A stretch of DNA of 64,000 bases from assembly GCA_963760485.1 (NCBI GenBank), contig CAVXDP010000008.1:17209-81208 (forward strand). Reading direction: 5' to 3'. Position 1 is the stretch's first letter; every line of letters begins with the position of its first letter. The notes under the pieces were generated by a model. That model worked only from the letters and a program-made list of their open reading frames with translations, did not search any database and was not told where the DNA came from. Source of the DNA: Candidatus Bathyarchaeota archaeon. Lineage in GTDB: Archaea; Thermoproteota; Bathyarchaeia; 40CM-2-53-6; CAVXDP01. The translations under genes were made by a program, and so were the position numbers. This document shows positions 1-64,000 of the stretch, piece after piece.

Positions 1-627
1 GACAAGGACGACGAGCCCAATGTTGCCCTTCTGGTAGTTCATAAGATAAGATCCCAAGTCACATATCGTATAGGCAAATTTCTCATCTGCCATTTTCAAT
101 GTGGCGGTCATGCCCGATCCTGCTTCGAAATACCATGCCTCATTTCTAAGTGTAGTAGAGCTGTACCCAGCTGTCGTCCACAGACGTTTCTCTTTTGAAT
201 GCGTGCCTGACCCGTCTCCTCGAGAAACCCATAAAGCGTATCCGGCATCGGCACGGATCTTGATTTGCCTCATGGCATCGAGTGTATTTAGTCCTTTGAT
301 TCTTGCGGGGTCATCGGCTGGACCAACTATGACGAAGAAGTTGTAGGCGACTATTTTCCTGTTTACACCATATCCATCATTAAGGAATTTGAGTTCACTA
401 GGGGGATCGTGCACGAGAATCATGTCCGCGTCACCTCTCATTGCTGTCTGTATCGCCAGGCCTGTGCCTTGCGATATGAACGAAACGTTGATGTTTGGGT
501 ATCGGCTTTCGAAAGCGGTCTTCACGACATCTAGGAAGCCGGTTTCGTAGAAGCTTGTTGTTGTAGAAACGATCAAGTTTGCGTGTGCACCAGGGCCGAT
601 GGACGTCGTTGTCCCAGAGCTAGTCAT
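1..627 (-). CDS. WtpA/ModA-like tungstate/molybdate ABC substrate-binding protein (partial; runs off window start)
   Basis: Reverse-strand translation gives MTSSGTTTSIGPGAHANLIVSTTTSFYETGFLDVVKTAFESRYPNINVSFISQGTGLAIQTAMRGDADMILVHDPP...WVSRGDGSGTHSKEKRLW, a typical WtpA-family fold signature. A 50-aa signal-anchor ORF (776..627, MSAKTSSTKMKAAAIVIIILITAIGVYAYY...) lies in a different frame immediately upstream, so the gene appears split by a 1-bp indel. Confidence 0.7.
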   Translation of the reverse strand, partial: MTSSGTTTSIGPGAHANLIVSTTTSFYETGFLDVVKTAFESRYPNINVSFISQGTGLAIQTAMRGDADMILVHDPPSELKFLNDGYGVNRKIVAYNFFVIVGPADDPARIKGLNTLDAMRQIKIRADAGYALWVSRGDGSGTHSKEKRLWTTAGYSSTTLRNEAWYFEAGSGMTATLKMADEKFAYTICDLGSYLMNYQKGNIGLVVLV

Positions 628-879
628 CTCGGACATGTTGGTGTTGTTGAAACGGCTATTGGTTGTGTTCCCTGACCGAGTCTAGCATAGTATGCATAGA
701 CACCTATTGCAGTGATCAGAATAATGATTACAATTGCAGCAGCCTTCATTTTCGTTGAAGAAGTCTTAGCGCTCATATTGTTCACCGTTATGTTCTTCGG
801 TATAGATCGACTTCCGTATTTAAGGGTAGTCTAATATGTAGATCGAACATAACCAGTTGAGCTACGGTGAGACATCTAC

Positions 880-1431
880 TTGGCGAGGAAGCTCCTTCCA
901 TCATTTAGGATCTGGCTGGGAAAAGATCATGAGTATGTTGTGGGCGAGGGGGGCGCATCTCTGCTTAGGGCAATCGAGAAATACGGTTCTATTTCCGAGG
1001 CAACCAAACGCGTGGGAATATCTTACAGGTATGCTTGGGGGCAGCTTACAGATATAGAAAAGGCGTTAGGTCAAGCTCTTCTCAAAACGACTAAGGGTGG
1101 AAAAGGTGGAGGAGGTGCAGAATTGACGGAAGCGGCTGTCGCGTTACTCGAAAACTACGAGAGAACCAAGAGATATGTTGGGAGTGTTTTGAAGGATGAA
1201 GAATACTGGGAGGCGATAGGATTGAAGTTGAGTGCAAGAAACCGGATCAAGGGAACCGTTGATAGTGTGGAGAAAGATGCAATTACGTCGAAAGTCAAGA
1301 TCAAGATTGAAGCTCCATTCACGATTACCGCGGTCATCACTAAAGAGGCCGTGGAAGACCTAAAGATAAAACCCGGAGACAAGGTTGAAGCAGTGATAAA
1401 ATCAACAGAGATCATGGTAGCAAAGGAATAG
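880..1431 (+). CDS. ModE-family regulator (N-terminal HTH + C-terminal TOBE/Mop molybdate-tungstate binding domain)
   Basis: The N-terminus EGGASLLRAIEKYGSISEATKRVGISYRYAWGQL matches the ModE HTH region. The C-terminal 70 aa (RIKGTVDSVEKDAITSKVKIKIE...GDKVEAVIKSTEIMV) are a TOBE domain. The gene is divergent from the WtpA-like gene. Confidence 0.75.
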   Translation: MARKLLPSFRIWLGKDHEYVVGEGGASLLRAIEKYGSISEATKRVGISYRYAWGQLTDIEKALGQALLKTTKGGKGGGGAELTEAAVALLENYERTKRYVGSVLKDEEYWEAIGLKLSARNRIKGTVDSVEKDAITSKVKIKIEAPFTITAVITKEAVEDLKIKPGDKVEAVIKSTEIMVAKE

Positions 1432-1692
1432 AAATAACTCACGTTGAGTCTCTGACAAATCCTAGAAATCTTGGGCGCGAGGCTCGTGCTCTCTTAGGCT
1501 CGTTTTAAGGCTGGAGGAATCTTGCCATAATCCCAACCCAAGAGCACGATCCTCTTAGTCGTGGTGAACGACTTGCCTATATGTTCAGACATACATATCG
1601 GCATTTAAGACTATCGATATCTGGAATGGTCTTTCAACTTAGATTTTGAGACTGAGGATTAGTCGAAGGCTTCACGAATCCGAGAGGCGATA

Positions 1693-1704
1693 TGTTTTAT
1701 ATAG
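1693..1704 (+). promoter_or_regulatory. BRE/TATA-like box (TTTTATATA) about 60 bp upstream of the surface-protein gene
   Basis: TTTTATATA at 1695-1703 followed by an AAGGAG RBS-like motif at 1751-1756 before the ATG at 1764. Confidence 0.5.
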
Positions 1705-1763
1705 CCATGCGCCTTGATTGTGAGCCAAAACGCTAAGGACGCTTACTAAAAGGAGAATAGAAA

Positions 1764-4700
1764 ATGAGTAAGAAAATTACTGCAGCATTTCTAGTATTGC
1801 TCTTTGCACTCTCAACAGTCCTAATTGCAACTCCAGTGCAAGGCCATTTTACACTTGGGCGTCCAACAAGTACAGTGCCTTATCGCGTACGTGATTTTGA
1901 CCCGCATGTTCCAGGTCCAACAGGTTATGTTTGGCCTGGATCAGGCGTAGTGAGTCTTAAGCACCGTACCCCAATCCGGGTAGTGGCGCTCCAAGCCCAA
2001 TAACTTGGGCTCAAGGACCATACCTTCCACCTGGATATCAGTCACCATGGAGCACGAACCCTCCAGGTGCTCAAAGTAGCTGGTACCAATTGGCTGGCAA
2101 CGCTTACGCACCTTTCGGAGCGATTCTAACCAGCACTGAAGATCATGACAACGTCGGTGACCTAATCTTTGCAATCAACTTCACAGGCACCCCTCCTACT
2201 ACAGAGGACTATCTCTATCACAGCCTCACAATATACTTGCCACCTGAATTCATTCCACCTGTAGACTGGGCAGCACCAACTGGTGACACGTCAAACATCG
2301 TGACAACCATAACAAACAATTACCTTCAGATTTCAGTTTGGAAGGCTGGCGTGAAAGATCCGTTCGGACCTGGATGGTGGGTCATATACATAAACCCCTG
2401 GTTGGGCTTCAGGAGAGATGGTAGTGCTAGCAGTGGGATCAATGTACCAGCGAACTATGGAAGGAATCCACGTGGAATCCTATTTAGCAAGTCGAACAAC
2501 TATGACGAGTGGTACTATGTACGAGTCAATGCGCATGAAAGCGCCAAGGATAGCCGGACGATACCAATTCAAGATGTTCCTCAGTGACAATTTTCCAGTA
2601 ACCAATGCGGTAAATGCTGACGGAACCCTCAACCCGATAGTTAGCACAATCCCTGCTGAGAACTGGCCAGTAATGCTTGTGAAAGGCGAAGTTGACCCAG
2701 GCATTATTGAAGGTACAATTCGCTATGGTTCATGGAACCAAGCATTATACAATTTGCCAATTCAACTTCCAGGCCGTGTAAGAGCGGTTGGAGTTGCAGA
2801 TGATCCATATACAGGCGCAAGCACAGGCCGCATGGTTGAAGCTCGTGGATACTTTAACGCTACAGCGAAGGGTCATTATGAGGTTGAAGGCATCGCTCCA
2901 GGTGTCTACGACATTTATGCGAGTGCAGCCGGATACCCAGAAATGAAAGTCGCAAGTGGCGTGAAGATTATCGCAGGCAAAAGTTTCCACGCAGACTACC
3001 TACTGCAACCAGGACCAATCATTACAGGCGTACTCTACAGTAAACATAGCTTCGGTGAAGTTCCATGGCCAAGCACAAGACCAGTCACAGTTGAAATTTA
3101 CGATAGTAATGAATGGCCATCAGCGAAGCCAGGCTACGATTGGGATTCAGCTGGAATGACATGGGAAGCCCAACACCTAAAGAGTTTCTCACCAATCAAC
3201 TTGACCGACTCACCATACACAAGCTACGTAACTGGTAACGTAATCTACGATCCAGGTAAAGGCTATGCAGACCTCAAGACGAGTGCGGGTAACCTACCAA
3301 AACTAGTTGCATTTCCATGGGAAGGCCCAAAGAGTATAGATCCACCTGTGATTACGTGGATCAACGGACAACCAGTAGCAACTGAATACCAAACAGAAGT
3401 CGGGGCTGGGGATACAACTACTGACAAAGACGTCTTCGGTTTGTTCAACGGTGTCGGACCAGCACAGTACTGGTGGGTTGACAACCTAGGCGCTTACACG
3501 AATGGTGGTGGAACGAATAGTTTCCGCTATCAATTCGGAATCAAAGGCTTCTATGGTGCACCAATGGAATTTGATGGTCACGTTCCACAAGTCTATGCGA
3601 CTTGGGTTAACGGTATGACCGCAGGCCAATACTACACTCGCGGTTGGATCAACGGTTACGTCCAAACAGACGTTAGCGGCACATACGTGGATTATCCATT
3701 CACGGTTGCAGCTGATGAATGGGCAGGTGACATTAACACTCCAATGGATCTTGAAACAGCAAGCTGGATAAACAAGACCGTACACTTCCACGATTTACCA
3801 GGAACACTGCAGACAAGTCCGATTAGGGGACCAGACCCGTGGAGGTATTTGATCGCTGAAGCATACGACGCAGACAATGTACTTGTGGCAATGAACTTCA
3901 CGCAAGTTCCGGCAACCTACACTGATGCTAACATAACATTGAACGGTTTCGGGATGGCGGGACCCGTTGTCCGAAACTACGGTGAGCAGAATGATGGAAC
4001 GAGAGGCCCAGGTGTTCCAAATGGCATGAAATTCTCCATGTACAGGTACCGCAATATCCGTGACTATGGCATTATGCCAGGCACGTACAGCATTCGCGTC
4101 TACATGCGTGGTTATGTACAACAAGAATTCGAGATGGCTTCAATCAGTCTAAGCCAAAGTCCAGCTTTGATCAGCAACCACATGTACCGTGGAGCAGGAA
4201 TCAACGTAACAGTATACAGCATAGACTGGGAGCACCCGCGGACAGACAAATATTGGACATTCTCCGGTGACGACGTACGAGTGTACGTACTCAACAGTGC
4301 AGGCACTAGCATGAACTACATCAAGTACTTCTCTAATACCCAAGCCCAGCCTAGGTGGAGTACTCCAGGCCAGAAGGCAGGCGTTACAACCATTCCGTTC
4401 GCAGGTACCCCGTATACTGATGCCGGCAAAAGCAAGCTAAAGTACAACGGTTCTTGGGAAGTGGACAGCTGGGGACCAGATGCTGAAGGTTGGCTACCAG
4501 GATATTACTATGATACTGACTGGTACAAGTACCTGTACACCGGCAGTACATTCTCAACTGGTATTGCACATCACGCATGGGGATTTGACGGCACTGCTAC
4601 CAAAACAGACGCACAGACCGGAATATGGCTAGAGTTTGGTTATGACAAGTATGGATTCCTTGCAAACCCAGGCAGATATCGCAACGCAGACCGAAGCACG

Positions 4701-5811
4701 AAACTTGCTCTAGAAACCGGCACATATACACTGAAAGGATACACTCTGGGTTACGTCCAGAAGAAGGACATCACAGTCTACGCTCAGAAAGGACAACAAT
4801 CAGATACAAAGCTTAACCTAGCTCAAGGCGTCAACATAACAGTTAACATCAAATTCAAGAAAGAAGGCATTTTCAGTGAGCTACCATACAACTCATCTTT
4901 CAGAATCAGAGTGTTCGATGACAATGGGGCACTAGTAGCTACATGGTTTACAACGTCGTATGACAAATCCGGCTTCTACACGGGGGTCATACAAGACGGC
5001 ATAAAAGCGTATGGTGGTTATGGCACAGGAAAAAAGCCCTACAGTAGCAGTTTGCCAAATGCTGGCGCAGACAAGAACTGGGTCGAAGATCACACAAATG
5101 AGTTGCAGGTACTATTCGCGGGGAACTACCTATTCCAAGAAATTGACCAATATGCCACGGTTCCAAAGGACAACAGATGGAGTACGTTCTATGGCATAGA
5201 TGGATGGCCGAACTACCAAGGCAACTACCACGTTGAAGTCGATGCTGTAAACCTGTACCAGAGCACTCAATCCTTCCCAGCTCCACAAGGCCTACTAGCT
5301 CGGTGAAAGCTACCACATAATCAACGGCGTCGAAGGACCATACCAAGGCGTATGGAAATTCAACCACCTAGGCCCATGGGAGCAGAAGATGGCTATTACG
5401 GTACCCAACGCTCATCTAGGTGCTGAAGCAAGTGTCGTCTTTGAACTTGACCTACGTGGCCTAGTCTCAGGACAGATTGCAGGTTTCAGCTGGAGCGATG
5501 AACTTCGGCCAACAAGCTGGGCATCAATCACAGCAGCAGGAGCAGGCGGAACCTTCACGGTATACTCGGCAGACGGATACTATGACATGTACCTTCCAGC
5601 AGGCACCTACGAATTCACAGTCATGGAATCGCCAGGACACGCAACGAAGAGTTCAAGCATAACCGTTAGCACAGGCCAAACAGTAACAGGCTACAGCTTC
5701 TACCTAGAACGAACCAACGTGCCAATTCCAGAATTTGGACCAGTCATAGCCCTCGTAGCAGCACTCGGAGCATCACTGTACATACTACGGAGAACCAGAA
5801 AAAGAGGGTAA
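1764..5811 (+). CDS. Large secreted cell-surface (S-layer-like) protein with C-terminal PEF-CTERM sorting signal, read across 3 apparent frameshifts
   Basis: Segments are 1764..2003 (signal peptide MSKKITAAFLVLLFALSTVLIATPVQG), 1961..2587, 2418..5306 and 5299..5811. Adding one C at the C4 run 1967-1970 joins the first two segments. Removing one base near the AAA at 2538-2540 joins the next. A 1-bp shift near 5296-5304 joins the 962-aa body to the tail ...PIPEFGPVIALVAALGASLYILRRTRKRG (PEF motif + TM helix + basic tail). The sequence is Y/W/G/T/N-rich, typical of archaeal surface proteins. Confidence 0.6.
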
Positions 5812-5817
5812 AGACCC

Positions 5818-5850
5818 TCCTTCTTTTCCTTTTTTGAACGTCCTTTCTTT
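5818..5850 (+). terminator. oligo-T terminator-like tract after the surface-protein gene
   Basis: CCTTCTTTTCCTTTTTTG then TCCTTTCTTT directly after the stop at 5811. Confidence 0.45.
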
Positions 5851-6261
5851 CACAGCGAAGGCTACCGCAAGAGGTACAAGGCTGCATACCGAGAAGACCT
5901 CAAGCGTTGGGGTGGAGAGTAGACTGAAATGCACGATTTCAAACCTTACCGCTAAGTGTTAAGACATCCCAAGTCTTAGGACATTCGGTAGCTGGAGCAA
6001 CTATTTTCATGTACTAATTCTTTTGGAGCAATATGTGAATTCTCCGGCAGTGTATCTCGGTTGTTTCGAGTTAACTGAACATTTGACTTCTTCGAGCCTA
6101 GACGCAAACCGAAGCCAAACACTCCGGTCAACAGTGATGTGCCCTAACCACCCAAACAGAGGCCAATATGGCACTCGACAAACGAACCGCGCATTGACAA
6201 ACAAGCCCCGACCTAACGCAGTGTGAACCGAGTTGTAAAGTTGGCCTCAGAATTCGTCCAT

Positions 6262-6477
6262 TCACGTCTTCTGAACGAAGAGTCCTATCGGAACAAATGC
6301 AACAAGGTCATGAAAAAGAGCCCAAAAAATAGTCTGAAGCACGCCAACCTCACCTGCGAAGAGTTCCCTCCAAACCAAGTACGCAGCAATCGCGACTGAT
6401 ATCATGGCATACTCTGCTCGATACAGACGAGAGCTAGCTTCCTGACAACTCGGGCCAAACCTCTTCTTGCCCGTCAA
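6262..6477 (-). CDS. small hypothetical membrane protein (71 aa)
   Basis: ORF with one clear hydrophobic helix (MISVAIAAYLVW...FHDLVAFVPIGLFV); no recognisable family. Confidence 0.25.
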   Translation of the reverse strand: MTGKKRFGPSCQEASSRLYRAEYAMISVAIAAYLVWRELFAGEVGVLQTIFWALFHDLVAFVPIGLFVQKT

Positions 6478-6683
6478 CTCTCGAATTACTGCGACAGGAG
6501 CTTATTTGAAACTCCCCTGAGAAGGTTCCGATGAAGAGGTCGAAAAGGGTCAGCTCTCTTTGCTGCATCCTCCAGCCTTTGGGATTCAATGGTGAGAGGT
6601 GGAACAGAGAAATCGGCCCAGGTAGATGAAAAGGCAGGCGCTAATGTGAAATAGTACGATTCATATTCTCTCTAAGAATTCAC

Positions 6684-7810
6684 ATGAAACCGATCACGAG
6701 ATGCGACGGCCTATCGAAGAGCAGTTATGTGAGGCGCGTGCAGCTTACCGGACACGGTTCGTACATTGTTTCTTTGCCGAAAGCTTGGGTTGAGGAGGCA
6801 GGGCTGAAGAAAGGGGGTCAAGTGCAATTCAGCAGGCAGCAACAGGCAGCTTGTGCTGACTCCCTTTGACGCAGTGGTAGCTGAAGATGAAAGAATGAGT
6901 TGCTCGACAACAGTACCGCCAGACACTAAAGGCGACTCGCTGGCCCGCAAGATTATCTCCCTTTACATAGTTGGTTTCACAACGATTCAGATAGATTCAG
7001 AAACTGGAAACCTTCCTGCCTCCGTCCGAGATGTCATCAGAGAGACAGCTAGAAACAAACTCGTTGGAACTGAAGTAGTCACTGAATCGTCTCGGAGCGT
7101 CCTGCTTCAGGTATTGTTGACGTCTCCGCAGCTAATGGTGACTGACGTTTTGAGACGAATGGGTACAATTGCGATATCGATGTTGCAGGATTCGATTACG
7201 GCGTTATCGAGCTTAGACGCGGAACTAGCTAAGCAAATCGTAAAGACTGATGATGAGATCGACAGGTTCAGCATATACATAATCAGGCAATTGAAGTTAG
7301 CTGTCCAACACCCGTCCTTTCTTGAAAGGGTTGGGCTCGCCTCTTCGGTAGAATGCCTTGCTTATCGGATTCTCTTCGGTAGAATGCCTTGCTTATCGGA
7401 TTACTACAAAGAGCATCGAGCGATCAGCAGACCACGCAGCCAGAATCGCACGAAACTCCTTACTGATTCGCAAACAGCTTGACCGTAATCTTGTCGAACG
7501 TCTCAAGACACTGAGCCAACAGTCTTCTGAGATGATGGATAACGCGCTGAAAGCTCTCTTTGCTAGTGACTATCAATTGGCCGAGAATGTTCTTCAGGGT
7601 AAAGAAGGAATTTCGGCACTAGAACGCAGGTTCGTGGAACATCTGCTGAGGCAAAGACTGCCCGCAGGTGACCTGTCTGCTGTTAGGCTGATTTCTGAAA
7701 GCCTTCTAAGGATCGGAGAGTACGCCACCGATATAGCTGAGGTTGTGCTTAATCTGACGGTTAGAAAATCAGTCGAATTAAGGGTTGGACCTTCTCCAAT
7801 AGAGACCTGA
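6684..7810 (+). pseudogene. AbrB/SpoVT-PhoU family phosphate-uptake regulator, disrupted (1-bp indel + 31-bp tandem duplication)
   Basis: The N-terminus GSYIVSLPKAWVEEAGLKKGGQVQFSRQ is an AbrB swapped-hairpin, followed by PhoU-like helical repeats. Three ORFs are in three frames (6684..6869, 6853..7482, 7358..7810). Removing one copy of the perfect 31-bp repeat 7341-7371/7372-7402 restores ...SSVECLAYRITTKSIERSADHAARIA... Confidence 0.6.
7341..7402. repeat. perfect 31-bp direct tandem duplication (CTCTTCGGTAGAATGCCTTGCTTATCGGATT x2) inside the AbrB-PhoU gene
   Basis: Read directly from the sequence. 31 is not a multiple of 3, so it causes a frameshift. Confidence 0.9.
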
Positions 7811-7898
7811 GGATTCACAGAGTAGACAGCTCCATGATTCTCTCTTCTATTTCGTGCCTTATTCTTCGGATGGTCTTGCCTTTTGGCTCTTGGATGCT

Positions 7899-8135
7899 CT
7901 AATCGACAAGTCGCATATTGAATCGCGTAATAAGGGGCTTAGGACATGCTTCTTCAACCGAACATCCCATTGTTATTACTAGGTCAGCTTCGTCGAGCAT
8001 TTCTGTTGTAAGCTTCCTTGGCTCAGAATTAGAAATGTCGATACTCTTTTCTTGTGTGGCTTGAACGACAACGAGGTTAACAACCGAAGAAGGAATAGTG
8101 CCTGCACCAGATGCATCAAGGTCCTTCTCTTTCAT
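7899..8135 (-). pseudogene. ArsC / low-molecular-weight phosphotyrosine phosphatase family fragment (lacks N-terminal CX5R P-loop)
   Basis: ...IDISNSEPRKLTTEMLDEADLVITMGCSVEEACP resembles the middle of ArsC/LMW-PTP. The ORF starts 4 nt inside the end of pstA, so there is no room for the catalytic N-terminus. Confidence 0.4.
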
Positions 8136-8977
8136 TCGATCCCTGTGACTCTCAACTTGGAGACAGTTCTAACAACGATGTTAAGACCAAGGACGAGGAA
8201 CAACAGGACTAAAGCAGCTCCCCATGCGAAGATGTGTGAGTTTGCATAGGGCGATGTGCCGAAGTCGTATATCAGGACGGTTAGTGAAGCGGCCGGATCA
8301 TTAAGGCTTGTCATGAGGAATTGGCTGCCCAGCGCTGTGAAAAGCAAGGGCGCAGTTTCACCCATTATACGAGCCACAGCCAGCGCGATTCCTGTGACGA
8401 CACCGTTTCTTGCACTTCTCAATGTTATGTGAAGTAATGTCTTTGACCTTGAGATCCCCAATGCCAGACCTGCTTCCTTGACCGATGAAGATACAAGTTT
8501 GAGTGATTCATGAGTTGATATCACCACAACAGGAATCATGATGATGCCTAGCGCGATTCCGCCACTCAAAGCCGAGAATCGATGTTGAGTCACTACAACA
8601 AGTTCGTAAACCACGATGCCTGTGACTATTGAAGGAACTCCTGAGAGAACCTCGGCCAGAAGCCTGATTTGGGATGCAAGTTGCCCCGTGTATTCGGCGA
8701 GATAGGCTCCTCCTAGTATCCCTAACGGTATCCCTGTTAGTGAAGCGATAGCAACCATTACGAGGCTGCCCTCCATGGCGTTGAGCATTCCGCCCCCAGC
8801 TTCTCCAATGGGGGGCGTGATCTTCGTGAAGAAATCCAGAGTTAATGCCGCATAGCCTCGAACAATGGTTTCGTATACAATCGATATGAGTGGAACCAAG
8901 GCAAGGAAGAATGACGCTGATGCGAATGCCACGTAAAGAATGTTGTTGAATTTTCGTTTCTTTTCGAGGCTTAGCAA
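8132..8977 (-). CDS. pstA: phosphate ABC transporter permease PstA
   Basis: 281-aa ABC type-1 permease; lies downstream of pstC/pstS in the canonical order. Confidence 0.85.
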   Translation of the reverse strand: MLSLEKKRKFNNILYVAFASASFFLALVPLISIVYETIVRGYAALTLDFFTKITPPIGEAGGGMLNAMEGSLVMVAIASLTGIPLGILGGAYLAEYTGQLASQIRLLAEVLSGVPSIVTGIVVYELVVVTQHRFSALSGGIALGIIMIPVVVISTHESLKLVSSSVKEAGLALGISRSKTLLHITLRSARNGVVTGIALAVARIMGETAPLLFTALGSQFLMTSLNDPAASLTVLIYDFGTSPYANSHIFAWGAALVLLFLVLGLNIVVRTVSKLRVTGIE

Positions 8978-8988
8978 GAGTCATGCCT

Positions 8989-9960
8989 CTAGGTCTTGAA
9001 GCTTAGTCTCCTGATTATGGTTCGACCTGCGAAGTTCATGAGGAAAGCTATTGCGAAAAGAATCAACCCTAATTCGAAAAGTGAGGCCAAATAGATGTCA
9101 TTTCCTGCAACTTCGGTGAACTCGTTGGCAATGATGCTGGGAATTGTATACGCTGGCAGGAAGAGGGATGGCGATATTCTGGAAACGTTGCCGATAACCA
9201 TTGTGACTGCCATCGTCTCACCGATGGCTCGTCCCATTGCGAGCACTATAGCGGCCATGATTCCTGTTCGTGCAAACGGTAGCACACTGGTTCGAATGGT
9301 CTCCCAGTTTGTTGCGCCGAGGGCAAGTGAAGCTTCTCTTTGGCTGCGAGGCACCGCAGATATGACCTCGCGCATGACCGATGATCCGTAAGGGATTATC
9401 ATTATTGCAAGAATTGTCCCTGCTGTGAGCATGCCGAGACCATTGGTTGGTCCTGTGAAGAGTGGAAAAAAGCCAAGTCTAGTTGCCAGTTGGGCGTCGA
9501 TATAGTCACGCATGAATGGCACAAGTACCAACAGACCCCACAGCCCATATACCACACTGGGCACCGCTGCCAACATCTCCACGAGGAAGGCAGATGGAAC
9601 CCGCAACCCCCGAGGGGCGAGTTCGGACTGGAATAGGGCTACACCGAGACTGACTGGGACTGCGAAGATAAGTGCAATGACAGTTGTCACGATTGACCCG
9701 TAGATTGCAGGTAGAGCACCAAGTGATGGAGGTCCTCCACCGGGAGGATTGGGTGTCCAATCTGTTCCGAATATGAATTGTAATCCAAAGGCTCGAATGG
9801 CATCCAAGCTTCCGTGTGTGAGTGCATAAATCAGAAGTATTGTCAGGATAGGGACTACAAATGCTGCCGCCATAACAAGTAGATGAAAAGAATCAGGGAA
9901 ACGAGTACTATACTTGGAACGATGTTTGGTTTGCGTTGTTGCCAAAGCAATCGCCGGCAA
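8989..9960 (-). CDS. pstC: phosphate ABC transporter permease PstC
   Basis: 323-aa permease with an EAA-like loop; sits between pstS and pstA. Confidence 0.85.
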   Translation of the reverse strand: MPAIALATTQTKHRSKYSTRFPDSFHLLVMAAAFVVPILTILLIYALTHGSLDAIRAFGLQFIFGTDWTPNPPGGGPPSLGALPAIYGSIVTTVIALIFAVPVSLGVALFQSELAPRGLRVPSAFLVEMLAAVPSVVYGLWGLLVLVPFMRDYIDAQLATRLGFFPLFTGPTNGLGMLTAGTILAIMIIPYGSSVMREVISAVPRSQREASLALGATNWETIRTSVLPFARTGIMAAIVLAMGRAIGETMAVTMVIGNVSRISPSLFLPAYTIPSIIANEFTEVAGNDIYLASLFELGLILFAIAFLMNFAGRTIIRRLSFKT

Positions 9961-9961
9961 C

Positions 9962-11158
9962 CTACGCTGTTATCAACTGTTCACCATTGAAGGTCAGTGA
10001 AAGTAGTAGTTTTTCGTCAGCTGCAACTACATTTGCCGGCAGAGGAACGTAGATTAGATGAGGCGCATACAGTTGGCCGTCGTGTGCTGTCCACCAGAGG
10101 AATTTTGCCAGAGCTTGCGCTTTGACTTTGGTCATGCTTGGATGAACAGACATCTCCCGGTAGAACAGCAGATAGGTGTAGGTCGCGATTGGGTACGACT
10201 GGGCGCCTTGTGCGTTGACGATGTGCAAGCGAAGATCGCTTGGATTAGGGGTTCCTGTGGCATTGCCAGCGGCATATAGGATAGTCTGCAATGTTGGGAG
10301 AACGAAGTTGCCCGCAGCATTTTTTATCGCTCCAATACCCAAGTGGCTGCTCACCGCGTAAATGACATCAACATATCCTATCGCCCCGGGAGTGTTCACC
10401 ACGGTTCCTGCAACCCCTGCGTTACCCTTGGCGCCGACGCCAAACGCCGCCTTGTCAACGGGCCATTTGACTGAGGTACTTGTGCCAACGGCCGATTTCC
10501 ACTCTCCATTTACTGTTGAAAGATAGTCTGTAAAGGCATAGGTGGTCCCGCTGCCGTCAGATCTGTGAACAGCACTGATTGCTGCGTCAGGTAAACGAAG
10601 ACCTGGATTAATAGCTTGGATCGCAGCATCGTTCCACTTGGTGATGCGCCCCAAGTATATTTCAGCCAGGATGTCTGGTGTGAAATTGACGGTAGTGCTG
10701 TTCGAAATTCCGTAGGACTGAAGATTGTAAGTTATTGCTACGCCTCCTAGCGTCTCAGGCATCAAGACAAGACCTGTAGTGTTGGCTAGCTGAGAGTCGG
10801 ATAGTGGTGCGTCCGATGCTCCGAAGTCGACTGTTTTCAGCGTTATTTGCTGGATTCCTCCTCCGCTTCCAATAGGATTGTAATTTATTGTAACGGATGG
10901 GTATAGTTTATTGTACTCCACGGTCCACTTTTGAATGAGTGGTGCTGGGAAGGTTGCACCCGCGCCCAGCAATGATACAGTCTGAGGCTGCGGATACAAC
11001 GTTGATTGAGTCATCGTGTTGGTCTCTGATTGGGTCATAGTGCTCGTCTGAGTGTATAGGTTCTGGTAAGCGAATGCGCCAGCCAGTATTACAATTATGA
11101 CAACAGCAACTACTATCACAAGTCGCGTTGCGTTTCGTTTTGGTTTTTGGTTCGACAT
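9962..11158 (-). CDS. pstS: phosphate-binding protein PstS (membrane-anchored)
   Basis: ...LLGAGATFPAPLIQKWTVEYNKLYPSVTINYNPIGSGGGIQQ... is a PstS signature. The likely start is the ATG at 11158 (MSNQKPKRNATRLVIVVAVVIIVILAGAF signal anchor). The longest ORF extends to 11230. Confidence 0.85.
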   Translation of the reverse strand: MSNQKPKRNATRLVIVVAVVIIVILAGAFAYQNLYTQTSTMTQSETNTMTQSTLYPQPQTVSLLGAGATFPAPLIQKWTVEYNKLYPSVTINYNPIGSGGGIQQITLKTVDFGASDAPLSDSQLANTTGLVLMPETLGGVAITYNLQSYGISNSTTVNFTPDILAEIYLGRITKWNDAAIQAINPGLRLPDAAISAVHRSDGSGTTYAFTDYLSTVNGEWKSAVGTSTSVKWPVDKAAFGVGAKGNAGVAGTVVNTPGAIGYVDVIYAVSSHLGIGAIKNAAGNFVLPTLQTILYAAGNATGTPNPSDLRLHIVNAQGAQSYPIATYTYLLFYREMSVHPSMTKVKAQALAKFLWWTAHDGQLYAPHLIYVPLPANVVAADEKLLLSLTFNGEQLITA

Positions 11159-11230
11159 ATTTGTCGTCTCGTCAACGACTTCGCTAAATGCAGTATTTGA
11201 TGGAATCTCACACAATCTATGTGGTGTCAC

Positions 11231-11352
11231 ATGCCTCTATATGATTCACATCACGCAACCTAAACTAGGATGAGACGATTTTCCAGTGTGAGAGAGGCAG
11301 CAGACTCGTGATGACTCAGGTGACCGTCAACGCCCAGAGGGAACAGTACGTT
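11231..11352. promoter_or_regulatory. divergent intergenic region between pstS(-) and pstB(+)
   Basis: This is the only non-coding DNA between the two halves of the split pst operon, so it is expected to hold both promoters and any phosphate-responsive operator. Confidence 0.4.
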
Positions 11353-12111
11353 ATGAAACCAAAGCTGTCCGTTGAAGAGTTGACCGCGGGCTTTGGAAGG
11401 AAGATTGTGTTGGAAGATATTTCGATTATTTTCAAGGAGAACGCCGTCACAGCCATAATTGGTCCCTCCGGGTGCGGAAAATCAACACTTATCCGGTGTT
11501 TGAACAGAATGCACGAGGTAACGCCCAGTGCTTGGGCTAAAGGTCGTGTGCTTCTGGACGGCAAGGATGTCTACGTGTCTACTGTTGATCCAGTTAGTGT
11601 GCGTCGAAGAGTTGGGATGGTGTTTCAGCGACCCAACCCATTTCCCACAATGTCAATCTCCGATAATGTCGCCGCAGGCCTAAGACTCAACGGAGTAAAA
11701 GACCGCAAACTGATTTCTGAGAAGGTTGAGGAGAACCTCAGAAAGGCGTTCCTGTGGGATGAGATTGGAGACCGACTCAAGGAATCTGGCTCCAGTCTTT
11801 CGGGAGGTCAGCAGCAGAGACTATGTATCGCACGCGCTCTAGCTATCGAACCCGAGATAGTACTGATGGACGAGCCATGCTCTGCACTAGATCCCGTGGC
11901 CAGTGCAAAGATTGAGCAACTCATTACAAAACTCAAAGAGAACTACACAGTCATCATTGTCACTCATAACATGCAGCAGGCCGCCAGAATATCCGACATG
12001 ACAGGGCTCCTGTACTTGGGGAAGCTAATTGAATATGGGCTGACTCGCCAGATATTTTCGAACCCAATTAACGAGCTTACCGAGCGATACATCAGCGGAA
12101 AGTTTGGTTAG
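11353..12111 (+). CDS. pstB: phosphate ABC transporter ATP-binding protein PstB
   Basis: Walker [10 protein letters not shown], signature LSGGQQQRL, Walker [11 protein letters not shown]. The likely start is the ATG at 11353; the longest ORF starts at 11308. Confidence 0.9.
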
Positions 12112-12757
12112 GCGAAACAGAATGTCAAGACTAGTTGATACCGGGTTAAATGAATTATCAAGTATTATTTCTGAAATGGCCGAACTGGCCGAGAGGACTG
12201 TAGACGCTTCAATCCGTGCCTATCTGGAAGGTGCAACAATCGACATTCAGATAAGAGCTTGGTCAGATGCACTCAGATCTCTCCACGACAGTCTAGAAGA
12301 GAAGGCAGTAGACCTTATCGCAAGATATCAACCAGTAGCAACAGACCTTAGGATGATCAAGTCAAGCATGAAGATCGCCTACGATCTGTCAAGGTTCGGT
12401 CGATACGCTCTGGACATATCGACTGTCCTGGGGACACTGAACGCCCGCGCTGAACCAGCAGACGAAACCGTGAAGAAATTGGGAAAAAAGACGGTCGAGG
12501 CGCTCCACATTGGCATGCAGATATTCAGAACTCGTAATTTCGAGCTTATGGGTAAGCTTGCAGACTTAGAAAACGAGATAGACGAACTCTATCGAACTTA
12601 CCTGCGTAACATGGTTGAGAAACCTCCAAAGAACAATCAGATTCTAATATCGAATGTCTTGGTCTCTCGGCACTTGGAGAGAATAACTGATCATGCATGC
12701 TACATTGCCGAGGAGACTTACTACATGGTGCATGGGCGAACAATGTACCTACGATGA
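12104..12757 (+). CDS. phoU: phosphate transport system regulator PhoU
   Basis: 217-aa, two PhoU repeats; immediately follows pstB. Confidence 0.8.
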
Positions 12758-12927
12758 AGATTCAGGCAGATCCTAGCTTCCCTTTGTATGTCCATCGCAT
12801 ACTTTCCTAACCCTTTGAGTTCCTACCAGTTGGCCAGCGTGGCGCAATGATATGGGAAAGTTTCTTCTTGTATAGAGTACATTAATCCCAGACCGTGTAC
12901 AATCTGCGTTGGGTGTGATGTGAGGGC

Positions 12928-14544
12928 TTGCTGGGATATCTCGATAAACTATCGTCTAATCGCCACATTACATCCGTAATTTACATCGCGTCCGTGGCGT
13001 TCTTTCTAAGCATAGTCTTCCTACCTCCACTTCTAGGCATCCTAATGAAATGGGCTTCGATATTCCAGATATTCGAGCAACCTGTCCTTCTTGCGCGCGC
13101 TCAGTCTGCGATAGTCGCCTCGTTTGCCATCGCATTGGGCGTATCTGCTCTAGACATAGTTGCAGGTCTCCCGTTGGCGTGGATTGTTGCTAGGCAATCG
13201 ACGAAAAAATACGTTCATATCATCGACACTATGGCTGATATTCCGTTTGTTATTCCGACAGTCGCTTTGGGTTACTCGGTCCTTCTGTTTTGGAGCAAAC
13301 AAGGAATATCGGCGTTTACCGATCAAGTGCTTATTGGCCCTGGTTGGATGCTGATTGCAGTTCTACACTTTGCATTCTCATATCCAGTTGTCGTTAGGGT
13401 AATGGTGGGGGCACTTCAAGATTATGAGCGTACGCTCGAGATCGCGGCGAGAACACTAGGAGCATCACCACTTACCGCCATCAGGACGGTGTCACTGTCG
13501 GTTCTAAAACCATCTCTGGTATCATCTTTCATCTTGGCATTTGCACGATCTCTTTCTGAGACTGGTGCAACCGTGATGGTGGCTGGAACGTTCGAGAATG
13601 GCACGGTCTTTATCAAGAATGCCTCAGATGCTGGCCTTGTTAGCCCCCTCGTCTTTGTGAGTTTCGTCTTGATAGTAACTTCAACTTCGATCTTCCTTAC
13701 TATTCAGCTTCTAGGACCCAAACTCAGAATTCCGATCACGAGAGTTTGGCCGAATTTTGAAAAGTTGCTCAGCACAAACAAGGTTGTGCGATCTCGCGAT
13801 CTTCTTACATTCATCGTGTTTTTCTTCTTTATCATTATTCCTTCACTCTTTGTAGCTTTGCCGGGGACGAGGGCATTGTCTGATGGAACCTTGGGGCAAG
13901 CCCTCAATGGGTCTGGAGTGTGGTCGGGGTATTGGCAGGCAATGGGTCTCTCATACCTGATTGCATTCTTGGCAACTCTTCTCAACGTTCTCACGGGGTT
14001 GCCAATGTCGATCCTAATTGCACGAAAAAGAGTTGGAAGCGTTGAATCGACAATTCTGGATACCGCGGTGAACGTTCCCATAATTGTTCCGTCGATTGCA
14101 TTAGGGGTCTCCCTTAGCCTGTTCTGGAGCGGTCTCGCAATCCCTGAATTCTGGATTCTTGTTCTTTGTCACACCACGGTCACTTACACGTATTTTGTGC
14201 GTTCAATGGTGTCAGCGCTTCAGAGGTCCTCGCCTGAGCTCGAAGAAGTAGCTCGAACCCTAGGCGGTAAGCCTTTGACTGTATTTAGAAAAGTCACGAT
14301 GTCGCTGACGAAATATTCGATGATCTCAGGAATGATAATGGCTTTCACGAGGAGCATCGATGAGACTGGGGCGACACTGGCCGTTTCGAAGCAACTTAAA
14401 ACAGTGCCAGTTCTTCTCGTAGGATGGGTAAAGGGTACGACCCAAGTGTCATCGTCTACGATGGGATTAGGCGTAGGTATCCTCATACTGACTTCATTCG
14501 TATCTCTACTCGCGTTCAAACTCATCTCTAGGAGGGCACACTAG
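12928..14544 (+). CDS. ABC transporter permease, fused tandem (two ABC type-1 transmembrane domains; FbpB/CysTW-like)
   Basis: 538 aa with two internally repeated permease halves; followed by two ABC ATPase genes. Confidence 0.7.
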   Translation: MLGYLDKLSSNRHITSVIYIASVAFFLSIVFLPPLLGILMKWASIFQIFEQPVLLARAQSAIVASFAIALGVSALDIVAGLPLAWIVARQSTKKYVHIIDTMADIPFVIPTVALGYSVLLFWSKQGISAFTDQVLIGPGWMLIAVLHFAFSYPVVVRVMVGALQDYERTLEIAARTLGASPLTAIRTVSLSVLKPSLVSSFILAFARSLSETGATVMVAGTFENGTVFIKNASDAGLVSPLVFVSFVLIVTSTSIFLTIQLLGPKLRIPITRVWPNFEKLLSTNKVVRSRDLLTFIVFFFFIIIPSLFVALPGTRALSDGTLGQALNGSGVWSGYWQAMGLSYLIAFLATLLNVLTGLPMSILIARKRVGSVESTILDTAVNVPIIVPSIALGVSLSLFWSGLAIPEFWILVLCHTTVTYTYFVRSMVSALQRSSPELEEVARTLGGKPLTVFRKVTMSLTKYSMISGMIMAFTRSIDETGATLAVSKQLKTVPVLLVGWVKGTTQVSSSTMGLGVGILILTSFVSLLAFKLISRRAH

Positions 14545-14547
14545 GCC

Positions 14548-15663
14548 TTGCCTTCCATTCAGATGACTAACGTGACCAAACGCTTCAAAGATATTGTGGC
14601 ACTTGATCGTGTGTCCCTCAACATTAGGAATGGAGAATACGTCTGTATCCTAGGTCCAACAGGAAGCGGAAAGACTACACTGCTGCGCCTCATCGCCGGT
14701 CTAGTATCACCTGACAGTGGTAAGCTGTCGATCGACGAAAGATCTGTGGATACTTTGGCACCCGAGGACCGAGGCGTAGCCTATGTCCCACAGCAATATG
14801 CACTCTTTCCACATCTAACCGTTCTCGAAAATGTAGCTTTCTCGCCACTGGCAAGAGGACGCAGAAGAGCCGAGGCGTATGAGACCGCGCGAAAAGTACT
14901 TCGAATGGTAAGACTCGCGGAAAGAGAGACCGCTTTCCCTAATGAACTCAGTGGGGGAATGCAGCAGCGCGTGGCTCTTGCACGGGGAATCGCCTCCGGG
15001 GCGAGTTTACTTCTTCTTGACGAGCCGCTCGGTGCACTGGACGCTCGCCTACGAATGGAGTTAAGAATCGAACTCAGAAAAATGATGAAGAATCTCAACC
15101 TGACAGTTGTTCACGTGACGCACGACCAAGAAGAAGCGATGACAATTGCCGATACTATCGTGGTCCTCAAAGACGGCAGCATCCAACAGATCGGATCGTC
15201 ATTCCACATATACCAAGATCCAGCATCAATCTTCGTGGCGAACTTCGTCGGGGGATCGAACTTCCTTAGTGGAATCGTTGGCAAGACGGAACATGCCACG
15301 TCGATAGTTGAACTCAACGAAGGGATCCGAATTCGGGTCGCCGATAGATCGTACCGCCGCGGGGAACCCGTGGTCGTAGCAATTAGACGAGAAGCAACAA
15401 CACTCACGAGCCACGCCAATGCAAATGAGAACAGCATTCCTGCACGAGTCGAGAACATCAGTTTCCTCGGGTCCTTCATCGAGTATAGTGTCTTGCTCGA
15501 CAACAGGGAAACTGTCAGGTCGAAGATCCCAGCATCTCTAGTCGCCGAGGGTCGGCTTCCATTTCAAATCGATGATAGAGTGTTCGTGGTCATGAACCCA
15601 GAGGATTGCCGACTCTTTTCTTCACCTCCACTCGGCCTATCAAACGAATTGGAGGCTATCTAA
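14548..15663 (+). CDS. ABC transporter ATP-binding protein with C-terminal TOBE domain (ModC/PotA/FbpC-like)
   Basis: Walker A GPTGSGKTT, LSGGMQQRVALAR, LLLDEPLGALD; C-terminal OB-fold region. Confidence 0.8.
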   Translation: MPSIQMTNVTKRFKDIVALDRVSLNIRNGEYVCILGPTGSGKTTLLRLIAGLVSPDSGKLSIDERSVDTLAPEDRGVAYVPQQYALFPHLTVLENVAFSPLARGRRRAEAYETARKVLRMVRLAERETAFPNELSGGMQQRVALARGIASGASLLLLDEPLGALDARLRMELRIELRKMMKNLNLTVVHVTHDQEEAMTIADTIVVLKDGSIQQIGSSFHIYQDPASIFVANFVGGSNFLSGIVGKTEHATSIVELNEGIRIRVADRSYRRGEPVVVAIRREATTLTSHANANENSIPARVENISFLGSFIEYSVLLDNRETVRSKIPASLVAEGRLPFQIDDRVFVVMNPEDCRLFSSPPLGLSNELEAI

Positions 15664-16761
15664 TTGCCACAGGTCAAAGTAGAAGGTGTCAGTAAGTACT
15701 ATCCGGGGCTAACCGCGCTGGACCACGTGTCACTCGACGTATACGATGGCGAATATGTTTCCATCATAGGCCCCAGCGGATGCGGCAAGACAACCCTTCT
15801 CAGATGCATCGCCGGAATAATCGAATCGGACGGTGGGGAAATCTTGGTTGACGATCACTCTTTGATAGGGGTCCCCCCTGAAGAAAGGAACCTTGGGTAC
15901 GTCTTTCAGGAGTACGCCCTTTTCCCACACATGAATGCAGTGGAGAATGCTAGCTACGGACCTCGTGTTCGAGGTTTCTCAAATCGTCGAATTAGGAACA
16001 TAGCTAAAGAGACACTGGAGATGGTGAAGCTCAATGAGCGATCGAATGCGCGCCCGAATGAGCTTAGTGGCGGAGCCAAACAGAAACTTGCCTTGGCTCG
16101 TGCAATAGGATCAGCACCATCGTTACTACTGCTAGATGAACCGCTTGGATCGCTGGATGCAAGCGTGAGGCTAAGCCTGCGCTTGGAATTGAGAAGACTC
16201 GCTAAGGAACTCGGGTTGACTACCATCCATGTGACTCACGATCAGGAGGAAGCTATGTCAATCTCTGACAGACTGGTGATCATGAGGTCAGGACGCATAG
16301 TCGAAGTTGGAGAACCACAAAATCTCTACCTTAATCCGAAACAGATTTTTACGGCGAACTTTCTTGGTGAGGCAAATTTCATGAGGGGTATGGTAATTGC
16401 GAGTGGAAACGAGGATACAACCCTTGACATTCAAGGAGAGCGTCTAGAAATACCGAGACGAGAGATCCCGAAAGACGCTCTTGTCGCAATCAGACCACAG
16501 TTTGTGGAAGTCAGCAAGCGAGGGAAAGGATCTGAGGGATGGAGAGGCAGAATAGTCGACAAGAGTTTCCTCGGGGATGCCACACGGTTCGACTTGGAGC
16601 TTTATAATGGTCTAAAGGTGACTGCTCGAACGCCATATGTAGTGAAAGACATTGAATTGGATGTTGGAGACGAAATAATGACAAAGTTTCAAAAGGACAA
16701 GATACTTACCTTTCCGTATCCAATTGACAGCGGTCTAGAGAGTGAACTATCTGCAGGGTAG
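15664..16761 (+). CDS. second ABC transporter ATP-binding protein with C-terminal TOBE domain
   Basis: GPSGCGKTT, LSGGAKQKLALAR, LLLDEPLGSLD; a paralogue of the preceding gene. Confidence 0.8.
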   Translation: MPQVKVEGVSKYYPGLTALDHVSLDVYDGEYVSIIGPSGCGKTTLLRCIAGIIESDGGEILVDDHSLIGVPPEERNLGYVFQEYALFPHMNAVENASYGPRVRGFSNRRIRNIAKETLEMVKLNERSNARPNELSGGAKQKLALARAIGSAPSLLLLDEPLGSLDASVRLSLRLELRRLAKELGLTTIHVTHDQEEAMSISDRLVIMRSGRIVEVGEPQNLYLNPKQIFTANFLGEANFMRGMVIASGNEDTTLDIQGERLEIPRREIPKDALVAIRPQFVEVSKRGKGSEGWRGRIVDKSFLGDATRFDLELYNGLKVTARTPYVVKDIELDVGDEIMTKFQKDKILTFPYPIDSGLESELSAG

Positions 16762-16764
16762 TGA

Positions 16765-17454
16765 TTGCTGAATATGTCAGACAAATTTGAGAGCTGGTTT
16801 CTTGCGCGGCGAAGAATCAAAGCCATCGAGATGATTGAGCGCCAATCCATGATAATGCTTCAATGCGTCGATGAGTTAACCAGATGTATTGAAGCTGCTT
16901 CAGGAGGTAAAAATGCCGAAGCTGAAGCCTCTGCGAAGAGACTCGACGATAAAGAGCATGAGGGAGACGTCCTTAGGAAGTCAATAATAATGGAACTAGC
17001 CAAAGCGAATCTTCCAACATATGAGAGAACCAGCCTCATGCGTCTAGTAAGGCAAATTGACTGGATATCGGATTGGGCGCTTGAGTCAACGAATATACTG
17101 ATGCAGTTTCCATTTTCCCGCCTGCCAGAGACGCTTCGTACACTGGTAATGAGAATGTCAAAGGTCGTGAAGGATTGTGCAGTAAATGTGGCAGACTGCA
17201 TAGACAAACTCACTAGAAAGCAGATTCAAGCCTGTCTAGATGCAGCGGATCGCGTTGAGAGATTTGAAGAGGAAGTTGACGATCTACATCGCACCGCTAG
17301 GGGCGAAGTGAACAAACTCAATGACCCAAATCTCGGGATGGGATCAATAGTCCTTTTGGCCCAATTCCTAGAGGCCCTCGAAAACGTATCTGATCGATGC
17401 GAGGATGCATGTGATCAGGCTAGAGTCATAGCTGTTCTTCATTCACAAATTTAG
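16765..17454 (+). CDS. DUF47/TIGR00153-like protein (PhoU-related putative phosphate transport regulator)
   Basis: About 210-aa all-helical protein with the DUF47-like organisation. Placement directly after the transporter genes is typical for this family. Confidence 0.5.
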   Translation: MLNMSDKFESWFLARRRIKAIEMIERQSMIMLQCVDELTRCIEAASGGKNAEAEASAKRLDDKEHEGDVLRKSIIMELAKANLPTYERTSLMRLVRQIDWISDWALESTNILMQFPFSRLPETLRTLVMRMSKVVKDCAVNVADCIDKLTRKQIQACLDAADRVERFEEEVDDLHRTARGEVNKLNDPNLGMGSIVLLAQFLEALENVSDRCEDACDQARVIAVLHSQI

Positions 17455-17545
17455 ACACTGAGGCACTTCAAGCTCGAGATTGGCCACTAGATGCACTAAT
17501 GGCGTTTACAGTTCAGAAACTCGATCATGGAAACAGGACGATAAA

Positions 17546-17833
17546 CTAGTCTTTTATTGCTTCCAGGATGCTTGCAACGCTCCAGAGCTTGACTCTAGTA
17601 TACTGAGGCATATTGGGGTCTTGCGAGATCTCTTCGAGGGTGGCTATAGCGTTGGACGCTCTAACTCCAATACTGTACTGAGTGACTTGCAGCGCATCCA
17701 TGGCTTCTTTCGCGGATCTTCTTATGTTTCTCGGCGTAGTGCTGTCTTGGGACACTTCGCCCAAGACTGCGAGAGCCTGTTGGACTCTCGACTCATAGTC
17801 CGCTCTTCTCTTCGACGTCTTGGAACCAGACAT
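17546..17833 (-). CDS. UPF0147 family archaeal protein
   Basis: TPRNIRRSAKEAMDAL ... ISQDPNMPQYTRVKLWSVASILEAI matches the conserved UPF0147 motifs. Confidence 0.65.
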   Translation of the reverse strand: MSGSKTSKRRADYESRVQQALAVLGEVSQDSTTPRNIRRSAKEAMDALQVTQYSIGVRASNAIATLEEISQDPNMPQYTRVKLWSVASILEAIKD

Positions 17834-17919
17834 TGGAGATCACCGCTCAATGAAACCACAGAATAGGATCAGGGTTATTAGACCCCCCCTAAAATATCTT
17901 TCTTGTTGAGGGCCGAAAG

Positions 17920-18267
17920 TTGAGTGACGAAATCAAGCGCATGGCCGACCTCCTCAAATCAGGCGCAAGCATGCTCTCGGAAATGTGTCCTCAATGTAAG
18001 AGTCCACTATTCAGGATCAAGGACGACCTCTTTTGCGTGAAATGCAACCGCCCTGTCGTAGTAGTCAAGGCGACTGAGGACGAAAATGGCGTGATCGCAG
18101 CCCAAGCCCTTGGAAACCTTGAGCGAACAGCCTTGATGAAGATCGATGAGATCAACTCCCTATTGAAGGTTGAGAAGGATTCTGAAAAAATCGAGAAACT
18201 ACGACTTTCATCATCGGATTGGCTGACCATTGTTGAGAGGGTCAGAAGACTGAAAGGCTTGTCATGA
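17920..18267 (+). CDS. Zn-ribbon protein (autoantigen p27/UPF0148-like)
   Basis: LLKSGASMLSEMCPQCKSPLF...CVKCNRP pattern. Confidence 0.45.
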   Translation: MSDEIKRMADLLKSGASMLSEMCPQCKSPLFRIKDDLFCVKCNRPVVVVKATEDENGVIAAQALGNLERTALMKIDEINSLLKVEKDSEKIEKLRLSSSDWLTIVERVRRLKGLS

Positions 18268-19020
18268 ACTCTTTTCCTCATACCTCATCGTAACGACCTC
18301 TCTAATTCTCTGAGACTTCTTTCTTCCTATTCCGTCAACATTCTGCAGTTCCTTCTCGGAGGCAGAGAATACTCTTTCAATAGTTCGAAACTTGTTCAAT
18401 AGTCGCTTCGCCAAAACCCTCTCAACATGGGGTAGGCCTGCGACAATATACTCCTGCGCATCATGAATGCTGAGCGGTTTCTTCTCTGACCTGATCTGTG
18501 GCAGTCGCTTCTCGATTAGTTGCTCCCTTCTAGCCATCGAAAAAATCAGCAAAGCCGTCTCAGACGCGTTTCTTGTCCAGATAATCGGGACCTCGTAGTC
18601 GATCAGAAGACTCGAGACGGCACCCATTACTGCCTGCGGTCGGATGTTCCTTCGCGTATAAAGCGTGCTTCCCTCTATTAGGAAGAATGGTTTTTCGTAG
18701 GAATTCTTCAGGCCGATCGCTTGGCTGAATAACCTCCCATCTATGATCGATGAAGAAAAGTCATGTGCAGTCTTCCGTTCGATCGCAACTCTCTCAGACA
18801 AGAGAAAGTCACCCACCTCAAGTCTTCTGAGGTCAAGCCTCACGTCGTATTGCATCAGCTCCTTCATGGCCTGGGAGCCTGACTCCCTAGTGTCAGCTAT
18901 GATAACGATCTTTCGCTGATGAGAATCGCCTCCAACCCCAGGGGCTTTCACGTATGCATCAAGATTCGGTACCATCTGTTTTTTCCCGAAAGTTAACTTG
19001 TCTTTCAAAGACCCGTTCAT
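18262..19020 (-). CDS. XPF/ERCC4-family structure-specific endonuclease (short form, nuclease + HhH2, no helicase domain)
   Basis: ERKTAHDF nuclease motif; C-terminal HhH (LQNVDGIGRKKSQRI). Confidence 0.7.
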   Translation of the reverse strand: MNGSLKDKLTFGKKQMVPNLDAYVKAPGVGGDSHQRKIVIIADTRESGSQAMKELMQYDVRLDLRRLEVGDFLLSERVAIERKTAHDFSSSIIDGRLFSQAIGLKNSYEKPFFLIEGSTLYTRRNIRPQAVMGAVSSLLIDYEVPIIWTRNASETALLIFSMARREQLIEKRLPQIRSEKKPLSIHDAQEYIVAGLPHVERVLAKRLLNKFRTIERVFSASEKELQNVDGIGRKKSQRIREVVTMRYEEKSS

Positions 19021-19227
19021 GTATCAATCTCCAACAAATATACCCGCAAATTCTACAATCGTTCTACCGACATCGAGCTACTTAGTCTCCTCTCGATCGC
19101 TTGATAGTGATGAAAAGGGTTTCCAAACAAGCCTGAGGGCAACCCTTAATGATTGTAAGACATCAGAACTTGAATATTAGATGGTTGCTGCATATTTGCG
19201 ATATACCCAGATCGAGGATTTGGTAAT

Positions 19228-19857
19228 TTGGCCACGTCGGACGATTGGAATGAGCCGAAGCTAGTCTATAGAAGAGGCCGCAGGCCCAAGGGCCTCAAGC
19301 CTGTCAGTAGACGACCAGACAGATCGAGGTTTCAATACAGAACCTTTCCGCAGAGAATTCACGGAAGGGCAGTTCTGAATTACAGCACCGAAAACGCAGC
19401 AATCCAGAAGATTCTGATCAAGATATTGAAGGAATTCAACAAATTGCGGCTCGACACCTCAATCAGTGTGGCGGACCGGGAAGGATACTTGGACGGTTGG
19501 ATCGCCTTTGAAGTCGGAATTGCGAATAACAATTACTTCAGTTACCTGGACGGTCTCGAGGAGCGGCTAGTAAATGATATCATTACCAAGCAAGGCACAT
19601 TGCCTATTGTCGATTTCATGATAGTAGCGAGGTACTTAGTTAATGACCGTCAGAGACACCCTATCAGGACTGATAGCTACTTGCTTCGTTTCATAGCATC
19701 CCAGGAGTATACCATGGAAGCCTATCTTTCTCATTTGAAAGGAATAAGGCGGGTGAACCCGGACGAATTGATAATGATGATAGCGAAGGAATTGGATCGT
19801 CAATCAAAAGCTAGTTATGACATGGGTGTGAAGATCGAGTTACTTAGAACAGCGTAA
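19228..19857 (+). CDS. hypothetical protein
   Basis: 209-aa ORF; no recognisable family. Confidence 0.35.
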   Translation: MATSDDWNEPKLVYRRGRRPKGLKPVSRRPDRSRFQYRTFPQRIHGRAVLNYSTENAAIQKILIKILKEFNKLRLDTSISVADREGYLDGWIAFEVGIANNNYFSYLDGLEERLVNDIITKQGTLPIVDFMIVARYLVNDRQRHPIRTDSYLLRFIASQEYTMEAYLSHLKGIRRVNPDELIMMIAKELDRQSKASYDMGVKIELLRTA

Positions 19858-19896
19858 TGATTTCAGAAACGCTCGATTTACAAAATGTCCTCGTGA

Positions 19897-20835
19897 TCAC
19901 AAAAAGGGAATAGAGTATCGTCTTCTAAGAATATCGACATGTCTCAGTGAAGCTTCAAATCGATCGCAAGCGTACTTCTCGAAATCGAAGTCTAGTTCAG
20001 AAACGTTTTGCTGGATCATCGCCCATAAAGCCCAGAAGAAGTCGGCAAGGAACTTGTAATAGTCTATCGCACGCTGTGCGACTTTCTTTCCATCTCCAAA
20101 ATACAATTCAAGTATGTGATTCTCATCAGTCTCGGTGAAGATATTCTCATGTTCAATCAAGAAGTTGGCGATTTCAAAGCGGGGGTCATTCATTCCTCCG
20201 AGTTCCCAGTCTATTATGTGTACGATCCCATCAGAGAGGATGAAGTTCTCTGACAAGAGATCATTATGGCACGGGACAAGTGGCACCTGATCTCTTTCAA
20301 GTTCGTCTCGAAGCAACTGTGCTAGGGTGAGAAATTTCTCTGTTGGATAATGATTCATCTTATGGACTCTGAGGCTTCTCAATCGCTTTGCGTAGCGATC
20401 TATCTCCATAAAGACGTTGAAAACTCTACGCAGTTCAACACCACATTCATGAATTCGCTTGACAGAAGCAATGGCGTTTACCCTGACTTCAGGATTACTA
20501 AAATCCTCATTCTCGGCAGTTATTCCAGGTACAAATGAGAAGATCGATATCTTGCTATCTTCTTTGTAATCTATTACTCCTGGAATGACTCCCGTTGGGT
20601 TTGAATTAGCTTCCCATATGAGGCCACTTGGTTCAAGCGCTCTCAAATCTGATATTTCTCCATCTCTGTCTGAGAAGAACTCAGTATTCCTTCCGGGAAT
20701 TCTCACTTTGTAGAGCTTGTCCTGATCTTCGACTAGGTAATTCTTGTTGCTGATTCCACCCCTGAGAGTGCTGATTCTAACAGGTCTCTGCACCCATTCC
20801 TCTCTTAGGTGTCTCACGAAATCTGTGTCGTTCAT
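19897..20835 (-). CDS. APH/choline-kinase-like phosphotransferase family protein
   Basis: Brenner motif HNDLLSENFIL and IDWELGG (DxE) region. Confidence 0.6.
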   Translation of the reverse strand: MNDTDFVRHLREEWVQRPVRISTLRGGISNKNYLVEDQDKLYKVRIPGRNTEFFSDRDGEISDLRALEPSGLIWEANSNPTGVIPGVIDYKEDSKISIFSFVPGITAENEDFSNPEVRVNAIASVKRIHECGVELRRVFNVFMEIDRYAKRLRSLRVHKMNHYPTEKFLTLAQLLRDELERDQVPLVPCHNDLLSENFILSDGIVHIIDWELGGMNDPRFEIANFLIEHENIFTETDENHILELYFGDGKKVAQRAIDYYKFLADFFWALWAMIQQNVSELDFDFEKYACDRFEASLRHVDILRRRYSIPFL

Positions 20836-21124
20836 CTTTTTTCCTCATTTGCTTGCATATGTGATTTCTTTGGATAGTTAGATGTCAAGGGCGTGTTCGG
20901 ATCTCTGCAATCTTGTCGCACTTTGACATCTTCGTTCTTAATTGAGTTTAGTTCGTGACTAATTATGATGGTTTTGGGGTATGTTGTGTAATCGAACATG
21001 TAAATTGTTCTCAGGTCCATATGCACTCGTTGGCTGCACGCTGCCCCATGACACGTTATTCGAATATCAAATAGAGAGCGAGGTCTGTGCCAAGTCATAA
21101 ATATCGACCTCACAGCTTGATTAA

Positions 21125-22766
21125 TTGGGAAAAAATATGGCATCTGAAGGCACTTTCATAAGGAAAGCAAGTGGCTTAGTCCGCACAGTTCCTCCAATAG
21201 ATGCTTGGATATACAATTGCCTCACAATGGGATGGCTTTCAGTGGCCGCCTATAACTTACCCTTCAACCCGTTTGCTTTTCCTGGTGGAGAGCAGAGTAT
21301 TGCAATACTCATGACCGCGGCGTTTGGCACGTTCATGTGGACGACGTACATGTTCATTGTAAGCGCTCTTCCACGTAGCGGAGTTGACTGGATAGCCCAG
21401 AGCAGATTTCTCAGTCCATGGATTGCGTTCCCTATAGTGATCGGAGACTTTTGGTACTTGATATACTGGGATGTCTGGGCATACTGGTTCGCAACGAACC
21501 TAGGAATGAACCCGTTCTTCGTTACGGCCGGTGTAGCGTGGAACAATCCTGGCCTTCTAGCATTTGGAGAATGGGTGATAACACCAAAGGGCTATTTCAT
21601 CATCGGAATGATCTTTCTGTTTCTCATGGGATGGCAACTATCGCTTCCGATAAAGTTCTTCGCATCGATTCAACGCTGGTTGATGTACACCGCAACAATA
21701 GCCTTGATCGTGTACATACTTATCTTTCTAGGTACGAATCCCACGTCATTTGCGGAGAACTTCAACGGGTTTGCTTCAAAATTCATTTCTGATCCTGACT
21801 ATTACCACACGGTCATCAGCACTGCTGCTGCCAGGCGGTTACAATCCGAATCCCGGGTTCAGTTGGTACGATCAGATAGGATTAATGGCTATGATATGGA
21901 GCCTTCTAGGATGGGCGTTTTGGAGTGCACAGTTGAGCGGAGAGATCAAGAGTGCCGGAAACCTAAGAACTCAGAACTTAGTCATGAATGGTTCAGGGTG
22001 GGCAACAGCATTTGCTTGGCTCGTTGTCTGGCTCGTGTTCTCCAATGCCATCGACCCGACGTTCATAAAGTCCGCCGGCGCAGTTTTCTACACTGGTAAA
22101 TGGGCTCTGCCTCTCTCAAGCATAAACTTGGGCATGTACATCGCCGCGACCGACGCGAAATTGGGATCAGTAGTCATGGTTGCTCTGTTTCTAGTCATGA
22201 TAGGATTGCTCGCCAACGCCTATCAGGTCTACTACAACACAATGGTGGGACCGGTGAGGATGTTTTTCGCAATGGCTTTCGACAGAGGTCTACCGGACAA
22301 ATTCACTATAGTTCACAGCAAATGGCATACGCCCGTGTACGTCATCTGGCTAGCATGTGCATGTGCAGTCATTCAAATTTACATGTCTTCATATATGCCT
22401 AATGTTGCACCGGTATTCCTTCCCGCAGCGCTGTCGAGCGGATGCATCCCATACACATTCACTTCTCTTGCAGGAGCTGTAATGCCATGGAGGGGCAAAG
22501 CCATATACGAAGCGTCGCCTGCTGCCAAATACAAACTAGGTCCAGTTCCTCTGGTCACCATTACGGGGATTGTCAGCGTGATCTTCAACATTGTAATGAT
22601 ATACTACTGGTTAACTGATCCTGCGCTCGGAATCAACCCACAATCAATGATCTTCGTATTCTTCTTCTACATTGTTGGCCTTGTCTGGTACATCTACTGG
22701 CGCTGGCACAGGAAGAGACAGGGAATAGATCTCAGCCTATCGTTCAAACTCGTTCCACCCGACTAA
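21125..22766 (+). CDS. APC-superfamily permease (about 540 aa), split by an apparent frameshift near 21829-21833
   Basis: Two ORFs (21125..22099, 21750..22766) in different frames; both are multi-TM. It is a paralogue of the 29857..31480 gene, with the same N-terminus (...RKxSGLxRxxxPxDA...) and C-terminus (...FKxxPPD). Confidence 0.6.
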
Positions 22767-22767
22767 G

Positions 22768-22792
22768 CCTTTTTCCCTAACCCTTTTTTTTA
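22768..22792 (+). terminator. oligo-T terminator-like tract
   Basis: TTTTT and TTTTTTTT runs directly after the stop at 22766. Confidence 0.4.
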
Positions 22793-23032
22793 GAATGAAA
22801 AGACATGAAGCCGAAAACTTTGGAGGTGATGACGAGAAGTGGATAATGAAGACAAAGGAATGGCGGTCTTCTCGATAATAATGTGGATAATCATACTCGC
22901 TTGGGCGAGCTGTTGCCCCCTGAACCTTTCTATCACCCTGGAAAGAAAAAGAGCCACGATTGTCAAGCAATCAGCCAGAGACAAATTGGTAATTTATTAC
23001 TTTATCATCGGCAATGTTTACAATTGCACCTC

Positions 23033-23965
23033 TTAGTATAGACTCGCCGTATTCACTCCCAGGATTAAGACACAAGGTTCTTCCAATCTTTCTTGCACCT
23101 TTGGATTCATGAATATGTCCATGAAGCCCCAGTAAGGGCTGATGCTTCTCAATGGCATTCCTAATGGATTGGCTCCAGCTCCGTAAGTAAGTATCTGCCC
23201 CGCTTTGAAAATTGGTTGAGGTGGATAGACCGACGTATCCAGTTGAGGCGCATCATCCAATTCAGAATCCTTGGGTGGAATGTGAAAATTGAAAACAGCG
23301 TTCTTCACATCCTTTATTTCAGACACTAACTTGTCGACTTTTCCGCCAATTTCCTCATCGCTGCACTCTCTAGGAGTCTTCCAAGGCGTCGGGTTTCCCC
23401 AGCCCAAACTGGCCATCTCATGCACATCATCGATATAGACGACCTTGTTATCCGGATTCTTCACATGATCAGTATCCTTGATGAGGTCTACAATGTCCTG
23501 AGCGTCATCATTTCCACCAGTTATGTAACAGATTATGTTCGTGTCCTTCAACCTTTCATTTGCCAAATCAATCCATTTCAGTATTCTCTCTCGCATCAAC
23601 TGTCTGAATAATTCATCGAGCTTTTTTTCATCTGCTGAAACTGATTCATATTCATTTGTTTCCATAAGCTTAGTATAGGCTCCAGTAGTCAGTATTCGTT
23701 TTTCAAGATCCTTCAACTCTTCGTCTGTCTTGACCACCTGTTTCTGTTGGAGAAAATGGCTAACATATGTGCCGTCCGGTTGCTTCACTATTGGAGTTAT
23801 CATCTTGCCGGTAATGTCGCCACCAAGGACTAGAACATTTGCTTCATACACTTTTCCCGCATTTACGAACTTTTTGAAAGTCGGTTCGGAACCATGAACA
23901 TCGGTGGCGAAGAATATCCTAGTCTTCTTTTCCTTACTTTTCTCTTTTCCACCAAAGAGTGGCAA
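23033..23965 (-). CDS. calcineurin-like metallophosphoesterase
   Basis: DVHG, GGDITG, GGNDD, FHIPP motifs. Confidence 0.65.
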
Positions 23966-24130
23966 AAAATCACCAAATCATGTGAAGTGTCTTATACGTC
24001 AGGCTGGAATATTTGAATTTCGTGCAGACTAGATAGAAGGTCCCAGTCAGGAAACCTGGACTACAGAGTCGTTATAAGTCAAGAGGCACGATCAAGAGGC
24101 AAAACGTGTTGTGATCAGGAAGGCCGGCTA

Positions 24131-24637
24131 TTGTTCGAAGACCTTGCCATCTACCAGATTAGGATTCGTTACCACGAAGATTGGAAAGTGTATATTCTTT
24201 CTGATATACAGAGGTTAAAGGGAGACATCGCATTTGCTCCGATCAAAGATAGCGGCAAGCAATGGAGAATAGTGCTGTCTTGGAGACCTCTCGAAAGTTC
24301 GAGAAAGAAATACTCCTCTGCTGATGAGCAGGCAAAAGAAACGATTATCCAGTTGGCAAAAGCCAAACAGGTACAATCACACCAAGTAATCGATCATAAA
24401 TCGATTGAACTAGGCGGACATGAAGCGGTATTCTACAATCTCATGGTCAAATATTACAAACGTGGAGGTCTGCTGAAACAGAATGTGGCAGATTGTGTGA
24501 TTCGTTTCGTTTTGTTGTATTGTCCTGAATCTAAAAGGTGTATGATGCTCTACGAAGAGTCGGATTACCCAATTGAACAGGAAAGAATCTTCGAGGATGT
24601 TATGAAATCATTCAGTTGCCATTCGACGGTCAGATAG
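24131..24637 (+). CDS. hypothetical protein
   Basis: 168-aa ORF, no family recognised. Confidence 0.3.
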   Translation: MFEDLAIYQIRIRYHEDWKVYILSDIQRLKGDIAFAPIKDSGKQWRIVLSWRPLESSRKKYSSADEQAKETIIQLAKAKQVQSHQVIDHKSIELGGHEAVFYNLMVKYYKRGGLLKQNVADCVIRFVLLYCPESKRCMMLYEESDYPIEQERIFEDVMKSFSCHSTVR

Positions 24638-24754
24638 GAACTCGCCTGTAGGTGCTTGGAATCCTTATTAGAAGTTCATTAAGGGGTAGCCGGGGTAGCA
24701 TCCCGCTGGTATTTATGCACAAGCTTAAAACGAAAGTCGCATTTCTTATGAGAA

Positions 24755-25177
24755 TTGGAGGAATATACTGTCTTGAGAAAAGCCATAATCCCATACTTTG
24801 ACTTATGCACGGGCTGTCGAACATGTGAACTCGCATGCTCCATGACTAAACTCAATGCTTACGCACCCCGACTTTCTCACGTCCAAGTCACAATGGAATC
24901 GGACGGAATGAGATCTCAGCCGAACATCTGTGAACAATGCGAAGACCCAGCATGTTGGCGAACTTGCCCAGCTGATGCCTTCAAGAGGGATGAGAAGACA
25001 AACGCGGTTCTCATAGTTTCTGAGAAATGTACTGGATGCGGAAACTGTGTGACGGCGTGTCCCGTGGGCGCGATACAATTTGACAAATTGGTTAACAAGG
25101 CTACGAAATGCGATCTATGCTTCGGTGACCCGCAGTGCGTGAAATACTGTCCAACTAAAGCGTTGGAGATGAAATAA
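24755..25177 (+). CDS. 4Fe-4S ferredoxin-domain protein (AOR-associated electron carrier)
   Basis: Multiple CxxCxxC...CP motifs (CTGCRTCELAC, CEQCEDPAC, CTGCGNCVTACP, CDLCFGDPQCVKYCP); directly upstream of AOR. Confidence 0.75.
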   Translation: MEEYTVLRKAIIPYFDLCTGCRTCELACSMTKLNAYAPRLSHVQVTMESDGMRSQPNICEQCEDPACWRTCPADAFKRDEKTNAVLIVSEKCTGCGNCVTACPVGAIQFDKLVNKATKCDLCFGDPQCVKYCPTKALEMK

Positions 25178-25193
25178 GAGGAGGCGAAATGAT

Positions 25194-27077
25194 TTGGCAA
25201 ATGGTTATGCTGGAAAAATTCTTCACGTAGATTTAACGAAGAGAAAGGGGATTAAGAAAGAACCTCTTGACATGGAATTCGCAAAGAAGTATATGGGTGG
25301 TAAAGGATTCGGAGCGAGACTTCTGTACGATATGGTTCCCGCTAAGGTTGACCCCTTCAGTCCTCAGAACCCAGTGATATTCTGCACAGGGCCTCTTACG
25401 GGAACGATGGCTCAGACAAACAGATACTGCATAGTCACAAAGTCTCCGTTAACAGGGCTGTTCTCCGACTCCTATGCTGGAGGAGACTTTTCGCCAGAAC
25501 TGAAGTACGCTGGATACGACATAGTTGTAATCAGAGGAAAATCACCTAAGCCCGTTTACCTTTGGATAGACGATGGTAATGTCGAACTTAGGTCTGCTAA
25601 GGGAATCTGGGGCCTAGACACTTATGAGACCCAAGATAGGATCCTCGAGGAGCTAGGTGACAAATCCATCAAGGTTGCATGTATCGGACCGGCAGGAGAG
25701 AAAAGAGTTCGATTCGCCTTGGTCGACTCCAGCCCACATAGGCAAGCAGGAAGGTGTGGAACCGGCGCCGTAATGGGATCAAAGAATCTGAAAGCGGTGG
25801 CTGTAAGAGGAAGCGGAAAAATCGAAATAGCCGAACCAAAGGCCTTCGACGAAGCCTACTGGAAGTCTCGCGAGGAGATAGAAAAGAGCGCTGACGCCCT
25901 AACGTATCGAAAGGGTGGAACTCCAGCCTTCGTAGGATTCGCAAACAGTCAAGGGCTTTATCCAACACGAAACTTCTACGATGGCGTGAACGACAAAGTT
26001 GCGAGTGCTTTAGACGACGTTGCTCAAAGAAAATACCTCTGGCTCAGAGAGTACGGCTGCATGGCTTGTGCGATCCACTGTACAAAGATTGGAAAGATTC
26101 GAAGAGCGTGCAGTGAAAAAGGACCAATAAAGTGCGTTGATACTGATATTATCGAATATGAAACAACGGGACTAATGGGAGGTAGCTGTGACATCAACCT
26201 TCTAGAGGCCGTAGCATACTCAACTGTGCTTTGCGACAAGTACGGAATGGACTCCATCAGCGCGGGCAACATTGTCGGATGGACAATGGAATGCTACGAA
26301 AAGGGCATCCTAAAGAAGAAAGATCTAGGCGGCTTGGAGGCGAAGTTTGGAAGCTGGAAAGCCCAGATCGAACTCATCAAAATGATGGGAGAGAGGAGAG
26401 GCATCGGACGACTTCTCGGCGAAGGAGTTGCTAGAGCATCCAAAGCTATCGGGAAAGGATCTGAGGAATTCGCAATACACATAAAGAAGATGGAGACGCC
26501 CGCTTGGCCACCGAGAGGATCACCTGGACAAGTAATAGCACTCGCATGTTCAGACAGAGGATGCGATCACCAAAGAGGATTCATGCCAGCCTACGAAATA
26601 GGCGGATACTCATGGCCATTCGGCGGACCCTTTGACAGACTGTCAGTTGAAGCGAAAAAGTCCCAATGCGTGAAATGGGAACAAGACCACTTAAGCGCCT
26701 TGTACTCGCTAACAGTGTGTGAATTCAGTAGGTCAGGAATTCAAAATGACACATTTGCAGCGTTGCTCTCGGCAGCTACGGGTTGGAAGATCGACTATAG
26801 TGAGATGCTCAAGTACGGAGAGAGAATCTGGAATCTCATAAGAATGTTCAACGTCAGAGAGGGAATAACCAGAACAGACGATTCGGCCATACCCAAGCGC
26901 TTCAAAGAGCCTCTACCATCAGGTCCAGCGAAAGGCCACAAGATCACAGACGAAGACTTCAACAAATTACTCGACTGGTACTATGAAGCCAGAGGCTGGG
27001 ACAAGAACGGCATACCAACAAAAACAAAACTAACGGAACTTGGACTAGAAGATTTGACCAAGGGTCTAAAAAAGTAA
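25194..27077 (+). CDS. aor: tungsten-containing aldehyde:ferredoxin oxidoreductase (AOR family)
   Basis: 627 aa with the AOR N-terminal domain MANGYAGKILHVDLT...; family size and architecture match. Confidence 0.85.
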   Translation: MANGYAGKILHVDLTKRKGIKKEPLDMEFAKKYMGGKGFGARLLYDMVPAKVDPFSPQNPVIFCTGPLTGTMAQTNRYCIVTKSPLTGLFSDSYAGGDFSPELKYAGYDIVVIRGKSPKPVYLWIDDGNVELRSAKGIWGLDTYETQDRILEELGDKSIKVACIGPAGEKRVRFALVDSSPHRQAGRCGTGAVMGSKNLKAVAVRGSGKIEIAEPKAFDEAYWKSREEIEKSADALTYRKGGTPAFVGFANSQGLYPTRNFYDGVNDKVASALDDVAQRKYLWLREYGCMACAIHCTKIGKIRRACSEKGPIKCVDTDIIEYETTGLMGGSCDINLLEAVAYSTVLCDKYGMDSISAGNIVGWTMECYEKGILKKKDLGGLEAKFGSWKAQIELIKMMGERRGIGRLLGEGVARASKAIGKGSEEFAIHIKKMETPAWPPRGSPGQVIALACSDRGCDHQRGFMPAYEIGGYSWPFGGPFDRLSVEAKKSQCVKWEQDHLSALYSLTVCEFSRSGIQNDTFAALLSAATGWKIDYSEMLKYGERIWNLIRMFNVREGITRTDDSAIPKRFKEPLPSGPAKGHKITDEDFNKLLDWYYEARGWDKNGIPTKTKLTELGLEDLTKGLKK

Positions 27078-27091
27078 GCCTACGAACGCCT

Positions 27092-27379
27092 ATGCAAGTC
27101 AAAGTAAGACTATTCGATCGTCTAAGAGACGTTTCGGGGAAATCCGCAATATCGGAGAATATCCAAGAACACTCAACACTACGCGAACTCATCGAAACGA
27201 TAGCTGCAGAAGAAGGCTTGGAAGTCAGGAAACTATTGCTAGATTCCGTGACAAATACACCGCTTCCAAACGTCAACATACTCGTGAACGGAAGACACAA
27301 CAGATTCACGGGCGGTCTTGAGACTGAATTGAAGGAAGGCGACACAATCGACCTTCTAACAGCAATGAGTGGTGGCTAA
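27092..27379 (+). CDS. MoaD/ThiS-like ubiquitin-fold sulfur-carrier protein (C-terminal GG)
   Basis: 95 aa ending ...LTAMSGG; directly after aor. Confidence 0.6.
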   Translation: MQVKVRLFDRLRDVSGKSAISENIQEHSTLRELIETIAAEEGLEVRKLLLDSVTNTPLPNVNILVNGRHNRFTGGLETELKEGDTIDLLTAMSGG

Positions 27380-27387
27380 GCCCCCCA

Positions 27388-27402
27388 CCTTCTTCTTTTT
27401 TT
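27388..27402 (+). terminator. oligo-T terminator-like tract after the AOR cluster
   Basis: CTTCTTCTTTTTTT after the stop at 27379. Confidence 0.4.
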
Positions 27403-27535
27403 GCGAACTTCTGGATAGCTTTTAGGTAGATCTCGAGAGCAGAATGCGTTATCGCGACAGCTAGAGAACCAAGTCTTAAATATTGAACAGTTCGCCATTT
27501 ACTCTATTGCGGACAGATTCTAGAGGAGAAACAAA

Positions 27536-28776
27536 ATGAGTCTAAAAGGAAATGAAACGAGACTTGGTGTAGCAAGGGTCGCCTTGTTCGACCAGCCGAA
27601 ACGGATAATCTTCGCCACAGGAGCTGTGGAACAATTCGTTGGGTCTGAGACGAAACGTCTGGGGGGCAATAAGACACTCTTAGTAACTGACAAGGGTGTG
27701 AAGAAAGCCGGCATGGCTGACACGGTCTTAGATCTCATCAAGAAAGAGAATCTTAGCGTGGATGTATATGATAATCTCACGGCTGAACCAACAGCAGAAA
27801 GCCTGAGAGCCGCAGTTAAGTTCGCTCGGGAAGGCAAGTACGATGCGGTTGTTGGAGTAGGCGGAGGCGCGGTGCATGGACACTGCGAAGATGAGTGCTA
27901 TTTGTCTTACAAACCCGGGAGATCCAATGGTATACGTGAATCCTATGGAGGACAAGAGCAAGTATCCGGCTAAGCCCAAGATACTAATCCCAACCACATC
28001 TGGAACAGGAAGCGAGGCCTCGAACGCCGCCGTAGTAGTTGAAGGATTATACAAAACTTGGGCGGCAAACACCAACGTTTTTGCTGATGTAGCTATCGTT
28101 GATCCATTGATGGCAATTTCATGTCCACCGAAACAGACAGCTGGAAGTGCACTGGATGCTCTAAGCCACAACGTTGAAGGGCTGATTGATAGAGAAGCTA
28201 ATCCTCTGTCGGACGCTCAAGCTCTTGAAGGCTCAAGACTTGTCTTCAAGTACGCAAGAAGAGCTTTCCATGCTGGCGACGATCTAGAGGCCAGATGGAA
28301 CATGTCAGCCGCAGCGACACTCGGCGGAATAGTCATCGCTTATCCATGGATAGGAGGTCCAGCAATCCTTGGGCATTGCATTTCAGAAGCTCTTGGACCA
28401 CGATGGAATGTTCCTCATGGAGCTAGCCTGCGGTGTAGTCCTTCCATACATACTTCAGTTCAACCTGCCATCATGCATCAAGAAACTTGCGTATGTTTCA
28501 AAACAGGTACTGGGAGACGAAGTCTACGGTCTTTCACAACGTGAAGCTGCCTTTGCTTTCATTCATGCTGTGAAGACTCTCATGGAAGACATGGAATTGC
28601 CAACGAACCTCAAGCAATGGAATATTCCAAGCAAAGAACTGGATGAATTCGCCGAGTATATCTTCAAAGATCGCCAACACGTCTATTGTCTTCCAAGATT
28701 TAACCCGAGGAAGCTTACATCAGAAAACACGAAAGAACTGCTGCACTTGATGTATGAGGGAACCCTGCTAGAGTGA
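27536..28776 (+). CDS. iron-containing alcohol dehydrogenase, split by two apparent 1-bp frameshifts
   Basis: Three ORFs in frames 2, 0 and 1 (27536..27973, 27876..28544, 28369..28776). The first ends AVVGVGGGAV and the second begins MDTAKMSAI (consensus GGGSxMDxAK). Downstream come NVPHGAS then ACGVVLPYILQFN (consensus PHGxANAxLLPxVxxFN). Confidence 0.65.
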
Positions 28777-28840
28777 GTTTCCCCTTTCTCTTTTTTCTGT
28801 CAATGTTTCCACATTGTCGTTGTCTAAGGTCGAATTCTCG

Positions 28841-29443
28841 CTACGAAACCTGCTCGAATTTTTGAACTGTCAATTTGATGAGTTCCGTTTTCACTTCTTC
28901 CACAGGTCTATTGGAATTTATGGGAATAAGTCCTTCCGTTTTAACGAGTTCAAGATACCTCTCTCGCACCTTCTCTTGAAGATCTAACCTTTCGAGTACA
29001 GTCCTTTTCCGTTTGATTCTGTTCAGACCAACTTCAGGCGGAACATCCAGATAGAATACAATATCTGGTTTCAGAGCAAATTTGTTGATGGTCTTTATCC
29101 AGTTCACGTCAACTCCCTGAGCGCCCTGGTAGGCCAATGAAGAGTACAAGTAACGGTCGCAAACCACAGTCGTGCCCTTGTCGAGGCTTGGAAGGATTTC
29201 CTTCATTAGATGCTCAAATCGATCTGCCGAAAAGAGCAAAGCCTCCACTTCTGGAGGAACCTTTTCAGTGAGAAGCATTGATCGGATAGACTTGCCAACC
29301 GCACCATTCGAAGGTTCAGCAGTATATGCTGCGTCAAAGCCTCTTTGCCGAAGTTCATCAGTGAGAGTTCTTGAGTGAAATGTTTTGCCACACCCGTCGA
29401 TACCCTCCAGAACTATGAAGACTCCCCTTGATCTTGCTCGCAT
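28841..29443 (-). CDS. tmk: thymidylate (dTMP) kinase
   Basis: VLEGIDGCGKTF P-loop; about 200 aa. Confidence 0.8.
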   Translation of the reverse strand: MRARSRGVFIVLEGIDGCGKTFHSRTLTDELRQRGFDAAYTAEPSNGAVGKSIRSMLLTEKVPPEVEALLFSADRFEHLMKEILPSLDKGTTVVCDRYLYSSLAYQGAQGVDVNWIKTINKFALKPDIVFYLDVPPEVGLNRIKRKRTVLERLDLQEKVRERYLELVKTEGLIPINSNRPVEEVKTELIKLTVQKFEQVS

Positions 29444-29598
29444 TGATGTTTAACCCATTCCACACGCTACCAGTACGCACTCCACTAGTTATGAAAGGTC
29501 ATACATAAGTCAGGAACAAAGCAGCCTATTCCAGTAGATCGCAAAGTGGCGTCGACTATTACACAGCCATGATCCTATTGTCAGTGTGTATCTCCTGA

Positions 29599-29669
29599 TG
29601 CGCACACACACAAAATTACCTTGGCCTAACAGCCCGATTTCAAGCGAGCCGCACCAAGGTATACACACA
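29599..29669. repeat. GT/CA-rich palindromic mini-repeat (family copy 1)
   Basis: GCGCACACACACAAAATTACCTTGGCCTAACAGCCCGATTTCAAGCGAGCCGCACCAAGGTATACACACAC. The TACCTTGG...CCAAGGTA arms are flanked by (CA)n. Confidence 0.7.
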
Positions 29670-29856
29670 CGTCAACCGAGGCCCACAAATTGCAGGAAGA
29701 ATCCTCAAAACCTTCTCTATCCACTCGGCAACAATCGATTCACTATCTTATGTCGATTGCTTTGTTCGCTAAGACACGGCGGAATTTGCTAACAAACGCT
29801 TTCAGTTCAATATTAACAAACCGATTAATGAAATATGAGGAGTTCAGGAATAACAA

Positions 29857-31480
29857 TTAATCTGGGGGGATCTGTTTGAATTGTAGTTCCATCGGGATGC
29901 CTTTCATCTTGTGGTATGCACGAGATACGTAGTAAATGATGAATGATGGTGCTATGAACATTGTTATGGTTATCCATATGTAGAATGAGCTTGCGAGACC
30001 GGTCAGGAATGGCAGTAGCATGGAGTAGTCTAGGGCAACACTGATAATGAAAGTCAAGAGCCCAAGTATGAAGAGAACTGGAACTCCGCCAATCTTCTTC
30101 TTGACGATCTCAGGCGATTTCTCGAATATCGCCTTTCCCCTTGATGTGAATGGAAAGACCATGCCGACAACTCCAACTATCGCCCATGCAAAGAACCATG
30201 AAAGTATCGTGTAAGCGATCCATGATGCTTGATAGATGAATATGTACAGGAAGATCTCTCCGATTATCAATCCAAGCAATACGGCTGCCCATGGTGATCC
30301 TCGTTTGTCTGTTTTAGCGAAGAAGGTTGGGAGGACTCTGTCGAAAGAGTACGCGAAGATATTTCGAACCGGTCCGAAGGCGGCTCCCATACCTGCGGCG
30401 AACCATGTGATTGCAGCCATGGCGCAAGAAAGGACCGCGTAGCCAGCATTAGGGTTCGCGTAGACAAGCATAAAACTTGGCACAGGCATAATGGTTCCCA
30501 ATGGCCACCCCTGCCAAGTTCCAAATCCTGCGCCACCCGGCGCGAAATATGATGCTCCGGAGCCCAGAATTCTCCGCTGAACCCATAGTATGCAAGGGAA
30601 TAGAAAAGCTCCCAGAATATGAATAGGAGTATTAATGCTCCCAGCATAGCTCGCTATAGCTGCCTTTCTTATCTCCTTCACTTCGCCCATTATATTCGCG
30701 GTGTAGGTTGATCCTAGAGTATTCAGAGCCACGAAGGTGATTCCAGCGCCGAGAGACACATTCATGTCGTATAATCCGACAGGCCATTTGGCAGCCTTTG
30801 CTGCATCCAAAACCGCTTGGTAAGTAGTACCCGACATCATGTTGAATCTTTCAATAAACGTCGGAAGCCCTCCGCCTGTAAGGACTCCAATGTCAAAGAT
30901 CACGAGGGAAAGGACACCGGAAATCACTCCAATCCAAGAAAGAATCATGGCCGACTCTTGCTCCTCTCCACATGATTAGGAATTCCACGACTACGAGAAG
31001 ACCACCTACTAGCATCATTCCAATAGGAGCGTCTATTGAGTTGGCGAGGAGCCAATACGGGTGGGTGCTAGCCAACTTTCCAAGCTCGGAAATTGCGATG
31101 GTTCTCAGAACATTGTTGATACCAAATCCGACAGCGAGGTATGTGAGGCTACCTGCCCATGAAGCTCCGATTGTGGTTAGAACCCAACCTGCAGAGAATC
31201 CCCATGCTGGAGAGAGTATGCGGCTCCCCCAAATGTACTCGCCTCCCGAGCGTGGCATAGCTATCGAGAACCAGATGTAGAGAAGGGCTGGAATGAACAT
31301 CAGTAGTACAGCCGGGATGACGGCGATCGGTACATTCACACCCGGATAAGCCTGATGTGTCCAGAGAAGAAGAATGTTGCAATTAGCAATGCCCGGCGTC
31401 ATGAATGCAAAGGCTAAGGCATCCCATGGTCCTATGACTCGCGTGAGCCCAGATGTTTTTCTGATGAAAACTTCCGTCAA
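29857..31480 (-). CDS. APC-superfamily permease paralogue, split by an apparent frameshift near 30945-30955
   Basis: ORFs 30893..31480 and 29857..30948 lie in different frames; both are multi-TM. Ends ...MELQFKQIPPD like the paralogue at 21125. Confidence 0.6.
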
Positions 31481-31568
31481 AGAATGCCAACCTTCCCCAC
31501 AGATGCGTAGACAGCTAGATACACTAGAGCGATATTTAATACTTCACTGTACAAATATGTGCATTAAC

Positions 31569-31763
31569 CTATGCACCCGGCGCCTTCCATACCCCCCTTT
31601 TGATGAGCTTCATCGTGATTTCATCAGCGAGTTTTGCTGAATCCGCATGTTTACCTGGGGGTTTTTCAATCGCTAGGTTCTTCGGCCAGATTGGTTCCTC
31701 GTAAATGAGCTTGTATATTTCTGTTCGCAGGTCTCTTATCCAGTTTCCATTCTTGGCGTTCAT
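31569..31763 (-). CDS. small hypothetical protein (64 aa)
   Basis: ORF only; lies between the permease and the CN-hydrolase. Confidence 0.2.
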   Translation of the reverse strand: MNAKNGNWIRDLRTEIYKLIYEEPIWPKNLAIEKPPGKHADSAKLADEITMKLIKRGVWKAPGA

Positions 31764-31805
31764 TCTGTACTCTCTTAGGGCATCTATGTAGAATGGAGCT
31801 GCGGC

Positions 31806-32672
31806 TCAGCCAGAGCCATATGATGGTGCTCTTCCCATGATCTGTCCATGATAATCTACGATCATTGAGCTTCCGCCTGACACGTTTACGGAGTCTTTCG
31901 AGTTCACCGTCAGGTAGTATGGTCCGAGGTTAGGAGCAATGAGGTAGCAGGTGTTGTCTAGGGCTCTTGCTCTATTCTGAATTTCAAACCATCCCCTGCC
32001 TATCAATGGTTCAGCCTCAGCACCCCGATAAATTATCTCTGCACCATTCATAGCCAATCCCCTTGCAGTTTCAGGATACTCAGCGTCTTGGCATATCATT
32101 GTCCCGATTCGCCCGATCTCCGTGTCAGTGACTGGGAAAAAGGAGTCCAGCTTGTAGCCATATTTGGCTATCCACTGGTCCCAGACGTCATGCGGCGTTG
32201 TTGTGTGTTCTTTTATGTAGACCTGAAGTTTATGATACCTGTGAATCACCTTCCCATTTGGATTTACTATGAAGGCGACGTTGAAGTAACGGTTGGGAAA
32301 ATCAGGATTCTTCGCTCTACTCTGAGCGATTACATACGTCTTGAACTCTTTTGCCATCTGACCAAGTTTATCAGTCTCTTCACCGGGGATGTCTATCGCA
32401 ATCTTCTCGTAGTATTCCAAGTGATCCATGTCGAAGACTTCATCAGTAAATCCCTGCAAGGCACCCTCCGGCAATGCGATGAGTCTTACAGGCAACTCGA
32501 CCTCGGTCAGCCAAACAGCTGCGCTCATCGCATCATGAATATGCTCCAAGTTTACGGAGATTTCCTTTCGCTTCTCGACACCACGAAAAGATGTTTGGAG
32601 AGCCACCGCCATGTATGGTTGTACCATACCACACATCCCATCAACAACGAGAAGCAGGCTACATATTAGCAT
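31806..32672 (-). CDS. carbon-nitrogen hydrolase (nitrilase superfamily) protein
   Basis: ...RLIALPEGALQG... and ...GTMICQDAEYPE... (catalytic Glu and Cys regions). Confidence 0.65.
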   Translation of the reverse strand: MLICSLLLVVDGMCGMVQPYMAVALQTSFRGVEKRKEISVNLEHIHDAMSAAVWLTEVELPVRLIALPEGALQGFTDEVFDMDHLEYYEKIAIDIPGEETDKLGQMAKEFKTYVIAQSRAKNPDFPNRYFNVAFIVNPNGKVIHRYHKLQVYIKEHTTTPHDVWDQWIAKYGYKLDSFFPVTDTEIGRIGTMICQDAEYPETARGLAMNGAEIIYRGAEAEPLIGRGWFEIQNRARALDNTCYLIAPNLGPYYLTVNSKDSVNVSGGSSMIVDYHGQIMGRAPSYGSG

Positions 32673-32823
32673 TCACAGTTGGTAGTTTCTATCTGCAAGA
32701 TGCTGTGCTTTACCTTGATTTTCACAGTGTACTTCACGTTCCTGTCAATTCGAAAGATAGCGAGCCCGGTAGTATAGTAAAGAGGGGGTTTGGGGGATTC
32801 CTCCCCCGATGAAGTCCTAATTA

Positions 32824-32912
32824 TTTGTGTGCTTATCCATTGGTGCGACCGTTCAAAATCCTACCGTCATTTTTCGTTGAATTGTGTGTGTAGAGATGGC
32901 CTTGGTGCAGCC
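32824..32912. repeat. GT/CA-rich mini-repeat (family copy 2)
   Basis: TTTGTGTGCTTATCCATTGGTGCGACCG ... GAATTGTGTGTGTAGAGATGGCCTTGGTGCAGCC. Confidence 0.55.
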
Positions 32913-33052
32913 AGCTTAAGACTAGACTATTTAGTATGGATGGCTTCCCTAAAGGAGCTGTCAATTATTCTTTCAGAACTTTGGAATCATAATGCCGTGT
33001 CGTGCGGCCAAACGAATCCGGCTGCCACATGCATTCTTTTTTTCAGTCATGG

Positions 33053-33874
33053 CTAGGCTCCACCGAGAGTGATTATCAGGTCTGTGATAAAACCCGCGAA
33101 CAATCCAACGAAGATCCCAATCATCAGAACATCATTTGTGCTTTGCCTCCTTCCTGAATTGTACATCAACAACGAGACGAAAACCAATGCGCCACCAGCA
33201 ACTGCTAGGAAAAAGATGTACAGAGAAGCCGAGGTCCATAGGCTACCTAGTAGAGTTCCAATAAATGTCGGGCCACCACCTACTAGGCCTGCCAAGACAA
33301 TGAAACGAACACTCGGTCGTTTTGAAAGCCCTGTTAGTGGACTAGCTATTCCGAAGCCTTCTGTGGCATTATGTGCTGCGAATCCAATCACCAAAATTAT
33401 CGCTAACCCCATTGCTCCTGACACATACGACTGGCCTATTGCAAGTCCTTCGCTAAAGTTGTGAGCTCCGATGCCCACTGCAATCATCATTGAGAGCCTG
33501 TAAGCGTTGACCTGCTTCTGCTGTCCAGAGTCACTACTGCCACCCGCCACGCCGGTTTCCTTCATATATCGAGCTCCGTACCAAGTCAACCCCAGAAGCC
33601 CTACCGCCAGCCCTCCGAACATGGCTAGAAGGTCAAGCAGCGCATCTTCCACAGGTGACTTCCCCACAAAAGCACTGCTCGCGGCATCCGCAGCGGATTG
33701 CCAAGCATGACTAAGCACGTCGACAATGAGAAATATTAGAATACCAACTGCAAACGCGTTGAGGAATCCTTTCTTTCTTGGACTAACGCCTTGAGCTACG
33801 GCAAGCGGTAACCCGAGAAAGATTGTGAGGCCAGCAAACGCTCCAAGGAGAAGGAGCTGAGGATAATCGATCAA
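33053..33874 (-). CDS. ZIP-family divalent metal transporter
   Basis: Two HNxxEG motifs (AHNFSEGLAIGQS, AHNATEGFGIAS); multi-TM. Confidence 0.7.
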   Translation of the reverse strand: MIDYPQLLLLGAFAGLTIFLGLPLAVAQGVSPRKKGFLNAFAVGILIFLIVDVLSHAWQSAADAASSAFVGKSPVEDALLDLLAMFGGLAVGLLGLTWYGARYMKETGVAGGSSDSGQQKQVNAYRLSMMIAVGIGAHNFSEGLAIGQSYVSGAMGLAIILVIGFAAHNATEGFGIASPLTGLSKRPSVRFIVLAGLVGGGPTFIGTLLGSLWTSASLYIFFLAVAGGALVFVSLLMYNSGRRQSTNDVLMIGIFVGLFAGFITDLIITLGGA

Positions 33875-33984
33875 TCCACGTAATCTCGCTTGCTAAGAGC
33901 ATATCATATGTCATAATTAACCTTGATCGACAGTATGTCGGTGTCTGAAAGGCCTAGCTGTCGGAATCTGCTCAAGACTATTGG

Positions 33985-34136
33985 GCCAAGGTAGAATTGT
34001 GTGTATATACCTTGGTGCGCGCCGCTTGAAATCGGGCTGTTAGGCCAAGGTAATTTTGTGTGTACCTCCTGGTGCGACCGCCCTAAGACCAAACCATGAT
34101 TCTTGAAATGTGTGTGCGCACCAAGGTATACCACCA
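33985..34136. repeat. GT/CA-rich mini-repeats (family copies 3-4, compound)
   Basis: CCAAGGTAGAATTGTGTGTATATACCTTGGTGCGCGCCGCTTGAAATCGGGCTGTTAGGCCAAGGTAATTTTGTGTGTACCTCCTGGTGCGACCG ... GAAATGTGTGTGCGCACCAAGGTATACCACCACC. The central 45 bp is near-identical to the reverse complement of copy 1. Confidence 0.7.
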
Positions 34137-34342
34137 CCAAACCCTCTTTAGCGCTTAGGGCTTACACGATTAAACCAATATCTTTATATGATGGTAAACT
34201 CATATGGATATAGGTGAATAAGCGAACGTTGGGTGAATGAAATGATAACAAGAAAAGTAACAGCGGGCATCCGCGATTTTGCTTACTGGAAGAACGCCTG
34301 ACGTCTGCAAATCCTGTATGAGAATTGATGTTGGTAAATGGA

Positions 34343-34486
34343 ATGGGTCGAATCAGTGTGGAACTCTCTGATGAGCTGGAAAAGAAGTTAAGGTTCAAAA
34401 CGGTGGAGAGATTTGGCGGGAAAAAGGGCGACCTATCAAGATCTGTTGAAGAAGCCGTAAAGACATGGGTTGCCAAAGAAAAATAA
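34343..34486 (+). CDS. ribbon-helix-helix (CopG/Arc-like) small DNA-binding protein, 47 aa (below the ORF-track size cutoff)
   Basis: MGRISVELSDELEKKLRFKTVERFGGKKGDLSRSVEEAVKTWVAKEK has the beta-strand + two-helix RHH pattern. The overlapping antisense 104-aa ORF 34162..34476 is low-complexity. Confidence 0.45.
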   Translation: MGRISVELSDELEKKLRFKTVERFGGKKGDLSRSVEEAVKTWVAKEK

Positions 34487-34741
34487 ATGAAGAAAAAATC
34501 TGCTTGAATAGCTCAAGGTAAGTAGGGGAATTAGCTCAGTTGCGAAAAGGCTCCCCTCTTATAGTATGAACGTGTATTCTTCTCTTTCTCAGTCTGTTGT
34601 CAATCCTAATTGGAGACAGGTTCGTGAATATGGGAGCTTACCACGTTTCGACAACTTACGAACCTAGACCCCGAGCTACTATGAGTTTGTCTTTGGTAGA
34701 TTCTCAACTATGTGTGGGAAGTCAGCTGCGGTTTGCGTTCG

Positions 34742-35884
34742 TTATTGATTTTGGTCAAAGACCCAAGATGCTCTGCTAAGGATCTCTCCAATTGGCAAGT
34801 GCTGTGTGCAAAGCTTCTCGCATCTTCTGCATCTTATGCATAGTTTGGCCCGGTTTTCTGGAGTGATCTGTTCCCAGTATTTTCTCTTGATCTCATTGTC
34901 TCTTCCTTTTGCAAGGTATTCGTTGTACAGGGATAGTATCTGAGGTATGTTCACTCCTTGAGGACAGGGCATGCAATATCTGCACCCAGTGCAACCTAGT
35001 AATCCTATTTCATTGTATTTCTTGGCGACGCGATCGAAGATTTTCAGTTCTTTCTGAGTTAGGGAGTTGGGAATAGAAGTGTTGGCGGTGTCCAAGTTCT
35101 CTTTTACCTGTTCTAATGTGCTCATGCCGCTGAGAACAACGGATACCTCTGGGTGATTCCAAACCCATTGCAGAGCCAGCTTCGCGGGCTTGGAATGGAT
35201 GCCTGCTTTGTCCCAAATAGCCTGAACCGCTTTTGGTGGTGTGGCGGCCAAGTTTCCGCCAGCTATTGGCTCCATAACGATGATTGGAAGCCCCTTAGAA
35301 GCTGCGTACTTGAGCCCTCTTCTGCCGGCTTGGTACTCTGTGTCAACGTAGTTGTATTGGATCTGGCAGAAAGTCCAGTCGTAGCTGTCTACGATTTTTT
35401 TGAACAAAGGGTATTCGTCATGAAAACTGAAGCCTAGATAACCTATCTTTCCTTGTTGTATCTTTCTCTCAGCCCAGTCGAAAACGCCCAGTCGCCTCAG
35501 TTTCGGCCAAACCTCTTTTTCAAGACCGTGGAGGAGGTAAAAGTCAATTTGGTCAACCTGGAGTCTGCGGAGCTGGATTCTTAGGAACTTGTTCATATCT
35601 CGCTGCGAGTTCACGAGCCAAGTTGGCATCTTGGTAGCTACACGCACTTTTTCTCGATAGCCATTGTCCAAAGCCTTTCCGACCAAGACCTCGCTATAGC
35701 CCTTGTGATACGGGTAGGCCGTGTCCACATAGTTGACACCATGATCGATGGCATACCGTATCATGCGAATCGCTTTTGCCTCATCGATTTTCGCATCATC
35801 CGCTCCTTTGATAGGTAATCTCATTGCCCCTAATCCCAGAGCTGATACGTTCCAGTCTAGTTTCCCAAACTTCCTGTACCTCAT
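34742..35884 (-). CDS. aldo/keto reductase with C-terminal 4Fe-4S ferredoxin domain (COG1453-like)
   Basis: AKR N-terminal (GAMRL...DTAYPYHKG...) plus a C-terminal CTGCRYCMPCP / CIRCRRCEKLC. Confidence 0.7.
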   Translation of the reverse strand: MRYRKFGKLDWNVSALGLGAMRLPIKGADDAKIDEAKAIRMIRYAIDHGVNYVDTAYPYHKGYSEVLVGKALDNGYREKVRVATKMPTWLVNSQRDMNKFLRIQLRRLQVDQIDFYLLHGLEKEVWPKLRRLGVFDWAERKIQQGKIGYLGFSFHDEYPLFKKIVDSYDWTFCQIQYNYVDTEYQAGRRGLKYAASKGLPIIVMEPIAGGNLAATPPKAVQAIWDKAGIHSKPAKLALQWVWNHPEVSVVLSGMSTLEQVKENLDTANTSIPNSLTQKELKIFDRVAKKYNEIGLLGCTGCRYCMPCPQGVNIPQILSLYNEYLAKGRDNEIKRKYWEQITPENRAKLCIRCRRCEKLCTQHLPIGEILSRASWVFDQNQ

Positions 35885-36310
35885 GAGAAGTCACTTTCTC
35901 CTGCGCAGCCGAGAGATCACATTCGTGGCGACAAGTATCTAGATTTGATTGAACAAGAATTCTTTGTTACTCACTCTTTTCAAGCTGACTCACGCCTTGT
36001 AAGCTCCATGGGTCATCTTTCCTGCAACAACCAAATTACCTTCCGTAATTTCCAAGAGAGAGCAGTCCATGGATGCATAGTTCAAATCCCATCCCGCCCG
36101 CCACAAAACTTTCCGGTTTTGATAAGATAGAATCATTTTGAGTGTTTCCATTCGCAGTACAGTCTTCACTGAAGCGTGACTAGGTACTGGCACAAAACGT
36201 GAAACCAGAAAACGTGGAATCAGTAAGACTACTATATCGTACGGCAAGCAGCGAATGCGGACGCAGAAGCGTCTTTGAATCTTTAGGAAGAATTATCCAA
36301 AAGCTTTCAC

Positions 36311-36347
36311 AATTGTGTGTGTGCGCACCAAAAGATACTACACACAC
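36311..36347. repeat. GT/CA-rich mini-repeat (family copy 5)
   Basis: AATTGTGTGTGTGCGCACCAAAAGATACTACACACAC. Confidence 0.55.
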
Positions 36348-36627
36348 TTCTATCATGGCCTGATCTCTATAGGAAGAAAGTCTAGGTCCTTTGCGTAGGG
36401 TTGCAGCCGCTCGCGTCGTCGGAAGTTCCTTATTCGAGCGTTAGTGCTATGTTGTATCTGAGAGGTGACTAATGTATGGCAAGCAAGAGAAGTAGGGGAG
36501 CTAAGAAAGCGTGGACGACTGCTAGAGATAACAAGGTGGCGGAAGCACGCAAGAAGAAGAAGGACCGCAAAGCCGCCTATTCCACGTATCACTAGGAACA
36601 CTGTTCTATTAATGAGAACGCACCCAT

Positions 36628-36685
36628 GGCGAAGTGGTCCTAGGTTTCAGGTGCTCGAACTGCCTGAAAGGTTAGGCCACTCGCC
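36628..36685 (+). ncRNA. 58-nt extended imperfect hairpin (candidate structured RNA / regulatory element)
   Basis: GGCGAAGTGGTCCTAGG-TTTCAGG-tgctcgaactg-CCTGAAA-GGTTAGGCCACTCGCC has a 7-bp perfect inner stem plus a roughly 14-bp outer stem. It lies in a 340-bp stretch with no credible CDS. Confidence 0.25.
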
Positions 36686-36762
36686 GTTTGGACCAAAAGA
36701 GTAGTAGGAGTTCGCTTCAGTTAAGAAACATTTTAGAAACATTCCTTCATAAGACTCAAACA

Positions 36763-37176
36763 ATGAAAACGACAATATCCATTAAGAGTTCACTCATAGC
36801 TCCTTGTGGAATGAATTGCGGAATCTGTATGGCATATCTTAGAGAGAAAAAGAGTTGCCCTGGTTGTAGAGGAAGCAATGATAACAAATCATTTAGTTGC
36901 GTCAATTGCAGAATCAGAAACTGTGATGAGTTAAAGAATCATAATATGACATTTTGCCTTGAATGTGAAAAACTGCCCTGTGTGAGATTAAGAACATTAG
37001 ACAAAAGATATCGAACCAAATACAATATGAGTATGATTGAAAACCTTGAAACTATCAAAACATTTGGAATAAGAAAATTTGTCAAAAATGAAAAAGTTCG
37101 ATGGACTTGCTTGAAATGTGGAGGGATAATTTGTGTTCATAGAGGATTCTGCTTTAGTTGTGGAGAACAGAGCTAG
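36763..37176 (+). CDS. DUF3795-like Cys-rich protein
   Basis: Multiple CxxC pairs: APCGMNCGICMAY, CPGCRG, CVNCRIRNC, CLECEKLPC, CLKCGG, CFSCG. The locally AT-rich gene likely starts at the ATG at 36763; the longest ORF starts at 36688. Confidence 0.55.
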   Translation: MKTTISIKSSLIAPCGMNCGICMAYLREKKSCPGCRGSNDNKSFSCVNCRIRNCDELKNHNMTFCLECEKLPCVRLRTLDKRYRTKYNMSMIENLETIKTFGIRKFVKNEKVRWTCLKCGGIICVHRGFCFSCGEQS

Positions 37177-37210
37177 CTAGCCTTCAATAGCATTCTTAGG
37201 ACACACAGAG

Positions 37211-37239
37211 AAGGAGGGGGCCTGGGGGATTCCTCCCCA
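37211..37239. repeat. GC hairpin motif GAGGGGG-N3-TGGGGGATTCCTCCCC (copy B)
   Basis: AAGGAGGGGGCCTGGGGGATTCCTCCCCACC; a near-identical motif sits at 32781-32807. Confidence 0.6.
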
Positions 37240-37278
37240 CCATTAACTACTATCAACACCTTTCTCGTCGTCGCTTCA

Positions 37279-37300
37279 GGTGGTGCGCACACACACAATT
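37279..37300. repeat. GT/CA-rich mini-repeat (family copy 6, inverted orientation)
   Basis: GGTGGTGCGCACACACACAATT is the reverse complement of AATTGTGTGTGTGCGCACCACC. Confidence 0.5.
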
Positions 37301-37456
37301 CAACCATTCGTTTAGGAATCGAAAATCTGAAATCTGTCGATAGACGCTAGTGTCAGGTAGCTTTCCGAGATTCGCTGTTACCAGAGGGTAAATGGTGCAC
37401 CTGCAAGAAGTGATAAATCGTCTAGACGCCAAAACGTTGGCCGCAGGCTGAAGTAA

Positions 37457-37951
37457 ATGGCAGAGAAATCCCGCTCAAGACGTAGATTTCTGAAGCATAC
37501 TGCCATGAGTTCGGTTGTTGCGATTGTGGGTTTTGCTGTCGCTGGATATGTTCTTCTAGGCCATCAGTCGCAGGAATGTTTTGGAATATACCTCATAGAG
37601 AACAACAAACTGGTGATATCGGACGAAGACATTGTATGGTACAATAGAACTTCTCATGAAATCAGACTTACCGAATTAGGAGTGAAGAAGATTGAGGAAT
37701 TGCAGGTGTCTGTATATGGCAACCCCTTTGTTGTAAAGATTGGCGGAGAAAAAATCTACAATGGATTATTTGTTACCCCTATCTCATCTGTATCCCAGCC
37801 ACCTTCAGAAGTAGTAATAGAGACTGTAGTTCAGAATAATACCATAAAGATACAGATGGGTTATCCTCCTTCACAATCTGGAGCTGAAGATCCAAGAAAC
37901 AATTCTAAGATATTTGACCATTTTCAAAGTATCAACAAATTAGTTCAGTGA
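37457..37951 (+). CDS. Tat-signal secreted hypothetical protein
   Basis: N-terminus SRRRFLKHTAMSSVVAIVGFAVAG is a twin-arginine motif plus h-region. Confidence 0.5.
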   Translation: MAEKSRSRRRFLKHTAMSSVVAIVGFAVAGYVLLGHQSQECFGIYLIENNKLVISDEDIVWYNRTSHEIRLTELGVKKIEELQVSVYGNPFVVKIGGEKIYNGLFVTPISSVSQPPSEVVIETVVQNNTIKIQMGYPPSQSGAEDPRNNSKIFDHFQSINKLVQ

Positions 37952-37969
37952 ACAAACATAATGGGTTAG

Positions 37970-38010
37970 ATGTGTGTGTATACCTTGGTGTGGCGCTAGA
38001 TTTGGACCAC
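37970..38010. repeat. GT/CA-rich mini-repeat (family copy 7)
   Basis: GATGTGTGTGTATACCTTGGTGTGGCGCTAGATTTGGACCAC is similar to the arm + core of copy 3. Confidence 0.5.
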
Positions 38011-38052
38011 TGATTGGCTTTCCCGCAGACACGAACAGAAAAGTTGCTTGAA

Positions 38053-38430
38053 CTAATCCAAGAGTTCAATCCAGATACCGTCTGGATCTTTGATGTAGAC
38101 CTCGGTTCCCTTAGCCTCAGATGGTTTGACAGCAACGTCAACTCCTTTCTTCACAAGCTCTACGTAAGCATGCTTCACATTTCTCACAGAAAAAGCGAGA
38201 TGATCAAGTTCTTCGCCTCTTGTATACTTCTTGTAGAACCTGCTGCCTTTCGGGTACCAGTTGAGTTCTAGTCTCTGTGGTGAACCAGGGCTCTTGAGGT
38301 GTACGTATCGTCCGCCATGAGGCATCTTACCGCGACTAATCTTTTTCATGCCTAAGACGTCCACGTAGAACCTTTCTGAACGATTCAGATCCCTTACTCT
38401 AATCCCTGTGTAGGTGAACCGGAATTTCAT
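38053..38430 (-). CDS. glyoxalase/VOC-family protein
   Basis: 125 aa with VOC-like N-terminus (GIRVRDLNRSERFYVDVLGM) and C-terminus (DPDGIWIELLD). Confidence 0.65.
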   Translation of the reverse strand: MKFRFTYTGIRVRDLNRSERFYVDVLGMKKISRGKMPHGGRYVHLKSPGSPQRLELNWYPKGSRFYKKYTRGEELDHLAFSVRNVKHAYVELVKKGVDVAVKPSEAKGTEVYIKDPDGIWIELLD

Positions 38431-38543
38431 TTGTATCCAAAGAATTGAGTTGTCAACAAAACCATTTACGTTCTTCGCCAGTACTGGTCAGGCCATGGTA
38501 GGTAGAGTATGCTGGCACTGCTATAACAACGAGTACAACATCT

Positions 38544-38981
38544 ATGGGCTCCACGAGTGCTCAAACAACTACTTCAACTACTGTTGTCACCACAGTGACC
38601 TATCAAGGAACAGAGTTGAAACTGCAAGTCACGAGTAATTCAACTATTTCAGGCTTGAGTTTCAACAAGAATACACGATTGATGAACTTCACAGTGAGTG
38701 GCCGCGATGGAACAAATGGTTTCTGCAGCGTTCACATATCGAAGGAGCTGTTAGATGGAAAACCAATTGTTCTACTGGATGGAAACCAAATACAAGCTGG
38801 TGTAAGTCAAGACGAAGCCAACTACTATGTCTATTTCACATACAATCATAGCAGTCACAATGTAGCGATTGGGGGATCTAACTCCATACCTGAATTTCTA
38901 TATGCTTTGACTACGTTGCTGTTGGTCTTGAGTGTTCTTCTGTTTGCAACGAAGACAAAACGTAGATATTGTCAAATGTAA
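38544..38981 (+). CDS. PEF-CTERM domain protein (Thr-rich, no detectable N-terminal signal peptide in-frame)
   Basis: C-terminus ...SNSIPEFLYALTTLLLVLSVLLFATKTKRRYCQM has a PEF motif + TM + basic tail. The N-terminus MGSTSAQTTTSTTVVTTV lacks a hydrophobic signal, and an in-frame stop lies upstream at 38499-38501. Confidence 0.5.
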   Translation: MGSTSAQTTTSTTVVTTVTYQGTELKLQVTSNSTISGLSFNKNTRLMNFTVSGRDGTNGFCSVHISKELLDGKPIVLLDGNQIQAGVSQDEANYYVYFTYNHSSHNVAIGGSNSIPEFLYALTTLLLVLSVLLFATKTKRRYCQM

Positions 38982-39002
38982 TGACACAACGTTGTTGTAG
39001 GA

Positions 39003-39045
39003 GAGAGGGGAATCGGAGGGTCAGGGGTGCAATCCTTCCCCTCTC
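39003..39045 (+). terminator. strong hairpin (10-bp perfect stem GAGAGGGGAA/TTCCCCTCTC, 23-nt loop) 20 nt after the PEF-CTERM gene
   Basis: Read directly from the sequence. It could be a terminator or RNA-stability element; there is no T-run. Confidence 0.35.
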
Positions 39046-39348
39046 AGGTTGGCAAGAAAAACTATTCCAGTGCCTAACCTACGAACATGTATCATCAAAT
39101 CAATCTTAAACAAGAGACATAACCGAAACTAAACGACTTTCACTGGGCACGTAATTATTCCCATTCTATTCATACTGATTATGTAACCCTTGCGAGACTC
39201 GTTCTGAAGTTTCTAATTGTGATACCTTGGCAGATTCTAGGATGGATCCATGTTAGACGAGCCACAAAAGCCGGAAGTGTTCAACATTAGCTGTATTGGT
39301 TAGCCACAGCACCCAGAATTTGAGAACCCAGGTTTAACTTACATCGCC

Positions 39349-39894
39349 CTATGACCGTCTACCCTGATAGGTTGTGCCATAGCTTTCCAATGATATTATC
39401 TCTTCCAACTTTTTTCTTGGTCTTACAGTATGGACGATCCTAGCCAACGGGTCGATCTTGTCACATGAGTATCCTAGAGCGATCAGCGCAACAATCTCGT
39501 ATTCATCAGGAAGCATCAGTATCTTGCGAATATCTTCATTGTTGAAGCTTCCAATCCAACATGTTCCAAGCGCCAAGGCTGTTGCTGCCAGGACCATGTG
39601 CTCAAGGGCAATCGTAGTATCTACAGCATACCATTTGGGAGAGGTTTTCTTGTTTCCACAGCCAACAATTACCACAGGTGATTCAGCCAAGAACTTTCCA
39701 TACTTACATGCTTTAGCAATGCTAACCCGCTTATCTTTGTCTCTTACGATGATGAAGTGCCAAGGCTGTAGATTAGCAGCCGAAGGCGCCAACCTAGCAG
39801 CTTCCAACACCTTGACAAGAACGTCTTCGGGTATCGGTGTCGATACGTAAGACCTTACCGACTTTCTTTGTCTGATAGTATCGAAAATATCCAC
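39349..39894 (-). CDS. nitroreductase-family protein
   Basis: N-terminus RKSVRSY...APSAANLQPW is the classic NAD(P)H nitroreductase motif. Confidence 0.75.
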   Translation of the reverse strand: MDIFDTIRQRKSVRSYVSTPIPEDVLVKVLEAARLAPSAANLQPWHFIIVRDKDKRVSIAKACKYGKFLAESPVVIVGCGNKKTSPKWYAVDTTIALEHMVLAATALALGTCWIGSFNNEDIRKILMLPDEYEIVALIALGYSCDKIDPLARIVHTVRPRKKLEEIISLESYGTTYQGRRS

Positions 39895-39904
39895 TTAATT
39901 CCCT

Positions 39905-40291
39905 CTATTCTGCCCGTTCTATTTCGATTTTCTCTCCACTTTTCACTTTGGTTAGATATTTTGTGTCTCCGATGATTCTTCCAAACACGTTTACCGAGCT
40001 GGCTGCCTTTGGTTGACTTCCTGTACTGGCTGGAGTGGTTCCGAAGAATATGCAGAAACAGTTTCCGGGAGGCCAGTAAGCCAAATCTCCAATGTTTACT
40101 TCTTCTTGGCTCTTTTCTTCTGGTACTTTTACAGGGATGCTGAAGTAGATTTCTTCTCCCCATCTGTTAACCATTCCTTTGATTGGCAACGCTTTCCAGA
40201 TGGCTTCAGCAGTCTTCGGGTTTTTTTCGGACATAATCTCCGCAGGAATGTCGCCTATTGATTGAGTCTTGATTCTGATCTTCCTGTCCAT
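39905..40291 (-). CDS. hypothetical protein (possibly cyclophilin-like fold family)
   Basis: 128-aa ORF; GDLAYWPPGNCFCIFFG resembles cyclophilin-like DUF proteins, but this is uncertain. Confidence 0.35.
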   Translation of the reverse strand: MDRKIRIKTQSIGDIPAEIMSEKNPKTAEAIWKALPIKGMVNRWGEEIYFSIPVKVPEEKSQEEVNIGDLAYWPPGNCFCIFFGTTPASTGSQPKAASSVNVFGRIIGDTKYLTKVKSGEKIEIERAE

Positions 40292-40454
40292 TTTGAATCA
40301 ATCTCGCGTTTGAACAATACCTCGGAAGCGTTTAGCACACTGCCGTAAAATCTCTCTTATGATGCCCTTAAAGGATCTGGCGTAGCATAAAAGAGAAGGA
40401 TCGATCTGGAAAGAAGTAGTTATCCAATTGCATGCCCATTGTATGCGTTAAGTA

Positions 40455-41264
40455 TTGCAGGCACAGCTAGGATGCTGCTGTGTAACCTTGATGAGCGATC
40501 TAATCGGTTTGGTGGGCCTCTTCTTTGCAGGCATAGTCGCAGGCGCTATCAATTCCGTGGCTGGTGGTGGCACGCTCATCTCTTTTCCTTCACTTGTAGC
40601 GTTTGGCCAACCAGAGATAATCTCTAATGCAACAAACACAGCGGCATTGTGGCCTGGGTCGCTTAGCAGCGCTCTCAGTTATCGAAAGGACACATCGGTC
40701 CAGCGCAGTTTGGTTATCACTCTTGCTATCCCCAGTCTGATTGGCGGTCTTCTTGGTGCCATGATTCTAGTTGTCACGCCTGCGGCGGCTTTCAAACGTG
40801 TCGTCCCATTCTTGGTTCTCTTTGCTACTTTGGTATTTGCGTTACGCGAGCTTCTTACTCGAAGATTTGGCAGTATTTCTACTGGCGCAGAGTGTGTGAC
40901 AACTGTTGGGCGAATCTGGGGTTTCATCTTTCAACTGTTCGTCGCTACTTACGGCGGCTACTTTGGGGCAGGCATAGGTATCCTCATGTTGGGATCTTTG
41001 AGTCTGATGGGTCTGCGTGATATTCACAAGATAAACGCAATCAAGACTCTGCTCGCCGCTATCATCAATGTAACTGCATTCGTTTTCTTTGCACTCGAAG
41101 GATTGGTAGTCTGGCCTTTGATGATTCTTATGGCGACAGGTTCTATTATTGGTGGCTACGGAGGCGCACGGTTAGCTAAACGGGTGAAACCTCGTCTTCT
41201 CTACTTGTTCGTGGTTGCCGTAGGCCTGCTGGTTTCAGGCTGGCTCTTTATCAGATCGTTCTAG
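40455..41264 (+). CDS. TSUP/TauE-SafE family membrane exporter (DUF81)
   Basis: 269 aa, 7-8 TM with two repeated halves; GAINSVAGGGT and GGYFGAGIGILM motifs. Confidence 0.75.
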   Translation: MQAQLGCCCVTLMSDLIGLVGLFFAGIVAGAINSVAGGGTLISFPSLVAFGQPEIISNATNTAALWPGSLSSALSYRKDTSVQRSLVITLAIPSLIGGLLGAMILVVTPAAAFKRVVPFLVLFATLVFALRELLTRRFGSISTGAECVTTVGRIWGFIFQLFVATYGGYFGAGIGILMLGSLSLMGLRDIHKINAIKTLLAAIINVTAFVFFALEGLVVWPLMILMATGSIIGGYGGARLAKRVKPRLLYLFVVAVGLLVSGWLFIRSF

Positions 41265-41436
41265 CTGACCACTGAGTTTAGTCACCAGAAAACTGAAGAA
41301 GGATTTGGTAGCGGGGGATGTTACTGGGTCCCGTTTGAAGTGTGTGTATGCCCTAATGCGCTCTCTCTGGGGGTTCAGGGCCATGCAAAATCGATCTCCA
41401 CTTGCAAGAAGCTTTTGCATACGCCTTGGTTCGATG

Positions 41437-42617
41437 TCTTCGCTGGGTAGTGTTTTCTGTCGAATAGGCTACTGGTCATCTGCATGATACAAAGGCCTAT
41501 CCAATGAATCTCTTATAAGGATCCTCATTAGAAGGCCTTTGTATCTCTTCTAAGCATCCTCATTGGAAGGCCTTTGTATCTCTTCTAAGCATCCTCATTG
41601 GAAGGCCTTTGTATCTCTTCTAAGCGATCCTCATTGGAAGGCCTTTATATCTCTTCTAAGCATCCTCATTGGAAGAGCCTTTGTATCTCTTCTAAGCATC
41701 CCATGGATGCTTAGAAGAGCATATGAAGGCCTTCCAAGCATCAAGGATCCTTAGAAGGCCTTTGTATACTATAAGCCTTCCAATGAATGCCTTGGATGCT
41801 TAGAAGAGCATATTAGAAGGCCTTCCAATGAATACAAAGGATCCTTTAGAAGAGCCTTCATATGCCTTCTAAGAATCCTCATTGGAAGGCCTTTGTATCT
41901 CTTCGAAGAGATCCTCATTGGAAGGCCTTTGTATCTCTTCAAAGGATCCTCATTGGAAGGCCTATTGTATCTCTTCGAAGCATCCTCAATGGAAGGCCTT
42001 TGAAGAGATACATAAGCCTTCCTCAATGAAAGGATGCTTAGAAGAGATACAGAGGCCTTCCAAAGAATACATGGATGCTTAGAAGAGATACAAAGGCCTT
42101 CCAATGAATACAAAGGATGCTTAGAAGAGATACAAAGGCCTTCCAAAGAATACAAAGGATGCTTAGAAGAGATACAAAGGCCTTCCAATGAATACAAAGG
42201 ATGCTTAGAAGAGATACAAAGGCCTTCCAATGAATACAATGGATGCTTAGAAGAGATACAAAGGCCTTCCAATGAATACAAAGGATGCTTAGAAGAGATA
42301 CAAAGGCCTTCCAATGATACAAAGGATGCTTAGAAGAGATACAAAGGCCTTCCAATGAATACAATGGATGCTTAGAAGAGATACAAAGCCTTCCAATGGA
42401 ATACAAAGGATGCTTAGAAGAGATACAAAGGCCTTCCAATGAATACAAAGGATGCTTAGAAGAGATACAAAGGCCTTCCAATGAATACAAAGGATGCTTA
42501 GAAGAGATACAAAGCCTTCCAATGAATACAAAGGATGCTTAGAAGAGATACAGAAGGCCTTTGTATCATGCAGATGACCGGTAGCCTATTCGACAGAAAA
42601 CACTACCCAGCGAAGAC
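41437..42617. repeat. ~1.2-kb compound palindrome of tandem repeats
   Basis: The left array (about 41521-41700) holds about 5 tandem 35-bp units TCATTGGAAGGCCTTTGTATCTCTTCTAAGCATCC. The right array (about 42030-42555) holds about 13 tandem 42-bp units GGATGCTTAGAAGAGATACAAAGGCCTTCCAATGAATACAAA. These are the reverse complement of the left unit plus an ATACAAA insertion. A scrambled orientation-switching centre lies between them, and the whole structure is bracketed by a 60-bp inverted repeat (41437-41496 vs 42556-42617, 1 mismatch). ORFs inside it (MEGLCISSKHPLYS...) are repeat artefacts. Confidence 0.9.
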
Positions 42618-42753
42618 ACTAGACGCCTTTTCTCCTACATAATCAGAAACCTTTCCCCTTACAAGAGAAATGTTATACTGGCCAGGCCTGATAGTCTAGG
42701 TTAGTCTTTGGAAGTGCCTATTCTTCCAAATCTCTTCAGGGACCTGAGATAAC

Positions 42754-44043
42754 ATGAAACCGAAAGCTGTGAACTTGCCATACTGGGGGTTTGTCAAGGA
42801 CCCTTTGTACGGCTACGTCCGTCTAACGGATACGGAGAGGCGTATAATCGATACAGAACCGGTTCAGAGATTAAGAAGGATAAGACAACTTTCTGGGGCT
42901 GAGTACGTTTACCCGGCAGCAAATCACACAAGGTTTGAACATGCGTTAGGAACAATGTACCTTGCCGGAGTCTTGGCCGAAGCCCTTCCAGTCGATCTCA
43001 CCAAAGAAGATGTGGAAAAGCTCAAGATAGCGGCGCTGCTCCACGACGTAGGCCACGGGCCGTTTTCCCACGTCTTCGACCAGTTTCTGATCAAGCATTA
43101 TGGAAAGACCCATGAAGACATGACATCATGGATAATCAAGAGTTCCAGAGCAAGAGATATTCTTGAAGACGAGGGATTGGACTCTTCTGATTTAGCAAGT
43201 TTGTCAGTGGGGAAACTACACGACAAACAGAGGCCATTTTTTGATCAGGTAGTGTCTAGTGCCGTCGACGTTGACAAGATGGATTTTATTCCAAGAGACT
43301 CGTATCATACTGGTGCAGGATACGGCCAAGCTGACGTCTTCAGACTAATCTACACGATGGGCGTCTTGGAAGGAAACCTTGCCGTGGGCGTGACTGCCCT
43401 CCCAACTTTAGAGACGTTTCTGCTGGCGAGGCTTGAATCATTTAGAGCGATCTACTTTCATCGTGCTTCACGTGCAGTGCAGATAATGCTGGTGAAGGCC
43501 TTGGAGCAGGCCAAGGATGAGATAGGAGTCATCGATTTCAAATCTCCAGAGAACTATCTCGGTCTGGACGACTACACCGTGTGGTCCATGCTCAAGAGAT
43601 GTGAAGAATCAAAGCAGATATTGCATGACATCGAAACGCGGCGCCTGCTGAAATGTGCGTTCGAGAAAACGTTCTTTACAAGAGATGAAACAGTGACCAG
43701 CCTGTTTACCAACGAAGCAGTCCGGCATCAGATTGAGATGGAGATAGCGCGAAAAGCAAACGTTGACCCCAACGAAGTCATTATAGACGTTCCTTCACTT
43801 CCATCAGTCCCATACTCTCACTCTATTGGATCAGAACCCATGGATGTACCTATTTATGACAACTCGCGAACTAGAGAAAAAGCACCCAAGAGACTTGCAG
43901 AAATCTCGAGGGTAATCGATGTTCTTCGCGTTATCATGAACATAATCAGAATCTACACTGACGAAGCAAAGAGAGACAAAGTAGCTCGATCGTCAAGAGA
44001 GGTCTTGGGAAATCTGCCGGCTGAAACGAAGATATCATACTAA
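42754..44043 (+). CDS. HD-domain dNTP triphosphohydrolase (Dgt/SAMHD1-like)
   Basis: HD motif region FEHALGTMYLAG...LLHDVGHGPFSHVFD; 429 aa. Confidence 0.75.
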   Translation: MKPKAVNLPYWGFVKDPLYGYVRLTDTERRIIDTEPVQRLRRIRQLSGAEYVYPAANHTRFEHALGTMYLAGVLAEALPVDLTKEDVEKLKIAALLHDVGHGPFSHVFDQFLIKHYGKTHEDMTSWIIKSSRARDILEDEGLDSSDLASLSVGKLHDKQRPFFDQVVSSAVDVDKMDFIPRDSYHTGAGYGQADVFRLIYTMGVLEGNLAVGVTALPTLETFLLARLESFRAIYFHRASRAVQIMLVKALEQAKDEIGVIDFKSPENYLGLDDYTVWSMLKRCEESKQILHDIETRRLLKCAFEKTFFTRDETVTSLFTNEAVRHQIEMEIARKANVDPNEVIIDVPSLPSVPYSHSIGSEPMDVPIYDNSRTREKAPKRLAEISRVIDVLRVIMNIIRIYTDEAKRDKVARSSREVLGNLPAETKISY

Positions 44044-44242
44044 TCAAGTTCGCAAGGATCAACCGGCAACACTGCTTAACAGACCGATAATGACTAGGCT
44101 GAATGATAAGTTATGTCTGTCTCACAAAAATTACCCTAAAAACAACCTCGGCGACATAATCCAAGATTTTCTTTGAACGACAAAATGTCCAAGCCTTCTG
44201 CAATCGTTACGGCCTTGAAGAGAAGAAAAATCCTTGGCCCTA

Positions 44243-44587
44243 TCAAGTTTTCGTCTTTCTTGAGACAACATCCTCCAACAACTTGGCGAATAGTCTCAAA
44301 GCTTCTCCCTCGGGCAGAGTTGTTCGCACCGAGACTAGGCTCATCTTTCCAAACGCCGCTGAAACCCTCTCTGCCAAGGCTCTGCTAACAAGCAAGTAGC
44401 GTCCTCCAATGAGGACAGAAGAAGTCCCAATATCCACGCCACTACCCGATCTGGGAAGGGCGAAAGCCACTGTTCCTAAAGTCATCTCGTTTTCAAAGAA
44501 AAAAGCGACAGTGGCATTGTCCATCTCAAGTAGACTTACCTTCAGCAAGATTCCGTCTCGCTTCAGTTCTGCCTCTTTAAAACTCAA
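44243..44587 (-). CDS. hypothetical protein
   Basis: 114-aa ORF; no family recognised. Confidence 0.3.
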   Translation of the reverse strand: MSFKEAELKRDGILLKVSLLEMDNATVAFFFENEMTLGTVAFALPRSGSGVDIGTSSVLIGGRYLLVSRALAERVSAAFGKMSLVSVRTTLPEGEALRLFAKLLEDVVSRKTKT

Positions 44588-44667
44588 CTTTCAATACCAT
44601 CCGGGTTCAATTTCAAAATCAACATATTAAAGTACTGTTAGTTAAGCGGGGAGGGGGGCTGAAGGCT

Positions 44668-45359
44668 TTGAGACTGGTTGTAATCTCCGATATACATGCG
44701 AACTATGATGCTCTTGCCGCAGTGCTTCAGAAAATTCGTGACTTTGATTACCTAGTATGTCTAGGCGACTTGGTTGGATACGGCCCCCAACCGAACGAGG
44801 TCGTAGAGCAGATTCGTGATCTGAACCTAGAAGTAATTATCATGGGAAACCATGACTATGCAACGGTCACAGCTGATACAATAAATTTCGTTACACATGC
44901 AGCTCGAGCGATAGAATGGACGCGTCAAACACTCAAACCAGAAAACCTACACTTTCTATCGAAACTTCCACATTATGCAACCAAGACTCTTGGTGAGACT
45001 GTTGTCGCTTCTTATCATGGTAGCCCGAGAGATCCTCTAAATGAGTACGTCTATCCGGGGGAGCCTCAGTTCATGTTTCAAGCCCTAGTTGAAGAAGCCG
45101 CCGAAAGTTGCTGCTCTTAGGCCATACGCATATACCATTCCACTCATCCACTCCCTCTGGAGTTGTTGTTAACCCAGGAAGCATTGGTCAGCCTCGAGAT
45201 GGAGACGCCCGCTCAAGTTATGCCACAATAGAAATATCGAATGGCAACATCAACTGTTCGATTGAAAGAACCTCATACGACATAGAGTCAGCAGCGGGCA
45301 AGATTGTTCAAAAAGGCCTGCCAACATTTCTCGCTGACAGGCTATTTCTCGGAATCTAA
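44668..45359 (+). CDS. MJ0936/YfcE-type metallophosphoesterase, split by an apparent 1-bp deletion in the A-run at 45103-45106
   Basis: N-terminus MRLVVISDIHANYDAL...CLGDLVGYGP...MGNHD; second ORF LLLGHTHIPF...NPGSIGQPRDGD. The frames differ by one base. Confidence 0.65.
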
Positions 45360-45372
45360 TGTGACAGTTTTT

Positions 45373-46506
45373 TCACTCGAGATATGACAATTCGTTTCCA
45401 TGTTCGTCTATCTTGACGGCTCCAATCTCAACCTTAGAAAACCCTTTTGTCACAGGCGAGAAGACTTGGAATCCTTGTGAAACAATCTGCATTAGGACTC
45501 CTATGCCAAGGAGCCAATCATGATCGTCGAGTAGACCAACAAGTGAACCAACTAGTGACTGATCAACATCTTTAGGATTCACCATTTTCCCATCGCTGCG
45601 AAACACCTGAACCTTGTCAGCATTGACTGTTGAAAGCTTCCCATCTGTAAGGAATCTTCTGTACCCAAATTCTCTAAGTTGTTTTCTTTGATCCCTGCTC
45701 CTTCTTAGGACAGTGCTTGGCGAGCTTATTTGAAAAGATGAGGTCTTGGTCAGTTGCAGAAGGGGTTTGATCTCACTCTCCTTGCCTATTCCGACAACAT
45801 AGTCTGGTTCAATCGAATCAATAATGAGTTTCTTGTAGATGACTGCCTGATCGTCCAAGACCCATCCATCCGTGTTAACTACTAGCATGTCAACTTTCTT
45901 CGCATTGTTCAATAGTTTCTCGATTCCATCGATTACTCTGAGGGTGACCGGTTCAGGGCTAATATACCCTATGAAGTACAGAAGGGCAGGAGTTACTTCC
46001 GACAAGCTCACAAGATGGCTTTCAACAATTCCATATCCAATAGTTGCCGGTGGCCCTATGTCTGATTGGCCAAGATCAGCATCAAGGATTCCAGTCTTCA
46101 TCCCAGATTCTAGAGCGAGGTTAGCCAAGATCGTGCAGAAAGCACTCTTACCATTGTCAACATTTCCTACAACTACGGCTTTCCCTCTTCCAGTTTCCAA
46201 TATCGTCTGCGCAGTTTCCATCCAAGAATCAGGGACGCCATTTCCATCGATCTCACTGCATGTAGCAGAACTTGAAAGGTAGCAATCCAGCGTAGAGTCT
46301 TCTATCGCTTCTACCGGAAGCTGTTTTCCTTCAACTACGTCAATCCGACGTCCATTGTCCAATGGAGAAGCATAGATAGTTGCTTTGCCATCAATCAATT
46401 CTATCATTGATGGACCCGAAACTAGGAGAGTTCTCCCAGCCTTGACAATGATCTGCTTTCTTTCGAATGCAGATCTTGCTTTCGAATACTCAAATCGTTC
46501 GTTCAT
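45373..46506 (-). CDS. Clp1/Grc3-family polynucleotide 5'-kinase (archaeal Clp1)
   Basis: P-loop VVVGNVDNGKSAF; about 370 aa; family-typical N-terminal beta domain. Confidence 0.5.
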   Translation of the reverse strand: MNERFEYSKARSAFERKQIIVKAGRTLLVSGPSMIELIDGKATIYASPLDNGRRIDVVEGKQLPVEAIEDSTLDCYLSSSATCSEIDGNGVPDSWMETAQTILETGRGKAVVVGNVDNGKSAFCTILANLALESGMKTGILDADLGQSDIGPPATIGYGIVESHLVSLSEVTPALLYFIGYISPEPVTLRVIDGIEKLLNNAKKVDMLVVNTDGWVLDDQAVIYKKLIIDSIEPDYVVGIGKESEIKPLLQLTKTSSFQISSPSTVLRRSRDQRKQLREFGYRRFLTDGKLSTVNADKVQVFRSDGKMVNPKDVDQSLVGSLVGLLDDHDWLLGIGVLMQIVSQGFQVFSPVTKGFSKVEIGAVKIDEHGNELSYLE

Positions 46507-46531
46507 CTAGATAGTCAACTGGAGACAGGTA

Positions 46532-47473
46532 TCACTTACGCTTCCTTGATCTGCTTCTCTGCATTGCTGCAAGAACCATCATTGGAAAGATTATCGTTGC
46601 GTCGCCTAATACCGTCGCTAGATTACCTTTATTCGCTATCTTATTCCAGCTTATAGCCTCTTCAAGTGGGGCCCCACTCAGTCCTCCAGCTTCTGGACGA
46701 TCAAAAGTAATTTGGATGGCAGCATCAACTCCACCACGCAATATGTTGGCGGCTAGAACGTGATGTTTTGGTAATCCCCCGCCCAAAATTATGACTCCGA
46801 CCTTGTCTGCTTCGTAGGACATGTCGACGAGCTTGCTGAAATCGAGGAAGGGATTTATCCTAAGGGGTTTTGTTTGACTGAAGGTCCACAGGTTCATTCC
46901 AAGCATTGAATCATAGATTCCCGGACAGAAAATCGGCACAGTTCTAAGCATAGCGGTTCGAACGATAGAATCATCATCTCGGATCCGTTTACCAAATTCC
47001 CAGAGTAATTCGTAAGTAGAAATGTTCTTTCGTTTCTGTTCATCAATGTCCGGAAGAATCCTATACACTTCTTTCTCAAGTTTCTGATAGGCACTCTGAC
47101 TAACGTAGATGTCATATATCCGACCAATCTTCCGTCTTCTAAGCGTCGCATCATCGGCAGATGACATCCCAACGGTGTGACTGCAGCCTAAAGCTTCGAT
47201 CAGGTCATGTGTGACATTTGCACCGGTAGTTACAATCGCATCCAAAATGCGGTCATGAATGAGATCGCGAATAATCTGTCTCATGCCAGCTGGAACAAGC
47301 GGTCCTGCTAGGGTCAAGATGTTCGTGTATCGTTCGTTAGAAAATAGCTCTGAACATATGTCAACCGCCGATGAGAATCTGCCGGCACCCAGAACTCCAG
47401 ACCTACGCATTTCTTGCGCTAGGTCGCTTGTCGTCATTCCAGCTTGAAGTTTTATCTGCCTAATGCGACGCAT
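46532..47473 (-). CDS. dys: deoxyhypusine synthase
   Basis: 313 aa with the DHS-like core (...TLAGPLVPAGMRQIIRDLI...VTTGANVTHDLIEALG...). Confidence 0.75.
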   Translation of the reverse strand: MRRIRQIKLQAGMTTSDLAQEMRRSGVLGAGRFSSAVDICSELFSNERYTNILTLAGPLVPAGMRQIIRDLIHDRILDAIVTTGANVTHDLIEALGCSHTVGMSSADDATLRRRKIGRIYDIYVSQSAYQKLEKEVYRILPDIDEQKRKNISTYELLWEFGKRIRDDDSIVRTAMLRTVPIFCPGIYDSMLGMNLWTFSQTKPLRINPFLDFSKLVDMSYEADKVGVIILGGGLPKHHVLAANILRGGVDAAIQITFDRPEAGGLSGAPLEEAISWNKIANKGNLATVLGDATIIFPMMVLAAMQRSRSRKRK

Positions 47474-47511
47474 CGAAGCGACCTTTGCTGTTCACTCAAC
47501 AACTGAGCACT

Positions 47512-47919
47512 CTAGCCCTTTACTCTGACTATCTTGTTCTTGCCAAGCATGTTCCAGTATTCGACTTCAGCTCCTGAGATAAGTTTTCCCTGAAACTCAT
47601 CATCTTTAGGCATCTCAGTATCAAAAGTCTGGTATGTTTCCATATCCATCAACTGAAGCATATTTCCGCTAACTGAGATCACTTGTGCTGTCCTCTTCTC
47701 AATCATGGGAACCTCTATCTTTCCGTCTACGGGGCTTATGACATTCTTCTTCTGTCCAGTTAGAGCAGAGATACCGACTATCCTCGCCTTGGCCGCGCCA
47801 TGTTTTCCAGGTTTGGATTTTTCGTATTCAACTATCTTGCAGGGCTCTTCATCAATCACAATATAGTGACCAACCTTGAGGCTCCCGACATCAACCGGTT
47901 TACTCATTTCAATCGCCAA
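47512..47919 (-). CDS. eif5a: translation initiation factor 5A (aIF5A)
   Basis: Hypusination loop SKPGKHGAAK; 135 aa; adjacent to dys. Confidence 0.85.
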   Translation of the reverse strand: MAIEMSKPVDVGSLKVGHYIVIDEEPCKIVEYEKSKPGKHGAAKARIVGISALTGQKKNVISPVDGKIEVPMIEKRTAQVISVSGNMLQLMDMETYQTFDTEMPKDDEFQGKLISGAEVEYWNMLGKNKIVRVKG

Positions 47920-48015
47920 TCGAATATACGATTACAGCTAGACTTTCTGTATTCACAGGGCAGATCTATATAAGATCAGGAGTCTCTCGAAATCTGTCTT
48001 GTCGGACTAACTACC

Positions 48016-48414
48016 TCATTTCTGCCTAGGTAGATGAATCTCAAGGATTCCCCGTTTGAGTTTGTAAGTCATACCTTCTTCATTGACTGGAACTGGCATA
48101 CGAAGTACACTATGATACGAACTGAACTCGCTCTTTCTGTGTTTTACCCCCAATTCGTGTAGACGAATCTTCTGTTTCGTGCTCGCTTGCACCTCAATAA
48201 TGTCATCTGCCTTCACGCTGACTTGAACAGCGTTTGGATCAACGAATGGTAGGTCCATTGTGACAACTACTTCCGTGGCTCCGAGTATGATGTCTGAAAG
48301 TGGCTCTATGGTGGAGCGTGTCTCGTTCCATCCACCTGTAAGCATTCTCTCCGTTATCTGCTCGGTTCTTCTAAGATAGTCTGAAAAATTCAACTTTTTT
48401 CTTTCTTTACTCAT
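48016..48414 (-). CDS. small heat-shock protein (Hsp20/alpha-crystallin family)
   Basis: 132 aa; ACD-like core with C-terminal ...LEIHLPRQK (IxI-like). Confidence 0.7.
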   Translation of the reverse strand: MSKERKKLNFSDYLRRTEQITERMLTGGWNETRSTIEPLSDIILGATEVVVTMDLPFVDPNAVQVSVKADDIIEVQASTKQKIRLHELGVKHRKSEFSSYHSVLRMPVPVNEEGMTYKLKRGILEIHLPRQK

Positions 48415-48423
48415 AAGGCAACA

Positions 48424-49200
48424 CTACCCGTATAGAGGAGGAACATCACATTCCTGAGACTTGTTGATCCTCGCCATCTCGGTCTGAGTTCGCTTCATGA
48501 AGTCTTTGCTTCGTAGCCTAATCTCTTCCCCCTTATGCAAAAGCTCAGAAGTACCGACATTCAATCCTAGAATCATATTCACTGATTTCACGGCAGCCGC
48601 AGCAGCTTCAGGGTCTGGATAATTGTAAAAGGACTGCGTCAGAAGGGCAATCGCGGAAAGTCCGATCTCGGCACACTTCTTTAGCATCAATGCGTAGGCG
48701 CCTACGATGTATCCCTCACCGAGGATCTCCGCTGCACCATTGACTAGTTTTGAGAGCTTCCTATCAGAAAGAGCTGCAAAGACTTTGGGAACTTCGATGT
48801 CTTGACGGTTTTGCACAGCCATACCGCCTAATGACAATACTAGGTCTGCGCCTTTGGAAAATGACCAGTTCACTATTGCTTCTGAAATTGGATAGACCGC
48901 GCCTGCAGGTATGGCGGTCTCAGCGATCATTACGGCTAATTTCTCTTTTGCATAGATTCGAATTGGCGATTTAGGAACGCCATCATGAAGAACAACGAGA
49001 GGTGGAAACAACTCAGACTCCACAGTCCCAATCTCTTTCATCCCAAGTGATGAGACTATTTGTGATCCGGCAACGACTCCCACTAGTCCGACGTCAGGGA
49101 GGCCAGTCATAAGAGTGAACTTGCGTGGCAAGGGGGCGTTCTGAACGATTCTCACCGGCTCCATATCGTGACCCTGAGGTCGTGTTTCTCTTCTGGGCAT
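48424..49200 (-). CDS. PAC2-family protein (proteasome assembly chaperone-like, COG1938)
   Basis: 258 aa; LMTGLPDVGLVGVVAGSQIV N-terminal motif typical of archaeal PAC2. Confidence 0.55.
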   Translation of the reverse strand: MPRRETRPQGHDMEPVRIVQNAPLPRKFTLMTGLPDVGLVGVVAGSQIVSSLGMKEIGTVESELFPPLVVLHDGVPKSPIRIYAKEKLAVMIAETAIPAGAVYPISEAIVNWSFSKGADLVLSLGGMAVQNRQDIEVPKVFAALSDRKLSKLVNGAAEILGEGYIVGAYALMLKKCAEIGLSAIALLTQSFYNYPDPEAAAAAVKSVNMILGLNVGTSELLHKGEEIRLRSKDFMKRTQTEMARINKSQECDVPPLYG

Positions 49201-49407
49201 GTCTCTATCGAAAACTCCTATACTCTATGCGTAGAGTCAGAGTATAGTTCATTTAAGGTTGATGTGCATTTTCTTGTCATCAGACACTGAAACTGTTTTT
49301 TTTCGGAGAATTCGACTTCTGTCTTGTTGCAGACAATCAAGGTTTAAGAGGTTCAGACATGTTTTCTTCATCGTATTACTTTGGCGTAGAACTGTTGGGA
49401 AAATCCG

Positions 49408-50742
49408 ATGAGTGCACTTGAAAGCCTAGCAAAGTCTCTGAGTGACTCTGTAAAGAAACTCTTGAGACTGCCCGTGGTTGATGAAGCCGCTATCAAGGAA
49501 CTGGTTAAGGATCTTCAGAGAGCTTTGCTTCAGGCCGACGTGAATTTGAATCTTGTTCTAGAAATATCGAAGAATGTTGAGGAGAGATCGATTAAGGAGG
49601 TTCTTCCACCAGGGATTTCCAGAAGGGAGCATGTTGTTAAGGTCCTGTATGAGGAATTGACGAAGTTCCTGGGAGAGGAGCCCGCTAAGACTGATCTACA
49701 AGAGGGGAAATCCAACGTCATCATGCTGGTGGGCATTCAGGGAACAGGCAAGACGACTGGAGCTGTCAAGATCGCGAGGTATTACCAAAAGAGAGGTCTG
49801 AAAGCAGGCGTTGTCTGCGCTGATGTCTATCGTCCCGGCGCTTTCGAGCAACTGAAGCAGACGGCTGATAAGGTCGGGGTAACGGTCTATGGAGATCCTG
49901 GTGAGAAGAATCCTGAGAGAATCACGAGGGATGGAGTCGAGAAGCTAAGGTCAGAAAAGTTCGATGTCATTCTGATAGATACTGCTGGAAGACACAAAGA
50001 TGAGAAAGCTCTGATGGAAGAGATGAAGAGACTTTCCAAAGTAGTCAATCCTGATGAGATTCTTCTTGCAATTGACGGTACAATTGGACAACAAGCGATG
50101 GCGCACGCCAAGGCATTCAACGATGCAAGCACAATCGGTTCAATTTATGTTACGAAACTTGATGGGTCTGCAAAAGGTGGAGGCGCCCTTTCAGCTGTAG
50201 CCGCAACGGGTGCAAAAATAAAATTTGTTGGAACAGGTGAGAAGACTGAAGATATTGAACAGTTCATTCCATCCAACTTTGTGGGCCGGCTCCTGGGAAT
50301 GGGTGATCTTCAAGCTCTGCTGGATCGTGTGAAAGATGCTGAAGTGAACATCCCTGATGCTAAGATGAAGGCCTTCATGCAAGGGCGTTTTACACTCAGC
50401 GACCTCTATCACCAGATGGAGGGCCTACGTCGAATGGGGCCCTTGAGAAAGGTATGGAAGATGATGCCGGGAGGCATTAATGTACCTGACGATCAGATCG
50501 AGATAGCTGAGAAGAGACTTGATGATTGGAGAGTAATCATACAATCAATGCGAAAAGACGAAGTAGAGGATCCGAAGCTGATAGACTCTTCAAGAGCTCG
50601 CAGAATCGCTAGAGGTTCCGGAAAGGGCGATCGAGACGTCAAGGAGCTCGTGAACCAGTACTTCATGATGAAGAAGATGATGAAATCTCTAAAGAGACGT
50701 CAGCTAACTCTTGGGAAGAGAATGCCCTTTGCTGCCCAATAG
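49408..50742 (+). CDS. srp54: signal recognition particle protein SRP54
   Basis: N-domain plus GTPase with [19 protein letters not shown]; C-terminal Met-rich M-domain. Confidence 0.9.
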
Positions 50743-50802
50743 AGGAATACCCATATAAGCCATCCCGCTTCTGCAGTAGACGCACTACCGAAAGATTGAG
50801 CA

Positions 50803-51105
50803 ATGGTGGACCCTTTGGTTAAGAAATCTACCGGATACCGTTCTAGAACGAGAGCACTGTTTCGAAAGAACCCTAGGGAGAAAGGCAAGTTGGGTTTGAG
50901 TAGGATACTTAGAGCCTACAAGGCTGGGGACAAGGTTTGTGTAACAATTGATCCAAGCGTGCACAAAGGCATGCCTCACAGAAGATTTCAAGGCAGAGTC
51001 TGTGTAATCGAAGGAAAACGTGGCAGAGCCTATGTGGTTAGTCTAACAATAGGCAACAAAGAAAGAAGTCTGATAGTAAGACCGGAACACATTACTCCAA
51101 TGTGA
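50803..51105 (+). CDS. rpl21e: 50S ribosomal protein L21e
   Basis: 100 aa; KGMPHRRFQGRV motif. Confidence 0.8.
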   Translation: MVDPLVKKSTGYRSRTRALFRKNPREKGKLGLSRILRAYKAGDKVCVTIDPSVHKGMPHRRFQGRVCVIEGKRGRAYVVSLTIGNKERSLIVRPEHITPM

Positions 51106-51115
51106 GTGAGCGATA

Positions 51116-51454
51116 ATGCCGCGAAAAGTGATTGAGGAGAAGAGAGTTGCAGTAGCAGATGCTAGAAAGGTCCTTGAGAAAGCAAAACCGGAAGAACTAG
51201 GCGAATTTCAAAGACGCACACTGGACTATACGGTGAAGTTTTCGAAACTGCCTGGACAAGAAGCATCGAAACTTACGGATACATTGGTTAGCCAGTTCAA
51301 GCTTGAAAGATCTGACGCCATACAGATTGTCAACTGTATGCCAAACACGGCAGAAGAGCTAAGGGCTATCCTCGCGGTCAAGGGTCGGCTAATCCCCATC
51401 ACTCAGCTGGATGATGTTCTGAAAGTAGTCAACAATCATCGCAAGGCAGAGTAG
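51116..51454 (+). CDS. rpoF: DNA-directed RNA polymerase subunit F (Rpb4-like)
   Basis: 112 aa; conserved position after L21e and before DUF655. Confidence 0.6.
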   Translation: MPRKVIEEKRVAVADARKVLEKAKPEELGEFQRRTLDYTVKFSKLPGQEASKLTDTLVSQFKLERSDAIQIVNCMPNTAEELRAILAVKGRLIPITQLDDVLKVVNNHRKAE

Positions 51455-51632
51455 CGCGGTTTCGTTCGCAACCTATTTTAACTTCAACGGGATCTACTTT
51501 TAGCGGAAAAGTGATGGTGGATTCTATGCTGCTCAACCCGACGTCAGGTGGGACTGAAAGACCACTAGATCACAGAGTGGAAACACTGAATCCATTCGAA
51601 TAGTTTCTGAACCCAAGAAGGGAGCAAGAAAG

Positions 51633-52259
51633 TTGAGCAGCACCGATAGGCAATACAAGGTGACAGAAAGTGCTACCTCTTCTTCTATTAGACAGTATTC
51701 TCCGAAGGTGTACGAGGAGTACGCGTATGTGCTAGACATACTTCCCTATGGAAGACCAACGTCTGAAAGATCTAGGCATATGGCTGTTCCATCAATTCAA
51801 GTCGTTGGAGAGAGTTTTTTCACGCTCTTGGAAGCTCAACTAAAACCAGGCGCATCCGTGAATATTCGAGAGAGAATATACGTAGGACGGGACCGAAGAG
51901 AAAAAATTGATCGTGTAATAGGGCGCGTGGGAAAGGAAGAACTAACTGTTGGGGCTCAAGCAGAAATTCAATCCGTGATAGAGGAGATAGCCAGAAACCA
52001 AGAGAAACGGTTTGTTGACTTCTTCGACAAAGCTCAAGCTGTTACGCCGAGAATGCATGCTCTGGAGCTTCTTCCTGGAATTGGGAAGAAACTGATGTGG
52101 CAGATAATCAATCAGAGAGACAAGAAACTATTCGACAGTTTCGCTGACATAAGAGAAAGAACAGGTATCACTGACCCAGCCAAACTTATTGCAAAAAGGG
52201 TCATTGAAGAACTCGGTGGCGAATCAAAATATAGGCTCTTCACGAGGACGATCCAGTGA
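51633..52259 (+). CDS. DUF655-family protein (HhH-containing, RNA-binding)
   Basis: 208 aa with HhH LELLPGIGKKLMWQII; conserved archaeal neighbour of rpoF/ksgA. Confidence 0.6.
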   Translation: MSSTDRQYKVTESATSSSIRQYSPKVYEEYAYVLDILPYGRPTSERSRHMAVPSIQVVGESFFTLLEAQLKPGASVNIRERIYVGRDRREKIDRVIGRVGKEELTVGAQAEIQSVIEEIARNQEKRFVDFFDKAQAVTPRMHALELLPGIGKKLMWQIINQRDKKLFDSFADIRERTGITDPAKLIAKRVIEELGGESKYRLFTRTIQ

Positions 52260-53071
52260 CGTGCGATTTGCAGTCAGCCTTTCTTGGATTCAAACCTAAC
52301 AGACGATATGGCCAGCACTTCATGATTGACGACCACTTACTGAACAAACTAGTACGGTACATATCTCCGACAAAACATGACGCCATCCTTGAAGTCGGAT
52401 CTGGAAACGGTACCCTGACTTCACTACTGGCAGAACAGGCAGGAAAAGTAATCGCGATCGAAAAGGACCCCAGACTAGTGAAGTTACTGAAAGAAAGATT
52501 TGGCACGCAAAGTGCTATTGAAATAATAGAGGGCGACGTCCTGAAAGCAAAGCTTCCAATATTCAACAAGGTCGTTTCAAATCTTCCTTACTGTATATCA
52601 TCCAAGTTCATGCTTTTCCTTACCAAGAGAACGTTCGAACTGGCAGTCTTGACGTTACAAAAGGAATTTGCACAGAAACTCGTTGCAAGAAACAAAACCT
52701 CTGAATATGGAAGAATAGGAGTTCTAGTTCAACATAGGATGAATGTGAACATGCTTGACCTCGTCCCTAGACAAGCCTTCTATCCGAGGCCGAAAGTAAC
52801 CTCCGTGATAGTAGCCTTGAGTCCAAAACATGATCTCCATAGAGTAGTCGATGAAATACTCTTTGACGAATTGGTTCGGGGACTATTCACCCAAAGAAGG
52901 AAGAAAGTGGAGAGAGCTCTGGCTTATTACATACGGTCAAAGATTGGAATGCCAGATCAGAACCTCGTTAGAGAATCGAATCCGCCCAACTCAAGAGTAT
53001 ATGAGATGGCCGTAGAAGAATTTGAAGAACTCTCAAACAGAGTAAGCTTAAGTCTAAAAGAGAGATCCTAG
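52256..53071 (+). CDS. rsmA: 16S rRNA (adenine1518/1519-N6)-dimethyltransferase KsgA/RsmA
   Basis: GQHFMID start; SAM motif LEVGSGNGTLT; NLPY motif. Confidence 0.85.
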   Translation: MTCDLQSAFLGFKPNRRYGQHFMIDDHLLNKLVRYISPTKHDAILEVGSGNGTLTSLLAEQAGKVIAIEKDPRLVKLLKERFGTQSAIEIIEGDVLKAKLPIFNKVVSNLPYCISSKFMLFLTKRTFELAVLTLQKEFAQKLVARNKTSEYGRIGVLVQHRMNVNMLDLVPRQAFYPRPKVTSVIVALSPKHDLHRVVDEILFDELVRGLFTQRRKKVERALAYYIRSKIGMPDQNLVRESNPPNSRVYEMAVEEFEELSNRVSLSLKERS

Positions 53072-53092
53072 CACCGATCAGCATCAATTTCG

Positions 53093-53797
53093 GTGACAAG
53101 ATCTTTGGGCGTGAAAGTGGTTCTCGTCGAACCATTATATGAAACGAACGTAGGTCATATCGCACGGGTAATGAAAAACTTCGGCCTCGATGACCTATGC
53201 ATCATCAACCCTCGGATCGAGTTGGGAAGAGAATCAAGAATCTTCGCGGCCCATGCAAAAGACGTCCTAGATAACGTCAAGATCTCAAGGTCGCTTAGCA
53301 AGGCGATAGCAGATGCAGATATTACCATCGGTACTACAGCTCGACCCGGAAAATCAAGTAGAAACGTACTTAGGTCAACAATTGATCCAACGACTGTTGC
53401 CCGAAGGGCCATTTCAAACAAGGGGAAAGTGGCAATTGTTCTGGGAAGAGACACCACAGGCCTCTCAAACAAAGAGTTGAGCCTCTGTGATCTGACACTT
53501 ACAATCCCGACTAACCCAGAATACCCGACAATGAACGTATCACACGCTGCCGCTGTAATCTTCTATGAACTGTTCAAAGTCTGCCGCAAGAAGAGGAACT
53601 CAAAGGAAAGGATCCCCGACAAGAAAGTTATGAACAGGTTGATGGGATTCTTCAACGAACTGGCGGCACGTAGTGAGCTTCCGACTCATAGACGCAAGTT
53701 GGCCAACAGAGCATTTCGTAACATAATATCTCGTTCATTCATAACACAGCGTGAGACATCACTTCTGATGGGCGTATTTCGAAAGAACCTGAGATGA
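53093..53797 (+). CDS. SPOUT-class (SpoU/TrmH/TrmJ-like) RNA 2'-O-methyltransferase
   Basis: VVLVEPLYETNVGHIARVMKNFG ... IVLGRDTTGLS ... TIPTNPEYPTMNVSHAAAV. Confidence 0.7.
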   Translation: MTRSLGVKVVLVEPLYETNVGHIARVMKNFGLDDLCIINPRIELGRESRIFAAHAKDVLDNVKISRSLSKAIADADITIGTTARPGKSSRNVLRSTIDPTTVARRAISNKGKVAIVLGRDTTGLSNKELSLCDLTLTIPTNPEYPTMNVSHAAAVIFYELFKVCRKKRNSKERIPDKKVMNRLMGFFNELAARSELPTHRRKLANRAFRNIISRSFITQRETSLLMGVFRKNLR

Positions 53798-53836
53798 ATA
53801 GACGAGGACGACTGGGAATTAGAATGGTCAACTAAG

Positions 53837-53847
53837 TCTTTATATAA
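53837..53847 (+). promoter_or_regulatory. TATA box (TCTTTATATAA) upstream of L10e
   Basis: TTTATATA at 53839-53846, about 40 bp before the inferred GTG start. Confidence 0.45.
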
Positions 53848-53884
53848 CGACCCAAAGGCTCTATGGGCTGACAAAATCCTCAAG

Positions 53885-54425
53885 GTGGCTAGTCACGAAA
53901 GGTAGAAGTTACCGAATTCCCAACGGGCAACCTTACACTAGAATGAAGTATATCCACGGGGCACCAGTATGTAAGGTACAGAAGTTCACCATGGGCGATT
54001 CCAAAGCAACCTATCAGTACAAGGTTTCACTTATTGCAGAGAGCCGAGTTCAAGTTCGACATAATGCTCTCGAAGCAGCACGGGTATCAGCAAACAAAGT
54101 GATGTCTGACAAGCTTGGCGAGACAGGATACCTATTGAAAGTAGTAACATATCCACATGTAATCTTACGGGAGAACAGAATGATCGCCACCGCCGGAGCG
54201 GACAGGCTGCAGGAAGGTATGAGGCGGTCATTTGGTAAACCGAATGGAAGGGCAGCGATAATAGAATTAAACACATCGGTTCTCAACATATACGTAAATG
54301 AATCGGGATTGGAGCACGCCAAGGTAGCAATGAAGGTATCATCATCAAAGTTGCCCATGGCCTGTAGAGTTTCTGTTGAGAAGATTGAGTCACAAGTGGC
54401 TAGTGTTCCTGCTCAACCAGCATAG
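53885..54425 (+). CDS. rpl10e: 50S ribosomal protein L10e (uL16); N-terminus recovered only by removing one A from the A3 run at 53898-53900
   Basis: The ORF-track product starts MKYIHGAPVCKVQKFTMGD. In-frame upstream lies ...GRSYRIPNGQPYTRMKY (consensus ARCYRYxKNKPYxKSRF) with no in-frame start. GTG at 53885 in the -1 frame gives VASHE, then 1 bp out of frame. Confidence 0.7.
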
Positions 54426-54524
54426 TGTAACCGTACAAAGATAGTCAAAACCCTTTTATCCGTGGGTCAGGGATGACTGAACGATTTCACATAGTCTACA
54501 TTATCATGAGATTGGTGTTGATGG

Positions 54525-56922
54525 ATGCCAGCGAAAGATGAGAAATACGTTCTCTGGTTTGATGATCTTGGGAAGGATGAGGTTGCACTCGTAGGAGGCA
54601 AATCTTCAAGCCTCGGAGAAATGACGCAAAAAACCAACGTCGCAGTCCCGTATGGCTTTGCAACTACAGCCGCTGCATACAGGCACTTCATCAAACAGGC
54701 CAAACTAGATTCAAAGATTGCAGATGCTATGAAGGAACTAGTCGACCCGAACGATACCAGAACTCTACAGAAGGTTGGAAAGACGCTCAGGACACTGGTC
54801 CTTGAGTCGAAGATGCCGAAGGACCTTCACGACGAGATTGTAGCAGCCTATAAGCAACTTGCGAAGAAAAGTGGGGATCCAAGCCCATACGTGGCAATTC
54901 GTTCATCTGCAACGGCTGAAGATCTGCCGGATGCCAGTTTCGCTGGACAACAAGAGTCCTACCTGAACGTGTCAGGTGGAGATCAAGTTTCTGAAAGGGT
55001 TAAGGAATGCTACGCTAGCCTCTTCACGGACAGAGCGATATTTTACCGTGCTCAGAAAGGCTTCGATCATATGGCTATTGCTCTTTCAGGCAGCAGTTCA
55101 AATGATGGTATACTCGAAAGCAGCTGGAGTTATGTTTACGCTCAACGTCTCGAACGGAGACGAAAGCCAAATCCTGATAGAAGCGGCGTATGGACTCGGA
55201 GAATTTGTGGTGCAGGGAACCGTCACACCAGACGAATATTATGTGAATAAGAGCGATCTGAAAATTTCCAGCAAGAACGTTCCAGAAAAAACTCGTCAAC
55301 TTTCTAGAAAGTCCGATGGGGGCACGTATGAATCAGAGGTGCCGAGTGAACTTAGGATGAGACAGGTCATAACAGACGAGCAGATCAAGGAACTCGCGGG
55401 TTACGCTCTGGATATAGAGAAACATTACGGGCGCCATATGGATATAGAATGGGGATTGGACGATAGGAATAACAAGCTGTGGATACTGCAAGCTAGACCA
55501 GAAACCGTGTGGAGCTTCAAGAAAGGTCCGACGAAAGTTGAAGCTAAACCCTCCGTGCAGACTGAAAGAAAAGTCATAGTAAAGGGTTTACCCGCTTCGC
55601 CAGGAATGGCTGCAGGCAAAGCCCACGTTATAATGTCGGTTACCGACATTAACCAATTCCAGCAGGGAGAGCTCCTTGTCACCGAGATGACAGCTCCAGA
55701 CTGGGTTCCTGCCATGAGAAAGGCGAAGGCCATCGTAACCAATAGTGGTGGAACGACTTGCCACGCAGCCATAGTAAGTCGTGAACTTGGCATCCCCTGC
55801 ATAGTTGGAACAGCTAGCAAAGGTACACCGGGAACTAAAGCCATACAAAACCAATCAGAAATCACCGTTGATGCAGGGAACGGCGTAGTCTACGAAGGGA
55901 TACTGGAGGAAGCAGTGAAAGGACCTGAGGAACGTGGAATGGCTGTAGCTGTCGCAGCGGAATCATATCCAGTAACGGGAACAAAGATTCTCGTGAACCT
56001 CGGTGAACCTGAGATAGCTGAAAGGACCGCCAAACTACCATGTGATGGAGTTGGCCTAATGAGAGAAGAGTTCATTTGGGCATCAGACATCAACCAGCAT
56101 CCACTTCACCTAATTGAGATGGGCCAACCTCAGAAAGTTGTTGACAAACTGGCCGAAGGAATGAGGAAAGTCTGTGCCGCAATGAATCCAAGGCCAGTAG
56201 TCTTACGATTTAGTGACTTCAAATCCAGCGAGTATCGAGATCTAGAGGGTGGCGATAAGTATGAACCTGCTGAGCCATCCGCTCTTCTGGGATGGCGTGG
56301 AGCTTCAAGATACTACGATCCCAAATACACGGAAGCCTTCAAGCTTGAGGTAAAGGCTGTCATGAAAGTCCGCGAAGAGTACGGGCTGAAGAACCTATGG
56401 GTGATGTTACCCTTCGTTCGCACTCTCGAAGAAGTAAGAAAAGTCGTACAAATCATAGAAGGAGAGGGATTGAGAAGAGGCCCTGACTTCAAGATTTGGC
56501 TGATGGCAGAGATTCCAAGCAACGTAATACTGGCCGATCAATTCAACAAGTTCATTGACGGCTACAGTATAGGCTCAAACGATCTTACGATGCTCATTCT
56601 CGGCTGCGACAGGGATAATGCAACTGTGGGTCACATCTTTGACGAACGGGACCTAGCGGTGAAGAGGGCGATAAGACACCTCGTCGAGGTTGCTCATAGA
56701 GACGGCAAGACCGTATCCATTTGCGGCCAAGCACCGAGTGTATACGGGCCAGAATTTATCCGATTCTTGGTTGAGAGCGGAATCGATTCTATGTCAGTGA
56801 ACCCGGACGCCGTGGTGCAAGTTAGAAAATGGGTTGCAGGCATCGAGCAAAGACTGATACTGGAAAAGAGTTTGGGTCGAGGTGTACTGGAAGACTCACA
56901 GCTTGGATGGGACCCAAAGTAA
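54525..56922 (+). CDS. ppsA: phosphoenolpyruvate synthase (PpsA), interrupted by a 1-bp insertion at about 55089
   Basis: ORFs 54525..55250 and 54976..56922 together span 799 codons. Frame 0 ends ...DHMAIALSG and frame +1 continues (A)AVQMMVYSKAAGVMFTLNVSNGD...IEAAYGLGEFVV (consensus MAIALSVGVQKMVRSDKAGVMFT). The C-terminus has the PEP-utilising His domain and TIM-barrel. Confidence 0.85.
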
Positions 56923-57055
56923 TTCAATTGACGACTCGCTTGGTATAGGCGCGGCGACTAGACTGTCGCCGGTGTTGAAATCTGTGTTGATAATGGAAAT
57001 GGTAATCTGAGAGTTAGTCTACTCCATTTCGGCTCGTGTTAAGCTGTTCTCAACG

Positions 57056-58072
57056 ATGAGGCCAATGTTTGACTTACAGAAGAAAAGGGTTCTTGAATAC
57101 ATCGGCAAAGGAAAGTACCGTAGAGTATTGTTACAGTTTCCAGAAGGACTGAAGCCTCAAGGTTTCAAACTTGCCAGAGAAATTGAGAGAGAATCCGGTG
57201 CAGAAGTGATAGTCTCCGCAGACGCCTGTTATGGCGCATGTGACTTGGCTGTTGAAGCTCGAGACCAGTTGATGGCCGACACTCTAGTGCACTATGGCCA
57301 TTCACCCATGAACAACGGTGACGCTGTGAACATCCTCTTCGTAGAAGCGAGAGCAACTGAGAACATTGATGCCGCTGTGAAGAAAGCACTTGAATTACTC
57401 AGAGATGAAAACAGAATTGGACTCACAACTGTTGTGCAACACGTTGATCAGTTGGAGCATGCGGCAGGAATTGTACGAGATTCTGGTAAGGAACCCTTCA
57501 TAGGAAAGGCAAGTGGTCATGCAAAATATCCAGGGCAGATTCTTGGCTGTGACTATTCAACTGCAACATCAATAGAGGCACATGTTGACTCCTACATATT
57601 CATTGGTGGCGGCAACTTCCATGCAATAGGCATTGAGTTGGCCACTGGAAAGAGAACGATTGTGGCAGACCCATATCTTAACCAAGCACGAGATATGACG
57701 GAAACAACCAAACTCCTACTTAGGAAGAGATGGGCGGCGATAACGAAGTTTCAAGACTCTAAGAAAGTGGGAATAGTGATAGGACTGAAGATGGGACAGA
57801 AGAATATTGAGTCGGCTGAAACTGTCAAGAGTCTGCTTGAAATGATGGGAAAGGAATGTGTGCTTCTCTCAGCTATAGAGTGCACGCCTGAAAACCTAGA
57901 GTCATTCGTAGACATTAATGCTTTCGTAACTACGGCCTGTCCAAGACTAGCCATAGACGATCAGGAGAGGTTCACGAGACCGATACTGAATACTGAAGAG
58001 GTTCTCATTGCAGTCGGCAAAAAACGTTGGGAAGACTATGGAAGGTATGTTTCTGAGCAAAAAACAGCTTGA
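57056..58072 (+). CDS. dph2: diphthamide biosynthesis enzyme Dph2 (2-(3-amino-3-carboxypropyl)histidine synthase)
   Basis: 338 aa; three Cys-containing repeats of the Dph2 fold; conserved neighbourhood with csl4/rpoL. Confidence 0.65.
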   Translation: MRPMFDLQKKRVLEYIGKGKYRRVLLQFPEGLKPQGFKLAREIERESGAEVIVSADACYGACDLAVEARDQLMADTLVHYGHSPMNNGDAVNILFVEARATENIDAAVKKALELLRDENRIGLTTVVQHVDQLEHAAGIVRDSGKEPFIGKASGHAKYPGQILGCDYSTATSIEAHVDSYIFIGGGNFHAIGIELATGKRTIVADPYLNQARDMTETTKLLLRKRWAAITKFQDSKKVGIVIGLKMGQKNIESAETVKSLLEMMGKECVLLSAIECTPENLESFVDINAFVTTACPRLAIDDQERFTRPILNTEEVLIAVGKKRWEDYGRYVSEQKTA

Positions 58073-58679
58073 GATGGTTCTCGAACATATACCTGCTCAT
58101 CCTACTCCCAAGATACAACTTGAACAATATACAATCACATCTTCAGTAGCTTCGGAACTTCTTTTCCTAGCTGCGAGATTACACAATGACGTGAGTGACA
58201 GACGTGTGATAGATCTCGGTTGCGGAACAGGCAGACTAGCGATTGGGGCAGCCCTTCTGAACGCCAAAGAGGTTGTCGGGGTGGATCTTGATACCACGGC
58301 TGTGGACGTCGCCAGAAAGAGTTCTGAGAGAATGAGCGTCAAGGATAGAACTCAATGGGTAGTCTCTGATTTGAACGGAGTTAGCGGTAGATTTGATACA
58401 GTACTTCAAAATCCGCCATTCGGAGTAAGGAAGAAGGGCGCTGATCGAGTTTTCATGCAGAAAGCCTTGGATATAGCAGACGTAATCTATTCTTTACACA
58501 AGAGCGGTGCAAGAAACAGAGTATTTATTAAAAGCCTAGTTTCAAAGCATAAAGCTACTATCACAGATCTATACCAAATGACGTTTGTGATTCCTCACAT
58601 ATTCAGATTTCACTCTAAGAGGGAACATGTCGTCCTGGTGGATCTCTACAGGGTTGTGACAGATGCAGCCAAAAAATGA
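58008..58679 (+). CDS. SAM-dependent methyltransferase (NPPF/NPPY-motif, METTL5/HemK-like)
   Basis: DLGCGTGRLAIGA (motif I), VLQNPPFG (motif IV). Overlaps the dph2 end, so the true start is probably the ATG at 58038. Confidence 0.65.
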   Translation: MQSAKNVGKTMEGMFLSKKQLEMVLEHIPAHPTPKIQLEQYTITSSVASELLFLAARLHNDVSDRRVIDLGCGTGRLAIGAALLNAKEVVGVDLDTTAVDVARKSSERMSVKDRTQWVVSDLNGVSGRFDTVLQNPPFGVRKKGADRVFMQKALDIADVIYSLHKSGARNRVFIKSLVSKHKATITDLYQMTFVIPHIFRFHSKREHVVLVDLYRVVTDAAKK

Positions 58680-59235
58680 TGAAATGCAATTTGTGGTACC
58701 GGGTGAAAGACTCGGTGTAGTTGAAGAGTTCATGCCAGGACCAGGAACCTACGAACAGGACGGAACGATATACTCGGATGTAACTGGGTACACCACAAGA
58801 GACAAAATGAACAAGACAGTGTCCGTGAGACCTACGGTGAAGCGGCCTCTTACCCCCATGGAAGGAGACACTGTTGTTGGCACAGTTGTTACCGCCCATG
58901 GCAAGATGGCTACGTTGAACCTGATTAGAATAGGAGACAGAACTGTCTCAACTCCATTCACAGCTCTCCTTCACATATCGACTTCAAGCCCTAAATACGA
59001 ACCTGCAATGATGGAAGTCTGCAAGGCGGCGGATTTAGTTAGGGCCAGAATAGTAAACACGAAGAATAGGGTACCTCAGCTTACAACTATTGGAAGAGGA
59101 CTGGGGGTCATCAAGGCTTCATGTTCAATATGTGGCGACCCATTAGTTTTGAAAGATACGGTTCTTCAATGCCAGAAATGCATGAACATAGAACGAAGGA
59201 AACTGGCTGAAGACTACGGAAAAGACATTATGTGA
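58663..59235 (+). CDS. csl4: exosome complex RNA-binding protein Csl4
   Basis: S1 domain plus C-terminal Zn-ribbon CSICGDPLV...CQKC; 190 aa. Confidence 0.7.
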   Translation: MQPKNDEMQFVVPGERLGVVEEFMPGPGTYEQDGTIYSDVTGYTTRDKMNKTVSVRPTVKRPLTPMEGDTVVGTVVTAHGKMATLNLIRIGDRTVSTPFTALLHISTSSPKYEPAMMEVCKAADLVRARIVNTKNRVPQLTTIGRGLGVIKASCSICGDPLVLKDTVLQCQKCMNIERRKLAEDYGKDIM

Positions 59236-59248
59236 AAGGGGATTTCTT

Positions 59249-59536
59249 TTGGAGATCAAGACACTGAAGGATCTTAAGAACGAGCTAAAGATCGAGATTA
59301 GTGGCGAGGGGCATACTTTCTGCAATCTACTCCAACAGACTTTGCTTGAAGACGGCGATGTGGAAATAGCCGGTTACGATCAGCCTCATCCACTTTTTCT
59401 CACACCAATCATCTACATACGAATGAAAGGAGACAAATCCCCATCCAAGGCTTTGCAGAAAGCGCTCACAAAGATAAGAGAAAGGGCTATCGAGTTCTCT
59501 GAGGAATTTGCAAAGTCCAGAAAATCTGCAACCTAG
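59249..59536 (+). CDS. rpoL: DNA-directed RNA polymerase subunit L (Rpb11-like)
   Basis: 95 aa; EGHTFCNLL motif; conserved position after csl4. Confidence 0.75.
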   Translation: MEIKTLKDLKNELKIEISGEGHTFCNLLQQTLLEDGDVEIAGYDQPHPLFLTPIIYIRMKGDKSPSKALQKALTKIRERAIEFSEEFAKSRKSAT

Positions 59537-59578
59537 AATATCTAACCAATCTCCTCGTTAGTTCAAGATGATGCCTAG

Positions 59579-59963
59579 TTGTCGCAAGGCATCTCTTCGA
59601 GCAACCGCCAATTTAGGGAAATACTTCAAAATCCCAAACTTGCGAGACTAGGGGACGCTTACGTCAATTTTCTACTATCTCTGGCCCTGACACAATTCAC
59701 TGGAACACCTGCAGGAATCAAAGTCAGCGACAAGATACTCTTTGAAGCGGCAAAAGAAATCGGGAATAAGAACCCTTCTTCCAAGAAGAATGAAGCGCGG
59801 ACAAATCGCCAACGTTGTCGAGGCGATGATCGTTGATTCTTGGTTGAAAAAATCTCTCAGCCTAGAAGAAATGTTGCAAATCATGATGAACGATCTGGAC
59901 AACTTGCCGAACGCCATAACCCGGCTCCTTAAGGAAATCATTGAGAGAATGAACAACAGCTGA
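59579..59963 (+). CDS. RNase III-domain-like small protein, split by an apparent 1-bp indel near 59765
   Basis: ORF A ...KLARLGDAYVNFLLSLAL... (RNase III signature-like xLGDAxL). ORF B in the +1 frame ...IRTLLPRRMKRGQIANVVEAMIVDSW (like ...ANVFEALIGAIYLD). Confidence 0.45.
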
Positions 59964-59968
59964 AACTC

Positions 59969-60556
59969 ATGAAAAAAGAGGTCCGAATCCTAGCTATTTC
60001 TGACGGCATATCCAAGCGATCATTGATCAGGCAGAACAGGGCAATCGTGGGAGTCGTCCTTCGCGGAGGTCATTGGCTCGAAGGCATAATGAAGACAATA
60101 ATCGAGAGAAATGGATGTAACGTTACCTCTCAACTTGTGAGAATGATCAGATCATCATCACACTTTCAACAGACGCGCCTCATCATGACGGACGGTCTGG
60201 CACTTGCGGGAGTGAACATTGTTAACATTAGAGCTCTTCACGAAATGACTAACATCCCAATTATTGCGGTTTCAAGGGGAAGGAAAGAAATGGGAGATCT
60301 AAGCGAGAAAATGAAGGGATTAGACAGACACACTTCGAGAGTAAGGGCTCTGAAAGCAGCTGGCCAACCAACTTCGCTGGTGCTGGAACCCACTAGAAGA
60401 CGAATCTACGCCTACTACTCAGGCCTAAACTCTACTGATTTGAAGAGTATAATGAGGGGATTCTGTGCGGCTGAGACTCCAGAACCAATTAGGGTGGCCA
60501 GGATCATTTCGTCCGCCTTCAACAGGCATCTCGTTAAACGAGTCCAAAAAGATTAA
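59969..60556 (+). CDS. DUF99/UPF0215 family protein
   Basis: MKKEVRILAISDG N-terminus; about 190 aa, typical archaeal DUF99. Confidence 0.55.
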   Translation: MKKEVRILAISDGISKRSLIRQNRAIVGVVLRGGHWLEGIMKTIIERNGCNVTSQLVRMIRSSSHFQQTRLIMTDGLALAGVNIVNIRALHEMTNIPIIAVSRGRKEMGDLSEKMKGLDRHTSRVRALKAAGQPTSLVLEPTRRRIYAYYSGLNSTDLKSIMRGFCAAETPEPIRVARIISSAFNRHLVKRVQKD

Positions 60557-60597
60557 ATTTCGCCGACAGAGAAAGATCGAGGTCGATTTCTAGGTAG

Positions 60598-60930
60598 TTG
60601 AGACTTATGCAATTCTGCTCCAAGTGTGGCACAGCTTTAGTCCTCGTAAGGAAAGAACAGAAGGTAGTCTTGAACTGCGCCAAATGTGGCCATGTCTCAG
60701 GCAAACCCGAGAAAGCCATCTCGAAAATGGCGCCGGACAAGGAGAAAATAGTCGTTATTGGAAAAGAGGAGCAGAAGATAAGGACTCTGCCAAAGACGAA
60801 GGTGGAATGTCCGAAATGTGGGCATTTCGAGGCCTTCTACTGGCTTGTCCAGACCAGAGGAGCAGATGAATCTTCAACACAGTTCTTCAGATGTACTCGC
60901 TGCGGAACCACATGGAGAGAGACATCTTAA
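60598..60930 (+). CDS. tfs: transcription factor S (TFS; RpoM-like)
   Basis: N-terminal Zn-ribbon CSKCGTAL...CAKCG; C-terminal CPKCGH...RCTRCG with the acidic-tip region (ADESSTQFFRCTRCG). Confidence 0.85.
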   Translation: MRLMQFCSKCGTALVLVRKEQKVVLNCAKCGHVSGKPEKAISKMAPDKEKIVVIGKEEQKIRTLPKTKVECPKCGHFEAFYWLVQTRGADESSTQFFRCTRCGTTWRETS

Positions 60931-60990
60931 CTGGGTCGTGGATAGCACCTCAACCTCGCCGGGCCAAGCGCCAACCTTATAATAAGTCCA

Positions 60991-61788
60991 ATGGATATCC
61001 AACTAAACTCTACAGATCTAGGTGTACCTGATTTGTTTCAAGCTTCACTTCCCGACGCAAAACTTTGGAGGAATATTCTAAGCGCTATTTCAACACTCGT
61101 GGAAGAAGCTGATTTCAATGTTTCCCCCGAAGGGATTAAACTGAGATCTATGGATCCATCGCACGTAGCGATGGTTGATTTCGAATGGCCGAAATCGGCC
61201 TTCGAGAAGTTCAATTGCTCTCAACCGAACAAGGTAAGGGTTAACATAGGAAATATGTTGAAGCTCCTGAAAAGAGTCAAGAGTGAAGAAACACTTGAAA
61301 TATCATACGATGATGCAACGAAAAAAGTAGGTTTGCTACTCAAAGGCAAAATTACCAAGAGGTTCATACTCCCAACTTTGGAATCCATAGAGGAAGAAGT
61401 GCCAACACCTAAAGTAGTCTTCAACTCCAGAGTCAAAATGACGACGGAAAGTCTGCGAGATGTAATTGAGGACGCGCAGTCCATTAGTGACAATGTACGA
61501 CTTGAGACTACTCCAGACAAGTTATTGGTTAGCACAAGTACCGAGGTAAGCAGTGCAAACATGGAAATAGAAAAAGGAAGCGAGGCGATGCTTGAGATGG
61601 AAATCAAAGAACCATCCAAAGCGACTTTCAATCTGAACTATCTTGCAAACATTATAAGGGCAGGCGGCAGTGCCTCGGAAATCGTTACGATGGAATTCTC
61701 GACAAATATGCCGATAAAAGTTGAATTTGAGATGCCTCAGCAAGGGCGCCTCTTGTACTATCTTGCGCCTAGAATCGAAGCGGAATAA
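60991..61788 (+). CDS. pcn: DNA polymerase sliding clamp PCNA
   Basis: 265 aa; two-domain PCNA pattern, ...IKLRSMDPSHVAMVDF..., acidic C-terminus. Confidence 0.85.
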   Translation: MDIQLNSTDLGVPDLFQASLPDAKLWRNILSAISTLVEEADFNVSPEGIKLRSMDPSHVAMVDFEWPKSAFEKFNCSQPNKVRVNIGNMLKLLKRVKSEETLEISYDDATKKVGLLLKGKITKRFILPTLESIEEEVPTPKVVFNSRVKMTTESLRDVIEDAQSISDNVRLETTPDKLLVSTSTEVSSANMEIEKGSEAMLEMEIKEPSKATFNLNYLANIIRAGGSASEIVTMEFSTNMPIKVEFEMPQQGRLLYYLAPRIEAE

Positions 61789-61799
61789 GAGCAAAGAGA

Positions 61800-62840
61800 A
61801 TGCTGACGAAGACTGATCTTGCAAAATACCCTTTCACAGTCGAATCATCAGAATATGTCAAGAGCCTCAGGATAGGCGTCGCTGAGCTTACTACTGGAGA
61901 CTACGATCCGATTCTTGATAGGGCAGAACAAAGAATAAGCGAATCTGAGAAGGATGCTGTGGTCTCCCCAAGATGGCAGGATACCGACGTAGAGATCCTC
62001 TCATTCCCAACAGCCGTAATGTTAGTGAGCGAAATAGCGAACGAAAGAGTTTCGCGAAGATACGCCTTATCAGAATCAAAAAGAGCGTACGAACATCTGA
62101 GAGAGGAGACTTCCCAGAAGATTCTAGAGATAGCCATGAATACCTTCGGTTGGAGGATCGCACATCAACAAGACGGTGGAGACGTCCCTGATTCCAACTA
62201 CAGTATCCACTTCGTGGACTATCTAAGAAATGCAAAGGGCATTCGAGATCCAAAGTGGAAACTAATCAACCGCATACTTGAGAATGGGATTATTACTGTT
62301 GCAGGGGACGAGGTGGCAAGGCTTCTCGAGGAAGAGGTACAGCGGAAGGTATACTCACGGATCAGATCTCCATCCAATTCATTTCCCGAATCTCTCTCTC
62401 TACGTGTAAAGAGACTCAAAGAGAAGATTAACACGGGGAAAGCCTATTCATACCTAGAGATGCCTAAAGTGGTTCTTGCTGAGGCTATGCCCCCGTGCAT
62501 AAAAGCACTTAATCAAGCGTTGACGTCTCGGAAACACCTATCTCACATGGGCAGGTTCACTTTGACATCTTTTCTTCTAAATGTCGGAGTCAGCAGTGAA
62601 GATCTTGTGAAGATGTTTAGGGAGGTTTCCGATTTCAGTGAGAGGTTGACTCGATACCAAGTAGAACATATAGGTGGTTCAAGAGGCGTTAAGACTAGAT
62701 ACTCACCGCCCAAGTGTGATAACCTGAAGACTCACGGGCTTTGCGTAAACCCCGATGAACTATGCAGATCAGTGCGGCATCCCTTGAGCTACTATAAGAA
62801 GAAGATCTTCAGGAGGCGGATTCGGGCGGGTGAAGATTGA
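61800..62840 (+). CDS. priL: DNA primase large subunit PriL
   Basis: 346 aa; C-terminal Fe-S Cys cluster (CIKAL...C..C...C) and PriL-like helical N-terminus. Confidence 0.7.
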   Translation: MLTKTDLAKYPFTVESSEYVKSLRIGVAELTTGDYDPILDRAEQRISESEKDAVVSPRWQDTDVEILSFPTAVMLVSEIANERVSRRYALSESKRAYEHLREETSQKILEIAMNTFGWRIAHQQDGGDVPDSNYSIHFVDYLRNAKGIRDPKWKLINRILENGIITVAGDEVARLLEEEVQRKVYSRIRSPSNSFPESLSLRVKRLKEKINTGKAYSYLEMPKVVLAEAMPPCIKALNQALTSRKHLSHMGRFTLTSFLLNVGVSSEDLVKMFREVSDFSERLTRYQVEHIGGSRGVKTRYSPPKCDNLKTHGLCVNPDELCRSVRHPLSYYKKKIFRRRIRAGED

Positions 62841-64000
62841 AGAGTTCCTAGAAAAAAAGTTCAGAGAATACTACAGACAGAACTCACATCGAATGCAGCC
62901 ACCCCAGAAATTCGAAGAAAGGGAATTCGGGTTCGCCCACTTCAAGGATAAGATTATGGTACGCCACAGGCATTTCAATTCCATTAGTGAACTCAGAAAA
63001 TTCATAGAAGATACAGCACCTTCCGACGTATACCATTCAACGGCTTACTATTCGAACCCTGAGGAGGAAATGGAACGGAAAGGATGGCTTGGCGCCGACC
63101 TTGTATTCGATATAGATGCCGATCACATACCGACACCGTGCAAGAGACTACACGACCATTGGATCTGCAAGACATGTGGAACATCGGGAAAAGGCACTAC
63201 TCCACAGACTTGCCCTTCATGCAACGGCGAAAGATTTAACCAGCGTTCATGGGTCTGTGAGCTTTGCCTCAGAAAGGCCAGAAATGAAGCCATGAAACTT
63301 TCTGAATTCCTGATGGAAGACTATGGATTCTCGAAAAGAAATTTGAAAGCTTTTTTCACAGGCCATAGAGGTTACCACGTTCATGTTACGTCGGATACCA
63401 TTCTTAGTCTGGACAGTGACGAAAGGAAAGAGATAGTCGACTACGTTCTTGGCAACGGACTAGATCTTGACGCTATGCATATTCTTGAGAGGGATTCTTC
63501 TAAACCAAGTCTTCCTGAAAAATTGGATGAAGCAAAAGGGTGGAAGAAAAGAATTCTTCAGAGACTCATTGACGTCCTCGCGAATGGAGATCAGAGTGAA
63601 CTGGTTGGTCTAGGTTTCAGGAACACAGTAGCAAAAACGATCATTGAAATGAGAGATAATGCCATGGGATATCAAGATGCACGAAAAATGATAGGGACCT
63701 CTGACTCTCACGCCATGGGAAACAAGAGATGGGAAAACATTCTAAGAAGACTCATTGAAGACTGTTCTGCACAAATTGATACTGTAGTAACAACCGATTT
63801 GCATAGACTCATACGAGCGAAGGAGACACTCAACGGAAGAACCGGACTTCGTACCGTCGAAATCAGCGTTGAAGAACTAGAATCGTTTGATCCGTTCGAA
63901 AAAGCCATCGCATTTGAAGGTGGAGAGGAGAAGATTGATGTGGAAGACGTTCCTGAATTCAGACTCGGAGGATCGACATTCGGTCCCTGCGACAAAGGAC
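62830..64000 (+). CDS. priS: DNA primase small (catalytic) subunit PriS, partial (runs off window end)
   Basis: ...DVYHSTAYYSNPEEEMERKGWLGADLVFDIDADHIPTP... is the catalytic DxD region, with a Zn-knuckle CKTCG...CPSCNG. The likely GTG start at 62830 overlaps the priL stop. Confidence 0.75.
   Translation, partial: MKIEEFLEKKFREYYRQNSHRMQPPQKFEEREFGFAHFKDKIMVRHRHFNSISELRKFIEDTAPSDVYHSTAYYSNPEEEMERKGWLGADLVFDIDADHIPTPCKRLHDHWICKTCGTSGKGTTPQTCPSCNGERFNQRSWVCELCLRKARNEAMKLSEFLMEDYGFSKRNLKAFFTGHRGYHVHVTSDTILSLDSDERKEIVDYVLGNGLDLDAMHILERDSSKPSLPEKLDEAKGWKKRILQRLIDVLANGDQSELVGLGFRNTVAKTIIEMRDNAMGYQDARKMIGTSDSHAMGNKRWENILRRLIEDCSAQIDTVVTTDLHRLIRAKETLNGRTGLRTVEISVEELESFDPFEKAIAFEGGEEKIDVEDVPEFRLGGSTFGPCDKG

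Follow-up and report, generated by a model that had tools for sequence, protein, structure and literature searches.

Comparative analysis of a 64-kb stretch of DNA (the window), which lies within a 159-kb contig from a Bathyarchaeia-like metagenome-assembled genome, indicates that the frame breaks in its genes are very probably residual base-calling or assembly errors in the contig consensus, rather than products of genome decay or recoding. The initial annotation had likewise argued for sequencing or assembly error in a metagenome bin and against pseudogenisation, and our data support that view, as near-identical alleles are intact, single edits and other repairs restore ORFs of ortholog length, and selection appears unrelaxed.

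A total of 16 lesions was found in the window, affecting 11 genes and one spacer; these include approximately 10 1-nt insertions, four 1-nt deletions, one stop-creating substitution, and one 31-bp tandem duplication, for an error rate of roughly 1 per 4 kb. Sites were located through homolog alignments in which residues are contiguous across the frame change. Disrupted genes represent 11 of the ~60 genes in the window, and naive ORF calling divides these 11 genes into 2-4 pieces each. Twelve of 13 frame disruptions that had been listed previously were located, within ~15 nt of where they had been placed, the exception being the one assigned to ribosomal protein L10e. Both insertions and deletions are present (~10 versus four), as had been described, and most breaks are indeed of single-base character; the 31-bp duplication (7341-7402) and the nonsense substitution (TAG at 7899-7901) are not, and these two are among four lesions beyond the earlier list, along with a 1-nt deletion at 23174/5 and an extra T at 44095. 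Lesion density is uneven, since the first 8 kb of the window contain 7 lesions and none was detectable when 8-21.8 kb and 31.6-41.3 kb were checked.

Lesions covered by near-identical strains

An independent contig from another sample (L001; named k141_..., 22.6 kb) aligns with the window over 18,193 bp at 99.43% identity. Only 4 gaps interrupt the alignment; three coincide exactly with the lesions in the MJ0936, PpsA, and RNase III-like genes, and the fourth is the extra T at 44095, in an intergenic spacer. All 22 genes in this 18.2-kb match are intact. In the MJ0936-type metallophosphoesterase gene (44668..45359, + strand), one C that is present in L001 (gccgccgCaaag) has been lost between 45103 and 45104; this is the shift claimed for the A-run at 45103-45106, but the lost C does not touch a run. 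The protein is intact (230 aa) in L001; the repaired window copy likewise has 230 aa, and its match to Metallophos_2 positions 1-153 is unbroken. The gene encoding PpsA (phosphoenolpyruvate synthase; 54525..56922, + strand), in which a shift at ~55089 had been predicted, has an extra G at 55089 (ttcaGcagcag in L001 versus ttcaGGcagcag in the window); L001 encodes an intact protein of 798 aa, and the repaired window copy has 798 aa and no stops. The 8-mer CAGGCAGC had been reported as common to the PpsA and AbrB-PhoU lesions, but its copy in PpsA arises from the inserted G; the AbrB-PhoU lesion is situated where two adjoining copies of this 8-mer meet and may be a different event. In the Ribonucleas_3_2 (RNase III-like) gene (59579..59963, + strand), the shift claimed at ~59765 corresponds to an extra A at 59752, which converts A3 to A4 relative to L001; the repaired 127-aa product has an exact match in at least six other contigs (JGI, Logan, ENA), and its 90% cluster has six members, each of 127 aa.

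For the iron-containing alcohol dehydrogenase gene (Fe-ADH; 27536..28776, + strand), an intact protein from a JGI contig (P0121, 98% identical) aligns with three segments that are 97-100% identical and lie in three frames with contiguous residues; the two shifts claimed at ~27886 and ~28428 could hence be assigned to single extra bases, a C at 27875 (gtg[C]atg) and an A at 28425 (gct[A]gcc), respectively. Pfam profile positions, split before repair (1-93 / 92-168 and 1-93 / 93-191), are continuous in the repaired protein, which has the ortholog length of 412 aa.

Overall, near-identical strains read through all five coding lesions that they cover (27875, 28425, 45104, 55089, and 59752), and comparison with the loci of close relatives thus yielded an intact allele in each case; six sites have an intact near-identical comparator if intergenic 44095 is included. 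These comparators come from other strains (99.4% identity) or other species and do not represent the cells behind the window, and at any one site a real lesion specific to this strain could exist. Coding sequence accounts for 90% of the region aligned with L001 and three of the four indels fall in it, a pattern that fits unfiltered errors and does not fit natural indels; substitutions across this 18-kb region include 42 synonymous versus 28 non-synonymous differences.

Lesions located with other homologs

Near-identical comparators were not found for ten lesions (i.e., 642, 23174, 7899, and those in the surface protein, AbrB-PhoU, and both APC permeases); across all of these, orthologs and homologs (62-88% identity) have full length and align colinearly. 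The PBP_like_2 (WtpA/ModA-like) binding-protein gene (1..800, - strand), which has a Pfam PBP_like_2 match and extends past the window edge, shows a deletion-type 1-nt break at ~nt 642 (phase -1). In a tblastn alignment with a 387-aa homolog (L012, 77% identity), residues 2-52 match 794..642 in frame -3 and residues 53-266 match 642..1 in frame -2, placing the junction at nt 642, at the edge of the ~640-700 interval proposed for it. The surface protein gene (1764..5811, + strand) encodes carboxypeptidase-regulatory-like domains, a signal peptide, and a C-terminal TM helix; three full-length, colinear homologs (P0127, P0128, and P0129; 1319-1346 aa, ~70% identity) align in frames +3/+2/+3/+1, and these frame changes locate all three shifts claimed (1967-1970, ~2538, and ~5296-5304), at 1958-1979 (phase -1), 2531-2535 (+1, within aatGCGCatg), and 5295-5299 (+1, within ctaGCTCgg). 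The first break is plausibly a C5 to C4 change at 1967-1970. Three edits yield a 1348-aa ORF without a stop, and the only 100% database match was a 923-aa fragment of the source contig itself.

The AbrB/SpoVT-PhoU regulator gene (6684..7810, + strand) contains a break at 6840-6845 (net +1; claimed at ~6845) as well as a 31-bp duplication. Homologs from L013, L015, and L018 change frame at 6842-6845, and the break represents either the insertion of 1 nt or the loss of 2 nt (A4 to A2) in CAGCAACAGG; if 2 nt were lost, the protein fits six homologs without gaps (FSRQQNR.L.LTPF). The perfect tandem duplication (7341..7402, + strand; TRF period 31, 2.0 copies, 100% match) contributes a +1 shift, and the ORF is restored only with one copy removed; homolog residues 229-237 align twice, on either side of the junction, and relatives thus have one copy. 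Repair yields a 365-aa ORF in which Pfam detects two PhoU stretches as well as MazE/AbrB (positions 1-42 of 48). The adjacent LMWPc-like (low-molecular-weight phosphatase / ArsC-like) gene (7816..8135, - strand) matches Pfam LMWPc over profile positions 28-89 of 144; its frame is interrupted by a TAG at 7899-7901, in place of a Trp that is conserved in homologs (TGG to TAG), and homologs from L014-L016 align in a single frame from 8132 to 7818 through this stop (LVD*SIQEP versus LVEWNIEDP). Consensus errors do not typically take the form of a perfect 31-bp duplication or a TGG to TAG change, and each of these two could be a true mutation.

Two shifts claimed in APC-family permeases (~21830 and ~30950) were found at 21831-21833 and 30956/30957, and both are 1-nt insertions (+1). 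In the first gene (21137..22766, + strand), the insertion has the context gctgCCAggcgg (reverse complement, GGCAGCAG); the L005 ortholog (542 aa, 88% identity) matches frame +2 with residues 1-232 and frame +3 with residues 231-542, and the repaired protein has 542 aa. In the second (29857..31480, - strand), residues 4-176 of a 540-aa homolog (P0407, 62% identity) match frame -1 and residues 176-540 match frame -2; the repaired protein has 540 aa and an unbroken match to AA_permease positions 20-469. The deletion between 23175 and 23174 affects a metallophosphoesterase-like hypothetical gene (22974..23965, - strand), for which residues 1-281 of the 331-aa L005 ortholog (91% identity) match frame -1 and residues 265-331 match frame -3; the DNA alignment pairs GCTGGTAGCC in L005 with GCTGG-AGCC in the window.

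In an edit-and-retranslate test, all eight repaired genes regained ortholog length (412, 542, 540, 230, 798, 127, 365, and 1348 aa) with no internal stop, AbrB-PhoU after two edits and the surface protein after three, and Pfam profile coordinates that had been split over gene fragments became continuous.

Consensus errors, genome decay, and recoding

Real recent pseudogenisation, through genome decay or in a mutator lineage, would be in line with the presence of multiple lesions per gene (three in the surface protein gene, two each in Fe-ADH and AbrB-PhoU), with the nonsense codon and the 31-bp duplication, and with the clustering of lesions in some regions. We nevertheless regard it as improbable, as every covered gene is intact in a 99.4% identical strain, broken products (e.g., the surface-protein fragment) occur in one contig only, the source, and correct frames downstream of the lesions are open, free of secondary stops, for up to 970 codons. 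With 16 lesions in 64 kb and no other sign of decay, all lesions would need to be extremely recent. A test for relaxed selection found no internal stops after repair and, between the window and L001 copies of the PpsA gene, 12 synonymous versus 2 non-synonymous codon differences. While 11 disrupted genes among ~60 are reminiscent of host-restricted bacteria with reductive evolution, decay of that type differs in its accumulation of stops, non-synonymous excess, and loss of gene ends, none of which is seen here, and in that alleles remain intact in the 99.4% identical strain. No lesion was shared by L001, P0121, or the RNase3_2 cluster, among relatives and independent assemblies.

A mixed origin, with most 1-nt indels being errors and the 31-bp duplication and/or the TGG to TAG change in the LMWPc-like gene being real strain-specific mutations, seems rather doubtful but deserves some weight. 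Both are natural mutation types that consensus errors seldom resemble, the duplication is perfect, and relatives have one 31-bp copy and Trp, respectively; however, both sites belong to the stretch of the window where errors are densest (7 lesions in 8 kb), a separate small indel is also present in AbrB-PhoU, and no near-identical comparator was found over either site. Recoding, by which programmed ribosomal frameshifting or transcriptional slippage would decode the shifts, is extremely improbable; the correct-frame products look functional and site 59752 is an A-run, but the lesions have no common slippery motif, shift in both directions, and lie in unrelated contexts, and near-identical strains and all relatives encode these genes in one frame. 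Conservation of the shifts in independent assemblies was not seen.

Error spectrum

If the frame breaks are consensus errors, they would fall regardless of coding function, and those located within genes would thus shift the frame and split ORFs. The initial annotation had placed the breaks mostly at short homopolymers and had proposed a homopolymer-prone chemistry; neither description fits, as only two of six base-resolved lesions touch a run (59752, A3 to A4; 55089, G to GG), and indels show a bias of ~10:4 towards insertions, mostly outside runs. The other four (27875, 28425, 44095, and 45104) lie between two different bases with no run, and run involvement is ambiguous at 1967 (C-run), 6840-6843 (A-run), and 21831 (CC). 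The window contains 593 runs of at least 4 bases, few of which have lesions. The sequence GGCAGCAG occurs five times in the window, and lesions fall on two of these occurrences, pointing to partly systematic error.

Single-base indels, the A3 to A4 change at 59752, and possibly the C5 to C4 change at 1967-1970 resemble homopolymer errors of 454, Ion Torrent, and older nanopore data; the four resolved lesions between different bases do not. Residual indels in assemblies and MAGs built from noisy long reads or at low coverage truncate predicted proteins, and such truncation is what protein-length-ratio checks against reference proteins are meant to reveal. The window resembles such assemblies in its isolated 1-nt indels every ~4 kb that split genes into adjacent ORFs, in the intact alleles that short-read assemblies of the same population contain, and in that the contig bridges a repeat at which short-read contigs break off; it differs from typical cases in its insertion-biased, mostly non-homopolymer errors and in the additional 31-bp duplication and nonsense substitution. 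L001 ends within a repeat block at 41.5-42.6 kb, which the window spans; the contig may hence have been built from long reads at modest coverage, reaching across this 1-kb tandem-repeat block where the short-read contig ends, and the spectrum looks more like a noisy long-read consensus than like homopolymer-limited chemistry. A homolog (P0136) on another contig of the same provenance, 168 kb long, loses homology at ~residue 960 of ~1330, as a frameshifted gene would.

Start codon of L10e

The missing ATG of the gene encoding ribosomal protein L10e (uL16; 53895..54425, + strand) is, as judged from sequence comparisons, a conserved biological feature apart from the contig errors. L10e and PpsA had been named as essential genes affected by frameshifts; this applies to PpsA, but the shift proposed for L10e at 53898-53900 is not supported, as there is no indel relative to L001 (53823-54000 are the same, with one substitution at 54001) and the arrangement is conserved in four lineages. 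The likeliest reading is that L10e is intact and has a conserved non-canonical start at a putative ACG codon (53895-53897). This ACG is invariant in four lineages and >20 independent contigs, occupies the same position as the ATG of MKGRNYR homologs, and follows an AGGTG motif 6-7 nt upstream (AGGTGG at 53883-53888 in the window, where TTTATATA is found at 53838-53845). Downstream of the ACG, variable columns by codon position number 6/6/25 over 35 codons, and this third-position variation indicates coding; upstream, lineages differ by 2-nt and 5-nt indels, and the L103-L112 lineage has an in-frame TGA three codons before the ACG. No in-frame ATG, GTG, or TTG was found between the upstream stop and the ATG at 53943. 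In the L093 group, no canonical in-frame start occurs until the ATG of MGD, 32 codons past the ACG; in L103-L112, the first one is a GTG 25 codons downstream, which is the start of the 145-aa call.

This lack of a canonical start, along with conservation of a GTG at 53885, could also be explained by initiation at that GTG followed by a frameshift in the A-run at 53898-53900, either an error or a programmed +1 shift. We consider this very improbable; the same arrangement in L001, four lineages, and >20 contigs argues against an error, the GTG sits within the conserved AGGTG(G/A) motif, other Bathyarchaeia have M directly before KGR at exactly the ACG codon, and a stop in the GTG frame after AGG is found only in the lineage of the window. 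It appears reasonably probable that, in a clade of Bathyarchaeia, the ATG start of uL16 has been replaced by a conserved ACG. Translation could involve near-cognate initiation at the ACG behind a normal Shine-Dalgarno-like AGGTG, or could follow C-to-U editing of the mRNA.

Certain genes are known to use non-AUG initiation, an example being bacterial infC with AUU, and in plant organelles C-to-U editing restores ACG start codons to AUG. The putative L10e start resembles these in being a near-cognate codon conserved at the ancestral ATG position of a translation-apparatus gene, behind a normal ribosome-binding motif; it differs in being archaeal and predicted from sequence. A review of start-codon selection gives only AUG, GUG, and UUG for Archaea (PMC4705826), and the literature searched yielded no account of an archaeal gene starting at ACG. 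If ATG has been replaced by ACG, gene callers would as a result truncate uL16 throughout the clade, to 160, 145, or 138 aa.

Placement of the frame disruptions

Stop-free segments were enumerated in all six frames and neighbouring fragments were scanned against Pfam, after which the junctions were placed by homologs. Pfam profile coordinates were divided between adjacent frames, precisely as expected of a frameshift, for the Fe-ADH (1-93 / 92-168), ADH_Fe_C (1-93 / 93-191), Metallophos_2 (2-96 / 108-153), and AA_permease (20-117 / 141-469) profiles; the AbrB profile was cut at 30/48, with PhoU following. Colinear alignment of full-length homologs showed a frame change at every site, specifically in the PBP-like gene (nt 642), the surface protein (1958-1979, 2531-2535, and 5295-5299), AbrB-PhoU (6840-6845), APC permease 1 (21831-21833), APC permease 2 (30956/7), the MJ0936-like gene (45104), PpsA (55089, G doubled), the RNase III-like gene (59752, A-run lengthened), and Fe-ADH, where an intact JGI protein (P0121) resolved the two lesions to insertions of C at 27875 and of A at 28425. 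Based on these profile splits and frame changes, 12 of the 13 single-base frame disruptions proposed in the initial annotation are real and lie close to where they had been proposed.

Further lesions were found. AbrB-PhoU carries a perfect 31-bp tandem duplication (7341-7402), present as a single copy in relatives, which introduces a second +1 shift; no microhomology was evident at its borders, and it could either stem from assembly or polishing or be a genuine mutation. On the (-) strand, a 1-nt deletion at 23174/5 in a metallophosphoesterase-like gene (22974-23965) puts the C-terminal 67 residues of the 331-aa protein into another frame, and an LMWPc/ArsC-like gene (7816-8135) is interrupted by an in-frame TAG (7899-7901) at a position that is Trp (TGG) in homologs, with 27 more codons of homology past it; this TAG may reflect either an erroneous substitution or a genuine nonsense mutation. 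There is a small though appreciable chance that at least one of the two, duplication or TAG, is a real mutation, as both are atypical of consensus errors. An extra T was also found in an intergenic spacer (44095). Altogether, the 64 kb contain 16 lesions, with 11 genes affected; their spread is uneven, and neither 8-21.8 kb (Pst operon, ABC transporters) nor 31.6-41.3 kb contained a detectable lesion. The LMWPc/ArsC-like protein was also observed to lack the CX5R P-loop, as does its homolog on another contig (L014).

A number of other candidate frameshifts were rejected, including 24752/25173 (a separate ferredoxin gene beside AOR), 31806 (a complete CN_hydrolase followed by a normal stop), the hand-overs at 36462/36676, 40391/40452, and 39858/39908 (shadows of complete domains), and 33904-34512 (apparently non-coding).

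Assembly error versus genome decay

The window SRP54 is identical in four other contigs, including L001, a 22.6-kb contig of a near-identical strain from another sample. Over window positions 42553-60744, L001 showed 99.43% identity, with 100 mismatches and four gaps; three of these gaps coincide exactly with the lesions in the MJ0936-like, PpsA, and RNase III-like genes, and the fourth falls between genes. Samples containing this population include those behind ERZ27247924 and Logan ERR10755944, with contigs at 99.4-99.98% identity. The three genes are intact in L001 (230, 798, and 127 aa, respectively), and P0121, which matches each of the three Fe-ADH pieces at 97-100% identity, is uninterrupted across both Fe-ADH lesions. 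The comparison with close relatives that the initial annotation had recommended hence found intact sequence at the lesions that L001 and P0121 cover. The repaired RNase III-like product, moreover, has exact matches in at least six contigs (JGI, Logan, and ENA). Exact searches with the repaired APC1, APC2, AbrB-PhoU (three variants), Fe-ADH, PpsA, and MJ0936 products gave no match, and a 923-aa surface-protein fragment was found in the source contig only; a scan of genome contigs with the surface protein found nothing closer than one 46% identical Bathyarchaeia relative. A metagenome scan with repaired AbrB-PhoU yielded 80 loci, none near-identical, with a best identity of 66%, and thus provided no near-identical test of 6840-6845 or of the 31-bp duplication.

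Repairs restore ortholog length (412, 542, 540, 230, 798, 127, 365, and 1348 aa), and the repaired genes have no internal stop and show continuous Pfam matches. Widespread genome decay would be an alternative to error. Of the 4 indels relative to L001, 3 fall within coding sequence, which makes up 90% of the aligned region; this share matches unfiltered error, whereas selection would remove natural 1-nt indels from the genes of strains so close. Between repaired PpsA and the L001 copy there are 12 synonymous and 2 non-synonymous codon differences, and reading frames past the lesions are open for hundreds of codons; by these sequence features, selection is not relaxed. With near-identical assemblies intact, repairs of ortholog length, and no such relaxation, the artefact reading favoured in the initial annotation is upheld over decay, and the lesions are very probably errors in the assembled sequence. 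As the frameshifts are then not real as a biological feature, their worth is confined to a data-quality warning, the L10e start codon (see below) apart.

In P0136, a 986-aa surface-protein homolog encoded on a 168,401-bp contig of the same provenance (NCBI and ENA), homology stops at about residue 960 of about 1330 and the C-terminal end is unrelated sequence, as expected for a frameshifted gene; this pattern suggests that the error problem reaches beyond the window.

Sequence context of the errors

Run context was assessed for the six lesions placed at single-base resolution. Four are located between two unlike bases (gtg[C]atg, gct[A]gcc, gac[T]agg, and gccgccg[C]aaag), and two touch runs (55089, G doubled, and the A-run at 59752); the earlier impression that the disruptions fall mostly at short homopolymers is wrong. 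Homopolymer-aware correction alone would therefore be insufficient. Both insertions and deletions occur, as had been noted, with approximately 10 insertions and 4 deletions judging from phase changes; the AbrB-PhoU lesion at 6840-6845 can be read as a 1-nt insertion or as an A4 to A2 deletion, and the latter fits six homologs gaplessly.

An 8-mer, CAGGCAGC, had been described as shared by the AbrB-PhoU and PpsA sites; in PpsA it is a product of the inserted G, since L001 reads CAGCAGC there. A different 8-mer, GGCAGCAG, has five copies in the window, two of which coincide with lesions (at 55089 and, as its reverse complement, at 21825-21832; the other copies are at 11296, 22519, and 38240). 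For PpsA it is proven that the extra G lies 5' of CAGCAG, and APC1 is consistent with the same. The lesion rate at GGCAGCAG is far above background and the enrichment is real, so that the error appears partly context-specific; two lesioned sites in five suggest a systematic component, and the pattern hints at a context-specific systematic error, possibly methylation-related (CAGCAG/GCAGC). From the error types, and from the fact that the window spans a repeat block within which the short-read-style contig L001 ends, we infer that the contig is a long-read consensus of modest coverage.

Overall, consensus errors occur in the contig about once every 4 kb, and roughly one-sixth of genes are mis-called; among these are an alcohol dehydrogenase, the major surface protein gene, PpsA, and two permeases. 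Until the contig has been polished, pseudogene counts, metabolic reconstruction, or claims of "genome decay" that draw on it would be wrong.

The L10e start codon

Among the essential genes reported as affected, PpsA does carry an extra G relative to L001, but L10e has no frameshift. The sequence upstream of the L10e core is identical in the window and L001, and the gene calls for its closest homologs all give shortened proteins (160, 145, or 138 aa), a truncation by gene callers that runs through the whole clade; L10e proteins of more distant Bathyarchaeia start with MKGRNYR. An alignment of four lineages, covering more than 20 independent contigs (NCBI, JGI, ENA, and Logan), shows a common order of a TTTATATA box (some 50 nt before the ACG), AGGTG(G/A), a 6-7 nt spacer, an invariant ACG, and AAA GGT (KG...), with the elements from the box to the ACG lying within window positions 53838-53897; the GTG that the frameshift reading takes as start is part of the AGGTG motif. 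Conservation of this arrangement in four lineages and in L001 indicates neither frameshift nor error.

The ACG, in the putative start context AGGTGGCTAGTC-ACG, occupies the exact position of the ATG of relatives. Over the 35 codons from ACG to the MGD motif, variable columns number 6, 6, and 25 at codon positions 1, 2, and 3, which indicates coding constraint; in the sequence preceding the ACG, indels of 2 and 5 nt separate the lineages, and in one of them (contigs L103-L112) an in-frame TGA precedes the ACG by three codons. On this comparative evidence, the most economical reading would be that L10e translation starts at ACG. Archaeal start codons are given in a review as AUG, GUG, and UUG only (PMC4705826), and no report of an archaeal ACG start was found in the literature searched; the alternative is C-to-U editing, which would yield AUG. 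If either ACG initiation or mRNA editing is true, the archaeal start-codon repertoire would be extended. The missing start codon of a core gene can thus be conserved biology rather than error, and it is the sole item here of value for biological follow-up.

Window content and the tandem-repeat block

The window is archaeal, with a G+C content of about 46%, and best hits and gene content place it in or near Bathyarchaeia; no tRNA genes or Rfam families were found within the 64 kb, and no paper on this MAG was found in the literature searched. About 13 kb (window about 29500-42700) are missing between the thymidylate-kinase-like and HD genes of a related species (L005). This segment, which includes genes for APC permease 2, a CN hydrolase, a ZIP transporter, an aldo-keto reductase with a Fer4 domain, DUF3795, a glyoxalase, a nitroreductase, a cyclophilin-like gene, and TauE, appears to be accessory, with the repeat block at its boundary.

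The repeat block itself (41510-42547, about 1.05 kb) is intergenic, absent from L005, and directly upstream of an HD-domain gene. The core GGATGCTTAGAAGAG occurs 22 times in it and in both orientations, arranged in 35-bp and 42-bp tandem units, with the left part inverted relative to the right. Overlapping ORFs at 41772-42585 were rejected as a broken gene, being tandem-repeat artefacts. Two 42-bp units at 42303-42422 measure 41 bp or show small indels (AATGATACA for AATGAATACA, and AGCC for AGGCC), and these non-coding variants could represent additional consensus errors.

Follow-up and report, generated by a model that had tools for sequence, protein, structure and literature searches.

A frameshift-split gene in a Bathyarchaeia contig encodes a predicted large, anchored cell-surface protein

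One gene across four open reading frames

Judged by alignment with intact homologues, positions 1764-5811 of the window (the whole 64-kb stretch of DNA analysed here) are a single gene for a giant surface protein. In the deposited sequence this gene is broken into four ORFs on the forward strand: 1764-2003 (frame 0), 2090-2587 (frame 2), 2418-5306 (frame 0) and 5389-5811 (frame 1; 140 aa). We consider it likely that the whole account holds, namely that this is one gene for a full-length anchored surface protein and that its division into ORFs is an assembly artefact.

Three intact homologues (P0002, P0004 and P0003; 1,319-1,346 aa, 67-70% identical to the product of this gene) align collinearly with four window segments in tblastn, with no residues missing. 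Homologue residues 1-65 map to 1764-1958, 68-250 to 1979-2530, 252-1149 to 2535-5297 and 1150-1319 to 5299-5808, the fragments tiling residues 1-1319. Because the ORFs are collinear with intact homologues that span all fragments, the signal peptide and the PEFG/TM/RRTRKRG tail belong to one protein, as an earlier sequence-only reading had proposed when it assigned the end of the 140-aa ORF to the big protein. Inspection of the ORFs agrees with its further point that the tail is in frame from 5299, frame 1 being open from there to the stop at 5809, and the repaired product of 1,348 aa matches the roughly 1350 aa it had predicted. The gene occupies a single frame, from signal peptide to tail, in 74 of 80 related loci from species-representative genomes, a set that does not include the genome of the window itself.

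Fragment 1 (1764-1958, frame 0; 75-80% identity in tblastn) encodes a Sec-type signal peptide and the beginning of the mature chain, and fragment 2 (1979-2530, frame 2; 69-73%) a conserved N-terminal beta-sandwich domain. Fragment 3 (2535-5297, frame 0), publicly annotated as a separate 923-aa protein (P0001), encodes the tandem beta-sandwich body, and fragment 4 (5301-5811, frame 1) the last CarboxypepD_reg-like domain and the C-terminal signal. The three junctions lie close to the positions proposed beforehand: J1 at 1959-1978 (proposed 1967-1970), J2 at 2531-2534 (about 2538) and J3 at 5298-5300 (5296-5304). J1 is a net -1 (or +2) change from frame 0 to 2, and may be one lost base, for example in cccc 1969-1972 or after 1960, or alternatively two single-base insertions (ctt[a]agc ... 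tcc[g]ggt). At J2, where homologues read N-G-M, 'aat gCgc atg' holds a surplus base that shifts frame 2 to 0; at J3, a single added base (T5300 in the alignment) shifts frame 0 to 1. Identity to homologues stays at 66-80% throughout the fragments in tblastn, with no further stops or decay.

The repaired product supports a secreted, C-terminally anchored cell-surface protein. The expected Sec signal peptide is present at the N-terminus (MSKKITAAFLVLLFALSTVLIATPVQG|H, encoded at 1764-1844), and at least 90% of the family share the His at mature position 1. The protein is rich in Gly, Thr, Tyr and Trp, contains no Cys, and has 10 N-x-S/T sequons. Its N-terminal beta-sandwich domain (fragment 2) has no match in Pfam or NCBIfam, and a fold search with the AF2 model (pLDDT 65.6) returned nothing at E <= 1e-3. 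The body (fragment 3) consists of tandem beta-sandwich domains, one of them CarboxypepD_reg-like, and is modelled as nearly all beta (pLDDT 67, pTM 0.68). Foldseek matched it to generic CnaB/Ig-like domain arrays only, including pilins, adhesins and SlaB (rank 30), with TM-scores of at most 0.15 on the query. A further CarboxypepD_reg-like domain, the last, lies at about 5509-5688, and a PDB sequence search with the family profile gave no matches.

By sequence similarity, the protein is one more member of a large, nameless family restricted to Bathyarchaeia, whose CarboxypepD_reg-containing proteins of about 1,250-1,350 aa occur as 2-5 paralogues per genome. Homology is full-length and collinear from signal peptide to tail. 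Identity is 63-70% for the top non-self full-length matches and 37-53% for most others, and 61-96% of the query is covered. Half of the loci also hold genes for a CARDB-repeat membrane protein and an ABC-2 transporter next to it. Synteny with the closest homologues is not conserved.

A putative archaeal promoter, the TATA-box-like TTTATATA, lies at 1696-1703, 61-68 nt upstream of the start codon. The window holds one other copy, upstream of a ribosomal protein L10e gene. The sequence-only reading called this a strong promoter; the TATA-like sequence is there, but although both copies lie upstream of genes, their number is not above chance (34/100 shuffles reach 2). The ribosome-binding site it described is found as a Shine-Dalgarno-like GGAG at 1752-1755, 8 nt upstream of the ATG, and a T-rich tract just past the stop (ttcttttcctttttt, 5822-5836) is a plausible archaeal terminator. 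Rfam and tRNA scans of the 64-kb window gave no matches. A ModE-like protein is encoded upstream of the surface-protein gene.

Anchoring, sorting and a possible S-layer role

The tail reads VPIPEFG-PVIALVAALGASLYIL-RRTRKRG, with the PEFG motif at 5728-5739, the TM helix at 5740-5787 and the basic cluster at 5788-5808, directly before the stop (5809-5811), as described from the letters alone. The same arrangement of IPIPE[F/L/Y], hydrophobic helix and Arg/Lys cluster characterises the family, and the motif was found in 79 of 120 listed homologues (55 PEF, 19 PEL, 3 PEY, 1 PEM and 1 AIPEL-type). At least 90% of the family keep the two P and the E of IPIPE, while the last motif residue varies (F/L/Y/M) and the G after PEF is not conserved. 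Exosortase and archaeosortase cargo is defined by this order of motif, helix and basic cluster, and an archaeosortase-type tripartite signal is a reasonable interpretation of this sequence.

The more specific assignment to PEF-CTERM did not hold. Against that model (TIGR03024), the isolated tail scores 13.3 bits (E 0.074; cut-off 23) and the 140-aa ORF gives no match. PGF-CTERM (TIGR04126) scores higher, with 24.4 bits for the isolated tail and 20.9 within the ORF (cut-off 24.5), while PEFG-CTERM (TIGR04296) gives no match at E <= 10 despite the literal PEFG. Elsewhere in the family, 20 of 46 tails match TIGR03024 weakly and 10 of 46 match TIGR04296 weakly (best E 0.0054).

A second PEF-CTERM protein had been proposed at 38544-38981 on the forward strand. 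This 145-aa ORF does end in IPEF, a TM segment and KTKRR, and an identical copy is present in short-read contigs L003-L005, but none of the upstream frames supplies an N-terminal signal peptide, and it matches no sorting-domain HMM. Lacking a signal peptide, it is not a credible sortase substrate and probably lies outside the sorting system of the surface protein.

No archaeosortase gene was found among the multi-TM ORFs of the 64-kb window, which encode ABC permeases, amino-acid permeases, ZIP and TauE. The suggested ArtE-type partner is wrong: the enzyme that goes with PEF-CTERM is archaeosortase C (PMC5244752, PMC9723798), and the archaeosortases found in Bathyarchaeia are thaumarchaeosortase-like. 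These were recovered by clustering all multi-TM ORFs of the loci; a motif filter (multi-TM plus C[SAT]G) gave nothing useful because the Bathyarchaeia enzymes have Ser in place of Cys. They exceed the cut-off of the archaeosortase signature TIGR04178 (39.3 against 23), and their best subfamily is thaumarchaeosortase (TIGR04297, 103.8 against a cut-off of 250), ahead of the ArtC model (26.9 against 100). In two loci (L054 and L055) the gene lies about 0.9 kb downstream of a paralogue on the same strand, and in a third (L050) 8.4 kb downstream. The 204 homologues of these genes, named thaumarchaeosortase by JGI, are widespread in metagenomes, and all 120 of those examined read [YF]WPSVGV[QH]S. 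Exosortases carry a catalytic Cys; in these proteins Ser occupies its position, and their chemistry is therefore uncertain. A 961-aa protein encoded directly upstream of a thaumarchaeosortase gene (L094) was rejected as a cargo candidate, having no PEF-type motif.

The surface protein's tail would most likely be recognised by the thaumarchaeosortase-like archaeosortase of this lineage, and we infer that the protein is processed in this way. Permanent C-terminal TM anchors are found in many Thermoproteota surface proteins, and the helix may simply be another, with the PEF motif no recognition site; we regard this as possible but doubtful. No sorting-domain model scores the tail at or above its curated cut-off, the window lacks an archaeosortase, a sortase gene lies within 10 kb in just 3/80 loci, and the candidate enzymes lack the canonical Cys. 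A plain anchor is nevertheless hard to square with an IPIPE motif that stays invariant or nearly so before the helix in paralogues 35-45% identical elsewhere, and the helix and basic cluster complete the architecture that defines sortase cargo. Thaumarchaeosortase-like genes are moreover widespread in these metagenomes, directly downstream of a paralogue in two loci.

For the sorted surface protein, export would occur via the Sec signal peptide. The mature chain would start with a family-specific N-terminal beta-sandwich domain and continue as a series of Ig/CnaB/CarboxypepD_reg-like ones, and the IPIPEFG motif, hydrophobic helix and Arg/Lys cluster would hold it at the cell surface. A thaumarchaeosortase-like archaeosortase may then cleave near PEF and re-attach the protein, in analogy to the ArtA/PGF-CTERM system.

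Such a protein may serve in a surface layer or as an adhesin. The sequence-only reading favoured an S-layer or other major surface protein, and secretion and anchoring are borne out, but S-layer identity is unproven and there is no homology to known S-layer families: profile searches gave 13-21 bits for S_layer_anammox (cut-off 1,400) and 11-12 bits for halo_surf_glyco (cut-off 400). That this is the main lattice-forming envelope protein of its Bathyarchaeia lineage is a tentative idea that we would not favour. Its large size, signal peptide, Cys-free beta-sandwich array and C-terminal anchor would suit an S-layer protein, as would the consensus TATA box and SD motif, the conservation of the family across Bathyarchaeia and the presence of SlaB among the Foldseek matches. 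Bathyarchaeum tardum also has an S-layer by electron microscopy (PMC10477458). However, no PDB sequence matches were found, the fold matches are generic, and an AlphaFold-based survey nominates Bathyarchaeia S-layer proteins of other sizes (mostly 791-1,055 aa, one of 1,397). The presence of 2-5 paralogues per genome argues weakly against a dominant lattice protein, and the CARDB-repeat and ABC-2 transporter genes nearby in half of the loci are more suggestive of an accessory surface module.

Origin of the frameshifts

That three frameshifts need repair is correct in so far as the frame changes are real in the deposited sequence; they are, however, not specific to this gene but part of a window-wide insertion pattern. 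At least 11 net +1 frameshifts occur in the 64 kb, roughly one single-base insertion per 5-6 kb, and at least seven genes carry this type of lesion. By adjoining Pfam profile coordinates, the genes for Fe-ADH (3 pieces), PEP synthase (2), AbrB-PhoU (3) and two amino-acid permeases are also split, each event being net +1 by frame arithmetic. A point against assembly error is that several insertions fall outside long homopolymers, a pattern unusual on some long-read platforms.

At each of the three sites covered by short-read contigs of 97.5-99.6% identity to the window (5300, 55089/90 and 59752), those contigs do not have the extra base. One 22.6-kb contig (L092), taken as a short-read assembly from its k141_ name, is 99.53% identical to positions 51055-64000 and differs by only two indels, both of them extra window bases inside genes: G55089/90 in the PEP synthase gene, which is intact in that contig (798 aa), and A59752 in an RNase gene, a base also absent from a JGI contig (L093). 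At J3, short-read contig L010 (97.5% identical) reads CTACTAGC-CGGTGAA (LLAGES) in one frame without the extra base, and a JGI fragment (P0122) is likewise continuous. The metagenome scan returned L010 alone, and thus no near-identical sequence over J1 and J2, and a protein search with the repaired N-terminus gave nothing above 70% identity across these two junctions. The 92%-identical P0223 begins downstream of both and is itself frameshifted; the support for J1 and J2 comes entirely from homologues of 65-73% identity.

The splitting also follows the type of assembly. Publicly annotated fragment proteins were each found on one contig only, that of the window, and orthologues on three other large NCBI contigs (P0011, P0124, P0125 and P0198) are broken at different positions. 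Split copies were found in 6/16 loci from MFD MAGs with 'contig_' records (long-read-style) vs 0/64 other loci.

It is improbable that the gene is a genuine pseudogene, the strain having lost its surface protein through three frameshift mutations, perhaps by genome decay or surface variation. The frameshifts are indeed in the deposited sequence and annotated as separate ORFs, and one of 2-5 paralogues could be dispensable. L010, at 97.5% identity, represents another strain, so that J3 might in principle be a mutation private to one strain. However, at least seven genes within 64 kb, PEP synthase and Fe-ADH among them, carry the same type of lesion. These lesions are all net +1 insertions, 99.5%-identical relatives are intact at the two sites tested, the fragments show steady identity and no decay, and splitting tracks assembly type across the family. 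Programmed ribosomal frameshifting or other recoding, for which nothing speaks beyond the frame changes themselves, is effectively refuted by the single frame of L010 and the intact homologues. It would need three changes in different directions in one gene, neither 2531-2534 nor 5298-5300 contains a slippery heptamer, and the same lesions occur in unrelated genes. The splitting is thus very probably an assembly artefact from single-base insertions rather than biology, and the full-length protein is very probably made by the organism.

Significance and relation to known systems

Bathyarchaeia rank with Earth's most abundant archaea, and to our knowledge their envelope is essentially uncharacterised. 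Here, insertion errors in the assembly turn one major surface protein into four apparent "hypothetical proteins", hiding its signal peptide-to-anchor architecture. The same errors hit at least seven window genes, and gene content and pseudogene counts in this and similar assemblies are therefore untrustworthy without polishing. The surface protein itself is a correct but ordinary finding, with no surprise in kind. As a lineage-wide, multi-copy family of about 1,300 aa with a sortase signal, it is nonetheless a sensible target for envelope proteomics, a case strengthened by the thaumarchaeosortase-like neighbours. More speculatively, and we would not expect all of it to hold, the IPIPE[F/L/Y]-helix-Arg tail might mark cargo for a distinct Bathyarchaeia branch of thaumarchaeosortases with Ser for the catalytic Cys, this multi-paralogue family its chief substrate and the envelope's main component, and the mature N-terminal His, with a weakly YcnI-like fold, the mark of a metal-binding histidine-brace head domain.

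Among known systems, the PEFG-CTERM/thaumarchaeosortase system of Nitrososphaeria, the sister class within Thermoproteota, where PEFG-CTERM proteins are surface or membrane proteins (PMC6593220, PMC9122916), shares the literal PEFG followed by a helix and basic cluster, and the archaeosortase-family genes adjoining paralogues match its enzyme best. It differs in that TIGR04296 does not match the window tail, the sortase score is under the model cut-off, and the Bathyarchaeia motif ends in F/L/Y/M with no conserved G. PGF-CTERM/archaeosortase A, known from the S-layer glycoprotein of Haloferax volcanii, likewise involves a large secreted surface protein whose C-terminus carries a motif, a hydrophobic helix and an Arg-rich cluster, and is the tail's best sorting-domain match, just under the cut-off. 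There, however, the motif is PGF rather than PEF, the lineage is Halobacteriota rather than Thermoproteota, and the body is unrelated (halo_surf_glyco far below cut-off); no ArtA was found. PEF-CTERM/archaeosortase C of Methanosarcinales, ANME-2 and Archaeoglobus has the literal PEF and the tripartite architecture, whereas the tail and the Bathyarchaeia sortase homologue both score well below the cut-offs of the respective models. The body's top structural matches are Gram-positive sortase-anchored pilins and adhesins (SpaA, PitA, SdrD and B. anthracis TIE), which also string CnaB/Ig-like domains before a C-terminal sorting signal, but the likeness, with a TM-score of 0.1-0.15 on the query and about 9% identity, does not extend beyond single domains, and both the sorting enzyme family and the domain of life are different. 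Finally, the S-layer proteins of Thermoproteota (SlaA/SlaB of Sulfolobales and the predicted p4 of Bathyarchaeia) are similarly large, secreted, beta-sandwich-rich and membrane-anchored, while the present family has no sequence homology to them, several paralogues per genome and a length unlike that of most Bathyarchaeia nominees.

A single gene split into four ORFs

Window positions 1764-5811 (plus strand) hold a single gene for one big secreted protein anchored at its C-terminus, here spread over ORFs of 79 aa (1764-2003, frame 0), 165 aa (2090-2587, frame 2), 962 aa (2418-5306, frame 0) and 140 aa (5389-5811, frame 1). In a stop-codon map, frame 2 is open over 1961-2585, frame 0 over 2394-5304 and frame 1 over 5299-5809; these stretches overlap or adjoin, so each frame passes to the next. 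By tblastn, three intact homologues (P0002, P0003 and P0004) each matched the window in four collinear segments, in frames 0, 2, 0 and 1, with 66-80% identity in every segment. The segments tile homologue residues 1-65, 68-250, 252-1149 and 1150-1319, with none missing, and their ends place the frame changes on the plus strand at 1959-1978 (J1), 2531-2534 (J2; "aat gCgc atg" in the window, N-G-M in the homologues) and 5298-5300 (J3). This agrees with the sequence-only reading, which had put the junctions at 1967-1970, about 2538 and about 5296-5304; the map likewise bears out its view that the tail frame is continuous from 5299, and the collinearity its assignment of the anchor to the big secreted protein.

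Alone among the window's frame changes, J1 is a net -1 or +2, and could reflect either the loss of a single base or a pair of insertions some 20 nt apart. Read with two insertions, the sequence gives GVVSL-STVPQS-GSGAPSP, near the GVVTLSTAPNVGSGAPSP of the database protein P0149. We found no near-identical sequence spanning J1 or J2.

Read directly, the plus strand carries TTTATATA at 1696-1703, GGAG at 1752-1755, the ATG start codon at 1764 and an N-terminal signal peptide (MSKKITAAFLVLLFALSTVLIATPVQG). At the other end are PEFG (5728-5739), 16 hydrophobic residues and RRTRKRG-stop, with a T-rich tract directly 3' of the stop. TTTATATA is consistent with a mark of strong archaeal promoters in the window; its second and last copy there (53839-53846) precedes the gene for ribosomal protein L10e (53943-54425) by about 100 nt. 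The repaired protein has 1,348 aa, 10 N-x-S/T sequons and zero cysteine, and contains 10.8% Gly, 8.2% Thr, 7.2% Tyr and 3.1% Trp.

Origin of the frame changes

Sequencing or assembly error is by far the best explanation for the split: unrelated genes are split too, near-identical contigs are intact at the sites they cover, no other deposit holds these fragments, and the breaks track assembly type. Adjoining Pfam profile coordinates across neighbouring ORFs reveal the same kind of split in several unrelated genes: an Fe-ADH in three pieces (27536-27973, 27876-28544 and 28369-28776, covering Fe-ADH 1-93, Fe-ADH 93-168 plus ADH_Fe_C 1-93, and ADH_Fe_C 93-191), a PEP synthase in two (54525-55250 and 54976-56922; PPDK_N 2-168, then 169-322), an AbrB-PhoU regulator in three (6684-7810) and two amino-acid permeases in two each (21125-22766 and 29857-31480). 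By frame arithmetic, there are at least eight net +1 frameshifts (one extra base each) in the window beyond this gene, two of them shown directly as extra bases against the 99.5%-identical short-read contigs L092 and L093. Insertion errors appear to occur about once per 5-6 kb across the whole assembly.

L092, a 22.6-kb ENA contig taken to be a short-read assembly from its k141_ name, is 99.53% identical to window 51055-64000, with just two indels, both surplus bases in the window and both intragenic. One is a G at 55089/90 in the PEP synthase, which is intact in L092 (798 aa); the other is an A at about 59752 that frameshifts a Ribonucleas_3_2 gene and is missing from L092 and the JGI contig L093. 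At J3, another JGI contig (L010, 97.5% identity to window 4985-6799) reads CTACTAGC-CGGTGAA, giving ...GLLAGESYHII... and one frame onward through the PEFG tail, and the JGI fragment P0122 is also unbroken there. The public-annotation fragments P0147 (79 aa), P0001 (923 aa) and P0121 (140 aa) are found solely on one 159,449-bp contig, and the orthologues P0011, P0124, P0125 and P0198, from three further large NCBI contigs, break at different positions. In species-representative genomes, the gene is in a single frame at 74 of 80 loci; multi-frame copies make up 6/16 loci from MFD MAGs with "contig_" records vs 0/64 of the remainder. Our reading of these MAGs as long-read assemblies is based on naming and contig sizes.

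The three frameshifts reported earlier are present as frame changes, but very probably as sequencing or assembly errors; at J3, the one of the three sites that a near-identical contig spans, the extra base is absent from it. On the evidence taken together, a genuine pseudogene is improbable. Programmed frameshifting, which would join the frames, is excluded in practice, with most loci carrying the gene in one frame. The practical lesson of the split gene is one of assembly quality.

The C-terminal tail and candidate archaeosortases

The tail has the motif, helix and basic-cluster layout typical of exosortase and archaeosortase cargo, and the family as a whole conserves (S/T)x-IPIPE-[F/L/Y/M], its P, P and E each at 90% or more. 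The sequence-only reading called it a PEF-CTERM anchor, a label that is unjustified because the window tail misses the cut-off of the defining curated model (13.3 bits, cut-off 23). It scores 24.4 bits for PGF-CTERM (cut-off 24.5) and has no match to PEFG-CTERM at E <= 10. Among 46 family tails, matches to PEF-CTERM (20), Loki-CTERM (14), PEFG-CTERM (10) and PGF-CTERM (5) were all weak. The suggested ArtE-type partner also gives way, since PEF-CTERM is paired in the literature with archaeosortase C rather than ArtE (PMC5244752, PMC9723798).

Clustering of multi-TM ORFs identified archaeosortase-family genes at three family loci (L050:21827-22807, L054:14401-15525 and L055:14578-15753). In two of them, L054 and L055, a family paralogue (...NIPVPEFS...RRRR) is followed on the same strand, after about 0.9 kb, by the sortase gene. 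The L050 protein, the one of the three scanned against curated models, passes the exosortase/archaeosortase signature model (39.3 bits, cut-off 23); its best subfamily is thaumarchaeosortase (103.8 bits vs a cut-off of 250), and it reaches only 26.9 bits for ArtC (cut-off 100). For the L054 protein, a search at E <= 1e-5 gave 204 homologues; PF09721 is present in nearly all of them, and many are named "thaumarchaeosortase" by JGI.

Most likely, the family protein would be exported by Sec and its IPIPEF-helix-Arg tail then recognised by a thaumarchaeosortase-like enzyme. We infer this from the tail architecture, the sortase genes beside paralogues and the precedent of the sister class Nitrososphaeria, where PEFG-CTERM proteins are known in the membrane or at the surface (PMC6593220, PMC9122916). 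No archaeosortase gene lies within the 64-kb window. The C-terminal helix could instead be a plain transmembrane anchor, a less likely but serious alternative.

All 120 thaumarchaeosortase-like Bathyarchaeia proteins examined (P0231-P0350) contain [YF]WPSVGV[QH]S, the WPSVGV serine presumably occupying the site of the exosortase/archaeosortase catalytic Cys (C-S-G motif). Cysteine is entirely absent from 93 of them, and NxxRI and DAFH motifs are retained. In another Bathyarchaeia lineage (L094:6959-9844, L095 and L096), such a gene lies 157 bp downstream of one for a protein of 921-961 aa, which has TM segments both internally and at the C-terminus but no PEF-type motif, and a GT87-like glycosyltransferase gene follows; these may form an envelope-biogenesis cluster. 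The thaumarchaeosortase-like enzymes of Bathyarchaeia are the more interesting leads here.

The second PEF-CTERM protein proposed, a 145-aa Thr-rich ORF at 38544-38981 (plus strand) with an IPEF, TM and KTKRR tail (SNSIPEF-LYALTTLLLVLSVLLFA-TKTKRRYCQM), is unconvincing as a sortase substrate: its N-terminus (MGSTSAQTTTS...) is not hydrophobic, a signal peptide is also missing from every frame upstream, and no sorting-domain model matches. An identical 145-aa protein in three short-read contigs (L003-L005) means that it is not a truncation artefact; a membrane protein anchored by its tail is one possibility. Further along, two tandem-repeat arrays (41508-42002, 35-bp unit x14, 76% matches; 41998-42561, 42-bp unit x13.5, 94% matches) abut, inverted to each other, with a common core CTTAGAAGAGAT...GGCCTTCC. 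The end of L003 reaches into these repeats, and the ORFs over them (41769-42490, minus strand) had no credible family matches.

Family, fold and the S-layer question

The 962-aa ORF has more than 600 relatives in a protein search, most of 1,200-1,350 aa; the few with names are Bathyarchaeia/Thermoproteota "carboxypeptidase regulatory-like domain-containing protein". Among intact relatives, the closest (P0002-P0009, 63-70% identity) have the signal peptide and tail seen in the window (e.g. ...SNIPIPEFGAIMALVTTLGASVFVLRRTRRKG). Nearly all records at the 80 loci are Bathyarchaeia MAGs, with 2-5 paralogues per species-representative genome. The exceptions (7/80 loci) are 3-4 MAGs labelled bacterial, SMAG_U14762 'Methylomirabilota' (L019, L030, L073), SMAG_U15265 'Acidiferrales' (L039, L080) and SMAG_U11098 'Acidoferrum' (L046, L058), each with two or three family-bearing contigs; these are probably contaminated, mis-binned or mislabelled bins.

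Of the 80 loci (L012-L091), 40 have a same-strand gene for a CARDB-repeat protein of about 430 aa, with a signal peptide and C-terminal TM anchor, directly before the family gene at a distance of about 67 bp (e.g. L042:7936-9237), and ABC-2 permease and ABC ATPase genes lie nearby in about 40 of the 80. The set looks like a conserved surface module. The window copy lies outside this context: a ModE-like regulator precedes it and a PhoU/Pst cluster follows.

Clearly, the window protein is a secreted, anchored envelope protein, and this part of the earlier description stands; its S-layer identity is unproven. Bathyarchaeum tardum has an S-layer visible by electron microscopy (PMC10477458), and an AlphaFold-based survey gave Bathyarchaeia S-layer candidates mostly of 791-1,055 aa, with single ones of 1,132, 1,168, 1,397 and 2,022 aa (bioRxiv 10.1101/2024.05.28.596244). 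The high paralogue number also argues against one single lattice protein, and the one local NCBIfam match, to an anammox S-layer model, is far sub-threshold; that this is the S-layer protein of its lineage is doubtful.

Neither a family nor a significant fold match emerged for the N-terminal domain. The first residue past the predicted signal-peptide cleavage is His in at least 90% of the family (window 1845-1925; alignment H33), and a second His about 20 residues later (H53, HVPGP) is invariant. The domain model weakly matches copper-binding YcnI (7me6_B, prob 0.98, TM 0.50 on target, E 0.013). The pair is a possible histidine-brace metal site, a lead only because model confidence is low in this region.

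The sole Pfam matches are CarboxypepD_reg-like beta-sandwich domains, among them the final domain ahead of the tail, and we found no PDB sequence relatives of the family. An AlphaFold2 model of the 2535-5303 product (pLDDT 67, pTM 0.68) is nearly all beta, and its only Foldseek matches were arrays of CnaB/Ig-like domains, in pilins and adhesins of Gram-positive bacteria, in B. anthracis TIE and, at rank 30, in SlaB. TM-scores were at most 0.15 on the query, so the resemblance extends no further than individual domains. Compared with known systems, the tail is similar in kind to PEF-CTERM, a real likeness although below the model cut-off.

Follow-up and report, generated by a model that had tools for sequence, protein, structure and literature searches.

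GT/CA mini-repeats in a Bathyarchaeia genomic island as probable junctions of an array of casposon-family elements

Short GT/CA-rich repeats occupy the gaps between genes along part of a 64-kb stretch of DNA, here called the window, and the question they raise is whether the repeats are mobile, regulatory, or parts of something larger. The first-pass annotation took them for a MITE- or REP-like family, or for a shared operator or terminator, within a 9-kb accessory stretch. Every copy that it listed was found on reading the sequence, the weak one near 41338 being degenerate yet recognisable at 41340-41360, although a short element at 29584-29612 had been merged into copy 1. Exact GTGTGTGT 8-mers occurred eight times in the window, all between 29604 and 41347, against 1.4 expected per 64 kb, and 0 of 100 shuffles reached eight. 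The exact core ACCTTGGTGCG was present at 29650(-), 34009(+) and 34117(-), with a one-mismatch copy at 37982. With two mismatches allowed, the count of this core was not above chance; the short core by itself says little, and it is its combination with GT tracts that is significant. Positions 29606-29670 and 33999-34063 are inverted copies (65 nt, 94% identity), a better match than the approximately 90% over 45 bp initially claimed for copies 1 and 3, and the first pad (29603-29670) forms one arm of this repeat. The proposed internal inverted repeat TACCTTGG...CCAAGGTA did not survive as a single motif: one half lies in the 13-14-nt core and the other is sub-terminal in the element ends (GGCCAAGGTAGAATT(GT)n).

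The stretch is an insertion of 13.2 kb (approximately 29493-42661), larger than the annotation had proposed. BLASTN against sister-species contigs joined window position 29492 to 42662, and tmk and the HD-domain gene are adjacent in these contigs (L007-L014; Table 1). No tRNA gene lies at the island site. Junctions were absent from the remaining 51 kb of the window, outside the island, and numbered 0 in the syntenic core of the sister species (~100 kb).

Table 1. Features of the island and its neighbours, in window coordinates.
Feature	Position	Strand	Composition or basis
tmk	28841-29443 (28872-29492 in the comparison with sister-species contigs)	-	left island neighbour
Accessory island	29493-42661		between tmk (-) and HD-domain gene (+)
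Short junction S1	29584-29612	+	(GT)3 - ATCTCCTGATGCG - (CA)5
"Landing pad", tRNA sense	29603-29670	+	(CA)5 - linker AAATTACCTTGGCCTAACA - mimic GCCCGATTTCAAGCGAG(C) - core CGCACCAAGGTAT - (AC)4
Candidate target-site duplication, left copy	29650-29663	+	14-nt CGCACCAAGGTATA; right copy 34117-34130
Left TIR, cassette 1	29663-29717	+	(AC)4 - GTCAACCGAGGCCCACAAATTGCAGGAAGAATCCTCAAAACC; TIR HMM E=5.8e-9
Cassette 1 cargo	29857-32672	-	amino-acid permease + CN-hydrolase; Pfam, ORF list
Right TIR, cassette 1	32782-32831	+	GGGGGTTTGGGGGATTCCTCCCCC hairpin motif ... TTATT-TGTGTG; TIR HMM E=1.5e-6
Pad	32832-32912	+	core CTTATCCATTGGTGCG + mimic ACCGTTCAAAATCCTACC + linker + (GT)4, then second core AGAGATGGCCTTGGTGCA
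ZIP metal transporter cargo	33053-33874	-	Pfam
ZIP cassette right-end tip	33977-34004	+	GGCCAAGGTAGAATT(GT)3; TIR HMM E=8.7e-4
Compound junction	33999-34139	+	tandem pads 33999-34057, 34058-34109, then (GT)3G - CGCACCAAGGTATA - CCACCACC
RHH/AKR cargo	34328-35884		Pfam
RHH protein	34328-34487	+	Pfam
Aldo/keto reductase with 4Fe-4S domain	34742-35884	-	Pfam
Short junction	36315-36347	+	(GT)4G - CGCACCAAAAGATACT - (AC)4
DUF3795 cassette	36340-37297	+	small basic ORF 36465-36704, DUF3795 36688-37176; Pfam
DUF3795 cassette right junction	37274-37297	+	CTTCAGGTGGTGCG-(CA)5
Mobile cassette	37288-37979	+	(CA)5-AATTC ... ORF ... TTAGAT-(GT)4
Core + mimic	37980-38010	+	core ATACCTTGGTGTG + tRNA mimic GCGCTAGATTTGGACCAC
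Degenerate junction	41340-41360	+	(GT)4 - ATGCCCTAATGCG
HD-domain gene	42754-44043 (region 42662-44051)	+	right island neighbour

The repeats share a grammar, (GT)n - N6-7 - TGGTGCG followed by either (CA)n or an 18-nt mimic of a tRNA 3' end, and the same grammar occurs in about 60 Bathyarchaeia metagenome contigs. Comparison with relatives found the family to be widespread rather than limited to the window: it was present in four of five genome hits (L004 included as a member) and in most of 84 metagenome loci. In the non-redundant long units (n=80), GCCG-NNNN-RATTTGAACC lies downstream of TGGTGCG and conservation ends at +18, corresponding to tRNA positions 52-76 with the correct spacing. 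Read on the other strand, the core is CGCA-CCA-N6-7 (13-14 nt) and the 18-nt mimic (tRNA positions 52-72, GGTTCAAATY-N4-CGGC) stands directly upstream of CGCA. Element tips are 5'-CACACAC...GTGTGTG-3', with ~50 nt inward of them that include a GGGGnnTTCCnCCCC hairpin motif. Tandem pads in three loci (L074, L015 and L018) have a period of ~57-60 nt.

Fragments of tRNA 3' ends are typical att cores, and a series of single-gene cassettes, each 0.7-3 kb long and bounded by sites, recalls an integron array. The junctions might accordingly be tyrosine recombinase sites, either an integron-like array with attC-like hairpins or att sites left over from serial integration at a tRNA gene; integrons have been reported from archaeal MAGs (PMC9668308), and at one related locus (L019) a tyrosine integrase adjoins tRNA-Gly. 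We regard this as very unlikely, however. No integrase was found in the island and none recurs beside the arrays, there is no GTTRRRY/RYYYAAC core, and the orientation of cassettes and sites is mixed. Furthermore, the tRNA-like part varies among copies, although identity would be expected of att sites derived from a single tRNA, and the complete elements have inverted repeats and 14-nt direct duplications, which are not products of conservative recombination.

The most recurrent ORF family neighbouring the repeats in relatives was Cas1. These are solo genes: neither cas2 nor cas4 nor an effector gene adjoins them. One of the proteins (P0123) matched the Methanosarcina mazei casposase (PDB 6OPM) over its full length (E=1.6e-74); this was its best solved relative, and CRISPR Cas1 proteins scored at most 86 bits. 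Junctions were present at five of six casposase neighbourhoods chosen irrespective of the motif, with none at locus L106; the right end of the element in L100 is degenerate. An 8.4-kb Cas1 element (L099) has ~50-nt TIRs with (CA)4...(GT)n termini. It adjoins the 3' terminus of a genuine tRNA-Gly(CCC) gene and lies between the two identical copies of a 14-nt duplication, CAACAAGTGGTGCG (reverse complement CGCACCACTTGTTG). The element so delimited has no family-B DNA polymerase and encodes a conserved mini-MCM-like ATPase instead. A Cas1-less UbiA cassette of 1.16 kb (L003) likewise lies at tRNA-Gly(GCC) with a perfect 14-nt duplication, GGTTCTTTGGTGCG, the array in L093 begins at the CCA of tRNA-Gly(TCC), and further perfect duplication pairs were found in L022 and L047. 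Published casposons are marked by a 14-bp duplication that begins 5'-CGCA and lies at the extreme 3' end of a tRNA gene; they need ~30 bp of upstream tRNA sequence, and tandem arrays sharing one duplication as well as solo TIRs are on record (PMC6977970, PMC4779613).

A TIR HMM built only from sequences outside the window matched the window in the island only, in outward orientation, with E values of 6e-9 to 1e-2. The matches in the DUF3795 cassette were weak (36377-36340(-), E=2.9e-3; 37214-37238(+), E=9.5e-3); a separate repeat, D19, pairs the TIR at 32782-32831 with 37211-37238. Judged by sequence similarity, the ends in the window are homologous to the ends of the Cas1 elements. The 64-kb window contains no casposase gene or fragment, and its cassettes are therefore non-autonomous. 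In cassette 1 the permease is frameshifted (29857-30948 and 30893-31480) and the CN-hydrolase (31806-32672) has an in-frame stop.

These mini-repeats are most probably junctions between casposon-family transposable elements arrayed in tandem. Casposons themselves are already known; the variant here is a PolB-less, mini-MCM-bearing one with cargo-cassette derivatives. Each junction would consist of the outermost TIR tips of neighbouring elements and the 13-14-nt core, a target that the casposase would cut with a 14-bp stagger and hence duplicate; in the long forms the tRNA mimic would provide the sequence context required for a casposase to recognise the 3' end of a tRNA. The casposase is encoded by autonomous relatives; the window cassettes encode none and would be mobilised in trans, presumably by an enzyme encoded elsewhere in the source genome that acts on these ends. 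Repeated insertion into existing cores and pads, which may be functional portable targets, would have stacked the permease/CN-hydrolase, ZIP, RHH/AKR, DUF3795 and other cassettes in the tmk-HD intergenic region.

Cassettes have been exchanged between contexts. Window positions 37291-38007 correspond to 417-1139 of the conspecific contig L084 at about 97% (97.2%) identity with unrelated flanks on both sides, and the homology breaks coincide with the GT/CA tips; the ORF inside (37457-37951, 164 aa) belongs to no Pfam family. Homology with conspecific contig L006 stops at 29612, the end of (CA)5, with the tmk side ~99% identical and the sequence beyond unrelated, and L004 and L018 have a common module (99.5% identity) whose homology ends at (GT)n|core. 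The mobile origin considered in the first-pass annotation is supported by the accessory status of the stretch, by presence/absence polymorphism against the conspecific contigs L006, L029 and L084, and by the wide occurrence of the family in relatives. It is unlikely, however, that the 35-150-bp pieces are themselves mobile in the manner of MITEs or REPINs, inserting into intergenic DNA while homologous recombination between copies shuffles the cassettes. Such mobility could account for the 65-nt unit present twice in inversion, the 59-nt first pad of the compound junction (33999-34057) missing from conspecific L029, matching variant arms around a spacer in L033, a gene enclosed by perfect 29-nt inverted copies in L027, and a ~70-nt element of ends only in L006. 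Yet the copies are confined to islands, with none in 51 kb of core window or in ~100 kb of sister-species core, a distribution that free intergenic insertion would not predict, and homology breaks at the tips rather than anywhere inside the repeats. The ~50-nt ends beside the tips belong to gene cassettes and Cas1 elements, and homologous recombination works poorly on repeats of 30-60 nt at ~70-90% identity. The repeated pieces are composite junctions where gene-carrying elements meet, and it is the intervening cassettes that move; autonomous repeats are not supported. The two readings are partly compatible, since casposases may also use pads as miniature substrates.

A regulatory role, as a shared operator of a local regulon (e.g. 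RHH-bound), terminators or small RNA genes, is the least probable reading and highly improbable. The elements are intergenic, their (GT)n/(CA)n arms could pair around a 13-nt loop, and oligo-T runs precede some copies in relatives. Against this, junctions occupy every orientation context, upstream or downstream of genes as well as in divergent and convergent gaps; sites resembling terminators or promoters show no enrichment, and none falls on an element. The elements have no Rfam match and no tRNA, and the folding of single copies does not surpass that of shuffled sequence (z -0.2 to -1.6); the z of -4.0 for the compound junction arises only from its inverted cores. Furthermore, dozens of other genomes have these elements beside unrelated genes, and the RHH gene, being cargo of one cassette, is not a plausible binder of all copies.

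Some features count against the casposon reading, among them the lack of a casposase gene in the window and the lack of junctions at L106. The island is also not beside a tRNA gene, and reconstruction of the tmk-HD spacer yielded no original target. Cores flanking individual cassettes are mostly non-identical, and the only perfect pair (29650-29663/34117-34130) has the geometry of a target-site duplication but is of the commonest core variant, so that its identity could be due to chance. A competing staggered pair, 29590-29602/34064-34076 (11/13 identical), flanks the 65-nt inverted pads. In some cassettes (window 29663-32831; L027), both tips abut the N6-7 side of inverted cores, an arrangement that simple target duplication does not produce and that calls for secondary rearrangement or unusual integration. 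A 14-bp duplication alone is insufficient to explain the origin and spread of the pads.

Several known systems resemble this one in part. As in CRISPR arrays, Cas1-family integration duplicates a fixed-length target beside a recognition ("leader-like") sequence, and the tandem pads are periodic (~57-60 nt); here, however, the duplicated segment is 14 nt rather than 25-50 nt, units are non-identical, the "inserts" are mutually related transposon-end sequence, and there is no cas2 or effector gene. Tn7-type accumulation likewise builds genomic islands by repeated site-specific insertion beside a conserved gene end, with a different transposase; here the target is regenerated or carried by the elements themselves. 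Integron arrays, including integrase-less attC clusters, also have single-gene accessory cassettes separated by a short structured site, cassettes common to genomes in different contexts, and often no enzyme gene, whereas here a Cas1 transposase rather than a tyrosine recombinase is implicated, with inverted repeats, target duplications, mixed cassette orientation and no attC core motif. MITEs and solo-TIR remnants are short non-coding pieces of transposon ends served by a transposase in trans, and the short forms and pads fall in the same size class; in contrast, most repeated pieces here are junctions of two elements (tip + target core + tip), and the non-autonomous units carry ordinary cellular genes. 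The family 2 casposons of M. mazei and Aciduliprofundum boonei share a Cas1-homolog transposase with an HTH-bearing C-terminus, insertion exactly at the 3' terminus of a tRNA gene, a 14-bp duplication from 5'-CGCA with a need for upstream tRNA sequence, TIRs, tandem arrays with one common duplication, and solo ends. The elements described here differ from them in that the L099 element has a conserved mini-MCM-like ATPase and lacks the family-B DNA polymerase, the element tips consist of (CA)n or (CGA)n, the target is tRNA-Gly with the encoded CCA inside the duplication, Cas1-less single-gene derivatives are abundant, portable tRNA-mimic pads occur, and the host belongs to the Bathyarchaeia.

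Direct reading of 29400-38400 and a scan of the entire window bore out the report, in the first-pass annotation, of GT/CA-rich mini-repeats between accessory genes. After all copies had been oriented on the GT strand, a common grammar was derived: (GT)3-5, then 6-7 variable nt (often ATACCT), then TGGTGCG. In the short forms (about 30-35 nt) TGGTGCG leads directly into a (CA)n tract, and in the long units, here termed pads, it is followed by about 35-40 nt and another GT tract. We refer to the (CA)n/(GT)n termini as tips and to the 13-14-nt segment CGCA-CCA-N6-7, which reads TGGTGCG on the other strand, as the core. Exact GTGTGTGT sites number 8 in 64 kb, all at 29604-41347, against 1.4 expected, and none of the shuffles reached 8; the core ACCTTGGTGCG occurs three times exactly and once with 1 mismatch. 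The inverted copy that had been described as about 90% identical over 45 bp is present, and its extent is larger (29606-29670 against 33999-34063, 65 nt, 94%).

The stretch that holds the repeats is accessory, as had been claimed. In every contig of a sister species (L007-L014), 200-280 bp separate tmk from the divergently oriented HD-domain gene beside it, and BLASTN joins window position 29492 to 42662; about 29493-42661 (13.2 kb) is therefore an insertion. This island carries permease, CN-hydrolase, ZIP, RHH, AKR, DUF3795, glyoxalase, nitroreductase, cyclophilin-like and TauE genes, and exact-protein look-up of the AKR cargo gave no match. No repeat elements were found in about 100 kb of syntenic sister-species DNA. 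At about 75% identity with the sister species, reconstruction of the site in the tmk-HD spacer that was first inserted into did not succeed. At the right edge of the island lies a large palindromic repeat block (41435-42618) with 64-nt arms that are 98% complementary, enclosing about 14 copies of a 35-nt tandem unit (41508-42002) and about 13.5 copies of a 42-nt unit in opposite orientation (41998-42561). It had no match among the fetched loci; an iteron- or origin-like element and a protein-binding array are both possibilities.

Conspecific contigs from sediment metagenomes (L006, L029, L084) differ from the window in which units are present, as would be looked for in a mobile family. The tmk protein beside the island is 100% identical on contig L006, with relatives of about 72% on long contigs. 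On the tmk side, L006 and the window share about 99% identity; L006 diverges exactly where the first short element's (CA)5 ends (29612) and continues with different elements and a glycosyltransferase gene. On contig L029, 32552-34631 of the window is matched at 95-99% identity with exactly one pad missing. The segment 37291-38007 (ORF 37457-37951) is 97% identical to 417-1139 of contig L084 with both flanks unrelated, and homology breaks at core/(AC)n and (GT)n/core. Another module, 2.6 kb long with two cassettes, is common to L004 and L018 at 99.5% identity, and its two breaks fall at (GT)n/core. Such tip-located breaks fit elements with (CA)n...(GT)n termini rather than random recombination within repeats. 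The first-pass annotation had proposed free MITE- or REP-like elements. A few miniature end-only elements do exist (L006, L033); however, the copies are restricted to islands, most are junctions of two neighboring elements, and homology breaks exactly at the tips, so that this reading fails.

Several further features were seen in and near the island. The Fe-alcohol-dehydrogenase region (27500-28750) is only about 77% identical to L006 between flanks of about 99%; the gene is split in the window (ORFs 27536-27973 and 27876-28544) and intact, at 412 aa, in L006, which could reflect either allele replacement or a decaying pseudogene. The amino-acid permease at 29857-31480 is frameshifted into two overlapping ORFs and the CN-hydrolase (31569-32672) has an in-frame TGA near 31803; judged by their reading frames, these two cargo genes look inactivated. 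A small, very basic 79-aa ORF (36465-36704) without a Pfam family has relatives at 90% nucleotide identity in other cassette contexts, where the surrounding junction variants carry runs of G and of C instead of (GT)n and (CA)n.

The family was also found in relatives. A 19-mer scan of representative genomes gave five loci, of which 4 are true family members: three Bathyarchaeota/Thermoproteota MAGs and L004, labelled Acidiferrales, which has several element copies. A degenerate scan of metagenomes gave 84 loci, mainly from sediment and peat; an automatic test assigned 55 to the short or long form, and several more were recognized as members by eye. Some elements (L017, L022, L100 near 3815, L104 near 2940) have (CGA)n tips instead of (CA)n, and CGT-rich tracts (CGTCGTCGTT) are common just inside the right ends in one sub-lineage.

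Among 80 non-redundant long units the consensus past TGGTGCG is GCCG-NNNN-RATTTGAACC, and conservation stops sharply at +18. On the opposite strand this reads GGTTCAAATY-N4-CGGC-CGCA-CCA, which is tRNA positions 52-76 with exact spacing and the CCA end. The long units lack the 5' strand of the T-stem, so a long unit is a tRNA 3'-end mimic and not a tRNA. Neither a tRNA gene (ARAGORN) nor any Rfam family was detected in the window, and split-tRNA halves were likewise rejected for want of the T-stem. The pattern (GT)n-N6-7-TGGTGCG-[(CA)n or GCCG-N4-RATTTGAACC] is a cheap annotation marker for such islands.

Complete elements were found at real tRNA genes. The L099 element, which encodes Cas1, starts CACACACAC-GAAAATCC...CTGTTAGGGGATGAATCCCCTAAAACCC and ends GGGTTTTAGGGAATTTCCTACCCTAACAG...GTAGAA-GTGTGTGT; its inverted repeats, with ends read directly, are about 50 nt. 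Beyond it lie one pad and (GT)5G, and the whole abuts the CCA end of tRNA-Gly(CCC). Both flanks carry the 14-mer CAACAAGTGGTGCG (perfect, 14/14), the reverse complement of the tRNA ...CGCA-CCA plus a 7-nt trailer. On the complete Bathyarchaeota chromosome L003, perfect copies of GGTTCTTTGGTGCG (14/14) enclose a 1.16-kb Cas1-less element that holds one pad and a UbiA gene; the right copy is the 3' end of tRNA-Gly(GCC). The L093 array begins at the CCA of tRNA-Gly(TCC), so that all three insertions at a tRNA 3' end involve tRNA-Gly; the window has only the mimics. Further perfect 14/14 duplication pairs occur in L022 and L047; the Cas1 element of L100 has a degenerate right end. In L019 a tyrosine integrase ORF (11923-12903) abuts the 5' side of tRNA-Gly(GCC), where L003 has different DNA (near 3087). 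From these sequences, mobile elements of two kinds seem to use the gene, much as reported for M. mazei tRNA-Leu.

The combination of inverted repeats with direct duplications argues against tyrosine-recombinase sites, as does the variation of the tRNA-like parts between copies. Integron attC sites fail as well: there is no integrase in the island or recurring beside the arrays, the attC core motifs (RYYYAAC...GTTRRRY) are absent on reading the window, and orientations are mixed; the published account of archaeal integrons (PMC9668308) describes canonical attC sites. Retroelement primer-binding sites also begin TGG and are complementary to a tRNA 3' end; this candidate was rejected because no reverse transcriptase is present and the architecture of terminal inverted repeats and target-site duplication explains the tRNA complement.

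When the ORFs of all motif-selected loci were clustered, Cas1 was the most recurrent family. It is encoded in related elements (L098-L101, L104, L107, L108), leaves traces in L098, L030, L027/L051, L085, L082 and L034, and has more than 1000 metagenome homologs at E<1e-30. By far the best solved relative of P0123, a solo Cas1 of this family, is the M. mazei casposase (6OPM, E=1.6e-74, 4-401 against 21-411); CRISPR Cas1 proteins reach at most 86 bits. Six casposase neighborhoods were chosen irrespective of the motif. Junctions lay within a few kb of the casposase in 5 of them, no cas2, cas4 or effector gene stood directly beside it in any, and the cargo was variable and defense-like. The exception, L106 (1-11215), has no GT/CA junction at its casposase locus; a distinct type III CRISPR-Cas locus, which has a 323-aa Cas1 of its own, is about 3 kb away from the casposase-like Cas1 (404 aa).

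The duplication-delimited L099 element contains no family-B polymerase (PolB) domain and no ORF above 500 aa. The Cas1 elements do share a 313-aa protein (72 homologs) with Walker A-like and Walker B-like motifs. Sequence searches of Pfam, NCBIfam, PHROGs and PDB with this protein and with the ~250-aa partner protein of the casposase gave marginal hits or none, and the 313-aa protein was recognized by fold search alone. Its model (pLDDT 87, pTM 0.86) resembles the AAA+ core of MCM helicases: the best 50 PDB fold matches are all MCM subunits, with E down to 5e-10 and TM up to 0.57. On this model, these casposase elements seem to carry a mini-MCM-like ATPase in place of PolB. In most neighborhoods the start of the casposase gene is overlapped by an ORF of about 220-270 aa immediately upstream of it; this ORF has no Pfam family and gives only marginal hints of a winged-helix/PadR-like regulator (PHROG E=0.001; PDB E about 0.6).

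Coordinates of repeat forms, element ends and recurrent ORFs
Feature	Sequence	Coordinates	Strand	E
Short form	window	29584-29612		
Short form	window	34110-34139		
Short form	window	36315-36347		
Short form	window	37274-37297		
TIR match	window	29717-29663	-	6e-9
TIR match	window	32782-32823	+	1.5e-6
TIR match	window	33977-34004	+	9e-4
TIR match	window	36377-36340	-	3e-3
TIR match	window	37214-37238	+	1e-2
313-aa protein	L098	2703-3638		
313-aa protein	L099	8003-8944		
313-aa protein	L104	7334-8161		
313-aa protein	L107	7976-8917		
220-270-aa ORF	L099	9258-10004		
220-270-aa ORF	L100	5741-6556		
220-270-aa ORF	L104	9336-10004		
220-270-aa ORF	L107	9252-10004		
220-270-aa ORF	others			
Relative of basic 79-aa ORF	L046	5349-5508		
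Relative of basic 79-aa ORF	L073	2460-2619		

The window itself has no Cas1 trace by tblastn, and its units can thus only be non-autonomous derivatives; the island has no PolB either. A terminal inverted repeat (TIR) profile HMM, built from ~55-nt element ends of other loci only, both L099 ends included, matched the window inside the island alone, with all matches pointing outward. The permease/CN-hydrolase segment 29663-32831 is therefore a cassette with recognizable inverted ends. The 'GGGGGATTCCTCCCC' repeats (32779-32806, 37211-37238) represent the inner hairpin motif of such ends. The candidate target-site duplications are ambiguous. One pair, CGCACCAAGGTATA at 29650-29663 and 34117-34130, is 14/14 and is the commonest core variant. 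The alternative, A(T/C)CTCCTG(A/G)TGCG at 29590-29602 and 34064-34076, matches at 11/13 (12/13 against L006), is a rare variant, and lies on either side of an element that has the 65-nt inverted pads as its ends. In some cassettes (29663-32831; L027) both tips face the N6-7 side of inverted cores, which is not the geometry of a simple duplication.

A shared operator or terminator had been the other suggestion for these repeats. Terminator- and promoter-like sites are neither enriched nor coincident with the elements, and gene context, Rfam and folding also speak against regulatory roles. Structured RNA or DNA hairpins were rejected separately, since folding z-scores are weak apart from places with two inverted cores in close proximity. 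A CRISPR array, with near-identical 24-47-nt direct repeats and unique spacers, was rejected as well: the units differ and the 'spacers' are interrelated.

Each pad consists of a terminal ~25 nt resembling its lineage's own end sequence, a tRNA mimic and a core, and tandem pads have a period of about 57-60 nt. A 14-bp duplication cannot generate them. Neighboring pads differ at all variable positions, and an origin by duplication of ~32 nt (tRNA mimic plus core) was rejected for this reason; such pads are not recent copies of one another. A pad may instead combine a minimal casposase end with a minimal casposase target, the putative target being the tRNA mimic GGTTCAAATC-N4-CGGC directly before the core CGCACCAAGGTATA. 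The predicted casposase would bind the (CA)n/(GT)n ends and integrate with a 14-bp stagger. Pads may travel with transposition units, attached at one end (L099, L003, window), which would explain arrays growing away from tRNA genes. We propose, tentatively and as a synthesis that may well prove wrong, that Bathyarchaeia host a large undescribed casposon lineage in which a mini-MCM-type ATPase replaces PolB and the ends carry portable tRNA-3'-end mimics ('landing pads'). As a consequence, its casposase, together with single-gene derivatives that lack Cas1, would be able to assemble cassette arrays like those of integrons at any place in the chromosome, and its ~57-60-nt tandem pads (leader-like tRNA mimic, 14-nt duplicated core, transposon-end insert) would be a living intermediate between casposon insertion and CRISPR array.

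Few casposons are known, as large cas1-polB elements, and interest in them stems mainly from their proposed role as ancestors of CRISPR adaptation. By the literature definition (an island with cas1 and polB, TIRs and a target-site duplication) the window units are not casposons, since they have no cas1 and no polB; their autonomous relatives also lack PolB. TIRs are found at the L099 ends and as HMM matches in the window, and the family 2 duplication (14-15 bp, CGCA start) is found in L099, L003, L022 and L047 and is ambiguous in the window. Our literature search found nothing on Bathyarchaeial or non-autonomous casposons; its coverage was incomplete and this is weak evidence of novelty. Known casposons make 14-bp duplications with a 5'-CGCA start at the extreme 3' end of tRNA genes, need about 30 bp of upstream tRNA, and form tandem arrays with one common duplication as well as solo ends (PMC6977970, PMC4779613). 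By analogy, the system probably works like family 2 casposons. The findings suggest that an uncultured class of archaea harbors casposase-type elements in abundance and that these elements can dispense with PolB. Portable tRNA-mimic targets and short periodic arrays offer natural material on the transition from transposon target to leader plus repeat, and a mechanism for the flux of accessory genes in Bathyarchaeia emerges that is concrete and can be tested: the evidence suggests that casposase elements have given rise to gene-cassette derivatives, which build up accessory islands in much the way known from bacterial integrons.

Follow-up and report, generated by a model that had tools for sequence, protein, structure and literature searches.

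What is a long quasi-palindrome of contiguous repeats doing upstream of a phosphohydrolase gene on an archaeal chromosome, and is its arrangement in the assembly the natural one? The window analysed here, a whole stretch of 64,000 nt read on the forward strand of contig CAVXDP010000008.1 (positions 17,209-81,208; assembly GCA_963760485.1, Candidatus Bathyarchaeota archaeon), belongs to a Bathyarchaeia chromosome. A first-pass annotation had singled out in it tandem 35-bp and inverted 42-bp repeats enclosed by an inverted-repeat bracket, offering as interpretations an iteron, origin or centromere-like array, a variable satellite and an inverted-chimera artefact. The repeats and their bracket, which measures 64 nt, are indeed present, and among these candidates the evidence favours the variable satellite: on balance we think it probable that the locus is a minisatellite cassette, non-coding and quickly evolving, in which slippage, template switching and sequence exchange between the two bracket arms have reshaped the repeats.

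The locus (41435-42618) consists of a 64-nt inverted repeat enclosing about 1,056 bp of contiguous repeats. Its left arm, X (41435-41498, plus strand), was found by inverted-repeat detection, and its right arm, X' (42555-42618, minus strand), is the reverse complement of X with one mismatch (63/64 complementary positions, 98%, with 1056 nt between the arms). The arm sequence, which carries GTAGCCTATTCGACAGAAAAC, occurs at two sites only in the window, where none is expected, and the inner 12 nt of X (GATACAAAGGCC) are common to the repeat unit. Between the arms, the array is composed of three modules, a (20 nt, TCATTGGAAGGCCTTTGTAT), b (15 nt, CTCTTCTAAGCATCC) and c (7 nt, TTTGTAT), combined into head-to-tail units with start-to-start spacings of 35/36 bp and 41/42 bp. 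The core of the shorter unit, the 35-mer GGATGCTTAGAAGAGATACAAAGGCCTTCCAATGA, has 15 matches in the window with at most 3 mismatches (chance expectation 0.00), all inside the locus, five on the minus strand (left and centre) and ten on the plus strand (right); neither the unit nor the bracket arm has a second copy elsewhere in the 64 kb. The first-pass description of a unit centred on an 8-bp palindrome (AAGGCCTT) is correct, while the two flanking arms that it named, GGATGCTT and AAGCATCC, are one module read on opposite strands.

From left to right, the array opens with a junction fragment of mixed strand (ATCCAATGAATCTCTTATAAGGAT, 41499-41522), delimited by the k-mer track and by comparison of junctions across strains, which starts with the 9-nt signature T[A]TCCAATGA, whose mirror image is found at the right junction in other strains, and then turns to the forward orientation. 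Five forward 35/36-bp units made of modules a and b follow (41523-41700, plus strand; 41521-41700 on the k-mer track). An orientation switch then forms a local hairpin with a 31-bp stem, CTCTTCTAAGCATCC-CAT-GGATGCTTAGAAGAG (41670-41740, no single strand), leading into a mixed centre (41701-41876) of short blocks alternating in orientation, which the k-mer track resolves into reverse sequence at about 41705-41735, a forward fragment at about 41750-41765 and reverse sequence again at about 41775-41845. Variant units of this centre, in which CATATG replaces GATACAA, recur about 89 bp apart in both orientations, and Tandem Repeats Finder reports a period of 84 bp there. Four further forward 35/36-bp units make up another block (41877-42010, plus strand; 41866-42005 on the k-mer track) that directly adjoins thirteen reverse 42-bp units (42032-42554, minus strand; 42005-42555 on the k-mer track), each formed of a, b and c, 94% alike and with variant positions that come back every three units. 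Tandem Repeats Finder assigned 13.5 copies of a 42-bp unit to 41998-42561 (94% matches, score 984) and a 35-bp period to 41508-42002 (76% matches). The counts of about five left and thirteen reversed right units given by the first-pass annotation thus agree with the k-mer track, as do its repeated changes of orientation in the centre; unit comparison likewise bears out that the 42-bp unit is the 35-bp unit plus ATACAAA, a 7-nt segment that is the same in every unit. The regularity of the array (13 right-arm units, 94% alike, in 42-bp phase) could suit a binding array and counts against the satellite reading.

Folded as single-stranded DNA, the whole locus reaches -452 kcal/mol in nested hairpins closed by the bracket, and the hairpin at 41670-41740 alone reaches -26 kcal/mol (z = -8.6, 0/200 shuffles as good). 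A single unit shows no self-structure (z = -1.1 and -0.6), and the only palindrome within it is the 8-bp core AAGGCCTT. The junctions between orientations are themselves palindromic, GATACAAAGG abutting CCTTTGTATC at one type and AAGCATCC-CAT-GGATGCTT at the other, with a 20-bp junction palindrome, GATACAAAGGCCTTTGTATC. Because the second forward block abuts the 42-bp array, the locus is a set of several nested quasi-palindromes rather than one. All of this concerns the internal arrangement of the array as it stands in the consensus of one assembly, which should be regarded as a candidate arrangement.

The array can be compared with that of sister strains. Five other samples yielded six independent short-read contigs, which have flanks about 98-99.5% identical to the window and reach the locus either from the HD side (L001, L002, L003 and L004) or from the TauE side (L007 and L008); L001, L002 and L007 come from ERZ27247924 and ERZ27247591, L008 from JGI 3300032163, L003 from JGI 3300035701 and L004 from SRR11719878. 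All six stop inside a bracket arm or the array, and the other strains are accordingly seen as contig ends only, with at most 135 bp of array each. Both outer junctions of the window, A-X with the upstream flank (in L007 and L008) and X'-B with the downstream flank (in L001-L004), match these contigs base for base. Since they recur independently, the bracket and the array are not inventions of the assembly, and the inverted-chimera interpretation of the first-pass annotation falls as far as the bracket is concerned.

The content of the array is far less constant than its borders. Across strains the unit period may be 20, 32, 35 or 42 bp, and the visible arrays of L001, L002, L007 and L008 match neither the window nor one another: L002 carries 35-bp units, L007 runs of the 20-nt module and L001 32-bp units in which the GGCC core AAGGCCTT is gone from every visible unit, replaced by AAGGCTTC, even though 11.5 kb of its flanking DNA is 99.5% identical to the window. 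Orientation differs too. In the other strains, the units at both array ends run in the same direction. Read inward, the right junction of the window (GGCC-TTCTGTATCTCTTCTAAGCATCC-TTTGTAT-TCATTGG...) has the sequence of the L008 left junction and almost that of the L007 one, whereas L001 and L002 have a forward a-module at the HD-side (X') junction, opposite to the window; the right arm of the window is therefore the mirror image of the left end in other strains. Because units elsewhere point the same way at both ends, the giant palindrome is, as far as these contig ends can tell, specific to the present assembly. The single giant hairpin of the first-pass annotation is consequently a valid description of the folding of the window and a poor one of the locus in the lineage, where it is not conserved.

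A less likely reading keeps the bracket and a repeat array as real but takes the internal fold-back order to be partly an artefact of assembly or consensus. The suspect features would be the forward blocks facing the reverse block and the irregular centre, produced by collapsing into one consensus either long reads from a population mixed in array orientation or length or fold-back (MDA-type) chimeric reads. Residual single-base indels do break, in the window, genes that are intact in sister strains: a 1-nt deletion at 45104 splits the Metallophos gene, and Fe-ADH, two amino-acid permeases and PEP synthase also appear split. The 42-bp array has 4 single-base length changes in 546 nt, about 40 times the density in the unique DNA compared with L001 (2 in 11.5 kb), and reversed units beside X' are found in no other assembly. 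A classic fold-back chimera would, however, read A-X...X'-A', while here the outer flanks differ (TauE vs HD side) and each is independently confirmed. The thirteen reverse units and the X' junction are clean and match a natural junction variant of L008, TTCTGTATC, and the CATATG variants of the centre come back in phase in either orientation, a pattern not expected of random consensus noise. The left arm, with its 35-bp units, is not the in-place reverse complement of the 42-bp right arm, and this difference of period means that a simple mosaic of two flipped states, a form of the artefact that we considered and discarded, fails to reproduce the sequence.

Several ordinary explanations were also set aside. 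The first-pass annotation held the locus to be non-coding, and this is upheld: the unit periods found across strains (20, 32, 35 and 42 bp) rule out a coding repeat, the first three not being multiples of 3; stops recur in each frame every three units of the 35-bp array, and a synthetic query with all open repeat peptides had no match among 5.8 billion protein clusters. A known RNA family or a tRNA-derived attachment site was rejected, with 0 Rfam matches and 0 tRNAs across the whole window. The locus is not a CRISPR array either, as already recognized at first pass, its units being contiguous and free of unique spacers, with no Cas family among the scanned ORFs. Pfam scanning, which covered most of the ORFs of the window, likewise found no orc1/cdc6, rep, parA, segA or adjacent regulator gene, and no recombinase, integrase, transposase or cas gene.

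A dispersed repeat family was sought in GTDB representatives, JGI, IMG/VR, plasmids and phages, and no other copy emerged. In GTDB representative genomes, the tandem b-module pattern had one match, an unrelated 33-bp duplication within a gene of a Rhizobium MAG. Arm and unit patterns were absent from IMG/VR, blastn against plasmids and phages gave no matches for the locus, and the scan of JGI metagenome contigs found none; this last scan was incomplete for short contigs and overlooked the arm-bearing L008, known to lie in a JGI sample, so the negative scans are to be read as incomplete.

In the genomic neighbourhood, the HD and TauE products of the window were traced through near-identical protein cluster representatives. 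Relatives have Tmk directly upstream of HD, whereas the window holds about 13.1 kb more, a lineage-specific insertion between Tmk and HD (29546-42661) encoding an amino-acid permease, a CN hydrolase, ZIP, an aldo-keto reductase, DUF3795, a nitroreductase, a cyclophilin-like protein and TauE. The array sits 42 nt inside the right end of this insertion, and the HD phosphohydrolase gene starts about 135 bp downstream of the locus, in keeping with its first-pass placement between an accessory segment and the HD gene. In between lies the ancestral upstream region of HD (42662-42753, plus strand), outside the bracket, with a motif (CAAGAGAAATGTTATAC) conserved in L010, L011, L012 and L014 that is the probable promoter of HD. 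The array is present in the six contigs of near-identical strains and absent from species with 80-85% identical HD, in which Tmk adjoins HD. The TauE relative L017 (84%) has another neighbourhood and no such array, and the contigs L009 and L016 stop short of the locus. An origin of X' as ancestral intergenic DNA copied in inverted form was dismissed, as its alignment to the intergenic DNA of relatives is no better than that of shuffles (275/500 score equally). A target-site duplication of the 13-kb insertion was also looked for, and the best candidate, a weak 15/17 direct repeat (ACATAAGTCAGGAAC vs ACATAATCAGAAAC, about 0.03 post hoc), is unconvincing.

This position invites the idea of a non-autonomous mobile element of Foldback or MITE type that came with the 13-kb insertion or caused it. 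Such an element would have the traits seen here, namely 64-nt terminal inverted repeats (98%), a length of about 1.2 kb, no coding content, oppositely oriented tandem subrepeats on its arms, a place 42 nt inside the right end of a lineage-specific insertion and, beyond the arms at distances of 7 nt and 4 nt, the 7-nt direct repeat ACGCCTT. That repeat is not adjacent to the arm ends and is therefore not a canonical target-site duplication; the immediate flanks (GGTTCGA before X, CTAGACG after X') show none. Only one copy exists in everything searched, transposase and integrase are absent from the scanned ORFs, no empty site was found, and the subrepeats of other strains are co-directional at both ends, unlike the Foldback architecture, all of which makes this explanation very unlikely. 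Galileo has long terminal inverted repeats (PMC3688188), and, as in Foldback elements (Drosophila FB, Galileo), the inverted arms of tandem subrepeats of the window can fold into one hairpin and are non-coding; with no transposase, target-site duplication or other copies, and with co-directional sister strains, the resemblance is one of architecture only.

A role as a phased binding-site array for a dimeric DNA-binding protein, whether as partition site, iteron or origin element, or regulatory array of HD, is in our view very unlikely. The palindromic 8-bp core, the thirteen regularly spaced 42-bp units and the position 135 bp upstream of a gene start would all fit it. Yet the core is replaced in all visible units of L001 despite nearly unchanged flanks, and spacing varies by strain; the first-pass idea that 42 bp sets four helical turns applies to the right arm of the window only, the contig ends of other strains having mainly 20, 32 and 35 bp. 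Relatives lacking the array retain the HD promoter motif, which the bracket does not enclose. At an archaeal origin, an AT-rich unwinding element is surrounded by origin recognition boxes, and orc1/cdc6 lies beside it. Here, no Orc1/Cdc6 match and no AT-rich unwinding element accompany the locus, whose GC (0.45-0.46) is like that of the neighbouring sequence, without skew inflection. Nor was a parA/segA-type ATPase, a centromere-binding protein gene or an adjacent regulator found among the scanned ORFs of the window. Taken with the absence of the locus beside the 80-85% identical HD genes, these results speak against the iteron, origin and centromere interpretations, and as it stands the locus has no bearing on replication origins or centromeres. 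A resemblance to archaeal dif was considered as well. The dif site has two 11-bp imperfect inverted arms and a 6-bp spacer (PMC2958812), and a dif/Xer site was rejected, since the 35-bp and 42-bp consensus arrays contain 0 sites of the form 11-N(4-10)-11 with at least 9/11 complementary positions; dif-like inverted matches within the locus occur at orientation switch points only. Altogether, nothing in the analysis pointed to a cellular function of a sequence-specific kind, although a lack of such signs does not prove that there is none.

The bracket arms carry their own record of change. Both are kept in all strains, and strain-specific SNPs are common to the two arms, which points to exchange between them: three variable sites read C, T, A in both arms in sample ERZ27247591 and T, C, G alike in the left arm of L008 and the right arm of L001, while in the window the left arm has T, T, A and the right arm T, C, A. 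Selection for complementarity could explain this co-variation as well as passive gene conversion. As in invertons, an inverted-repeat bracket is present and the DNA beside X' is inverted in the window relative to L001 and L002. Unlike in invertons, the arms are as long as 64 bp, the search of the scanned ORFs turned up no site-specific recombinase, and the HD promoter motif sits beyond the bracket, any promoter within which would be hypothetical; the inversion is seen between strains only, and the left half of the window is not a simple flip. It is very unlikely, though conceivable, that this cassette is being maintained as a flip-flop or contingency element, with arms kept complementary by selection or frequent exchange, frequent inversion, expansion and contraction within populations, and an array state modulating the HD gene or local chromosome behaviour. 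Bacterial phase-variable loci would then have a counterpart in an archaeon, made from a foldback-like minisatellite.

In the minisatellite reading, replication slippage and unequal recombination would change the number and type of units, and strand or template switching at the palindromic junctions would create the orientation blocks; we infer that the hairpin at 41670-41740 is a footprint of such switching. Gene conversion between the bracket arms would keep them alike, and a crossover between them could flip the intervening DNA. The left half of the window has forward 35-bp units where a simple flip of the whole cassette predicts reversed ones, so extra rearrangements must be assumed.

In prokaryotic minisatellites (VNTRs), slippage makes non-coding tandem arrays of 10-100-bp units differ from strain to strain. 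The locus resembles them in its contiguous head-to-tail units of 20-42 bp, its intergenic position, and a copy number and unit composition that vary between strains with about 98-99.5% identical flanks; it departs from them in its conserved 64-bp inverted-repeat bracket with co-varying arms and in its oppositely oriented blocks, which make the window version a quasi-palindrome. Within Archaea, the tandem repeats of the Borg extrachromosomal elements of Methanoperedens are described as rapidly evolving, recently formed and independently arising (PMC9879509). These are likewise archaeal, quickly evolving direct repeats that differ between close relatives, but they are pervasive along a linear element of giant size, often within genes, whereas the present locus is one site in 64 kb of ordinary chromosome, with imperfect units (94% and 76%), both orientations and a bracket.

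The locus offers a checkable case, from an uncultured lineage of archaea, of a minisatellite that is both hypervariable and quasi-palindromic. It also places DNA prone to recombination and hairpin formation about 135 bp upstream of an HD phosphohydrolase gene. Because every short-read contig examined breaks here, such repeats are almost invisible in this lineage, and the systematic break is a warning in itself. The cassette could serve as a strain-typing marker and as a natural test case of how archaea tolerate and reshape long hairpin-prone DNA. Finally, if exchange between the arms proves frequent within populations, the locus would be one of the few invertible or variable DNA elements documented in Archaea.

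The repeat locus annotated at first pass was confirmed at 41435-42618, where a 64-nt inverted repeat (arms X, 41435-41498, and X', 42555-42618; 98% complementary, 1056 nt between them) brackets a sequence composed exclusively of repeats. The bracket arm occurs twice in the whole window, and all 15 matches to the 35-nt core (≤3 mismatches, vs 0.00 expected in the window scan) fall within the locus, those of its left and right parts lying on opposite strands. Tandem Repeats Finder delimited 13.5 copies of a 42-bp unit at 41998-42561 (94% matches) and a looser 35-bp period across 41508-42002. These units are built from three modules, a (TCATTGGAAGGCCTTTGTAT), b (CTCTTCTAAGCATCC) and c (TTTGTAT), the 35-bp unit being a+b and the 42-bp unit a+b+c; GGATGCTT and AAGCATCC, initially taken for two arms within one unit, represent a single module read on either strand. 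The k-mer orientation track and the unit listing resolved, inward from X, a 24-nt junction fragment (41499-41522), five forward 35/36-bp units (41523-41700), a mixed centre of short blocks in both orientations (41701-41876), four further forward 35/36-bp units (41877-42010) and 13 reverse 42-bp units (42032-42554) preceding X'. GC content and skew are unremarkable here. The self-structure of single units is not significant (z = -1.1 and -0.6), the orientation switch at 41670-41740 is a hairpin with a 31-bp stem (z = -8.6), and the whole locus folded as ssDNA (MFE -452 kcal/mol) is closed by X:X' pairing. The second forward block adjoins the reverse array, making the locus a set of nested quasi-palindromes instead of the single giant hairpin proposed at first pass. 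Each arm also contains an imperfect 11-4-11 palindrome (41448-41473 and its mirror in X'; GTAG(T/C)GTTTTC-TGTC-GAATAGGCTAC, 8-9/11 positions complementary) that includes one strain-variable SNP and is not significant alone against a background of ~0.7 such sites per kb.

The locus is flanked by archaeal housekeeping genes (deoxyhypusine synthase, CLP1-type kinase, eIF5A, SRP54, L21e, Rpb4, PCNA and primase large subunit). The adjacent HD gene (42754-44043; domains HD and HD_assoc_2) has its nearest named homologues in Bathyarchaeia MAGs and is weakly dGTPase-like, with scores far under curated cut-offs. In relatives with an 80-85% identical HD protein, thymidylate kinase lies immediately upstream of HD across a 200-330-bp intergenic region, where the array is absent. 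In the window, homology to this ancestral region stops near 29545, past the thymidylate kinase gene (28841-29443), and restarts at 42662 at CAAGAGAAATGTTATAC, so that ~13.1 kb have been inserted, the bracketed array sitting 42 nt inside the right end. The insertion carries transport and redox genes (amino-acid permease, CN hydrolase, ZIP, aldo-keto reductase, DUF3795, nitroreductase, cyclophilin-like protein and TauE). At 42662-42700, CAAGAGAAATGTTATAC followed by GATAGTCTAGGTTAGTCTT is conserved upstream of HD in four relatives' contigs (L010, L011, L012 and L014), and this conserved motif probably serves as promoter or leader of HD. A weak direct repeat near the insertion ends, ACATAAGTCAGGAAC (29505-29519) vs ACATAATCAGAAAC (42637-42650), reached a significance of ~0.03 in a post hoc shuffle test; it may have arisen by chance or be what is left of a duplicated target or attachment core. 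A second inverted repeat (29606-29670 and 33999-34063; 65 nt, 94% complementary, 4328 nt apart), unrelated in sequence to X and X', lies close within the left insertion end and encloses the genes for the amino-acid permease, CN hydrolase and ZIP. These arms carry the motif CACCAAGGTATACACACA, found four times in the window, always inside the insertion, vs 0.02 expected; further sites listed with it lie at 34119-34136 and 37973-37990, and a similar tandem, GGTGCGCACACACA, occurs at 3953-4002 of L017, a relative's contig with an 84% identical TauE. Elsewhere, a perfect 31-bp tandem duplication (7341-7402, 2.0 copies) lies where a PhoU-domain ORF (6853-7482) overlaps the ORF 7358-7810.

Through cluster representatives almost identical to the HD and TauE proteins of the window, six short-read contigs of sister strains were traced in five other samples. 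The four HD-side contigs (L001-L004) all start 166-332 bp upstream of the HD start and both TauE-side contigs (L007, L008) end 258-357 bp past the TauE stop; all six therefore end inside X, X' or the array. Alignments show the junction of X with its unique outer flank to be base-for-base the same in L007 and L008, and that of X' with the HD-side flank in L001-L004. The HD-side contigs share 99.0-99.5% identity with the window beyond the array, L001 showing just 2 indels over 11.5 kb, and the TauE-side alignments, which extend into the array, reach 98.1-98.7%. With both outer junctions reproduced in independent contigs, the bracket and the inter-arm array are real in the natural population, which rules out an inverted-chimera origin for them; the assembly-artefact worry voiced at first pass still stands for the interior.

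Reading each array end from outside inward revealed variation between strains. The visible units are 35 bp long in L002 and 32 bp in L001, where GGCC becomes GGC in every visible unit and at the inner arm end, destroying the AAGGCCTT palindrome, while L007 reads b-c-a-a-a-b-a. Forward units follow the left arm (L007, L008) and precede the right arm (L001, L002), so that the arrays of the sister strains look direct at both ends. The window has reverse units before its right arm, and its right junction, read inward (GGCC-TTCTGTATCTCTTCTAAGCATCC-TTTGTAT-TCATTGG...), equals the left junction of L008 and nearly that of L007; its left junction carries a 9-nt signature that marks the right junction in other strains, and then switches to forward units. 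At three variable sites, both arms read C, T, A in sample ERZ27247591 (left L007, right L002) and T, C, G in L008 (left) and L001 (right), from different samples; the window reads T, T, A (left) and T, C, A (right). Such co-variation is the pattern expected from gene conversion or crossover between arms, and selection for complementarity may be an alternative source. In searches of other genomes, as suggested at first pass, the unit pattern gave one match, an unrelated one, among 185,579 GTDB species representatives, and arm and unit patterns gave none in IMG/VR or in JGI metagenome contigs; the JGI negative carries less weight, since that scan missed the arm-containing JGI contig L008. Plasmids and phages gave no blastn match.

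We consider the internal block order of the window reasonably likely to be real, with arguments for caution. Single-base indels in the window split genes that are intact in sister strains, and the 42-bp array has a ~40-fold higher density of single-base length changes than unique DNA, which suggests a long-read consensus less well polished in repeats. Frameshifts appear to split Fe-ADH (27482-28770, three pieces), two amino-acid permeases (29857-31480 and 21125-22766), Metallophos (44668-45359, through the loss of 1 nt at 45104 compared with two sister-strain contigs) and PEP synthase (54525-56922), suggesting residual long-read assembly indel errors, or else pseudogenes. Against an artefactual arrangement, the outer flanks differ and are each confirmed independently, the array on the right is clean, as is its junction, and both agree with a naturally occurring variant; in the centre, variant units carrying CATATG recur in either orientation, unlike random noise. 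A simple mosaic of two flipped states does not account for the arrangement, since reverse-complementing the right arm of the array (42 bp) in place does not yield the left one (35 bp).

Class tests excluded CRISPR, as the first-pass annotation had also done, and spoke against a replication origin and a partition site; the window ORFs scanned include no orc1/cdc6, parA, recombinase, transposase or cas gene, and the whole window yielded neither an Rfam family nor a tRNA. The iteron, centromere and origin candidates are likewise unsupported, and a conserved protein-binding function of the units conflicts with the loss of the palindromic core in one strain, a unit spacing inconsistent across strains, the absence of partner genes, the lack of the locus in related species, an HD promoter motif lying outside the bracket, and units without the 11-6-11 architecture defining Xer/dif sites (PMC2958812). 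The locus shares with invertons an inverted-repeat bracket and, between strains and next to X', a difference in orientation, but the left half of the window's array does not fit a simple flip, and there is no recombinase among the scanned ORFs and no demonstrated promoter. That the cassette is kept as a flip-flop or contingency element ahead of HD appears very improbable. The window's version resembles the eukaryotic Foldback element, but no target-site duplication and, in the collections searched, no further copy was found, and the sister strains are without opposed arms. It resembles the tandem repeats of Borg archaeal elements (PMC9879509) in its fast-evolving tempo, and differs from them in setting, perfection and architecture. 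The defining features of minisatellites/VNTRs are all present, and a non-coding, fast-evolving minisatellite cassette is the best-supported reading. Strain comparisons suggest that slippage or unequal exchange would alter module number and type, and that mutual exchange would homogenise the 64-bp arms and could also flip the interior; the footprints point to strand or template switching at palindromic junctions as the putative source of the orientation blocks. The locus is a variant on known minisatellites, set in an archaeal chromosome, bracketed by an inverted repeat and variable in orientation.
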